From Klebsormidium nitens (Eukaryota; Plantae; Klebsormidiophyceae), in the NCBI GenBank assembly GCA_000708835.1, contig DF237544.1, forward strand, positions 1 to 53,265: 53,265 bases of DNA, given 5' to 3'. The notes beneath the pieces were generated by a model, which did not search any database, was not told the DNA's origin, and was given only the letters and a program-made list of their open reading frames with translations. This document shows positions 1 to 53,265 of this stretch, piece by piece. A program made the position numbers and the translations under genes. How positions within the stretch are numbered: the stretch's first letter is position 1; the number at the start of each line of letters is the position of its first letter.

Positions 1-300
1 AAAGACGCAATTTTTCTGAGAGGCGCTCTTGCTGAGGTGATCCCAAGGCGTGCTGAGAAGCTTCGCATGGTTTCCGCACATGTGAAGTAGACAGGCAGCG
101 TGTGACCCTGTCCAACCGTCACAGCAGCGGGTTCCATGGAAGGTACCCCTGCACCACCAGCTGCAGCTGCAGTCGCCCTTTGCTCCTCCAGTTGGGCCTG
201 CATATGCTGCATCTGGCCTGCCATTTCGGCGACCACCCCTGTGAGCTGGCCGATAGCTGCTTGAAGAGCAGCTCCACCTTGAGCTCCGGGGTCGACCGTC
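1..300 (-). mobile_element. 5' part of the internal region (gag-like N-terminus) of an LTR retrotransposon, running off the left window edge
   Basis: An open minus-strand frame reads TTVDPGAQGGAALQAAIGQLTGVVAEMAGQMQHMQAQLEEQRATAAAAGG... about 110 nt downstream of the PBS. An in-frame TAG lies just upstream of it, so the start is uncertain or degraded. Superfamily cannot be determined from this piece. Confidence 0.5.
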
Positions 301-410
301 GTCTACCATGGCGTTGGAAGAGGGAAGCTCACAGAGAAGGCAGAAACGGAGGGAAAAGCAGAGAAGAAGGTAGGTGAGCTGAGGAAGAGAGAGAGAAGGA
401 AGCTAAACCC

Positions 411-419
411 CTGATACCA
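411..419 (-). promoter_or_regulatory. Primer-binding site complementary to the tRNA-iMet 3' end (TGGTATCAG)
   Basis: Plus strand ctgatacca is TGGTATCAG on the minus strand, one base from the LTR terminal CA. Confidence 0.8.
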
Positions 420-420
420 A

Positions 421-805
421 TGTAATCTCAGGCTAATTTCATAAGGAAATTGGAGACTTATACACTAGTAGGGAGCTTAGCGGGAAGAGCGGAGCTCGAG
501 AGTTGAGAAACTTGCTAGAGATTGGATGCCTCAAAGTGACTTGGAAACCAGGAATGAGGTCTTACACGGTGGAGAAGTCCAGCTTTATAGTTGAGCGCAG
601 CAAAGCTGCAGCTTCAGTCACAAGTTGCAAGATAACATAACAAGCAAGACTAGCAAGCGTAGATAAGCAGACTTAACGGTCAAAAGCAGCAAGTGACCGT
701 TAAGCAATGGCGACACAGCAAGCATCGAACGGTGCAGAAGTGCCACGTCAACCCTATAAGGGTCGTGGCGACAGAATATACAATAAGATGATGCCACGTG
801 CTACA
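421..805 (-). mobile_element. 5' LTR (~385 bp) of an LTR retrotransposon
   Basis: Starts tgtaat and ends gctaca (TG...CA) next to the PBS. Minus-strand TATAAA at ~583-588 and an 11-bp perfect inverted repeat at 672-704. The right boundary is inferred from TG..CA only because the partner LTR is outside the window. Confidence 0.65.
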
Positions 806-1172
806 GGTTCTGTGCATGTTCGACTTTTAGAATGAGTGATCTGCACATTCAACCTAGTTCACCACTCTCGCTCGCCCGATTCTCAATCCGAACTTGGCCC
901 GACCGGGTACGTGCTGGTCACGATCCTAAATTCCCGATTTACAGTGCATTTGGCATGTTTCCGCATCCCTAGTTGCCAGTATTCTGAGCAGCTGGCTCAG
1001 CTCACTCAAGAGGAGTGCCTGCTGGCAGTGCACCTTTTGAGGTCGCAAACTTCCAGGAGTTTGTTTAGCTCTCGCGTTTTTGGCGCCCTTGTGCAGGCTG
1101 TTGCTGTTGTGCACTCTGGTGATCAGCGAGCGAGAGAGATTGAGCTGTTAGCGTGCCCCTGCTAGATTAGAG

Positions 1173-3327
1173 ATGGAGTTCTTGAGGAGGTGTTCAGGCT
1201 TGACGCGATTTGAGGAGGAGTTAGTTGCTCAGAGTAGGAGGTTGGTAGGAGAGGCTATTGGTCTTGGGGAGAGGATTTCACTTCAGGTTTCCAGAGCCAC
1301 CGGAGACGCTGTTGTTAACGGGTATCAGTCTATCTTCTCTCCTGCCCCTCTCTCGCAGTCTCCTTCTCTTGCCACCAGCCAGGATGACGAGGTCCTCGCA
1401 AGCAGCGCCCTTCTCCAGGAGCAGCACACTTGCGAGGAGACCTCTGAGACACAGGGACCTGCGCACACTCATGATCCTTCTTTTGACCTGGTCCCTGAGT
1501 CCTCATCCTTGGCTCTTCCTGGCTTGGCTGGCGCACTCCCCTCGTCGCCTCCTCTTTCCAGCAGCCAGGACATCTCCGCTCACAGCCCTCAGCTCGCAGA
1601 GCAGCAGACTCTCAGAGAGGACAAGTCAGATGCGCAGGGACCTGAACAAAAACACGACGCTTCTGAAGTTGCGGTCCCTGCTGCTCTTGATTACGAGCTG
1701 GTCTCCTCTGCACTGCTTGCAAGTAATGACGTGTCCAGTCCGCTGTTTGAGCGAGGTCTGTTCGGAAGCGCTGAGGGGGCACTGCCTGTAGGTGGGGAAG
1801 AATCCTTTGATAGGGAGGAGGGTTCAGGCAGTGTGGGGTCTCAGGAGTTGGTTTTGGCAGAGCCGAGCGAGGCGGCCTGCCGTGTTGAGGAGCTGGAGGG
1901 ATGGGAGGTTGATCATGGGGATGGGGCTGGGGGTGCGGTTTTCAGAGGCAGGGAGCAGGGCAGCACAATCCAGGACCTTGACGTGCAGAGCCTCTCCCGC
2001 ATCATGAGCTGCTTGGGGAACGCCTCCCTCCAGGCCTGCTCTCTGGTGTGCCGCGAATGGCTGGTTGTTTCCAACGACACCAGAGACTACTTGACTCTGT
2101 GTGGAGGCCCCCAGGTTGCCAGACTTCCCAGGATTGTCGCCCGGTTCTCTGACCTGCGCTTCGTCATGTTTAAGGATCTCGTGAGAAGCTCAGGGGAGGG
2201 CCAAGGTCTTGTGACAGCCAGCCTGGATGACGCGTCACTTCGGTTGCTAGCACAGAGCTGCCCGCGTCTTGTCCGCCTGAGTCTGGTCCACTGCGGTGTC
2301 GTCTCAGATGAGGGGCTGGCTGCTGTCCTGACGGGATGTCTGGAGCTACGAACGCTGCGCTTGGATCGCTGTGAGGGGTTCCGCGGCAAAGCCTTCGAGG
2401 GGGTAAAGTGCAAGTTGGAGGAGCTCTGTCTGTTCTCTTGCACTGGGCTGAAGAACATCGGCCTCTTGGCAGCGGGAAAAGCGTGTCCCGCGTTGCGAAC
2501 GTTTGATCTCAGGGCGCAGGGGGAGAGGGCAGACCTGGGGGCAGGCCTCAAAAGGGTGGCGTGGCACTGTGGGAAGCTTGAAAAGCTGTTCCTGCAAGCC
2601 TGCGGGACCACAGATCTGACCCTGCGCGAGTTTGCGATCCATTGCCCCCAGTTGACTTGCGTTGCAATTATGAGCGAGCCGGACATCACCGACTCGGGCG
2701 TTTGGTCGCTTCGATGCCACTTGCGGAGCTTGGAGCGCCTCACCCTGTTGAAGAATGACCAGCTGATGGAGATTCCACGCAGCGGGTGAGTACCCTGGAC
2801 AATGCTCAAGGCAAACGTGGCGAGGTGCTTGTTCCACTTAGAAGTCATGATGGTGCCAGCTTGATGTTACGAGCCCTCTTATCTGCTCGATTTGCTGTAG
2901 CTTTCTCGTGGGTGAATTCGCTGGCCTCTCAGCTGCCCTCTCTGGTGCATCTTGGTTTTTTATGCTCAAGTTAGATTCTTCATTACATTGCAGGCGGTTC
3001 CTGCGACTGAAGAGCCTGGGGATCGGGCGCTTCTCTCGCACGCCCGACGACATGCTGCGACGGCTCGCAAAAGAGGCCAGCTTGGAAGACCTGCGGATCA
3101 TCAGCTGCCGTACTTTGACGGATGCCACAGTTAGGAAGATCCTTCTTGATTGCCGCCACCTCACTCGCTTCGTCATTGCGGACTGCGAGCTTGTGACGTC
3201 AGAGATTCTAACGGCTTACAAAGAAAGTAACAGTAAGGCGCGATTAATAATCAGGGATTGCAAGGGCGTGCTGGCGGAAATGGTGCCTGCAGAAATGCTG
3301 TCTTCAGGCAAAGTTGTCTTAGAGTAG
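1173..3327 (+). CDS. F-box/LRR-repeat protein (FBXL-A), join(1173..2785,2994..3327), 648 aa, with a ~270-aa Ser/Glu/Pro-rich N-terminal extension
   Basis: F-box-like LDVQSLSRIMSCLG..LQACSLVCREW followed by Cys-containing LRRs (CPRLVRLSLVHCGVVSDEGL, CPQLTCVAI..ITDSGV). Donor GG|GTGAGT at 2786 and acceptor TTGCAG|G at 2993 join both ORFs in frame. Confidence 0.9.
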
Positions 3328-5099
3328 AAGTATATATCAGGATTAGGAGTATATGGGAATCGAGCAGGTGCTGGAAAATGCACGGCAAGTCATAGGAAAA
3401 GCAGGAACAATTCTAGAGTAGAAAATGTTGCATAGTATATCATTTTATTATGACAAGCCCATGGGCTGAGCTGTATATAGACTTAAAGTTTTAGAGTCGA
3501 CGGCGACTGTCTACAGGACGTGCCTGCGTTATTCCAATGACTGCTGAGTGCGTGTTTTGCAAATATATCGAAGCTCCTGTTGTGTTTGTGCACTTGGGCC
3601 GCGTCGCACTGGAAAAGATGCAAGACTCAGCGGAAGCTATAAGCAAGCTTCGATCAATGATCATGAAAATTGAAACTGAGGGAAACTTTTTGCACGCGCC
3701 GCGTTGGCATGGTGACAATTACCCCACATGCTTGGCACATGTGCATTAACATGGAAAGTATATACGTAGAGTTACTTGTCAACCGTCGCTATAAGTTGCT
3801 CATGCGTGCATTGTATCTTAAAAGCTCGAAATGACAGTACTAGGCGCGCGCGATAAGTGCCCAGCATTCGGGACGATTCAGTTGGGCATTTGTTGTATGA
3901 GCTGAGCTTCGATGAGTCGTACCTCCAATGGTATAGAAGCAAGTTTTTACATTGTGATGCTCACATGCTTGCTAGTAACTTGATGCCTACTAAATCATGC
4001 ATATATGTATCAGAAGGCATCGGCGTGAGCTCGCCTAGAGCACACATCATTGCTAGCCCCCACAACAGATTGTATGACCTTTTAAAAAAAAGTATTGAAG
4101 CATGATTAGGGTATCACACCACGCCCACCCTGCGTGTCGATCCGGCCGAAGTCCATGATCGTTGCAGGAAAGAATCAAACTTAGGTTGCTCGTCCGCGTC
4201 TACTTGCTTCTTGACTTTACAGAGCACTATCTTGTGTCAATTGTTAAAGAGGCTTTGCAACGCCGGTTATATGCTACCGGTAGCAGTGATGACTGCACAT
4301 AATCAAGAGGGAATTTGTCCGCGCAGTCCACCACCGTAAGTCATATCCTGGTACCGGAGCTGCCGTCATGAATCACGAGAATCATCCGGTACCCACCCTA
4401 ACAAAACTCTCATCTTCAATCACCGTCCCGATTCTATAAAGGTGGCCTACAAAGGAAAATCTACGAACTTTTGTAAGGAGTCCTTCTGTACTGTACTCCT
4501 AAGCTTAAAGAAAGTAAACTACTTCCAGTATTCCTATAGCTAGAAACTAGGTGGAGGGCTCTGCCGGCTGTCGCTAAAGCTGATGTATTATATATCTGAC
4601 CTTTTCTGTTTGCACGCGCTTCAAACGTCTTGGCAAGCGGTTTCTTTCTGCCTGCACAGCAAGGATAATGCGTGGAGCTCAGCACTTGTCAGGATACGTG
4701 ACGTTCCGTGCAACCTCATACTGCAGATCCAACCTGCTTGTACGGTTGCCTTTATTGGGGTTGAGCCGATCAAGCAAGCCTCAAGTCCGGACCAGGCACA
4801 TGCCAAAAACGTCCATAACGAGAGAGAGAAGAAAACAAAGACTGCCAGAGTCCTTTCAAAGACTCTTCGCTGTTGCCAGGCCACGTTTCTCATTTGCTCG
4901 CGACTCGAAAAACGCCCAGATTGGATTCTCTGACATCTCGCTGTGCTGGTAAGCCCCTATACGTCAAAGTTGCAGCATCTCCTGTCAAGGCCAAAGTAGC
5001 ACCTCAAGAGACATAAAGAGTCGTGACAAGAGATGTCAGGCAAGGGGAATCCGATAAAAGTACTGAGAATTGTACGACAATAAGGAGAAAGTTGCTCAC

Positions 5100-8000
5100 C
5101 CGCTTGCCGCAGCCTCTGATGGGCCGCTTCCGTCTCCCCACCCAGTTGTCGCCTCGGCAAAGTCCGCTTCACTCGGGCAGATGGCCCGCTTACCAGCCGT
5201 GGACGTCTGCGTTTAGCAGGAAAAGAGGTCATGAAATATTGAGCAGACAGCGAGGTGACTAGAGCGCACCGCCAAAATCCGCAACAGCTTCCGACATATT
5301 TCCAATTCATTTCGCCCGGTTGCTGGCTCCAGGCGGGCTGGGAGTGGCAAAAAGACTGCCGCGAAGTTCCGCCAACAGAGAACTTGAGCAATTTTCAGAC
5401 TCTTCGCAACGCTGAAGGACGCGTTTCATGCACTTGACTAGGATTCTTTGCTGTTAGAGCTCGAGGCTATGGCTAAAGACAGGCGCCATTCCTGAATGGT
5501 CTAAGAGCAAAATAAAGAAGAGTAAGCCTGCCAGAGTACAAAGCGATTATGTGTTTTAAGATTGTAGTTCAACCCATACAAACGGTGCGGCCAAAAACGA
5601 ACCTGGATGATTCGAAGTCCCAGAGTCCGAGGGTTTGCAAGAGAAGATTTGAGGGGCTCAATCTCGTGACCGCTTGCTTTCGAAGAGCGTATTCTAAAGG
5701 ATAGATCTTGCAGAAAGTGAGAGACGCGATTTGACGCACCTTGGTTGAGGCTTCGATGGGTGGAGTAAGTGCAGTCCTGCGCGCGCTTTCGGGGCCACCG
5801 AGCAGCTCATGGAGCCGCTCCAGCTGCAATTGCGGATGCACAATCAGAGGTAGAAGTGGGTGGAATGTATCATTGGAGGCTCGGCTGCATGAGCGACTCG
5901 TTGCTTGCTCGGCATACCAACATTAGATCCAAGTTACGTAGACCGAAGCCGTCATAGGACAGCACGATAAGATCGCTTACGAGATACTCTCAGAATTCGA
6001 AGAAGGGACGGCGGAGCCCACCTCGAGAATCAGGTCGGGAAGAAAGGGCGCCGCGGAGGGTATCTGCTCACAGGATAAAGAAGAACTCAAGGGGACATCA
6101 ATCGGATGATAGAAGCGTCTGCGTTTTGCGACAAGACACAGAACAACAGCTGCAAGGATCAAAGTAGGAACCAGACAATGTGTGGCCGACACCGTCAAGG
6201 GACTCTCACTCTACGCACGTATCATAGCAGCGCAAGCAGTTCAATGTATTGGTCCAAGAGATTACGATGTGACATGGTTTTGTCATTAGGGGCGTCTGGG
6301 AGGAAAGAAAAGTTGGTGTTCAAGCGAGGGCAAGTGGCTGCTACTGAAGCTTGTACGCTGGCAACAAGGTTCAGAAGACCGGCTCGCCACAAGTAGAGGA
6401 ACGAGTTTCGGGCTTAGCTCCCTTGCCTGAGCTTGAAGGTCAGCCAACAACCGCTCGATGTGATCATTGGCCACTTGGATCTGCACAGGCCACGGCGGGG
6501 GTTAGCACAGGGGCACGGCGGTTGTGTTTGAAAGTAGCCCGCGCAATATGCTCTGTCAATGGACTCCACTACATCTTGCAAGGGGCAAAATGACGTCACT
6601 CCGTGCTCTTCTGACGCCCTCGGGCATAGAGACGCACCTACTGAGATGGAGGGTCTGGACGGGGATGTTATATGTAGGAGGAATGTCAAGTTATGCGGTT
6701 ATGCTTCGGCTTTGAGACGACAAGTCTTACCTGGGTCGTGAGATGGCAGACCTGGTCGTGCAACCTCGCCTGCAAGAAGCGAGGCGCCCAGAATCAGAGC
6801 AAGCTCCTAAAAACCATAATTCATGGACTTCTCAACAGATCAGGAACCGCGATTCAATAAGCAAAGTTCTCTTTCATCAGAGAAGACTGTTCAGCAGACC
6901 CAGGATCTGTGATTCATGGCGCAAACCACCGGCTCGCCTCCTTGACTGAATTTGCGGTGATGCAACCTAACATTGAAGAGGCCGCCCTGCAGGATAAGCA
7001 AAGGCTCGCAGTGTTTGCCCGCGAGCAGCGGGACGGTCGCCAGTGACTCGCCGTCAGGAACATGATTGAGGTCGACAATAGCAGGAAATAAGCAGATAAG
7101 AAACTTGCCTCCCGATCGCCAGCGGACATGTTCTGCAGAAGGGTCATCTCCTCTACCCTCTGCGGAGATGAGAGGGAAACAATTGAGTGCTTGAAACGAG
7201 AACCGAAACGAGCGATGGCAGGAAGGATCGAACAACCTAGCCGTGCCAGGGTCGAAGGGTTTCCTTATTGGTCTGACTCCATACTTCCGCGCGAGTCAGG
7301 TTGCCACATATTGGTCTTTAACAACGACCCGGCTCGAATCAGTAACCGATTCCCAAAAATCAAGTGCAACATAGAAAGGAGGAGCAGCTCTACGGTGCAC
7401 CTAGTCGGACTGCGCACACAATCCTTCCACAAAGGTAGGGACGCGCTGTCAGGTGCCGACCTGCTTCGCACGCTTGAGCTCGTCCTTCTTGACCCGCAGC
7501 TCGCTCTCCAGTGTGGCCGCTTTCTCCCGCTCCTCGTTCAATTGTTCCTTCAGGAAATTCCCGACAACCAGCAGCCGCCTCTCTGCCGACTCCGCGGCCG
7601 CCGTGGCGTCATTCGCCTTCGTCTACGAAAAAGCAACGGCAAACAAAGGTTATCTGCGGAACCGAGAACGACCGAAACAGGAGAAGCACCAAAGGTTGAC
7701 GTTTGACGAAGTAGCAGAAGGCTCACAAAACCCAGTGCAGTCGCCTTTTCATTGATGACAGAATACGTAAAAGGCAGCGACCAGGTTTATAGCACCCGGG
7801 GGATCCCCCAAAGACAGGCGCCGTGCGTTCCGCTCACCCCAAGGTCCGTTGCCAGCTGCCTCATATCGGACAGTTGCAGCTGAATTTGGTCAGGGGTGGC
7901 GTCTGGCAGCTCTGCAGAGGCCTCGGTCAAGGCGGCAGCTTCCTTGAGCTCGCGGGTCAGCTTGATGACCTGCCGCACAGGGAGCGAGAGCGCAATTTTG

Positions 8001-11000
8001 GTAGGTAAAACGAGGCGGTGGCAGTGTTGACTTCTTAGGAAAGCGGCGCCTTTGTACGGATGGTACAAAATACGAGCCGCTGGTAATCTTGCCGGTAAAA
8101 CTTCGCCTCTTTTTAGTTTACTAGGCTCAGGGGTTGAGCTTCCTTCCTTGCCAATCGGAAACCGGCTTTTTCGCAAATTCTCTCGTTCTCTTCCAACTTC
8201 CCAAAATATGCTTTCAGTTTTAGCTTCTCCTGATCCAGCGTCTCTTCGTGTGACTCTCACCTGAATCTTCGCCGCCCGGACCTCAGACTCCCGCTCCGCC
8301 ACCGTGCGCGCCGCCCGCTCTAGTTCTTCCCTCGCCGCTTCCAGCTTCTCCTGCTCCGCCAGGACTACCGCCGTCTGGGCGCACTTGTCCGCGCGCAGCA
8401 TGTCGAGCTCTTCGTGGAGGCGCGCGCTGTCCCCCTCCAACCCCGCAATCTCCTCGCGCAGGTCGCCCTCCCGCGCCGCGGCCGCGTCGCGTTCTGTCGC
8501 GGCCGCGATGCGCTCCGCCTTGAGCTGCGCGGCCGCTGCCGCCTCGACCATCTTGAGGCGGTCGGCTTCCTCCTCCAGTTCGGCAACCCAGGAGATTGCA
8601 GCGGCTAGCGAGCTCTCCAACTTCAACACCTGTACAAGAGGGCACGTGGCAGGAAGTGAAGCTTCATTGAGACTGGATCACCGGTGCACGTTGGCAGTGG
8701 CACCGAAGGCCCGATTGGCATTGCCGGAGTTTTCACGAAGGGATACAGAAGTTTGGAAAGCGTGTCCTGATTGCTGCCGCTTTCGGAGCAAGACAATGTT
8801 TCCCACTTGAAACATCACGTGTCGAATCGTCATTTTGTCAGAGTGTAGGGTTAGAAGGCACCAGATCAGATTCGCAGGTTCGAGACGCAGACTTCGCGAA
8901 GGAGGAACAAAAATTTGGATCGGTAGACTAGAACACCTCGAAGTACCAAGCTTAAAGCTCTGCCACCTCTCACCCGTGCCTCCGCGGCCGCCGCCGCCCT
9001 CTCGCTCTCGCGCGCGCGCTCCGCCAGCTGCGCCCTCTGCGCGGCCGCCGCGGGCCGCCCCTCCTCCAGAGCGCTCAGCGCCTCGTCGGCCATCCGCAGG
9101 AGCGCAGCGTGTTCGCGCTCCAACTGCGCAAGCTGCGCTGAGAGCGCCGCGCACTCCTGCTTCTTCGCCGCGAGGGCGACGCGGCAGTGCGCGAGGTCGT
9201 CCTCCAGCCCGGCACTGTGCGCGACGGCTTTCTCGCGCACCCTCTCCAGCTGGTCGGTGTCGAAGGGGGAAGAAGGCGAAGGGGGGCACGAAAAAGTCGT
9301 CTGTAGCCAAGACAAAGGGATGGCGTCAGATCAAATTGAAGTTTACTTACTCAAATAGTGACCTTTTTCAGACGGCGTCGACTTGATTATTCAGGGATGG
9401 ACCGAGAACAGTCTGCTGTTGGCGTATCTCGGTGGGGCCTTCCATGCAGAGTCTTGCAGACAGCGCTGACCTGAAAAGACAGTAAGGCTACATCGACAGG
9501 GCCTGGTGCCTAGGCTAAATTGTGTTGGAATCCAAGTTCCGCAGCCTGGGCCGGAAGAAGGCGATGGTTTGACAGACCCCTTTAATGCAGGTCAAAATCC
9601 TTGTCTTTGTTGGGCGTCGAAAAACGGTCTTCGTTGGGCGTCGAATCAGTTTTCAGAAAATGCGTTTGAACATCACAGCAACGGGCGTATTTGAACACTA
9701 TCCTCTACTGTGCCGATCCAAGGGCCCTTTACAATTCAGTATATGAACGAAGAGTGACAGCCTTTCAACGACGAGGTCCCGGACTTCAAGCGGGCCAGAA
9801 ATCCTGGTCGAGGGGCCCACCTTGGCGCGGGCCAGCAGCGCGTCGTGCTGCTCCTTGAGCTGGCTCGCTGTCTCCGTCATGAGCAGCTGCGCTCGCTCTA
9901 CCTCGCGCAACTTTTCGCCAGTTTCCTCGCGCAACTCGGCCAGGGATACGTCCGTCACATTTGCAAGTTGTTGGTGCCTGCAAAGGAGCATACGGGAGAC
10001 TCAGGGCGCCATACCACGGACAGAGCCGACCTTATCATGCACTCAAATTTGCAACGACTTGATTTTGGGCCGGATCCTTGAATGCCATTCAAAGGGTCCT
10101 TTAGAATCATTCGGCAAGGCGAGGTCGATTGCAAACTCAAGCTACTCCGAACGTGAACGGAGAATTGATGCACTGATAAGGCGGGTTTGACCGCAAGTCG
10201 GAGCACGTTCACACAGAAACGGGGGCACAAGGACAAACGTGGCACAACCGTGAAACATCATGAGGTTGCAGCCTTCCGTGTGGAGTACTGCGGTGGAACC
10301 CGAGCACACTACTCTGATTACAACTCCAGCGCAATGCAACCCATCCTAAAGATTCTGGATTCAACGAGCGAAACATTTTTTTCGGAAGACTTCTATATGC
10401 TTTGCTCACGAGCAGTCAGGCCAACCGTCAGCCACTCGAAATGGTCAATCCCGCCTCACCTCGCGAGCAGCTTCTGGATGACAGCTGTTGCCCTCTCCAT
10501 CTCCAGGACCGCCGGCTCGTGCACCTCCTGCGGCGTGCGCAGCAAATGTCCGCGCGCGTCGGTCGCCGCCCTCTTGTCGCCGCGCGCGCGCGCAATCTCC
10601 GCCGAGGGAGTCTGCACGGGCGCGGGCGTGGTGCCCGCGCGCGCCGCCAGCAAAGCGCGCTCGAGCTCGCGCGCAGTCTCCTGCTGAACAGCGCTCGCCG
10701 CCTCCGATAGTTCCACCTGGGAGCAAACGAAGGGGTCACTCGATCGGTCTGTGGAAATGCAACTCGACGCACCTTCTGCTGATTGAGTTTGAACCGAGGT
10801 GTGACACTTAGTACAAACCGGGCCACATCATCGACATCAAGATTTCGGGCCTTCGACAAGATGGGTATCAAGGGTGCGATCTACCTCTTTCATCCAAGCG
10901 GTCAAAACGTCCTAGCTCGGTCGAAGACGAGCGACGTCCAACTGTTTTCTTTCAGAAGTCGCTCTCCCGGCATTTTCACCCAGAGGGGTCAATGCAAATC

Positions 11001-12480
11001 CTCCTCACGGACTTATGCGGTACTCCACATTTCACTCCTGTTCTCACCTTCGTTTCTGCGGCCGCTGCAGCCTCCGCTCTGCTGACGACCGCCAGCGCCA
11101 GCTCCTCCTCCCGCGCGGCCGCCTCGCGGCTCTCGGCTTCCAGCGCGCGAATGGCTTCGTCCGCCGCCGACCGCAGGCCCGCGCGCGCGACTTCCACGTG
11201 GTTCAGGCGCGCTGCCAGCTCAGCGCGCTCGTGGCTCTGCGCCGCGACCTTGGTTTGCAGCTGCTCGATGTCCTGGAGCAGCCGCGCGTTCTCTGCGAGC
11301 GCGGTCTCCAGCGCAATCTGCTGCTGGACGAGGTCGACGGGGTGGGATGGAGACGCGGGCCCTGGAGTTGCCTGCTGAAGGATCAAGGAGATAAATCAGT
11401 ATCAAATAAAATTACCCAGGGTTTGCGGAATTGTTTTTTGCCATTTTTTCCATTATGGTGACCTTCAGTTCGGCTGTTGCATAACTATCAGCTACCTCTC
11501 GACCATGGCGCAAGCTTCTCCGTTTGCGTTTTATATAAGTTGTGCTTCAACTGCTCCTCGCCGGATCTGAGCACCAGCTTTGTTTGTCCAGGAACTGACA
11601 CGTAAGCATGATCTGGACTGGCTGCGTCCCCTTGACCGAGTCTTCCCTCGCTAATCTGCAATGACAGATCGAGCATGCGATGGAAGCTCTTCTGCAGGGC
11701 CTCAGAGCAACTTTCAAAAACACTTTACAGAAGTGCCACCAAGGCAGTCTCCCACCGTCACTCAAGCCGCTAGCCGTCTACCCACCTGCCGGTTATCCAT
11801 AACCTTGATTAACCAGCCCTGTCATGTTTGCCTAGCACAGCAAAGGATGCAAGCAGGGCCATCTGCTGACACCGAAACATGCAGGCACCACTACACTTCT
11901 GTGAACCGACTATTGACTTTCCCGTCGCCCTGACCCAGAATTGAGTCTGCAACGCGACTCTTGAAGCGCAATCTGGGCTGACGTATGAGGCGCACCTTCT
12001 GTTCCGTACCTGAGTTGTCGAGGCGCCCTTTTTCCCGACCGTCGCTCCTTCCTCTTGCGCAGCCACCCCGTTCGCGCTGCACAGTTTCTTGTTGCCCATC
12101 CGTCGCCCAGCGTGGCCGAACTCGAGCTCCCGCCTAGCGGGGGTGTCCTTGACGGGGGTGGGCTTGACGGGGGTGGGCTTGACGGGCGCGTGCTTGGCGG
12201 GGGTCTGCTTGGTGCTGAGGTTCTTAGGGGGGGGCTGCAGCTGCCTGAAGGGGTTTGCCCCTGCTCTCTCCACGCCTGTCCGAGGGGTCGACTTCTCCAC
12301 CGCCGATTTTGAGCGGTTCGAGGAGAGGGGAAGGCGGGAACCGGTGGGGCAGCGGGGCTGTTGGGGAGTGACCTCCGGGCGAGTGGGCTGGTAGGGGGGA
12401 GAGCGCGGTGCGTGGGCTCTAGTCAGGGGCGGCGAGGAGGTGAATCGGTTTGGCACGGGCGGTCTGATGGTGGACTGCAT
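5100..12480 (-). CDS. Multi-exon long coiled-coil protein CC-X with a Pro/basic N-terminus; function unknown; 3' end uncertain (may continue below 5100)
   Basis: Phase-compatible exons read by eye: 12010-12480, 11048-11374, 10460-10716, 9821-9977, 8974-9249, 8261-8629, 7838-7969, 7461-7622, 7109-7159, then small exons around 6732-6770 and 6430-6480 (uncertain), 6022-6063, 5740-5823 and 5100-5206. Ala/Glu/Arg-rich heptad-type sequence. No lesion seen in the exons resolved. Confidence 0.75.
12136..12210 (-). repeat. Five 15-bp tandem units encoding KQTPA-KHAPV-KPTPV-KPTPV-KDTPA in CC-X exon 1
   Basis: Plus-strand units include gacgggggtgggctt x2, gacgggcgcgtgctt and ggcgggggtctgctt. Confidence 0.9.
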
Positions 12481-12647
12481 GATTGTGGAAAAGAGGAACC
12501 TTAGGGCCTCTCAGGACCAAAGTCTGAGCGACAGGAGAACGAACCACACTGAAACGATGATTGCTGTCTCTACCGAGAAATGACACATTTCGATGGCAGT
12601 TTCCTTTTGTCCGCACTCTGCTAAGTCGGCTGTCACCCTGAGCCATG

Positions 12648-12660
12648 CCAGCTGTCAAAT
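12648..12660 (-). promoter_or_regulatory. Candidate conserved cis-element TTTGACAGCTGGC upstream of CC-X
   Basis: 12/13 match to TTTGACAGATGGC upstream of CC-Y, and ~170 bp from the CC-X ATG. Confidence 0.45.
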
Positions 12661-12849
12661 CTGCTTTGCAAAGAAAGAGAGTAGGAAAGAGGAGCAACTT
12701 TACCCTTGCTTCAAACGAATAGGGCCAAAAGGGTCTAAAGGAACTTCACGTGTTATTTGCGGCGATCTGTGTTTGGATTTATTTTGAGAGAATCCAAAAG
12801 AAGGGATTCTACTGGCTGTCGCCTGTTACCTCAAGACAGATAGTGAAGC

Positions 12850-15800
12850 CTTGCATGCAACTCAAGTGCAACTCGAGGTGCCGAAGCGTAACTAGCACCG
12901 TTTTTTGACCTTTCAAGATGAGAGGGCCTGTCTGGGAGGGTCTCTAGGCTGATGATACATTCTCAGTATGAAAGCCTGTCTCAAGAAGTGTCGGAAACTT
13001 CGAACTTTCGCTAGACTGCACAACACAACCCGAATGCTGACCTCCTTTTCAGGCGCTGGGGATACTTGGCTCCCCGTTGGTCTTCTTCCTGTGTAGCTCC
13101 TTCCACTTTCAAATCCTCCCCTGGCTGGCTGCTCCCGTGAGTGCGGCGACAGCAGGGGCTGCTTGTCCTCATCCTGGGTCTGGCATGAAAGAAATAGGTG
13201 TCACTGATTCACCTTCTTGATGCAAATGTTGACTTTCCATGGTTGACAGAGAAGAATTAAGAACGTGATGTGATAATCGAGGGTTTCTCGAAAAGTGTCC
13301 CAATATGATCCGGATGCGTGCTGATTGTCTGTAGCCTACGAAAGCACCATATCAAACTCGACTTAACCTGGGTGGCAAGACTTTCTCTTGATGCTTGTTA
13401 AACAAACATGACCCAGAACTCTGTCTACGAAGGTCGTGGAAGGCCCTATTGATTGGTTCTGACAAGGCAAGCCTTATGAAACCACCTATGCTTGATTCAT
13501 CAGGCAAGACATGCCTCAAGTGGGACAGTACAGGTGTCCTCTTGTCTGGCTTGATAATGACAGCTGTCCCTTCATCCTAGAAAGCCTCTGTCAAGCATGC
13601 TCTCAGGAAGTGTCAATGAAAGGAGCATTGCTTCTTCGCGTACTGCCAGCTGTCAAGGTGGACTTAGTAGACCAGAAACAATCCATCCTGCTTTTCATTC
13701 ACCTTGCCAACAAGAATTCTTGTGATCCGAAAACTCATACGGCGGAGCGCCAGCTGTCGTCTACATTGCCACACAATTCTTTTGGGTTACGTCCCCGAAG
13801 TGCCCCAACCTTCTCACAGCCTCTTTCTCAACCTGGTTTGGACTTCTTCCCACAAGCAGCTTTGAGGACGTTTTCCACTTACCCCCTTGCCAAAACCCTG
13901 CACCGCTGCTCGCATCCTGGACATGCCCTTCTTGAGGAAACCGACGGCCTTGCCTTGGTCCCGTCCATGAGTTGCAAGGGCCACTGGTGAAGCCATGCTC
14001 TGCCAATGATGTAAGGCATTGGTGAGAAGGGGCTTCAAAATCAAGCATGCAACATGCGGAAGTTTCCGCCCTAAGCTTCAGTGTTCTAGTCATGGCAAGC
14101 CATGGCACTGGCGACAATCAAAACAGGCATCTGATGACAACGGAGATCAACAATGCCAAAGTCTGTGTGCATTATCAAAAGGTGACGCCAACCGCTTGGA
14201 TTTCAGGAGTAGTATCACATGCTTCATGTCTGGAAGCAATGCCGTGAACAGTCATGGAAAAGCACTCATTTGCAAGCAAGCGCTCGTGCACATGGATAGA
14301 ACTCTACCTTGAGCCACACATCAGCCTCGAGGCCTGGCTCGCCATTTCTGCCCCCCATCCTCGGCGGCGACTCTTCTTGCTTTCAAAGGCAACTGTCTAT
14401 GTTCAAACCTCCTCAACGTCTCTCATCGGTATTGCGTTAGACGGGAGCAGTACTTGCCGTCTTTCAGCATGTCTTGGTCTTTAAATGCAGCATCCCGCTG
14501 CCAGCAGACCAGCGGTGAACAACTGCACCAACCCGTGGACAAGCTTCAGTTCAGGAAGACCAATGCTGTGGAATGGCAAAGCACATTTGCAGCCAACGCT
14601 CCTGCCTTCTTGCGCCTCAGCCGTGCTCTAAAACCTACTGTAGACATCATGATCAAACGCCTGGCGGGCGATATTGCTTGTTCTCCTGGACCAGCCCTGA
14701 ATCGAGCCGTTGCATGATCGTCAGGGCCAGGGATCCCTGATTAAACGACCGTTCAACGCCGGCACCTACTTTTGTCAAGAAGTAGCGCTTCAGGCTCGGG
14801 AAAAGCAGTGCTGACCGTCCAGCAATTGCTGTTGCCAAGGGCCTGTTTCTCAAGCAAAGCCTTCAAGACGGAGTGCGGCCGGGTTTTGTCACCGCATGCA
14901 TGTATGAGTGAAGTGCTGAGAGCTGGACAAGTCAGCATTCGACGTCGATATTTGCGGGGATCGAAACCTGGTTCACCTCCTGTCCCATTCAACCGCTCCG
15001 TACTTGCCGCGTCGAACCGTTGGTTGTATGGGGATCCCCATGGACTGATCAATTAGATCTGACGCTCCTGAGTCCGATGGCGGGATGAGCTGGCCAGTGT
15101 TTTGTTGCTTATCTTAGTGCTGGGGTCTCCAATGGCGCCCTTTGAAAGTGTCAATCACCAAAGGGAGAAGGAGACCTCTTGCAGAAGTCATTCTTCTACC
15201 CGGTTTCTGCTGACTCACATTGCTCACCACCATTAGACGATCCAACTTCAACCTTTGAAGACAGTTATGCTATGTTGCAGAGAGAACCGATTCCTGCAGT
15301 GGGCTAGTAGGTCTGGTGGCATCGCAGGTGTTAGATGAGATGAGGTGCTTTGATACAGTCCTTTCCCTGATCTTAGTCACTGAAGTGCATCAAGTCGATC
15401 CATCAAATTGAGGAAGCGATGGAAACAGGCCGTCTTTTCTGAACGAAAACCCCTTCAATTCAAAAGGATCTTGCAAGAGGAGTGAGCACAGGACGCAATC
15501 ATTGGAGAAGGTCCCCGAGGTTTCATCTTCCAGGAGCACAGATGGCTTCGACCAGACGGGAATCAGCCTGCACGAGGGTGGACACAGGGTTGAAGGTGCG
15601 CAAAACATAAACGTGTTGTGTCACTCGCATTGAATATTGCGGCTCTTGATGCTCATGACTAGTAACAACAAGCAGAGTGATGGTGCAGACTGTACAAAGA
15701 GACCCTTCCAGGACCCGAGTCTGGAGTGCTGCTTCACCACCGCCTCCGCAAGGCTCTGCCAGTCCTTGAGGCTCTCATCTTGGTCAATCCCCTATTGGAT

Positions 15801-16300
15801 TAAAAGTCCTCCCCATTCATATGGTTCAGAGTTGTTCTTGGCATTGTTCTTGCCTGCCTTTTGCGCATCCACTCAATACTGATTTGAGATTCACACCCTT
15901 TCGGTTGTGCAGGGCTTTGTCGCGGATGTCTTCGGAGGACAAAGTCAGGCTGGAAGACAGTCCCTCGGAAAAATAGTTAAGAAGGTCCCTGCAGCAACGA
16001 CGAACGTCTGTAGACTGGTGGACATCGCGGAGGTGAGCATGGTCACAATGGGAATCTGGATCTTTCGTTTCCATCCTACAAGAGATCTTCCACACCAGAT
16101 TAGAATTCCCGACCAACTTAACAGACGGATGATTTTGGATGGGAAATGCATGAAACAACACCTTTGTGACGAACAGCTGTCATCCACAATCGGTTATCAG
16201 GACAAAAGTTGACTTGGTCTGATATGATGACAGGTGTCGCCTCTGTTATCTTGGAGATCGTACATGGAGATGATGACAGGTGGCATGCAGACGTCGTCTT
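12850..16300 (-). mobile_element. Heavily decayed Ty1/Copia retrotransposon remnant (gag-integrase-RT-RNaseH order); boundaries approximate
   Basis: Broken-frame motifs on the minus strand: gag-like ALHNRKGVNLKSVLSGC...IDQDESLKD (~15770-15920), integrase-like PYNQ..AASTERLNGT..RRML (~14930-15030; cf. PYTPQQNGAAERLNRT), RT-like MLDFEAP (~14045), VQTRLRKRL and NVDD (13756-13767), RNaseH-like DLRRQSSGSCLF (~13405-13445). Many stops and frameshifts; no LTRs found. Confidence 0.6.
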
Positions 16301-19300
16301 GATGTAGCGTCTGTCCCTTGCTGATGCACAGTTTCAAGGGCCAAAATGCGCTCTTTCAATAGAAGCGAGAGACCACAATATGTTTTCAATGGTGCAGTGA
16401 CCTTCAAAGAAACCTATAGGGGGATGAGCAAATTGGAAGATTGGTATCCGGATCTTAGATATCAACAGAGGATCTTGATGTACATCAATGCTTGAATACC
16501 TTAAGAGATATGAGATCTTGACACTGCTTCTTGCATAGCAAAGACCCTCCATAGGAAACCCTCTACAGGAAGTTCTGTCTTCAACAAGAGGAAATTGCAG
16601 GTCTTGGTCGGCTTTAAGAAGATGCACGTCTAGAACACATCCCTTGCCTTTCACCAGGTGAAGAAGGGGCGGGAAGAAGCAGCAGAGACGGGGAACCAGT
16701 CAAGAATACCACGACAAAAGGTTTTGGACACGAGGCCTGCCTGGGGAAGCAGGCTGACACCTGGCAAGCAGGTCAGTGAAGCATGTGACTCCTCCAAAGT
16801 GCAGCTAAAGCTCCTGATTCCTTTACTCGAGACTACTCCCTTTCCAAGAGCTCAATGCTCTGGGCTATCATGCTGGCCTAAACCAACCGTGACTGGTAGC
16901 ATTATTGTGCTGACTATATAACTGATTGACGTCTGTCAAGCCGGATCCATAGAATTAGTGCATGTTTGACAGATGGCCTTCCTTCGCTTCAATTTTCACA
17001 TCTGATCAAGAACTGCTGAAACGAAATGCTGCTAGTAGAACTTTCAGAAAGGTACAGAAACAAGTGTACAGGAAAACCCTTTGAACAAGTGAGCTCGTCT
17101 ATGTCTAGCGCTTCACATATGGGGGTCAGCTTAGACTCTCTTGTCAACATGTCTTTCCAGTGCTCTCCTTCGAACCTCTACCAGCTTCAAGGTTTTCTTC
17201 TATCTGTCTTGCAGCACCAGCGCAGCCCGGTTCGCGTAGGCCCCCCAAGCCGCCCCATCAGAACCGCACCGTCCCCTCTCTTGCCGCCTGCATCGCAAGT
17301 CTCGCTCCCCTTTCAACGCGGTCAGGCTCAGGGAACGACTGCACCCTCGTTGGCTCCCCAAGGCCCTCGCCGAACGCAGGGAGCAGCAATCCCCGCAGGA
17401 ACAGCCCCCCCCGTAAAAAGGAGTCTCTTTTTCGCGCCAGCGCTGACATCGGGGCAAGGAGAGGATCGAGTCGAGGGGGCGGTTGCAGCAATGGTGTCGA
17501 CAGACAACAGACACGCGAGGGCGAGGAGAGGAGAGGACCCGATAGCGACACCACAGAAGGAACAGGTAAACAAGCAATGAAAACGTTTCTACTCTGAAAT
17601 GCAGACGTGCTTGGGGTGACCGGGGTGCTCGCTGCTTGTTGTGCCGGGATGACAGATGGAGTCGCTTGATGATGATGTGGCGGCAACAGCTGCAGAATGC
17701 GGGCGCTTGTTTCCAACTTTAAACTCTGTCTGCGAATTGTTTGACGAGCCAAGTGATTCCTGCGCGCATGCCAAAACCCCAACAAAGCGGTGTCTGAAGG
17801 TTAGATCAGGTTTGGGCCAGTCATGATGAACGCTTTTTACCAGGCTGAAAGCGCTTTCGGAGCGCGCTTACTCGATGCCGCAACAAGAGACGGTCGCAAA
17901 CATATGGGGAGTGCGCCGTCCGACCACAATTTCGCGACTGATCCATTTTTTCCATCTCTATCTACAGACCAGCTTGGTCGCCCCCCCATCTCCCCGCTCG
18001 CCGCTCAACTTCTCCGAGTTCCACTCCGAGAGCTACATCGCCGACTCCGACGCCCCCAAGGTCTCTGCGGTCGCGCCGCAGACGGCACTGGAGCCAGATG
18101 CTGACATCAAGTACCGCGCGCCCCTGGAGGCGAAGCTCGCGCAGTCGCAGGCGGAGCGGGCCACGCTGCAGGCGGCCCTGGAGAAGGTGGAGCGCGGTCT
18201 GGACGGGGAGCGCCGTGCAAGAGTCGCCCTGGAGGAAGGGTTTTCGTGCGCGCTCCAAGGGAGTGTGAAGACGGCGGAGGCCGCGGAGGCGGAGGTGAGA
18301 GCGGCGGAGGATCTTCGTTGGTGAACAGGAGGGGTAGGTTTGGGTTGCGTCACATCGGAACTTTCACGAATTCTTGTTGATGAGACATGTGCTGTCTGCT
18401 CTTCATGGTTTCAGCATTGATTGTGATCTCCAACAAAAGTGTCTAGTCAGTTTGGCCAAGAGCAGGTTTTGGTAGCAACACATAGCGGGTGGTTGACAGG
18501 CATGGTCTCTTGGTCAAGATAGAAAGGAGCCGTTTCGGAGTGGCTTAGAAGCAATCAGCTCTTTCTTGCTGGGCAAATGATCGTAACAGAGGCATGACGC
18601 TCTGCTGAGAGCTTCGTAACACGCTTCGGAGAAAGCTCACGGAAGGTCTGGATTGTCATGAGCTGCCTGCACAGATCGCTCACCTATCAAACGCTTTGGT
18701 CACGTAAGAAAAGGGACCTAAAGTTCTCCTTAAGACAAAGTGTATTCGGATTTGCAGGCGCAAGAGGCGCGGCGCTCCCTGGCCGGGCGCATCATCCAAC
18801 TCCAAGAGGCCCAGTCTGCAATAGCCGAAGGTAAGAGGGCTTTGGCCGGATCGAGAATTTCTTACCAAATGCATTTTACCACCAGAAAGGTACCGCAAGT
18901 AAGTTCAGAATCTGGTGTGATCAAGAATTTTATAGTTGTTCGTCACCAGATTTAGGAAGACCAAACGCTGGGTTCAGAGAAAGCCCACAGAATATATATG
19001 CTTCGTCTTTTCGGGGCACTCATTGCAGCAGCCACTGGAATGAGTTTGACGGAAGAGGGAAGGAGGGATTCGAGTCTTGTCGCTTTCGAAAAGCTCATCT
19101 CGTCAAAAGTTTTTTTTACGAAAGTCTTTGCAATTTTCAATTGCTGCTTAGCCGCCCGCTGAATGCTTTGCACGTCGAGCAAGTTGATAGACCGCTGAGG
19201 GGTGTGTTCCCTACTTTGTAGCGACCAACGAGCGGGTCGTAGCGGAGGCGCATGCGCAGGCCGCGCGCGAAGCGCTGGAGAGGGCGCGCGCGGAGCTGAG

Positions 19301-21502
19301 CATCGCGGCGGCTGAAAAGGAGGAGGCGCAGATGCGCGCGCGGACGGAGACGCTCAAGCGCCAGGAGGTGGAGGCACGGGTAAGCTATATTGATAGGTAG
19401 TTCTTTCTTTTGCGTGCGCAATGTGAGCCACTGAGGCGAATCTGTGCTGGTGTAGGATTCGATTAGACTCCGTTGACACGGTGCGAATCATGGAACGATC
19501 AATTGCCAAACCCAATTCCTGCAGGATATTCTTGAAAGAAGCTCTGGAGTTGCTTTTACTTGGAAAATGCAGAGCATAGCACTGGAAGGCCCATACGTGA
19601 GGGTTGATTTATAAAAGGACTGTTCGACTCGTCCCTTTGTGGGCGAAGTGCGTTCACACACCGTCATGCTTGACTGTGCACGCACCACTTCTTTCTGATT
19701 GTCTCGTGCATACTGCTGTTTATTCCTCGAACAACGAGCGACTTTTCAGCTGGCAACCGTCAGATTCCTGCCCATCAACAAATGCGTACTGCACCTGTCC
19801 AAAAGAAAGAGAGGACAACCCACAGAAAATAAGTTCAACGACGTTGTTCCCTGGCGTCATCAGAACGCCCTCTGACGTCATCAAAACGCGCTACTAGTCT
19901 ACTCTGCGTTCAGGTCGAGATCATAGCCCGCGAGTGCACGGCTTTGCGCGCGTCCGTGACGGAAAAGCAGGCAGCACGGACGGCCGCGGCAGAGGAAGCG
20001 GAGTGGGGGCGCAGGCGCGCGAGCGAGGACGCCGGCGTGACGCTGCAGGCGGCCGCCGAGACCGTTGCGCGGCTGGAAGGAGAGCTGTCCCGTGCGCGGA
20101 GCGACGCGGCGGCCGCGGCGCGCGGGCTGGTGGAGGAGACGGACAAGCTGGACGCCGAGACGGCTAAGGTAAAATCCAGAGATCTAGGAGTAGCTCAGGC
20201 GGTCATGTGGCAGGCAGCTTCAGGTCCCTTTGAAAAGGTTGAGAGTCCGAGAGGTGGCACTATGCCAATCCAGTAGTGATCTTTTGTAACCTCCAAATCG
20301 TCCGTTGTCCTTTGTAGCGGTGTTCCATCTCTGTTCGTCGACAAAGGGCATTGGCGCTGTTCTCAATAAACTTTGTGCCTTTGAGACTCGCGCATCTCTT
20401 TCCTCCTCCCATCCGCTTGAAGTGCGTCATGTTCATCGAAACATCACTTCTTTGGTTTTACGTTGTTTACCACTAGTTTCTCCATTTCTAACCATCGTCA
20501 TTTCGGCTTTGTAGGCCGAAGCGCTTGCCACTCAGCTCGAGCAAGCCCGGTTTGTCAGCCTCCAGTCTCACAACGACGCCGTCGCAGCCGCGACCAAGGA
20601 GCGCGCGTCGGCCCGGGCGCTCGTCGCCGAGGCAGAGGGGCGGCTCGCTGCGGACAGGCGGGCGGCCGCCGCAGAGAAGCAAGTCGCGGAGGTGCGCGGA
20701 ATGATTCTTTCGTTCGAACATGTTAAGAGATTATTGCATACACCTGGACTTTGAAGAGTGAGAGAAACCTTCAGGATTATCAAATCGCTCCGTTGTTCGT
20801 GCTTGCTTATCAAGGCGGGAACACGTTTCAGAGGAATTATTTGAGCATTAGCCTCTTCAAGAGGAAGTGGAAACTGGTGAACGGTGTTCAGATTTTCAAT
20901 CACCCATGACGTATCACAAACGCAGAGGTCACGAGCACACCAGCCGAAGAAAAGCATGCCAACCTTGCTTGCAACAGCACCAACAAAACCTTGGGAGTTT
21001 TCCAACACTTTTCCCAGAGCTAGAGGTATCAAGATCGAGTCTTATGTTACAGTCTTTTGATAACTGCTCTTGTGGCGTTTGTTGATAAACTCACCTCTTA
21101 ATGATCTTTCCAGATAGAGCATTGGATGCACAAAACGAAAGATTTCTGCAACTTCGGAAGCGCGCCGCCTGAAGGCTCACCACAACCTACAGCGTTACGT
21201 ACTTCGTTTTGATGTCAATTCTCCTCAAATTTAGTCCCAAATTTGGAAGTTCGGTTCCGCCTCTCGTCTTTTGTCCGCGCTCCCAACAGCCCTGACGCTG
21301 TTTTGAACGTTCCGGCCGCCCACTTCCGCAGGAGAGCGCGCAACGGAAGCTCGCGGAATGCAAGCTGAACGAGGCGGCCTCGAGGTGCGAAGCGGCGGAG
21401 TCGGAGTCGAGCGTGGCGAATGCGCGCGCCCAAAAAGCGGAGCTGCAGCGGGAGGAGGCGCGGAAGCAGCTCATGCACCAGGTCAGGACCGGACGTAACG
21501 CC
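15000..21502 (+). repeat. Segmental duplication copy 1 (Copia remnant, promoter and 5' half of CC-Y), homologous to ~29635-37422
   Basis: Alignable exons and introns, e.g. 19440-19900 vs 34100-34580. Similarity ends at the shared string gtcaggaccggacgtaacgcc. Confidence 0.85.
16965..16977 (+). promoter_or_regulatory. Candidate conserved cis-element TTTGACAGATGGC upstream of CC-Y
   Basis: About 170 bp upstream of ATG 17149; counterparts lie upstream of CC-X and CC-Z. Confidence 0.45.
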
Positions 21503-24500
21503 GACTGCCTCTCTGTGTGACGTTACGTGAACATCCCCGTTGTTGCGTCTTCCAGAATATAGCTTCGACTTGAGCCTACTCTACAGGAGGAGAAAATACT
21601 CTGTATCAGACAAATTGCGACTTTCACAGATTGTGAGTCCGAGTTCGTCTTTCAAACATTCAATTTACTTGTACGTCAGGAGCTCTGCGGGACTTTTATC
21701 TTCACGATGAGGATCTCACGATCACCATACATAGGTCATTTCCTCGGCTTGTTGCTCATTGACCAACCTAGCTTTCTGCTTGCGCTACGTGTCGGTGTCT
21801 GCAGGCGACCTCGAATGCCCAGTCCCTGTTGCGTCCACCTCCCCCGTCACCGATCGCAAGCGACCCACGCGGCGCGTCAAATGGGCGACGAGACGGCTGC
21901 CGGAGAATTTCTTCAGCGTTACTGACACTCCGTCTTGTTGTCCACCGTCATTGCAGGTCCAGGCGACGCAGGCCGCGGAAACCGCGGCCGCTGTGCACGA
22001 GGCGGACCTCCGCTTCCAGCTCACCAACGCCACATCCGCGAGCGCCACGTGGCAGGCCGACGTGTACCGGCTGGATGCGTTGCTGGCGGCGGCGGAGTCG
22101 CAGCAGAAGGAGCTGACGGAACGGAAGGCGGCCTTGGAACGCCGTCTCGCGCAGTTGAAGAAGCAGGCTGACGCGGCCGCGGGCGGAGAGAGACGCGCTA
22201 TGGAGGAGGCGGCCGCGGCGCGGGAGGAGGCGGCCGCGGCGCGGGAGGAGGCGGCCGTGGCACGACAGGAAACGGCCGCGGCACGACGGGAGGCGGCCGC
22301 GGCGCGGCAGGAAGCGGAGGCGGCGGCGCAGCGGGAGGCGGCGCTCAAGGCTGCATACGAGCAGCTGCAGTCGGAGGTAAGGATGGGCGCTAATAGATAT
22401 GAAAGATGTACTCGGCCGATTGCGTGCTCGACATTTTGAAAAGGTAGACGATGTCCGGAAAGTCTTATGGGGGCTATTTGAGTGTCGAAGGTCGGAATAC
22501 AGCAGTTCTGAACGGTAGACGCAGAGCATCAATTGCGCGGTCGGTCTCCTCTCGGAGGGGCAACGATTGTGGATAAAAAGCGAGCTCTTTCAGTACTCCT
22601 GTTCTGCTGCAAGTTTTTCGATCCCTCGTCCTCTTGTACCCCGCTCATATTTGCAGGCGCTCAGCATCTCATGCAAACCTTCTGAAAGTTTGAAGTGTCA
22701 CGAGTACATCTGTTTTGGCTGCTCCTGTTGATCATTGTTGGGAGCCGTCGCTGTGATTTCTCATTTCTACTGCGAGCGTAGGTCTCTCACCTTATCCGAT
22801 CAATTCTTTGATTGCTTCTTGCCATACAGATGATAGCGTCTGGGACCGTTTGATTGAAACTTTGTCAAGAAAGCGAATCCACAATGGTCAGCCCTCAGAG
22901 AAGCTAGGATTAGAGCTTGCTTACGGCACACATGCTGGTTCTGTCGCCTGTCGTCGTCTTAGATGCAGAGAGACGCAAATGATGCGAATGCGTTCCTTTG
23001 TCTGTAGTTGCGCGCTGCCCTGGCCGCGTCCGAAGAGAGCGCCACCACTCTTCGGGCCGAGCTCGATCAGGCCAACGCCACGTGGCAAGCGGAGCGCGTG
23101 CGAATCCAGGCGGAGCGGGACGAGGCCCTGTCAAATCATTGCAGCGGCCTGTCCGGCGGGCGCCACGTGGCGGGGCCAGATGCAGCGCCTGTCAGGGGAG
23201 CTGGCTGCGGTGGAAATGGAGAGGGAGGAGTTCCGAGAGGCCATTGACGCCCTGGACGAGCGGCTGACTGAGGCGGGGCGGGCCGAAGAGGCCGAAGCGG
23301 CGGCGGAACGGGAAGCAGAAATGGAGCGCAGCGTCGCGAGATTACAGTCGGAGGTGAGCGTATGATCGCTCCGGCAGATAAAGATGAAGCCTGGATCTGA
23401 CTCCTTGAAGAGTCAAGCGGACATTCCAGAGGGAACGATAAGGAGACTGATAGCCTGACAGTGTCACGGAAGCTCAACCAGACTTAAAAACGAACTACAA
23501 AGCCTCTTCCAGCTTGCTCTAGGGCTTGTTTTATTTTCTTCATCGTTGTCTTGTGGCCTCGAGCTTTCTCGAGGCATGCGATTGCTGTTGATAGACTTGA
23601 CCGACAACGAAAGGAAGCGGAGACTCACCGCCTGAATACATGACTATCGTCGAGCCGCATATGTTTGACTTCTGCAGTACCCTTGACGCTTCCATGTCGA
23701 CAAAGTTTTTATCCTTGTGCCTATGCAGGTCGCCGCGCTGAAGCGGGACCTGGAGCAGGCCCGGGGACAGGCGCCGGGGGCCTCTGCCAAGAAGACGATC
23801 GCAGATCTCCACCGCAGCATCGACGGCATCAAGCAAAAGCTTGCACAAGCCGAGGTGAGGACGAGCTTCGTATAATTAATGTCGTGCCGAGATCACCAAG
23901 ACCATCTCGACTTGCTTGATAAGCTACGTAAGGTACTGACGTGAGGTTAAAGCAAGCCTGATTTAGGTCGACTCAATGTTCTGTTCAGTTGGCACGTCAA
24001 CAACACTTCGGAATGAGCCACTCGTGGATGTCTCCAAATCAACGCCGTGATAAGCGAGTTTTCTTGAACGGCTTCACGGATGTGTTTTTCCATCATTCAT
24101 GCATGCATGCCCCAGATTGCGGCTGCTGACCTTTAGGTCTCTCTACCGTGCAGAGGGAAAAGGCTGAGATCGCGGACCAGGTTTACAAGTTGATGGGTGA
24201 GACTGCGGCGGAGCAGCGGCGGTTGCACAAGGAGGCGATGGCAGAGGCAGCGCGCACCGCCGCCCAGACTGCTGCCAAGCTTAATACCGACCTGGAGTTC
24301 GCAAAAGCCAAGATGCGAAGCCTGACGAAGAGCCAGGAGATTCTGGAAGAGGTAGGCCGACCTGAAGTTCCCGAGTCCGCTCCATTGTCATGCGTCTTTT
24401 GCGGATTCAACAAAAGGCTGAATGAATTCTACAAGGAAGTTTGGTGGGTGCTGTACATCTCCGTCTTATGACCGGGCCGCTGGCATCCCGTGTGGTGGAG

Positions 24501-24705
24501 ATGTGGGAAATGATGAAGACTTGACAGTCCTGGTATGCAGTCTAAGATTCGTTGATGTTCTCATTGGGTGCGGGCGCCAACTATGTGCGCTCTGTACTAG
24601 CATCGCATTCCCCTAAATTGACGTACTATTGACACTCGTTGTATCCCTCTACAGGAGAACGTGCGCCTGACAGTGGCGATGAGTCACAGCGGTTCCGCCC
24701 AAAAG
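17119..24705 (+). pseudogene. Coiled-coil gene CC-Y (paralog of CC-X and CC-Z) with a frameshifted exon; further small 3' exons probably extend to ~25700
   Basis: Exons 17119/17149-17565, 17968-18294, 18758-18830, 19222-19379, 19914-20168, 20515-20691, 21332-21481, 21957-22376, 23008-23353, 23729-23854, ~24154-24351, 24655-24705. Exon 23008-23353 is 346 nt between phase-0 junctions and switches frame near 23135. Confidence 0.65.
22203..22328 (+). repeat. Six 21-bp tandem units encoding heptads (EEAAAAR)n in CC-Y
   Basis: gaggaggcggccgcggcgcgg x2 followed by four degenerate copies. Confidence 0.9.
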
Positions 24706-27170
24706 GCAGGTTTCTGGCCCACTTTAATCACTCTGCCTCTTTATCTTCTCTTTATCCTTGCTTTCCACCAAAGCAAGATTGTTCTTGGTTCTTAGAATCT
24801 ACCGTGTCTTGCCCACTCTCGTGTCACTTTAGGGGTCAACAAGTGGTCCGAACGAACGGCAAATTTTCAAAGCAGGATCTGAAACAAGCGTCGTTCTTTC
24901 AGCAAAGCCTCCCACTAACGACCTGGGAATCAATTGTTTCTTCTGATATTGATGTTGTTTCTTCTGCGCAGTGGCTGGCGCAGGACCAGCGCATCAGGGA
25001 CAGGCGGAGGTGAGCTTTGGGCCTGGTGCCTTTTCCGCCTCCATGTAGCAAGTGGATTTGTCGGCTGTGTGATCCTTGCAACCTTCTCGGCGCTTGTTTG
25101 ATCCGTTCCTGCAGATCAGCTTCATCTGTTTCCTAGCCTCGAACAGGTGCCTGCGGGCGTGTTAAGTTTGCCACTTGCCACTTGACCACTTGTTCAGTCT
25201 GCTTGGACGGGTTCAGCAGCGAGAAAGGTGATCCGGAATGCTTTCCCGCGTTCAGGTGGATCAAATGCTCAAAAAGGAAGCAAAGAGGGCCAAAGAAGTA
25301 TAAAGCACATCCGCGGTAAGCAAATCGTAAACCTCTCTTTGACGTTCTCGAGTCGATCATGTTCGAAGCCGAAAAAGCTCACCGTTTCTCGCTGTACGCA
25401 ACCGTGAGCTTTCGACGGGGACTCGCCCACCCAGATTGATTTCTACTGAGCATGTGTCTGTGTGTTTTTCAGCGTTTGCTGACAGAATGTCGAATTCGAA
25501 ACTCGTAGATTACTGCAACCACGCTTGAACTTGCAGCAAGTCGTTCGTAATTGTTTGACGTCGTCCCTTCTCTCGCAGCCCACCACGCCAACAGTAGAGG
25601 ACTTGCCAGGCACCACATGGACTTTGTAATCTATTACAGCGCTTCGAACCGATACTTGACAAACCGAGATCAAGCATGAGAGAACAGCGTAAACTAGTCA
25701 CGGTCGCCTGTTTGAACAGTGAAACAGTGCCTTTGGCTTTAAGATAACCACGAGAACTGCTGCAAATACTGACCGGAATTGCGAACGGGCCCCCGACTGT
25801 TTGTCAGCGCGACAGCTAGATAAAAGCTTAAGCACGAGAAATTAATTTCCCGCGCCCGGCAACGGAAGTATGTTGTGCCCTGTTCATGTAGTGTAAAAGT
25901 TTTGTTTGACGGCACGAAAGAGTAGGAAGGGAAGCGGGAAGTAGTCACAGGCGAAAAGGTTAAGTTCGAAAGAAGGTGAACGTTCTTTTGAACAGAGCGA
26001 CAAATAGCAAAAAAAAAATCCTGAAATTTGCAGTTATGGCCACGTTTGCTTTTCTAGACGTATCACTGACACACCACTGACAGCTCCGTGTGATCTTACT
26101 GATTTGAGACTGGTAGGGAATCTCCAATCTGGCGACCGTCCGGACCGTGGTAATCTGTAATCATGTCAAACCAGCCTTATATCAGTGCGGCTTTGCGGGC
26201 CCGGGTTCTGACTGAGACATGCCGCTTGTGTCATTTGATCTATTACATCGTATAATAACATCTGCAAAATGATCATCATCTCATCTGCATACTAGAAAAA
26301 TAACCCTATAGCTTGCATTCATGTTGTCTATGTCTATTGTCTGCTTGGAGCTGAAGTTACACAAAAGCAGCCGGCGCAAACTTTCCTATTCCCGCTTACC
26401 TATCCGGATGATCTGGTCATGCACCTTATACTAACGCATGTGCATGAATCCGATCAAGTACGTCGCATCATCATATATACCGTATATGAAGAGAAACATT
26501 GCATGAACCGTGATCAATCAAACGTACGGGGCGGCCCGGAACCGCATGGTCTTCCATGTGACTCTAGCTATACTACTAGATCCTCATGCATGGCCTGAGC
26601 GCACATGGTTATAGCTGGTCACCGATCGCACTCGAAACGCTGTCGACGATCAAGTTGAATAGCTTGTTCTTATATAGAAGAATCCATCATTTTCATGAAG
26701 CTTGATCATTGCCAGGCGGCCCCTAAATATATTGCGGCCACGCGGTATGGCAATACTTGATGTTAAAGAAAAGTGACATACACCGAAAACACATGGAGCT
26801 GTAACAATATTGTACCGTCCACCGGCGTGTCAGTGTTTAAATGCTGGCGCGCGATTCAAAGGTGGCACAAATGAAAACGTTGCTCACGTTTAGCACATAT
26901 TCAATGGCGGTTCAAAACATACACTGTACTTATAACGATCAATCTACTACTGTCTGCATGCAAAGAAAGGCTGCCACTCTTAGACCTGGCCCTATAAGTG
27001 TTGCAACTACCTTTGACGCGTCAAAGACAAAATGCGGTTCGTCCAAAAACATCTACGATAGCTACGCAGATTCCTACGAGCCCATTCTATCAAAGGATCT
27101 AAGACTGGTTACTGATTAAATAAGCTTTCAAATAAGCTAAACTGTTCATTGCAACTATCAGTTTCTCTGT

Positions 27171-29207
27171 TTAAGTTATCTGTACATCGAGCGAGACCGG
27201 CATCTGCTGCAACAGAGTGCTTGGATCGATGCCCTTGCAGTCCCTTATTTCTAGCAAAGCTTTACTGCCGCACTTAGAATGAGCTCTCAACACACCAGGA
27301 GTGAGGCGCTCGTTGTTTTGCAGCCCTAGCCTCTTCAATTGTTGACAGTTACCTAGAATCTTTTCAACGGTAGTATCCGTCAGTTTAGGACAACCCATGA
27401 TCAGCAATTCCTCCAAACCCACTTCCTCAGAGACGCGCCGCAGCACGGAGTCCAGGGTGTCGGTAAACCAGCCAAGTTTTAGTGTCTTCAATTGGAGACC
27501 AGACCTGCACCAAAAGGGCCAATTAAATGATGTTGAGTTGTTATCCTATTACCAAGGCCTCAGAAGAAGAGCTCTCCAATCAGGAGCATAACTCACTCAA
27601 CCCGCAGCAGGCATTATTTAAGAAGAATCTAAAGACGAACCAATATTCAGTGCTGGTCACCTGACGAACTCTTTTAGCTGACAAACTCTTCCAAGATCAA
27701 CGAATGTTACATCAAACAATATTGAACGCACCTGCTGCGAGGAACGAAGAAAAGCCAGGGGTTGTTGATTAGGCCCAAGGTCCGGAGCTGGTGGCAGCGC
27801 GACGTCAGAACAGACACTCCCTCGTCGCTGACGCCATGCTCGCACGAAAGCTCCACGCAAGACAGGCCGGGGCAGCCGGCAGCGAAAGCTTGGAGAGTCT
27901 TGTCTTTCACCCAGCTGGCGTGCAGAATGAGCTCCCTCAGCCCAGGGCACCTCTTTGCTATCTGCTCGAGGCCCTCAGCCAGAAGGTCGGTATCCTCTGA
28001 CCCCATTCTAACGACAAGACGCACCAGTCCTGGGCAGGCTCCTGCGATTGATCCGATGCCGTCGTCAGTCACCGCGTCACAGGAGTCCAGCTCCAGCACC
28101 TCGAGCTTGCACCGGAGCCCCTCAAAGCCCCGCCCCCTGACTTTCGGACATTGTCTCAGGACCAGACTGCGCAATCCTGGACAACCCCTCAGCACCGCAC
28201 CCAGCCCCGCATCAGAGAGAGCCCCGCAGCCTTTCACATCAAGCTGCTCCAACAGAGTCTGCCGAGCCAGGTGGTTCACAAAAGCATCGTCTGGGCACGC
28301 CACAGCAGCCTCATCCCAAATCTTGATGATCCTCAGCTGGGAGAAGCGGTGAAGCAGGACAGGCAACGCAGCACTGTGGGGGGCTCTCTCTAGAGTCATG
28401 GTGTGCCGCGCCTCGCTAGAAACTTCCAACCACTCGCGACACACTAGAGAACAAACCTTGAGGTGCGTGTTTGAGAGTTTCTGCAAGAATTCGTACACGC
28501 ACCCCCTGTCCAGCCTCTCAAAGTGGCAGGCGTCTCCGCTGGGCTCTGCCAAAACCAAACTTTGAGACCTCCCACTGCCTGCACCCTCCTCTGTCCCCAC
28601 CCGCAGGCAGTGCCCCCTCAGTGGCGCCACACAAGCCCCGCTCGCACAGCTCAGCGCTCGCAAGCAACTGTGAAGCAACCAGCTCGTCTTTCTCCAGAGC
28701 AGGGACCAACTCATCTGAACCATCATGTGTTTGTTCAGGTCCCTGCATCTGAGAGGCCTCCCCGCTGAAGGATGTGTGCGTGAGAAGCGAGGGAGCGCGA
28801 GCGGAAGTCAAATGACCATCCTGGCTGCTGGAAGGAGGGGGGCTCTGAGAGGCGCAGCAAGCCAGGCCAAATGCCAAAGATGATGACTCAGGGACCAGGC
28901 TGGAAAGAATGTCCTGGTTATGCTCAAGTCCCTGAGTCTCGTCAGAGGTCACCTCGCAAGTGTGCTGCTCCTGTGGAAGGGCGCTGCTTGCGAGGGCCTC
29001 AACAACCTGGCTGCTGGAGAGAGGAGAAGACTGCGAGAGGGGGGCGGACTCGCAGAGAGGGGAGAAGAGAGCCTCGCATGTGCCACCGGCAGCGTCTCCA
29101 GTAGCTCTGAAGACCTGGTGGGCAATCCTATCCCCGAGAGCAAAAGCCCCCTCGACTATCTCCCAGACCCGCTCCTCGAAAGGAGTCAAGCGGGAAAAGA
29201 ACTCCAT
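27171..29207 (-). CDS. F-box/LRR protein FBXL-B, two exons (27732..29207, 27171..27504), with a frameshift at ~28600 upstream of the F-box (pseudogene or N-truncated gene)
   Basis: The N-terminal ORF MEFFSRLTPFEE... and the F-box/LRR ORF (LDRGCVYEFLQKL..CSLVCREW) lie in different frames because of a ~14-nt deletion relative to FBXL-A. Donor AG|GTGCGT and acceptor GTGCAG|G give the same 334-nt last exon as in A and C. Confidence 0.8.
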
Positions 29208-29361
29208 CTCTAACTAGCGGGGGCGCGCACACGCTAACAGCTGACTCTAGCTCTCTCGCTCACTGAACGCTGGAATGCACGTAAGCCAAAGCTCGCACAA
29301 GGGCGCCAAAAGCGCAAGAGCAAAACAAACTCGTGAAAGTTTGCACCCTCAGCAAACACAC

Positions 29362-29381
29362 NNNNNNNNNNNNNNNNNNNN
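29362..29381. other. Assembly gap (20 N) in the FBXL-B upstream region
   Basis: Run of n. Both flanks align colinearly with the upstream regions of FBXL-A and FBXL-C, so the true gap is probably small. Confidence 0.95.
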
Positions 29382-29634
29382 AAGCAAAACATTCGGCAGT
29401 TTGGCGAGCTGCAGCCCAGCTGCAGCTCCTGGAACTAGGAGTGGGGGCGAAGGTCTATCATCTATGATCTCGATGATCAGTTTCAAGTCTGGGCCGACCG
29501 TCCATCCAAGAACCGGCACTTCTGACGAGGGGTCTTCTCAAGAACCAAGCTTCTGGCAACCGCATTTGCCTGAGTTGCATCAGTTGTATTACTTGTCGTC
29601 TCAAGTCGGTAGTGCTACTTCTAAATGCAGGTTG

Positions 29635-30800
29635 AGTGCCGGCGTCGAATCCTAGTGTGGACAGGGATCCCTCCAGTCGCAAAGACGCACTCAACGGCTA
29701 CCTAGCCTGCAAGACGGAGCCGCAGCATGCAGTGCTTGCGTGGCGCGTCACCTTCCAGACTGCCAGATGGTCAACAAGGCAGAAGCAGACATCTTTGCAG
29801 AAGCCATTCTTCTACGGTAGAAGGACAATCTACCCGGTGTGTGCAGAGCCACATTGCGCACCACCATTCGACCATCCAACTTCAAGCTTTGGTAGGACAG
29901 GTTCTGGCCATTGGTAGGAATTTGCAAGGGCATCCCACGAGCATGCAGAAAGCTAGTCTGCCGAATTCCAGGTATGCTTTGAGAGAATCGATTCCTGCTC
30001 TGGACCAGTAGTCTGTTGGCATCGCAGGCGTTGAATGAGATGAGGTGCATTGATACAGTCCCTAGTCCTGATCTGCATTACTGAAGTGCAAGATGGAAAC
30101 CGGCAGTCTTGTCTGAAAGGAAACCCTTCAACCCAGAAGGATCTGGCAAGAGGGGTGAGCAAAAAGACGCAATCTCTGAAGAAGGTCCACGAGGTTTCAT
30201 CTTCCGGGAGCACAAGATGGCTCCGACGAGACAGAATTCAGCCTGCAGCAGGGTGGACACGGGCCTGAAGGTACGCGAAACATTAACGTGTCGTGTCACT
30301 CACACATTGCGGCTCTTGATGCTCATGACCTGTAACAGTAAGCAGAGTGATTGTGCAGAATGTACAAAGGGACCTTCCAAGACCCAAGTCTGAAGTGCTG
30401 CATCACCACCGCCTCCGCAAGGCTCTGCTAGTCCTTGAGGCTTTCATCTTGGTCAATCCTATATTGAAGTAAAAGCTCTCCGCCATGCGCTGGGTTCACA
30501 CTTGTTCTTGGCATTGTTCTTGCCTGCCTAGGGCACATCCACTCAACAATGTTGTGAGAGTCACGCCCTTCCTGTTGTGCAGGGCGTTCTTGCGGGTGCC
30601 CCCGAAGAACAAAGTCAGGCTGGAAGGCCCTCGGCGGGCACCATCGTTGGAAAGGCTTCTGCGGCGACAACGCAATTCTGCAGATTGGTGAGACACACGC
30701 AGAGTGGAGCTTCATTTCAACGGTGATTGGGAGCTCGTGTCCATCCTGTACGAGATCCTCCATACCACATCAGAGTTTGTGCTCCCCGTGATAGACAGCA
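29635..30800 (-). mobile_element. Second, partial copy of the decayed Copia remnant (gag region), duplicated together with the CC gene 5' region
   Basis: ALHNRKGVTLTTLLSGCALGRQ and GGELLLQYRIDQDESLKD match the 15770-15920 remnant. Confidence 0.55.
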
Positions 30801-31735
30801 GGAGAAGGCTTGTAGATAGGCTGTTGATCTTTGTTCAATGCATTGCACTTAGAATAGTTCTTGTTCCATGCATGCCCTGTACCTGGCTTTCTACATCTCT
30901 TCTGCTTCCTCTGAACCCTCGGCAAATGCTTTTTTCGTTGCTTCCAACTTCCTGAATCGCTACCTTTTGCAATGGGGAATGCTTAAAACAACACGTTGGG
31001 ACAGACAGCTGGCATTGTGTGTGCCGATTGCAACAAGGATTGTGTCTGAAAAAGGTGACAGGTGTCACCAGTCACCCGGCTCTGTTTGACCGAGAGTGGA
31101 TGGTAGGACTGACAGGTGGCAGTGTGTAGTCATCAGTCCACTGTCTGAGGCAGGGTTTGCTAATTGCTTTCACTGCGCTGATTCTTGAGGGAAGAAGGAT
31201 GGAAGAAAGACAGTTGTCTTTGAATGGGGCTGTTCTTGAACAAACGCTTTCGTTGACCAAGTTGGAACTCCAATCCTACGTGGCCTTACTGGTACTCACA
31301 TAACACTTTCGTATAACTTCAGAAGGTGTTTCTTGCCTGACCCAGACCCCCTACCGGGAACCAATTCGTCAAACCAGGAGGCGATGCATATCTTCCAAGG
31401 CCATAAGAAGCTTCTGATCTTGATCACATTCTCTGTCTTTGCAACAGGTTCGACGGGGATGTGAAGATGCGACTCAAGCGCGGGATCAAGTCAGACTATG
31501 TCAGAAGGACTTGGCCAAGAGGCCGCCCTGGGGAAGCGGGCTCACGCCTGGCAAACAGGTCAGTGCAGCATGCAGACTGCAAAGGTGGCTTGTAAGGTCT
31601 CTACATGAAGATCACTTTCACTTTGAAGAGCTCTTTGCACCAAGCAAATATGCTGCTCAAGAGAATGCTGACTGGTAGTAGTCTTTTCAAGTTTCAAAAC
31701 TTCTGTCAAAGCCAAAACTGAAATTCAGGTGCATG

Positions 31736-31748
31736 TGTGACAGGTGGC
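31736..31748 (+). promoter_or_regulatory. Candidate conserved cis-element TGTGACAGGTGGC upstream of CC-Z
   Basis: About 180 bp upstream of ATG 31929, the same position as in CC-X and CC-Y. Confidence 0.45.
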
Positions 31749-31901
31749 CTTCTTGTTGGACTTGAACGTTTACTCCCACGAGTTTCATCGGGAGTTGCTG
31801 TAATTAAATGCTGCCAGTAAATACTCAAGAAGATACTTCAATAACTGTCTCGCAGAATACTTTGACATACTACGCTTGTCTGTATCTCTTCACATTATAT
31901 T

Positions 31902-34900
31902 ATGGTCAACTTAGACTCTCTTGTGAATATGCATATCTGGTGCCCTTTTCGTCCGGACTTCTGCCAGCCCCTGCTTCCCTCTTTCTCGCAGCAGCGCAGC
32001 ACGCCCCTTCGCGTTGGCCCCCCCAGCCGCCACAGCAGAAGCTCCTTGGCTGCCCACCCCCACTGCACCCACGCAGCAGAAACCCCCGGAGAAGCAGCTC
32101 TTTCAACAAAGCGGACTCTGTCATTTGTGCCAGCGCCAGCACAGCTCGACGACGCGTCCGCACCCCAGGGGCCCACGCTGAGCAGGTCTGCCGGAGCTGC
32201 AGAAGGAGAAGAGGCGATATGGCCGCCGCACCATGGGGTACAGGTAGGTTAGCCAAGGAAACTCCTCAACCCTGCGATGCAAAGAATGGTTCTCCGTTCT
32301 GCGCGCACCGCTTGCTGCTTGCTGCTTGTGCTATGGGACGACAGCTAGCAGCACGTGTATGGTTACCTCGGTCAGAAAGATTGGCAGCTTGAGGAGGCTC
32401 TATTTTATGCGCGTGGCATCAGAAAAAGAAGGAGACTGTGACTTTTGGATTCATTCCGGATATGTGAGCCTCAAAATAAGACGGGATAGCTCAAAAAAAT
32501 ATGTGAATTCATTCCTTTGCAGGGATCGGCGGTGGCGGCCAAGCAGACCAAGAAGCAGATGGGAGACGTACACATTGCGGGAAAGCAATTGGCACAGGTC
32601 GATCCGGGTCAGGCAAATGTGAGTTTTATACCTTGGCATCAACTTTGAACGTCATCAGTGAACCACTGCATGTGTCCAAGCAAAGGCTTGCTGAAAGCTG
32701 GATGTCGTTTGGGGCGGTCCTGATAGGAAAATCTCGCTGTTGGCGGAAACAGCTTTGGGAGCTCCGTCAGAACGACGCAGCTTGAGATACAATTGCAAGA
32801 AATCAAAATTTGCGCCAAGCCAATCAACACAGACTCGGCCAGACCCATGCGTAACCTTTTGTGTACAGGCCGCCTCCCTCGCCCCGTCGTCCCCTCGCTC
32901 CCCCCTCGACCTCTGCACGCCTCAGACTGACGTCAGCAGAGCGGTCGCCGACTCGCCCCCGGTCCCCGCCACTGCGCAGCAGACAGGAGCCAGTGGAGAA
33001 GCCGACGCCAAGCACCGCGCGCCCCTCGAGGCGAAGCTCGCGCAGGCGCAGGCGGAGCGGGCCACGCTGCAGGCGGCGCTGGAGAAGGTGGAGCGCGCAC
33101 TGGACAGGGAGCTTCGCGCCGGGGTCACCTTGGAGCAGGGCTTTGCGCGCGCGCTCCAAGGAAGTGTGAAGACGGTCGAGGCTGCAGAAGCCGAGGTGAG
33201 AGCGGCGGACGATCTTCGTCGGAGGAAACCGCCGGTGAATCTGGGCTCCCTTACCTTGAAAACCTCACAGTTCCGGTTGACTCGACATATGCTTTCCGAC
33301 TTTGTTGGTTTGCAGCACTGGGCTGTAATATCCAACTGAATTTTCTTGATCGGTGTTGGCTGAGAGCAGACTGGGAGCGGGTGTTTGAGAGGCATCGTCT
33401 CTTGTTCAGGTTTCAGAAAGATGAGCCGTTTTGGAGTCGGAAGCAAATAGCTGTTTCATGCTGGGCTAGATGACGGTCTCCAGGGTAATGATGCTCTGCT
33501 AAGATTACGTAACGTGCATTCGGAGAGAATCTGCAAAACTTTTCGTTGTTGCCTGCTCAGGATTGCTTATCTATCATACGCTTTGGTCACGTAAGAAAAA
33601 GGACCTAAACTGCTCGTTAAGACATGTTTATTCATATGTGCAGGTTTAAAGAAAGCCATACGGTGCGGCAAAGAAGTCGCTCCGCCTTTTCTAGCAAATA
33701 TCGCGGCCGCCCCTGGAGTGAGTACGACGGAAGAGGGAAGAAGAGCGTTGGGTGTCGTCACTTTCGCAGAGCTTGTATCAACATGTGTCATTTGGGAAAA
33801 GAATCTGCATTAATCAACGGCTGCTTAGATTTTCGTTGAGTTGTCAGCGCGTCGAGGTTTGTAATAGACCGCTGAGTGGGGTTTTCCCTCCTTTGCAGTG
33901 CGCAACGAGCGGGACGACGCGGAGGCGCGTGCCCAGGCGGCGCTGGAGAGCGCACGCGCGGAGCTGAGCATCGCCGCTACTGAGAAGGAGGAGGCGCAGA
34001 CGCGCGCGCGGGCAGAGGCGCTCAAGCGCCAGCAGACGGAGGCAGAGGTGGGCTCTAGTGGATGGTAGTCCCTTTTGTCATGTGCGCAACCTGAGCCGCT
34101 GAGGCAAATCTTTGCTGTTTTAGAATTGGTTTGAAGTCCTCTAGCACGGTGCGAATCATAAAACGATCAGTTGCCGAACCCGATTCCTGCAGATCCTTCT
34201 CGAGTCAAGCTCTGGACTTGCTCTTACTCAGAAAATGCAGAGCATAGCACTGGAAGGCCCATACTTGAGGGTCGAATCATAAAAAGACTGTTTGACTCGT
34301 CCCTTTGTGGGCGAAATGCGTTCACACATGGTCATGCTTGAATGTGCTCGCACAATTTCTTTCTGATTGTCTCATGTATAATGCTGGCTATTCCTCGAAC
34401 GACGAGCGACTTTTCAGCTGGCAACCCGTTTTATTCCTGCCCATCAACAACTGCGTACTGCTGATGTCCAAAAGGAAGAGCGGCCAATCCACAGAAAAAC
34501 AAGCTTTTCAACGACGTTGTCCCCTGACGACATCAGAACGCCCTCTGACGTCATCAAAACGCGCTACTGGTCTATTTTGCGTCCAGGTCGAGAGCATGGC
34601 CCGCGAGTGCGCGGCTCTGCGCGCCTCCCTGACGGAAGAGCAGGCAGCGCGGGCTGCGGCGGCAGAGGGAGCGGAGGGCGAGCGCGAGCGCGGCCGCGAG
34701 GACGCCGACGTGGCGCTGCACGCGTCCGCCGAGACCATCGCGCGGCTGGAAGGAGAGTTGGCGCGCGCGCGGAGCGACGCGGCGGCTGCGGCATGCAAGC
34801 TGGAGGAGGTGGCGGCCAAGGTAAATATCCAGGGCCCACGAGCAGTGATTTGCCTTCCAAACAGCAAGTTTACGTCTATTTACAAGCTTGGAGCACTTAA

Positions 34901-37900
34901 CCGGTGCAAATTCAGCATTTGTGCCTCCACTACAGTCACTCACTTGCAAACTATCATTTTTGCTTTGCCGACAAGACGCAACGCAACCTTGTAGAAAGAT
35001 TTCCCCGTCTTTGATGAAATTCGCAGCATGCCTTTCTCGCTCTCCCACGTACGCGCTTTCCACTTGCAAGCGTCGGCATATCACTTGGGTCATCACTTCC
35101 TTTGCTTTCGGGGTTCGCGAGGCTCGACCACGAGTCTTCATTTACACAGCTTCTGATCACCCTCGTCTCCCTCCTGTAGGCGCAAGCGCTCGCCACACAG
35201 CTCGAGCAAGCCCAAGTTGCAAGCCGCCAGTCCCTCGCCGACGCCGCCGCAACTGCGTCGAAAGAGCGCGCATCGGCCCGCGCGCTCGTTGCCGCGGCAG
35301 AGGCGCGGCTTGCCGCGGTCGACAAGAAGGCGGCCGCCGCTGAGCAGGAGGCGGCTGAGGCGCGCGCACTCCTGGACAGTGAGAAAGCGCGAGCGACGCT
35401 TATGGAGGAGCAGCTCGAACAGGTGAACGCGATTGGAACCGGCCTTCTTCCGGGCAAAATTGGTTCGGAGCATCCCCACGAGAGACTTATTGCAAGGGCC
35501 TGGAACTCCACAATTTTGCGAAGCAAGAGAAACCCTTTGCGGAATGAATACGGCTTTGAAACCGCATCTTCCATTCCTGACTGCTCATTAGGACAAGAAA
35601 CACGTTCGGACAGATTCCCGCAAAGACATCTCATTGAAAAGCTGTCAGAAAAACGGAAGACAACACTTAGCTCTGCTTCGTTTCTAAAGTGTTCGAGTCC
35701 CGACGTCACCAGCGCTTGGAAGAAGAGAAGAGCGAAGTCAGTTCGCAAAACAACCGTATGCTGAATAAGAGCTTGAGTTTCTAAAGGGCTAGGAGCTTCC
35801 GACATACATGCGACGTATATTTCAATTGTTTTTACTCTTCTCCGACAAACATCACGAGCTCTCTATCTGACGCCCAGGTCTTCTTCGAATGGGCTTTTTG
35901 CGAAAACGTCGGATACAAAAGCTTGAAATTCTTGATGCTTTTCGCAGTTGGAAGCTCGCCGCTTGGAGGCCCTTGAGCTTGCAGAGAAGGAGGCCGCGCG
36001 GCTCGCGCAAGTGGAGGCAAGCTTGGTCCAGACCGAGGCTTCGCTCGCGCTCGCGCGCGGTGAGGAGGCGAACGCGCGCGCGCAGGAGCGCGAAGCAGAG
36101 CTTGTCAAGGAGATCGAGGAGCTGCGCGCCGCCGAGGTCAAGTGGACGGAGAGCAACGCGCGGTTGGAAGCGGAGATGGGCAGGTGAGGGTTCCAAGCTT
36201 CTGCTTTTCCTTCAAAAGCATCCGTTGGTTTGTCATGAAGCAACAAGAGATTCGGCCGCTCTTCGTGCACGCAAATGATTCTTGAGATGAAACATTGATC
36301 CGCAGCTTTCAAATTGAAGCAGAGTGAAAGGATTCGGCAGAAAGATTCTCAAGACGAATAGTATCCCGGCAGGTAAAGCGAAAGTGCGAAGTCTCTTTCA
36401 CTTTGCAAAAGACACAGAGAGCAAAATGAATTGTTAAGAGAAACTCGAGAACTGGTGCAAACATCCTGCAAAGGATGCTCGTGTGTTACTGCGAGTCTTG
36501 CGAAGGATGATGTCAGTTCCTTCTGACCAGCAACACATCGAACGGCATCCAGAAGTCTTGCGGTCCATTACTGAAACATTTCTTTGTTGTTCAGGCGCCT
36601 GAAGGCCGACGCCAAGGCCTCGAACGAGGAGGCGCGGCGCCGCAAGGTGGAGCAGCGGCTGGCGGACGGCGAGAACGCGCGCGCATACCTGGAGAGTAAG
36701 CTCCGCGAGGCAGAGGGCATAACGCGCGCGGCGGAGGCGGCCTGGGAGGAGAGCGAGGCCAAGAGGCAGGCGCTGAATGACGTGAGAGAGCACGGAGCGC
36801 TAGGTTTGGGCCACGTGTCACGGGCCTGAATAGCGATGAGACTCTTGGAAGTGTACAACGGATTGATTTGTCTGAGCCTTAGAGACATACGGGCTCGGTT
36901 GGCGCAAAGAGAACTCCTACCGGAGCCCTTTTATGTGCTTTGGAGTCAAAATCTCTTCCTGCTTTTGGCCAGGGCAAGTCACACTTAAACAACGAAGAAG
37001 CAGTCAAAGCGGCTCGAGGTTTTTGATGTGTTTCTTCCCTCTTTGTCGGTCATTCCTCTCCGGTCGTCAGCCAAAGGCTTTTTGTAAGCTCGACGCCGTC
37101 GCCACGACTTAGAGCCTGATAACTCGCCCAGGACAAACGTTTGCTTTGCTGGTGATTATTCGCAGACGCGAAGGTTCTGGCTGGCCGCAGATTTCTCCCT
37201 GCATCATTTCAACCGTGAAGCTGTCTTACGACGTTTCCGGCCTTCTTGCAGGAACGCGGCCAGTGGAAGGTCGCTGAGTGCAAGCTCGAGGAGCAGGCCG
37301 CGAAGCGCGAGGCTGCAGAGTCGATGGTGAAGGCCGCGACCGCGCGCGCCGAAGACGCGGAGCGGAAGCTGGAGGAGGCCCGGGAGCAGCTCGCGCACAA
37401 GGTCAGGACCGGACGTAACGCCAGACTTTTCTTATTAAATGTTGCAGACTTTCTGTTTGGTCGTTATGCACTTCTGCTTCTTTCACATTGGAGGTTTACT
37501 TCACAGTTGATGATTGAACCTAGACCTATTCGGTCAGGGGAAGTTGGATACCTAGCTGTGATTATCGGAATAACATCAGAAACATTCTTCTGTAAGTAAG
37601 GTGAAATTCCATGAGGAACAGGGGCGTACAGTTCTCTTGTTCTCTCATGTAGGACTCTGCGAGGTCCATAACAGTGAGATCTCTAAGAGCCCATACGGCG
37701 AAAAGTCAACGACTCCAGTCGCACCCTACTGCTTAACAACTGATCAAGCCTCTCCTTACGCCACGTGTCGCCATCTGCAGGTGACCAAGAGTACCCAGTC
37801 CCTCACCGCGAGCAGCGCCCGCGTCGCCGAGCTGGAGGCGGAGCTGTACCGGGCGCGAGCGGCCCACGTGGCCCTCGAGACCAAGTGCGCGACGGCGGCC

Positions 37901-40900
37901 GCGCGCGTGGCTGAGCTGCAAGAGACCGTCGCCGATAAGGAGGCGGACATTGCGGAGGGGAGCCGAGTGATCCAGGAACTGATGGCGCAGCTGAGCGAGC
38001 TCACCTCCGATAACATAGCGGAAGAGCGGCGGCTGAGGGACGAGGTGACGCGCGCGCAGGCGGAGGTGAGGACGGTCGACCTCCTAAAGGAGACGTGAGG
38101 AACTCGGACTGCGAGCGAGGACGATGAACTTAGAAGAGAAGCATTTTTGGCGAAGTGAATGGTCAGGATGACAAGGGATTGCTATTTGTACTTTACGGTT
38201 CGTAATTCACGGGAGACTCGGAAAACGAAAGAAGGCGGAACAGAAAACGAATGCGGAGACTTCATCATCTGAAATTATTGCGCTAGCATTGGCACGCTGA
38301 CTTTCTCAAAGACATAAAAGCAACATTACTTTGGTCTATCTCTCTTCTTATTTATGCGTGTACATTAAAACCGCCTTCCCTGGATAAGCATTCCGGGCCT
38401 TTCCGGTCCTGTAGCCTCTGAATCATTGCAAGCATTGCGAGGACCCACCGCTACTAGCACTATCCTGTACGAACCATCTTATCATTTCGCCAGCAACTAA
38501 TTCTTCTACGTTCTCTACAGGTCGCCAAGCTGAAGCGCGCGCTGTTAACGGCTCAAACCGCCCTGAAGAAGGCTTCCGCGCACCCCTCCAAGTCTAACGA
38601 AGAGCTGGAGCGGGAGAACTCGAAGCTCAAGCAAGAAAACACGAAGCTGCAGGTAAGCTTCACTGCTCAGCATCCTGTCCTTTCACACCTGCCAATCGAG
38701 GTAGCTCCAAACCCTTCAGCGATCCCCGACCACGAACCCTGGCGTCCTTTCAACTTCGCTTCAACTGGATTGTTGTTTCGGCGACCTCCTCTTGTTTTCT
38801 GTTTTGTTCTCTTGTTTCTGAAGAAGCGCTTTTGTGTCGAAGTCTATTCTGCACAGCCCATATCCGCACCCTGGCGTTCTGTCAACTTCGCTTCAAATGG
38901 TATGCTTGTGTCTGCAACCCCCGAGTGTTCTCATTTTCCCCCCCTTGTTTCCGAAGAAGCGCCTTTCTGTCGAAGGGTTTTCTGCACAGCCCATATCCGC
39001 GCTGTCGCGTCTGCAGACGGCGGCTGACGTGGCAGCGGTCGCGGATGCCGCGGATCGGCGCGCATTCAAGGCGCACCTGGAGACCGAGCGCGAGCACGGG
39101 GAGACGCTGATCGAGCAGCTGCGCGTCAAGAACGAAGAAGTGGACAGCCTGGAAGCGGTCAGCGCACGCGCCTTTCTCATATTAGCGCTTTGCTGTGAGT
39201 GCTTTGCTCCAGGCGTACCAAGAGCTGGGCGAATGCCGAGGACCCGAACGTGAGCCGTTGGGAAATTTGATACGTTGCGCTTTACCCTTGGAGGATTAGA
39301 TTGAGACCGTCTTAAGTGCCCGAAAACTTAAAATCAGGAGTTGTTATGACATGAGACTGGCATGAGACTTGCATAAGGTTTGTGGGGAAAGCTAGTGGTT
39401 CCCTGAAGGTCCGGGACTTTCGATCTTGCCTTCCGTGACTGACGTTCATGCCTCAAATCTTTTTTCCTGTCCTGCAGGAGGTCCTGTTCCTGAAACAGCA
39501 GCAAAATGAAACCTCCAACTACCGGGAGGTGAGTTGCACGATTCACCGTGTACTTTTCCGTCGTTCTCAACGAGTCTTTGCCGTCCTTTGCTGTCACCCA
39601 TTTTGCTGCTGTCTTGGTATGAGCGTGTGTCGAATCGTCAACGGACGCCAAATACTTCGGCTGGCGCCTCTGAACATGTTTCGTTTAAGAGCAGGACCGA
39701 TGCAATTGCTTTCGTAAGCGGAGCACCGCATCCATTTGCATCATCCTTTGTTCCTCGCGTACACGCCGCGGCTTTCTGGACCGCTTGATGTGGACATATC
39801 CCAGCAGATTTTGCAGATAAGTGTGCTTGAGCCCGCAAGATGGCCTATCTTTTTTCCGTTTCGATCTTCTGAGCCGCGTCGATTCTTCGATATCATGCAG
39901 TTGCGCGCGTACACTATGTTGCACGAGCTGGGGGGCAAGGTGAGAAGCGTTCTTGAACCTTCGATTAAATCCGCAATCCTTCCTTTGATTGAATCCGCAA
40001 TCCTTCGTTCGTCTCAAGGCTTTCAGAAGTTTGACAAGCAAGTTGTGCATGATTAGATGGGCGCGCGCACGAACTTTTGGATTTGAGAAGTGGCAATACT
40101 CTCTCGAAGCCAAGGTCGCCTTCGTTGCCACGTCCAAAGTAGACATTGCACTTCTTTCGAATCTTGTTGATTGCGGCGTACGTTTTCCCATGTGCTGATG
40201 ACCCTCCTGGTTTGCTTTCCAGATGAACGAGATCCGCCACAAACTGACCCAGTTGCTCGTGTCCTTTCAAGAGCCCGGAGTAAGCACCTGCCTTGATGCT
40301 GTGCTTAGGTCTTAAGGAACCGTTGTCTCACGCAGAACAATACCTCAGTGCGTGGTTTTCTCCCAGGAATCTTAGTTGATGCATGGTGCCCCGTATCTTA
40401 GCCAAAGTTCCTAAACATTGCAACTGTCTCTTGGGCAAACTTTGTCGCACTTTTTCCAACCAGGACAAAATGCCAGCAAGGACTTCGTTTGATCTTTTCG
40501 TTCATCGCGTCAAAATCAGCTCCGAATGATTGCGCCTCCGAAGGTGTTGCATGACATTTTAGCGTCCCGTCACGTGGTTTCAATGAGCGTGTTGAAGCGT
40601 GCCTTTTTACCATGCTTTCGTCTTCTCTGCAGCCATCTTCCGCCCACTCCCTCGCCTTCATCCACGACGAGGTGAGTGCTGCCTCTCTCTGAGGCCGTAC
40701 TTCCGTCGCGCTTCTGAATCGCTTTACAGAACCGTCCAATTCCGTCCGCCTCCTCTTTGCGACCAAGCTTTCGCTCAGCAGCAGCTTGCCCGAGGAAGGG
40801 CACCTGCTTCGCAAATTGTCGGAGGCTCGTATGGACTAGATCAACACTTGCTGCTGGGGACCTCTTGAGCAAGAGCTCCGACAAGGGCTTTATCCTATGA

Positions 40901-42787
40901 TCCTTCACATGGGTTGAGATAGCCTTCCGGAAGTTGCTATATCCGAGAAATATTGCAGCATCGTTTGCTCGAAACCAACAGTCCTTGTCTTCGCCGACGA
41001 CGAGAATGGGCAACGATTTCGCTTGAAACACAATGACTCGGTTTTCAAGGTCTAAGTTGAAGTTCCCCATGATACTTGTTAAGGACTGCCCCTTATATAT
41101 CGTGTGCCTGCGACGAGTGAACGCATCATGCGTTCACTTGTCGCAGGCACACGATATCCAATACTGTTCGGAAGCTATCGCCTTATGATGGAAAGTGGTG
41201 GAATCTAGACAGGCTATGCATTGGAAGCGTGCATGTGACATGAGCAAAAGACTTCTTCAACAATCGGCATCATGGAAGGTTGTTGGATTAGAAAGCCAAT
41301 ATATACACGCGGTTGAATATTACTTACCGAAAAATTCTACCGCTCAATCAACTCGTCGAACTCCTTCGACAATTCCTTCCTCGCTACCATGTACTCAGTG
41401 ACACAGATACATCGCCTCCAGTTTCTCTGAATGCGACTCACAGCACGCCTTTGACGAATCACGATGTACGCCAATGCATTCCTGATTTGAGTCCACTCCC
41501 GAATGTATGCACCATCGTAATCCCTAGTCAGATACCCCCAACGTGACCATGTCACTTTTCTATTCTGTTTTTATGCGCAATTGAACCCCTAGCGTGTGCT
41601 CTGCGAAGCTTTGATCTGGAAGGCTTGGAGCTGCCAGACGGCAAAAGGGTAATTTACAGTGGTTATGCAGATGATACAACTTTATTTCTCTCCGGAATTG
41701 AGGATCTCTCGCAGGCTATCCCCATCTTTAACAAGTACGCTTCCGTTCTTATCCGTTGCAGCACTGCAATCCCTCCCTGCCGTTGTCAGCGGTTTTTCTT
41801 TCGCCGGTTCCGTCTCCTGATCGAGCACGCACGCTGTGCAGCTTGCGCGCCTGCGCGCCTCCCTAGACGCCGAGCACGAGGAGGACATGGACGTGGCGGG
41901 CCCTAGCTCTTCCCATCCCCCGGTACGTCGCCCGTTTCCAAAATCACTCTTCTGGTGGAGATGTGTGTGCGTGTTGTGCTCAGTGAGAAAGACGCATCTA
42001 CAAAAGCGCTGCTGCCTGCGAACATTTGGTAGCTTGTGCCAAGCATCGAGCGGATGACACGTCATTAAAGGCAACAAGCGAAAGACACGTCATCAATAGC
42101 ATCGGGCAGATGACACGTCATCAAAAGCGCACCTCACACTGATTCAAATGGACAGCAAAAACGACGCGCTTAACTGGATGCATTTACAGCCTCTGCCGAC
42201 CCCTCTCTGGTTGTGACTATTGGGGGTGTTTACCTCCCTCTGCAATTTCAATCGTCGCCTGTGATTGCCAATCGTAGTTCGCGTCTGGCAGGGCCCCTCA
42301 GAATAGCTGCCCGTCCACGGTAGAGGCCCTTCGTGAAAGTTTTGGCTTCATTTCCTCTCGGCCTTACCATGAGCTTGCTACTCTTGTCAGGCCTCTCCGC
42401 AGCAAGGGGCGCCGGATAAGTCGGTCAACGACACAGAGGTTGGCGACTGCGGCCTCACCGGCTGGGGGGAAGTGGACGATGCGATTGTTCTGGTGGATAC
42501 CGGGTGAGTAGCAAGAAATGCTGCTTTTTGCCGTGAACCACCGCGAAAGCGTCGGACGTTATCATCCTGTTGCCTCTACAAGTAATTTCAAACATCGAGT
42601 TCCGGTCGGCTGTCGGCTTCGAGCAATCACCGTGTGTTTCGGCGTCCGGACGGGGGGCTAATGAAGCTCGTCGTCCGAAACCGTATGATTGCGTTAGCGC
42701 CGTCATTTCCCCGTAATAACGCTGAGCACTGACATTTAATTAGTTGTTTCCTATCTCCACAGATCCGACGCCGTGGATGCGGCTTAG
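31902..42787 (+). CDS. Multi-exon coiled-coil gene CC-Z (paralog of X and Y); possibly disrupted by loss of a 73-nt exon
   Basis: Exons 31902/31929-32243, 32869-33195, 33899-34047, 34587-34820, 35180-35422, 35948-36183, 36595-36781, 37252-37401, 37781-38064, 38521-38652, 39017-39157, 39478-39528, small exons ~39901-39939 and ~40222-40278, 40633-40671, 41842-41922, 42391-42503, 42763-42787 (TAG). Phase mismatch between 33195 and 33899. Confidence 0.7.
38737..39000 (+). repeat. ~132-bp intronic tandem duplication
   Basis: ccctggcg..caacttcgcttcaa..gaagaagcgc..tcgaag..ttctgcacagcccatatccgc occurs twice (starts 38737 and 38869). Confidence 0.85.
40864..41070 (-). pseudogene. Truncated Bro-N (baculovirus repeated ORF N-terminal) domain gene of probable viral origin, inside a CC-Z intron
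   Basis: MGNFNLDLENRVIVFQAKSLPILVVGEDKDCWFRANDAAIFLGYSNFRKAISTHVKDHRIKPLSELL matches the Bro-N pattern (W-F-x-A-x-D-[VA]-A-x-x-LGY-x-N...AI..HV...K.L.EL). The C-terminal half (INE.GLY.LI) is missing. TATATAA lies ~23 nt upstream of the ATG. Confidence 0.8.
41097..41157. repeat. 61-bp near-perfect inverted repeat (30-bp arms, one mismatch, 1-nt centre)
   Basis: atatcgtgtgcctgcgacgagtgaacgcat-c-atgcgttcacttgtcgcaggcacacgatat. Confidence 0.95.
41337..41555 (-). pseudogene. 5'-truncated intronless ORF resembling small proteins of large algal DNA viruses (IQRxWR...KxLxxEFxEL C-terminus)
   Basis: ...RQRRAVSRIQRNWRRCICVTEYMVARKELSKEFDELIER*. No ATG (starts at GTG next to the LINE fragment). The family resemblance is from memory and has not been searched. 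Confidence 0.5.
41562..41745 (+). mobile_element. LINE (L1/Tx1-like) reverse-transcriptase fragment
   Basis: ILFLCAIEPLACALRSFDLEGLELPDGKRVIYSGYADDTTLFL..DLSQAIPIFNKYAS contains the LF...EPL and YADD motifs of non-LTR RT. Confidence 0.85.
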
Positions 42788-44299
42788 AGAAACCTATTCT
42801 AAATAACCGGCGGCTGTTTGAGACGGCGCGGATTCGCTTGAGGCCTAATTTCTTGTGATGCAAAGGACGGGATAAACTGTGATTATACTTTTTCGTCGTG
42901 TTGGATAGTCAGACTAGGCAAGTTTACGGAAGAGAGATCGTAGAAGAGGACGCGTGAGCCACGTGCATCGAAGTGGGGTACCACAAGTCAGACGTGTTAC
43001 AAAGTTGATTCCGTTGCTCTGTGCTGATCCGCAGCCGGAGCGGAGAGGAGCTGGTGACAAGCGGCAACTGCTTTCCAAATTTGCATCAATCTGCATAGTA
43101 GTTCCTAACACGTTGTGAGGTTTTGGGCGCAGTGGCAGACCTTAAGTGATAAAAGAGAGCAGGTTTCAAAAAGATCGAAAGGTTCTTGTTCATAGGGGGT
43201 GATTATAGGGTTACCGAAGCCAGTCTGCACGCCGTCAAGGACTCGAGCAAGTCAGAGATCCTCCAAAGCTCAACATAAGCTTTCAACCGCAAGGACCGTC
43301 AAGCCGTCACTGGAAGCGTCAGATCAGACAAGAGCCCAACCAGCCGGCCGGCAGCAAGAGTTTTAAAATAGCAACTATAGGTACTAATAGGTTGACCTAG
43401 ATTTGACTCTTTATCATACATAGGTATATTTGGTCATATCTCATAGAAATACACTAACTTGATCAATCCGTAAGCCATTTGCATGAGAATGATTATTCGC
43501 AGTATCTCATGAAAACGCGGCCATGCTTGAAGTTTCCTTGGTTGCTCGTATATTGAGATACGTGACTTAATCTCGAAGTGTAATCTTGATCGACGTCAAC
43601 TTCGTATATGCAAGGTGCAGCTGGTCCATCATGGGAATCTTATGACGTTGACAGCTACCGTCTAGGTTACGTCCTACATGCTCTGCAACGCGGCTCATTG
43701 CAGAGTGCTCACAATTCCATTTACATGCACCCCGGCCAGTACTTCTCGAATACGTGGACGGCCGCGTTCGGCCTTGTGTCAAATTCTGATCAGCATACAC
43801 TTCTTCTGTAACGCCCTAGCCTGACGGAGCTATAGTTGAATCGCATAGCGGCGGCGCAGCGGCATACTTATACATATAGCAACCGTCGTTTCAATGTTGA
43901 ACATGCGCATGCATAACCCGTGCCTGCAGCAACTGTTCGATCATCAAGGCCTGACATGAAAGGCGCGCTAGCTGCATGAGAAGTATGGTAACCTTGAATG
44001 TACGTGTTCAAATGCCTCTAGCGTGATAACAAAACAGAAATAAGTTGCGAAGTGCTCGAGTAATCACAACCACACTGATGCCAGCTTTCTGCACGTAAGA
44101 AAAGCAATTCTGCTATAGGCCTGCGCTACCTTTCAGTCTATTGCTAATGATAGTCAACATTCTATTGTACAACCTGGGTTCTCCAAGTGTCAATGTCGCA
44201 AAAAATAAATACGTAAATATGTCTACAACACTTCGCAAGATCGAGAAGCTTTGTATAACTTCGCTCTATCATTGAATCTTAACCTATATAGCAATGGTT

Positions 44300-46443
44300 C
44301 TATCCAATGACTACCTTGCCTGAGAGCCGCACCTCAGCAGGCAACATCTCTTTCTGGACGCCCTTACACCCTCTTATTTCTACCCGCGCCTTGGTACCGC
44401 TTTCTGCATAAGCTTTTAGAATCTCTGAGGTTACAAGCTCGCAGTTTGCGATAAGAAGACTCCTAAGTTGATGGCACCCGAACAATATCTTTCTAACGGT
44501 GCGATCCGTCAAAGCAGGGCACCTAACTATGCGCAAGTTTTCCAAGCTCTGTTCCTCTGCAATCTGCTGCAGCATTTGATCGGTTGCGCGGTCAAACCGG
44601 CCAACGCCCAATTCTTTCAACCGCAGGTACCGCCTGCAACATAGGAACAGTGAATAAGAAGGCAGTCGAAGAGATCAGCAGAGAGCCTTGACAACAAGTC
44701 CTATGCAATCTTACCAGGAGCACAAGAACCTCATCCGTCTTAGTTTGAATCATCAGATTGAGGCAGAGCAGAAGAGGATCTTGACCAGCAGGCTGCAGAT
44801 CAAAGACATTTTGATTGAACGCTGCTGCCGACAGCTCGAAGGGATGGGACTTACCCGCTGCGCGGAACCTGCCAGAGCTGACTGTTGTCTAATAAAGTAA
44901 GATGATCAAGACGACGCAGGCGACACCGGAGGATCGCAACCCCGCCGTCGGTGATGCCCGGCTCGCTCACGATGCGAATGTCAGCCAGCAGGGGGCAGTT
45001 TCCAGCAAAGCGTCGCAGGGTGGTATCAGTGATGCCGCAAGCTATGGCAGTAAGCTTTTCTAGGCTGGGGCAGAGCAATGCCACCTTCTCGAAGCCAGCG
45101 GCCAAATCGGTAACCTGCCCCTCCCTCCTGACTGTGAAGTGCCGGAGCTTGGGGCATGCCGATGCTACTGCCCCAACACCAGCATCCGTCAGCCCACTGC
45201 AGTAATGCACGTCGAGCTGCTCGATTGGACACTGGACCCCCTCAAACGCTGCCCCGCTGAACCCCTCGCAGTGGTCCATGCGCAGCGTTGTCAGCTCTGG
45301 ACACCGCCTCAGAACAGTAGCCAGCCCCTCATCTGAGACGACACCGCAGCGGACCAGAGTCAAACGGAACAAATGGGGGCAGCTCTTTGCCAGCAAAGCC
45401 AGCGACGCATCACTCAGGCAAGCTGGCACAGTCCCCTGGAGCTCTAAGCCTTTTCCAGTGTCCGTGAGCTGAACAAAGCGCAGGTCAGCGAAGCGCAAGA
45501 GAATCCTAGGAAGGGAGGCAACTCGGGGCTGTCCTTGCAAGACCAGGGTGTTTCTAGCGTAGTTGGAAGCGTCGAGCCACTCGCGACACACCAGAGAGCA
45601 CGCCCGGATGGAGGAGTTTCGCAAGTGAGAGAGTATCTTGGTCAGGCAGTGTATGTCGAGATCCAGAATCGTACTGCCTGACACAAGAGCACCCACAGCC
45701 CCAGCCCTCTGATCCACCTCCACCCCCTCTACCTCCTCGCTGTGGCAGGCTGCCCCGCTCAAAAGTACCTCCTGAGTCCTCCCACTGCCTGAGCCCTCCT
45801 TCCCCTCAAAATTCTCTTCCCCACCCACAGGCAGTGCCCCCTCAGTGGCCCCACACAGAACCCGCTCATGCAGACTGGACAGGACATCGCTCGCGTGCAG
45901 CACAGAGGAAACAAGCTCGTAGTCAAGAGCAGCAGGGACCATATCATCAAACGCTTCCTTTTTTTGTTCAGGTCCCTGCGCATCTGCTGTGTCCTCTCGG
46001 GGTATCTGCTGATCAGCGAGCTGGGGGCTGTGAGCGGAGAGGTCCTGGCTGCTGGAAAGAGGGGGCAACGAGGGGGGAGCGCCAGCCAGAACAGGAAGAG
46101 CTGAGGATGAGGAGTCAGGGACCAGGTCGAAAGAACCATCCTGAGTCTGCTCAGGCCCCTGACCCTCGTCGCAGGTCACCTCGCAAGTGTGCTGCTCCTG
46201 GAGAAGGGCGCTGCTTGCGAGAACCTCGACATCCTGGCTAGTAGCAAGAAGAGGAGACTGCGAGAGAGGGGAAGGAGAGAAGATGGACTCGCATCCCTCA
46301 ACAACAGCGTCTCCGGTGGCTCTGGAGACCTGGAATGCTATCCTCTCTCCAAGAGCAAAAGCCTCTCCTACCAACCTCCTACCCTGAGCAACTAAGTCCT
46401 CCTCAAATCGCGTCAGACGAGAACACCTCCTCAAGAACTCCAT
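44300..46443 (-). CDS. F-box/LRR-repeat protein FBXL-C, exons 44855..46443 and 44300..44633, apparently intact
   Basis: Paralog of FBXL-A: MEFLRRCS.LTRFEE.., F-box LDIHCLTKILSHL..CSLVCREW, LRRs. Donor GG|GTAAGT, acceptor TTGCAG|G, 334-nt last exon. Confidence 0.9.
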
Positions 46444-49400
46444 GTCTACTCTAGCGGTAACGCGCTAACAGCTCAATCTCTCACGCTCGCTGATCACCAA
46501 AATGCACGACAGCAAAAGCCTGCACAAGGGCGCCAAAAGCGCAAGAGCATATCGAACAAACTCCTGGAAGTTTGCAACGTTGAGAGCTCAGTCAGCGCTA
46601 GCTGCTTCAGACACTGGCATCTAGGGGTGCGAGGGTGCGGGGTGCGTCAGCACTGCGCTGAGGCTTGCAGGGACGTGACCAGCACGCCAGATTAGAATCA
46701 CTCAGGAGAATCAGGCGAGCAAGAGGGGTTAAATGGTCTGACGTGTGGAGCTTATTCTAAAATGGTAACACGTGGCTCCATCTTTGCATATTGACCGTCG
46801 ATTTCCCATGAATTGGTTAAACCGTCGAGGTTCCGCAAAATGCTCAAAACCGAAAGACAGAAAGATAGAATGAACTAGGGAACGTGAAAAAATCGTGAAA
46901 CCTGGGTCATGCAGCGGTCCGCATGCAAGAATTCCGGTAGAGGTCGCATCGGTACCGCGATTGGCCGTAGCCGGTGCTGACCTCCAACCTGTCATGGTAG
47001 AAAATGATGGCGACTTCTGCACTCTTTAATTGACTATTAGCACCGGTGAAGCGAAACGGTGGATACCGAGTGGCAAAACCGGGCGCTGACATCGGATGTA
47101 CCCAAAAGACGATAGTACTAGGTATGTACCGTTACAGCGCGGATCCCAGGTTATTCCAGAAGCTGTTCTACATCGGTACCAAGTACTGTTGGTACATCCA
47201 ACGAGTGTACATTACAAGCCAATCATTAGCTCCGGGAAAGTCGGGCCATTTCCAATCGGTCATTTGTCCTCGACCGGTGCAAAACTACCGCTGTAAACAG
47301 ACCCTCTAATTGGAACAATGGTGGGTACTTTTAAATATGCTTTATATTCACGCGCAGCATTTCACGATGTACGGTTTGAGTTTCCCCCTTGTACACCCGT
47401 AAATCCATCTGGTGTATGTGTACCCAGACTTCCTATTGTAAATCGCAGCGAAAATCCTCAAGAACAAACGAATCGACGATCTCAAGTAGCTAAAGGCTGA
47501 CGTCATCATGATCCGACGACCCAAATCCAGAATTGAGGATTAATCTCAGATTTTACAGCCCGAAGGGTGTCTCTGTATAATTTTTAGCTCGGTTTTTTTA
47601 AAAAACGAGCTCTCGTGTTTCCCCCTGGGGTTTGGATTAGCGATAGCTGGGCCTCAAGTGCAAATCACTCAGTTAAGCGGATTTTATCCATCGAACACCA
47701 GTTTTGAGTCACTCAAGGTTTGAAATAGCTCGACTCGATAATTCGATGTTCGATGGCTCGTTGCTGCTTTTTTTGTAGCGCCAAATCTCCGCACGTGACC
47801 TCTATACGTGCGACGAAACCCTGCCGTCCTGCCCGCATTCCAGTGCGCGGCAGGGACCCGCCGCCCGGCCGCGTGTGTAGCGTCTGGTCTCAAAAGACAG
47901 CCGTCCGATGGTATCTTGTCGACCAATCGATTTGAGTTGTTGCACGTGGGAATTCGGGCTGTGGCTGCCTGCTTTTGTCAGAACCGGGCACAATCCTGTC
48001 GACTCGAATACACTACAAGTCACAACCGGTAGCAGGATTCATAGGACCTGCAACGGCCGTTGCGCCGTAAGCTATACAAGCCGACCCTCTATGTATCTTG
48101 CACCGGCCAGTTTTTATTAGTGACTGTAGCCTGGTCAAATGCCCGGTAGTCGTCCTATATGCTAGCCCACCGTCTCGCAGGCTCAGCTTCAATCCGAAGT
48201 TCACGTGTGAAATAGCACGTATTAGTAGCCGTCCGATTGTGTTTACGTACGCCTTTGAGACGCTTCGATTGCGTGAAATCACACTGCGATGATGAATTAT
48301 TTAGACCTTGCGTAAACACGCTCCACGGAAAGGAATCTCCCCCAAAACAAAGTACATTATGAGGCGAAAATCGAGCATTCACACCGCATCGCGGTTTAGC
48401 ATTTTTTCTAAAGACTCTTACAGGATGGATTCGGGTGGCCCATCAGACTGGCCTTCCAGGCCATTTTTAGCTCGGTTTACTGACAAAGTCAGTACCGAGC
48501 TGTCACAATCGACCCCGGGGTTTCAGAAAAGGGGGTAAGTGGCGATGCAGACCGGATCACTCTAATAAGCCTGGTTCGGCCCGTCGAAAGCTACTTTTAG
48601 TGAGTCAAGACCTGATTTTGCAGACTCCCGTTTTCGACGGTTTTTGAGGTTCGATGCTCCGGAATTTTTTTTTTTGGGTCTTAAACCCTGAACCCCTGCA
48701 CGTGCCTGCCCGGTCGAAGGCGCGACCTGGTGCTCGCGGCCGGCAGAGCGGCCGCCCCTGGAAGGGCGGCCAGCCCGGCCTGAACTAGATCGAGACGGCC
48801 AAACCGGTGCGCAGCCATACGGTATACCAATACTCAATATGTTGAATAGGGTAATATGCTAAAATTCAGAATATCCACTAATATCAGTGAGTTTAACAAA
48901 TCTACAAATACCAAGGAGACTCGTCACTCCAGGTCTAAAGCACCACGCTTCGAAAGTCTAGTACCTACCGTATTGCAAATTTCATCTTCATTCAATGGAA
49001 TATTCCGCCTATTGTACTATTGTAAACTGAGCGATTGCAGCATTTTGCTGCCTACATTTTTACGAATATTGGTGGCCCAAGAGGCCACGAACTTTCAAAA
49101 TGCGGCCCTTTAGGCTACGTGCGCGCGCATGTGAGGATAACGAAAAAGGTTAAGGAATTTTTGGGAGTAATGCTGACGTCAGCATAGCAACCAGCTGAAG
49201 CACCGGGCGGCGGGTACTACTACGGTTAGTAAACGACTCAAGTTGGACGTCGGCCGAGAGCGGCGCGGCGGCCGGCGGAACCTTGTCTGATCAGTGATGA
49301 AAAATATGGCATCCAAAAAAAGCTTGTATAAAGCACCGGTATCATGTATGTATAAGCATTGGCAGTTACCGTATACACCTCAGAAGGCTCATATAATGTC

Positions 49401-50349
49401 ATATTGCTTCAGTACTTCTACCGTGAGGATTTTGACTATTCATATCCAACACAAACGGTCTGGTCCGGATTTGGACCCACGAGTCACGACGCTGGTAGGA
49501 CTACGTAATAGGAGTCGGAGTTGGGACTACAGGCACAGAAAATATATCAGGTTTTCCCTTATAGGTATGCGTACAATCAGAGGATATTGCTCTTTCAAAG
49601 GGACTTGAATTATAGCTTCTGTCTACCGCCGGCGCTAGAGCTTATGCAGCTATGCTAGCTCAGTGTCCGTATATCCTGCCGCCCGTTTGACGGGTGCTAG
49701 CCCCTATAGGGCCCGGGCTAGCTTTAGGAGGAGATTACGGATAGCTAATTTGAAATGTGAATATATTGGGAACCGCCCGGGGGACGTCTAAGGTTTACCG
49801 TTCAAGCCTGGTGCCGTTCCGTGACCCGTCCGTGACCGTGACGCTGCCTTGGTGACGTCAGCATACAATGACGTCACTAACAAGCTTTTGCAGTTAAATA
49901 GATAGTTAGTTAGCTAATCAGGTTCCGAAAAATTCCAAAAATTTCCCCTTCTATCAATTTACCTACATTCCAGACCAACCAATCAGGCTACCCGTATACC
50001 TACTCAGACTCTTAGAACTATAGTCATTTACAAAATCCAATTAAAAACTAACCACATGCCAGATGTCGGTGCTGAGTTACATGCAGAGGGATCCCGCGCT
50101 ATGCAGGTCAGTCCATACCACTGATCTCTCAACCTGCCAAGGCTCAGCCGCCAGCAAGGCCAAGGTCAAATGCGAGCAATGTGGTTTATGACAGCGAAGC
50201 ATCAATACGAAATCAAAAGCTGTGAGGGCCGCCATCCAAGGAGCTGTACACGTGGATTACTCCCGCGATCAGCGCGGGGACTAGCACGCATTGGTTTCTT
50301 GGAATCAGCCGGTGGTTGTATCTGAATGAAAGCCTTCTCCTAAGACAGT

Positions 50350-53100
50350 CTTTCGTGGTTAGCCTTCAATAAAACCTTTCTCATTTTACCTCCTGGCAGG
50401 ACAGTCAAGCTGGCTCACATGGAGCACTTTGTCATGAGGTTGTACTGGTCCCTTGGCATGTGTGATATGATTTGCAGGAGGCTTGACTGAGGCAAGCGTT
50501 GAAAGCCAGAATTTTTGGTTGCTTCGGAAGATAATTATCTGCCTGCTCCACTTGCAACCAAAACCAATCAGGAAGAGTTGCATCTGAAGGAGCAATCCGG
50601 TCTTTTGTATCAGAGCAGAATGACGTCAGGATTTGGCTGGCCAAGGCGGACAGGGGATCTCGCTCTTCAAGGGTCAACCGACCATGTGAGTGGCACTGGT
50701 AGAACAACAGATATGAGAAGAGGCTGCATGTTCATCACAGATCTTGGTAGAAGAGGCCGGAAACAGGTGTACTACTTCAATGTTTTAAAGAAGCTGAGCA
50801 CGATATGCAGCTACAACATGCAGGGTTTGAAGAGGCAGTAGGGAAATCACAATTGTAGGTTGCTGCCTTGCATGACAAGTCACCCTGGTTCCTGTCAAAT
50901 GAGAGGTTTAGTGAACCTAGACAATCTCTCTTGATCATTCCAAATCAATCAGAAATGTTACCTCTCAAGCTAACCGTAAGACTCAACTGTAAGACCAGTT
51001 GGTCAATTTTACTTGTTCTTCTTCCTGACAGATGACCTCACCTATAGACCGGCAGTGCAATACTATGATTTCTAATGTTGGCAAGGGCTTCCATATTCTT
51101 TTCTCTTGGCAAGGCTTTGCTATTTGACAACAATCATGCGGATTGTTTCTGCACCAGCGCTCGGTCTTTGCATCAACGCCGTCAGCGGCGACCTCCGTGT
51201 TGGAAGGGGATTGATTACATTGAACACAATCGAAAGATGAGCCGAAGAAGGATAGCCAGCTAACAAAATACGGTCAGCCGACTTCAAGATGATTCCACTT
51301 CTGACAGGTGGACACCAACAGGGCTCGGGATACCCAGAGACCCATTTCCTTAAGCCCGTGCCCCCGTCTCCCTCCCCGCCCTTACGACTTGGGGCACCTG
51401 GGTTTTGAGCAGAAAGAAGAGCCTGGATTGGCAACACAAGTGGCGCAGTTGGGGACAGGAGGTAGGTTTACTTTCAGTTCCACTTTGAGTCCACTGGCAT
51501 TTTTCCGTTGCAGATTGGACGAGGCACATCGTGCAAATAACGTTGCATTAACCAATTCTAAGCCTGCAGCAAAAAATTGTGCATTCAACACTATTAAGTT
51601 CAGAATTAGGTAACTGTTGAGAGCACTTGATGCAGGAGCACAGTCTAACATCTGAAATTCTGTCAGCTCTGAGTGATGTGCAGAACATGACCGCATTACA
51701 CCTCTCGAAAATGTGGAGGTTTTCAAGGATCGACGATGCAGATGCAGACTAACAGTGTAACAGCCTGCTCAAGCTCACCAGTCCTGCTGTATGCACTTTT
51801 TGGCACTGCATCTAGTTTACGAGCATCCGTTTTTTTTCAGTGTGTTGCATTCGGAGTCTAATCCCAACTTCTTACTTCTACCTTGCAGGGCCTATTTTCT
51901 CTTCCACCTATTCCTTCGTTCAAGAGCTCGTCCCAGAACCGCAGTGCACCAAGCAAAAGCATCAGTAGTTCCCTCACACCTCCCCCCCTGCCTGCGTCCA
52001 AACCTGAGATTGCCTCGCCCCCAAGGTTCGGGTACAGAGGTCTGCACGTCGTGAGCACCCTGTCACAAAGCCATATGGAGAACTCCCAAACGGCGGTTGC
52101 TGCACAGGGTGTCCCTAAGCCTCAGCCTTCGACCCCGACCCCAGTGAACAAAGAGCCTTGGAGCCCTACCGGAACAGGGCGGCAGGGGCAGCACCCTTCT
52201 TGAAGTGCAGAGCAGAAGCAACCTACCCCGTCAGCGTCCAAGAACGCTGCACGGGTAACGCAAGCAGGGGCAGCACACGAGGGAGAAGGGCCGCACAAAG
52301 GTGCTGCTCCCAAGCACATAACATCGACATTGGCTTCTGCGGCGAAAGTGAGTCTCCCTCTCGCTACAAGGCGGCGTGCTCATGCGAAGGGCGTATTGCT
52401 GAACTCGTTTGGCTGTGCTCATAGCCAAGCAATTATTGCCAGCGTATGCTTTACCCTGGCAGGATTTGGTGTTTTGGGAAATGGAGCAAGCATTGGTCAA
52501 CGCGTCAGATAGCTCTAGCCCTGACAGGAATCCGGCTTGACAAGGAGCGAGGATGCGCTCGTCTGTTTCATTTCTGTGGTCTTCAAATACAGGGTCTACA
52601 AAGTGTGACAACGCTAGAACTATCACTGTGAGGGGCGCCAACAGAAGACAGTTAGCAGTGAATATATTACCGTCCGCATAGCGATAAAAGCTTGTCCGTG
52701 AGGAATGGATCATCTTAACCCATCGTTTTCTGGACCATTTTTCCAGGACAAGGCGCTCCAGACCCCCCAGGTCCCTGAGCACAAGGCCCGACCCGCAAAG
52801 ATCACGAAAGGCGCCCAAGCGACAGGCACATCCGGCGGATTGCCCGTTCTCCTCCCAGCATCCGGCCCGGCGCTTCCAGCCCGCCCTTCAAATGTCGCGG
52901 GCAAGCCGCCAGGTCCGCTCGGGGTACAGAAAGTCTGAAAGGGGCAACGATCAGAGAAGCGGGAAGCGCTACGATTATGGATGGGGCGTCGCAGGCAAAG
53001 GTACAGCCTCACAGCCGATTAATTCTTGAAGCAGAAGAACTTTCGGCAACCGCTTTGTTGGGCTTTGCTTTGTGTTTCCGCTCTGCTCCATCGTCTTTCC
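50350..53100 (-). mobile_element. Decayed Ty3/Gypsy-like pol remnant; boundaries approximate
   Basis: Scattered minus-strand motifs in Gypsy order (RT-linker, RNaseH, integrase C-terminus): LLLAPLTVI (~52625-52650), LSDALTNA, and HDKVLHVSQL (50409-50436; cf. HxVFHVSxL). Highly degenerate. Confidence 0.4.
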
Positions 53101-53265
53101 GAAGAATGTCAGACTTACTCGGCATCTGTATATTGAAGTTTAAGCTTTCATATAGTATCTTACCCGGTTGGAAAGCGTGGCTGTACGGCTGAGACTGCTG
53201 ACGTCACCTCTTGATCAGACGATTGTACAGGGAACGTGAGCACAAGATGAAGCGGCGCTGAACAG

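Follow-up and report, generated by a model that had tools for sequence, protein, structure and literature searches.

In F-box/LRR (FBXL) receptors such as human FBXL2 and FBXL17 and plant TIR1, COI1 and MAX2/D3, a curved LRR solenoid comes after the F-box. To our knowledge, the substrate of most F-box proteins is unknown, and genomic context seldom helps to name it in eukaryotes. Plant F-box arrays undergo lineage-specific tandem and segmental expansion and gene conversion, and frequently give rise to pseudogenes. F-box genes are tightly linked to a presumed target gene at the S-locus, where SLF/SFB adjoins S-RNase, and at the rice Sa locus, where the F-box gene SaF adjoins SaM; there the linked gene encodes an RNase or a SUMO-ligase-like protein, and the pairs act in allelic incompatibility. 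In the C. elegans peel-1/zeel-1 element, the antidote is related to LRR-type cullin-ligase receptors, belongs to an expanded family and adjoins its target gene, and the peel-1 toxin is a small membrane protein.

The window analysed here is the whole 53,265-bp scaffold DF237544.1 of the green alga Klebsormidium nitens (GCA_000708835.1), part of a 454/Illumina Newbler draft assembly of 1,814 scaffolds (PMC4052687). A two-gene unit occurs on it three times; in each copy, a gene for an F-box/LRR ubiquitin-ligase adaptor and a gene for a long coiled-coil protein lie tail to tail, the coiled-coil gene 1.3-1.6 kb downstream of the F-box gene. Gene order and strands agree with the original prediction, reading FBXL-A> <CC-X, CC-Y> <FBXL-B, CC-Z> <FBXL-C (A plus, X minus, Y plus, B minus, Z plus, C minus). 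A literature search found no description of this F-box/coiled-coil pair. The features are as follows.

1030-1172, plus strand: conserved leader/promoter of FBXL-A, with an invariant TTGGCGCCC at 1080-1088
1173-3327, plus strand: FBXL-A (P0001, 648 aa), exons 1173-2785 and 2994-3327, intact
4621 to beyond 13327, minus strand: CC-X (deposited product 968 aa), 5′ end beyond 13327
11374-11048, 8629-8312 and 7969-7838, minus strand: recognised CC-X exons of 327, 318 and 132 nt
7616-7461, 7159-7109 and ~5188-5100, minus strand: further CC-X exons (~156 nt; candidate 51 nt; C-terminal TGWGD)
15542-23244, plus strand: CC-Y (P0014, 812 aa, 12 exons)
23321-25597, plus strand: deposited 174-aa gene holding stranded V-like 3′ exons of CC-Y (23716-23869, 24142-24363)
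27171-29207, minus strand: FBXL-B (P0009, 523 aa as deposited), last exon 27171-27504
29208-29361, minus strand: leader of FBXL-B, equivalent to that of FBXL-A
29362-29381: assembly gap of 20 N, non-coding, with FBXL-B (29207) and CC-Z (30217) starting divergently on either side
30217-42787, plus strand: CC-Z (P0015, 1026 aa as deposited)
44300-46443, minus strand: FBXL-C (P0002, 640 aa), exons 46443-44855 and 44633-44300, intact
46444-46612, minus strand: equivalent leader of FBXL-C

The gap lies within the non-coding leader of FBXL-B, 155 nt upstream of the ATG, and is crossed by no exon; on either side of it the sequence aligns, in the same order, with the DNA upstream of the paralog FBXL-E. 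A mechanical open reading frame at 29275-29655 (plus strand), spanning the Ns of this gap, was given no weight, and Rfam and tRNA scans returned no non-coding RNA.

FBXL-A comprises an N-terminal helix, a disordered linker, an F-box and ~12-13 LRRs. Paralogy among the three F-box genes is far beyond chance (A with C, 75% over 1664 nt, E=0; A with B and B with C, 69%, E ~1e-90). As predicted, a single phase-2 intron occupies one alignment column in all three, and the last exon of each counts 331 nt before the stop codon (334 nt in total). The F-box (PF00646) scores 24.5 bits in FBXL-C and 26.6 bits in the paralog FBXL-D (cut-off 20.5); that of FBXL-A is sub-threshold (F-box-like, 18.1 bits) yet alignable column for column, and FBXL-B keeps the motif by alignment. 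Sequence matches of the receptor in the PDB include FBXL2 (2.8e-17) and FBXL17 (2.5e-15), in an AF2 model of the LRR part (pLDDT 85-97) helices alternate with 13 beta-strands, and the top Foldseek matches of this model are the FBXL2-SKP1 and FBXL17-SKP1 structures. Possessing both an F-box and an FBXL-type LRR solenoid, the first gene of the unit is modelled as an SCF-type F-box/LRR substrate receptor, with SKP1 binding and ubiquitylation as predicted activities. Unlike in the known FBXL receptors, the F-box of the K. nitens family is preceded by an extra, conserved helix at the N-terminus and by ~200 residues of disordered linker, and its first motif is L-D where L-P is usual. Relatives of this family were found only in K. 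nitens and a few further assemblies, and the two-gene cassette has so far been seen in K. nitens alone. Measured on deposited products mapped back onto the DNA, dN/dS of the F-box/LRR part is 0.25-0.35 with no sign of positive selection, and between old paralogs the concave-face LRR positions diverge more than the rest (p = 0.024 to 0.003). Variation at exposed LRR positions is common to most LRR proteins.

The product of the second gene is an orphan, in which a disordered head of ~250 residues, rich in Ser and Pro, precedes a near-continuous alpha-helical rod of ~600 residues. In an AF2 model of CC-W, a fourth copy on another scaffold, residues 1-250 are disordered and helices of 55-153 residues run across 251-873; a conserved P-x-S-P-x-x-P-[LV]-[DN] motif marks the head/rod junction. 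In Pfam searches, neither the exon pieces nor the full proteins went beyond sub-threshold matches to generic coiled coils, and the rod protein has no PDB relatives. The 327-nt exon predicted in X (11048-11374, minus), Y (17968-18294, plus) and Z (32869-33195, plus) was recovered with AG/GT borders, phase 0 and a gap-free alignment, and is present in CC-W as well. Within it CC-X is only 29% identical to Z; exon lengths (327, 318 and 132 nt) match and CC-X, a distant homologue of Z and W, is colinear with them along the gene. CC-X was compared exon by exon, and full-length searches used deposited proteins only. The 132-nt exon common to X and Z also recurs in W. Two smaller predicted exons were confirmed in part: Z has a clear 51-nt exon (39478-39528), for which X offers only a candidate, and the 126-nt exon of Y was located at ~23726-23851 but falls outside the deposited Y model, inside the 23716-23869 exon of the 174-aa gene. 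The rod has a dN/dS of 0.45, and both gene families are under purifying selection (dN/dS 0.3-0.45).

These genes have been copied, recombined and in part lost. Synonymous divergence matches between the two halves of the unit (C-D dS 0.37, Z-W dS 0.45), indicating that the C-Z and D-W pairs were duplicated together. In the window, C is colinear with D of scaffold DF237530.1, Z with W, B with E in their 5′ parts, and Y in its 3′ part with CC-V; within the window a Y block (15195-21506) matches a Z block (29829-37427) at 73-80%; the colinear blocks include non-coding DNA, as in segmental duplications. Between FBXL-A and C/D, dS is 0.2-0.3 at the 5′ end but 1.4-2.0 across the 3′ half, and CC-Y is Z/W-like up to a 150-nt exon (21332-21481) and resembles CC-V of DF237530.1 in its 3′ part. 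FBXL-A is a gene-conversion mosaic and CC-Y a frameshifted chimera, 5′ Z-like and 3′ V-like, the pattern of mosaic genes and concerted evolution. The F-box/LRR part of B groups with P0005/P0007 and not with E in the F-box tree, and the block (C,Z,B,Y) as a plain copy of (D,W,E,V) was rejected on this ground as a full account. The claim that the pair was duplicated together three times oversimplifies this mosaic history. The gene trees of the two families do not agree in any simple way: B falls with P0005/P0007, but Y, in its 3′ part, falls with V, which adjoins E. Segmental duplication spreads the cassette; gene conversion and rearrangement of exons then reshape its copies, and some of these decay.

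Decay is recorded in defined lesions. FBXL-B lacks 14 nt relative to A and C at ~28593/28594, a deletion that puts its conserved N-terminal region and its F-box in different frames; its F-box/LRR reading frame (27707-28726) and 334-nt last exon are both open, and the prediction that all three F-box/LRR cores are open is literally correct but passes over this upstream frameshift. The lesions foreseen in CC-Y and CC-Z are real: in CC-Y a 22-nt insertion relative to V (~23130-23151) causes a frameshift and an early stop at 23244, and CC-Z keeps every CC-W exon with AG/GT borders except a 73-nt exon, removed by a ~200-nt deletion near 33621-33640 that the deposited model bridges with unrelated exons (33645-33713). 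The deposited models KFL_005950030, KFL_005950050, FBXL-B and the 174-aa gene are work-arounds for broken genes. Collapsed or duplicated haplotigs might mimic paralogs in a Newbler draft, where copies lie at scaffold ends, but DNA differences of 19-31% separate the copies, each has its own introns, indels and neighbours, and lesions of 14, 22 and ~200 nt are not homopolymer errors; we regard the chance of such an artefact as negligible. In the A-X, D-W and E-V pairs both genes are called intact, A-X by its appearance; in B-Y both are broken, and C-Z combines an intact receptor with a rod gene minus one exon.

This distribution bears on a toxin-antidote or gamete-killer-like selfish element, in which the linked F-box protein would remove a harmful coiled-coil protein. 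The locus resembles peel-1/zeel-1 in that an LRR-type receptor of an expanded family adjoins a putative target gene; several copies of an E3 adaptor sit next to a fast-evolving orphan gene with the tight linkage of a toxin-antidote element in all seven pairs described below, and C-Z retains its F-box gene beside a damaged coiled-coil gene. C-Z is, however, the only pair that fits the proposal of an antidote outliving its toxin: B and Y are both broken, so that pair has decayed together, its F-box "antidote" included. In contrast to the peel-1 toxin, the K. nitens partner protein is long, soluble and rod-shaped, evolves under purifying selection and has no toxin-like domain, signal or membrane segment. 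On the evidence of this single genome, we consider a selfish element very improbable.

The pairing extends well beyond the window. A convergent coiled-coil neighbour is present at all seven F-box paralogs inspected, on four scaffolds and with 1.1-1.7 kb from stop to stop (A-X, B-Y, C-Z, D-W, E-V, P0005-P0020, and P0010 with a 612-aa gene); this count leaves out an eighth paralog, P0007, and the contigs of P0004, P0008, P0011-13 and P0017. Conversely, an F-box gene adjoins each of the four detectable X/Y/Z/W-type coiled-coil genes, and no solo member of either kind was found among the paralogs inspected and the searches run. Together with the matching C-D and Z-W divergence, this recurrence makes a stronger case for a real two-gene module than the original prediction could know. 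Other neighbours of the pairs differ (glycosyltransferases, a lipase, a phosphatase). The neighbours of E, P0005 and P0010 showed no significant homology to X/Y/Z/W by tblastn, exon HMMs or hhalign (best E=0.012, probability 1.5%), so their assignment to the same cassette is made solely by position, orientation and protein type, and the P0010 neighbour has short coiled-coil stretches only. Metagenome scans for synteny in other organisms found nothing. The K. nitens locus is like plant tandem F-box clusters in its duplication, conversion and decay, but each inspected copy has a constant non-F-box partner in fixed orientation and at fixed distance. It is like the S-locus and rice Sa in linking an F-box gene tightly to a putative target gene, but its partner gene encodes a coiled-coil rod, and several copies of the pair occur in a single genome.

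Linkage of this kind could also arise without function, if unrelated neighbours in a fast-duplicating region were copied as a block and had neither time nor opportunity to separate. Such plain co-duplication accounts for the introns, promoters and non-coding DNA copied along with the genes, for the large colinear blocks between two scaffolds, for the gene conversion and chimeric genes of a recombination-prone array, and for decay in several copies. It sits less easily with the old dispersed paralogs (36-49% identity, dS above 1, on two further scaffolds), which, in wholly different surroundings, still have a coiled-coil gene convergent with them at an unchanged distance, with the lack of any solo member of either family found, or with purifying selection on both genes; we treat it as a serious contender of somewhat lesser probability. 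Coupling at the RNA level, in which overlapping or interfering convergent 3′ ends would let transcription of one gene tune the other without protein contact, draws on the orientation and stop-to-stop spacing kept in 7/7 pairs, but intergenic and 3′ conservation is undetectable between the older copies, and we judge it improbable.

As a general observation, neighbours are normally copied together and separation needs a rearrangement, which makes persistent linkage by itself weak evidence.

The recurrent pairing suggests that the two proteins work together, and a functional receptor-partner link is plausible. To the full account, a duplicating receptor and rod cassette whose linkage persists as its products act together, we give an even chance. 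In the likeliest arrangement, the rod protein would be a dedicated substrate or partner of the adjoining receptor, held on the LRR concave face, with the head/rod-junction motif as a candidate recognition or phosphorylation site. The more specific proposal of a receptor plus private substrate, in which an adaptor and the rod protein that it recognises would be inherited, duplicated, diversified and lost together, with copy-specific concave-face specificity and an optional selfish or compatibility role, is tentative and rather unlikely as it stands. If true, a streptophyte alga would possess a family of gene pairs in which E3 adaptor and target co-evolve. The substrate of every receptor in the family could then be read from gene order, and the diverged copies would form a natural experiment in co-evolving E3-target specificity. 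If the neighbours are not receptor-substrate pairs, the locus still illustrates clearly how genes of an early-diverging land-plant relative undergo segmental duplication and gene conversion and decay in pairs.

TTGGCGCCC occurs twice more, at 24572 and 52633, but neither site can be aligned to the receptor leader, and both were set aside as chance matches. An E2F-like promoter element common to the receptors hints at cell-cycle-timed expression.

The deposited genes bear out the predicted order and strands, in which the F-box/LRR gene FBXL-A (+) converges on the coiled-coil gene CC-X (−), CC-Y (+) on FBXL-B (−), and CC-Z (+) on FBXL-C (−). DNA self-comparison aligned A with C at 75% over 1664 nt, and A with B and B with C at 69%. 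Exact mapping of the deposited proteins onto the DNA confirmed the common F-box intron position and 334-nt final exon, the intron being in phase 2 and following the same PRSG codons, and the 334 nt including the stop. A and C have two coding exons each, and the deposited B model has an extra work-around intron near a frameshift. The A/C gene structure is also found in four more paralogs elsewhere; last-exon length differs slightly in paralogs D and H, and the deposited model of paralog P0005 has one additional intron. The 327-nt exons claimed for X, Y and Z likewise hold, with AG and GTGAGA borders, phase 0 and a gap-free alignment, and a fourth copy lies in CC-W, the coiled-coil neighbor of FBXL-D on scaffold DF237530.1 (locus L001, 11664–11990). 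CC-X, compared exon by exon, is distant, with 29% identity in the 327-nt exon and 33% across four exons, and despite this divergence is colinear with Z and W through equal 327-, 318- and 132-nt exons and a common C-terminal TGWG[ED] motif.

We examined the neighborhoods of seven F-box family members: the three in the window (A, B and C), two on DF237530.1 (D and E), and one each on DF237234.1 (P0005) and DF237124.1 (P0010). All seven have a convergent next downstream gene, 1.1–1.7 kb from stop to stop, and every one of these neighbors encodes coiled-coil sequence and has no Pfam family above threshold. CC-W is a full-length homologue of Z; a search for homology to X, Y, Z or W among the coiled-coil neighbors of E, P0005 (P0020) and P0010 detected none, and the neighbor of P0010 has short coiled-coil stretches only. 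The remaining neighbors at these F-box loci are mutually unrelated and include glycosyltransferases, a lipase and a phosphatase. Cooperation between the two products would keep the cassette together, the simplest case being a receptor with its substrate or partner, a reading of the sequence comparisons to which we give about an even chance. Co-duplication of neighbors alone, with no functional link, is a serious possibility, though not the outcome we would expect.

The F-box family comprises eight K. nitens members and five fragments. C and D exceed the Pfam F-box cut-off, and PDB matches of the F-box proteins include FBXL2, FBXL17, TIR1, MAX2 and COI1. An AF2 model of C contains a helix (residues 12–54), a disordered region (55–258), F-box helices (259–298) and then an LRR solenoid of 13 strands (pLDDT 85–97), and its closest structural matches are the FBXL2–SKP1 and FBXL17–SKP1 complexes. 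Exposed β-strand positions on the LRR concave face differ at 59% between C and A compared to 39% in the remaining domain (p=0.024), and at 83% between C and P0005 compared to 58% (p=0.003). This excess between older paralogs fits diverging target recognition, a signal tempered by the variability of exposed LRR positions in most LRR proteins.

For the coiled-coil proteins there is neither a Pfam family nor a PDB relative. The predicted structure of W is disordered over residues 1–250, the head, and forms near-continuous helices over 251–873. Searching 1.84 billion representative proteins with a profile built from the 327-nt exon recovered nothing beyond Y, Z, an X-like fragment of 56 aa and two weak hits, and a word search with Z matched only Z, W and Y; by these searches X, Y, Z and W are an orphan family. 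With dN/dS of 0.25–0.35 for the F-box/LRR region and 0.45 for the helical rod, both genes of the cassette are constrained by this measure. A motif P-x-S-P-[RS]-[SH]-P-[LV]-[DN]-[LF] occupies the head/rod junction at 32884–32913, with counterparts at the equivalent place in the X, Y and W 327-nt exons. It persists even in X, the most divergent of these copies, and is a candidate for a linear motif or a phosphorylation site.

The original prediction held that one pair was duplicated together three times, a history excluded by four observations. In the F-box tree, C and D group with support of 100/99, A and one fragment join them at 97/94, B falls with P0005 and P0007 at 100/100, and E stands alone. 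Synonymous divergence is similar for C–D (dS 0.37) and Z–W (0.45), indicating that the C–Z and D–W pairs were copied together, within a colinear block that also includes the 5′ regions of B and E, as well as the 3′ region of Y matched to V, the coiled-coil neighbor of E. FBXL-A is a mosaic whose dS to C and D rises from 0.2–0.3 at the 5′ end to 1.4–2.0 in the LRR half, a pattern indicative of gene conversion of its promoter-proximal half, promoter included; the age of its old LRR half is compatible with the split of X from Z and W (dS ~0.9, probably saturated). CC-Y is chimeric, being Z/W-like up to 21506 and about equidistant from both (dS ~0.58–0.60), with 3′ exons that match V. Together, these comparisons show a two-gene cassette propagated by segmental duplication and then reshaped by conversion and decay. 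The homogenised 5′ halves of the F-box genes correspond to 1173–2400, 46443–45200 and L001 203–1460.

Compared with A and C, FBXL-B is missing 14 nt at ~28593/28594; the resulting frameshift falls after the N-terminal region and ahead of the F-box, and the deposited model splices round it via ~40 out-of-frame residues. The lesions proposed in two coiled-coil genes are real: in CC-Y, a 22-nt insertion (~23130–23151) within an exon that V has as a single open frame leads to a stop at 23244, and the V-like exons beyond it form a 174-aa gene of their own in the deposited annotation; CC-Z has lost ~200 nt, including a 73-nt exon kept in Y (18758–18830) and W, and its deposited model has unrelated sequence in place of 35 conserved residues. 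None of the indels in B, Y and Z is of homopolymer type. By sequence, pair A–X looks intact, B–Y is broken in both genes, and C–Z is damaged in the coiled-coil gene only. A toxin–antidote cassette, with an antidote outliving its toxin, is very improbable given the joint decay of B–Y, the constraint on the rod and its lack of toxin features.

The window is the entire scaffold DF237544.1 of the charophyte green alga K. nitens (GCA_000708835.1), and its best protein matches are 100% identical to K. nitens proteins. The genome assembly is a Newbler draft from 454 and Illumina data, with gene models predicted by Augustus (PMC4052687), and the window contains one gap:

29362–29381: assembly gap of 20 Ns, non-coding, between the divergent genes FBXL-B and CC-Z

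The gap is upstream of both genes, separated from the FBXL-B ATG (29207) by 155 nt and from the CC-Z ATG (30217) by 836 nt. All exons and paralog alignments are independent of it, A–B similarity stops at 29351, and its real length is immaterial to the paired-gene finding. The region upstream of FBXL-E on DF237530.1 is colinear with both flanks (28889–29672, 76.7%; mean column identity 83%), supporting order and orientation around the gap. A mechanically called ORF at 29275–29655 (+) runs through the Ns and is to be disregarded. FBXL-A starts 1172 nt from the left end of the window and FBXL-D 202 nt from its scaffold end (L001 position 203); the assembly thus seems to break within repeated cassettes, and more copies may be missing or DF237544.1 and DF237530.1 may be adjacent.

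Every F-box start codon is preceded by a ~130-nt leader more conserved than the coding sequence:

1030–1172 (+): leader of FBXL-A
29208–29361 (−): leader of FBXL-B
46444–46612 (−): leader of FBXL-C
L001 ~60–202: F-box leader
L006, L002 and L007, upstream of 10001: F-box leaders

Within the leader TTGGCGCCC is invariant; six genes have it at −93 to −101, and P0010 at −178. A short palindrome, CAAACTT.CA.GAGTTTG, is present as well. TTGGCGCCC has 5 matches in the window compared to 0.55 expected, and we take its core to resemble an E2F site.

Several repeats lie within the coiled-coil genes. A CC-Y exon (22204–22342) carries 6.5 copies of a 21-nt tandem repeat whose unit is exactly one Ala/Glu/Arg-rich heptad, and the CC-X N-terminal exon (12138–12211) carries 4.9 copies of a 15-nt repeat encoding KPTPV-like repeats in the disordered head. 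The deposited CC-Z model has ~140 additional coiled-coil residues from exons in 35423–37251, not in the deposited W and Y models, and part of this DNA, as far as 35954, can still be aligned with a W intron. A 133-nt tandem duplication in the CC-Z intron that separates the 132-nt exon from the 141-nt exon (38736–39000) is also present in two copies in CC-W (DF237530.1, L001 ~6954–7221), and is therefore older than the Z/W split.

Another CC-Z intron holds an antisense 166-aa ORF (40570–41070, −) whose first ~65 residues match Bro-N (PF02498; 31 bits, cut-off 25.6) and phage anti-repressor families, and a near-perfect 30+30-nt palindrome (41097–41157) precedes its ATG by 27 nt. IMG/VR and the phage collection yielded no relatives. 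This intron measures 1170 nt in Z versus 499 nt in W, so the ORF was apparently inserted, and it looks like a fragment derived from a virus or mobile element. The stretch 46444–53265 has no called gene; an unannotated ORF near its right end (51883–52200, +) shares a 14-residue motif, SPPRFGY(R/Q)G.HV (10/14 identical, single-comparison E 1e-5), with a gene just past the coiled-coil neighbor of P0005 (L002 19549–20076, −).
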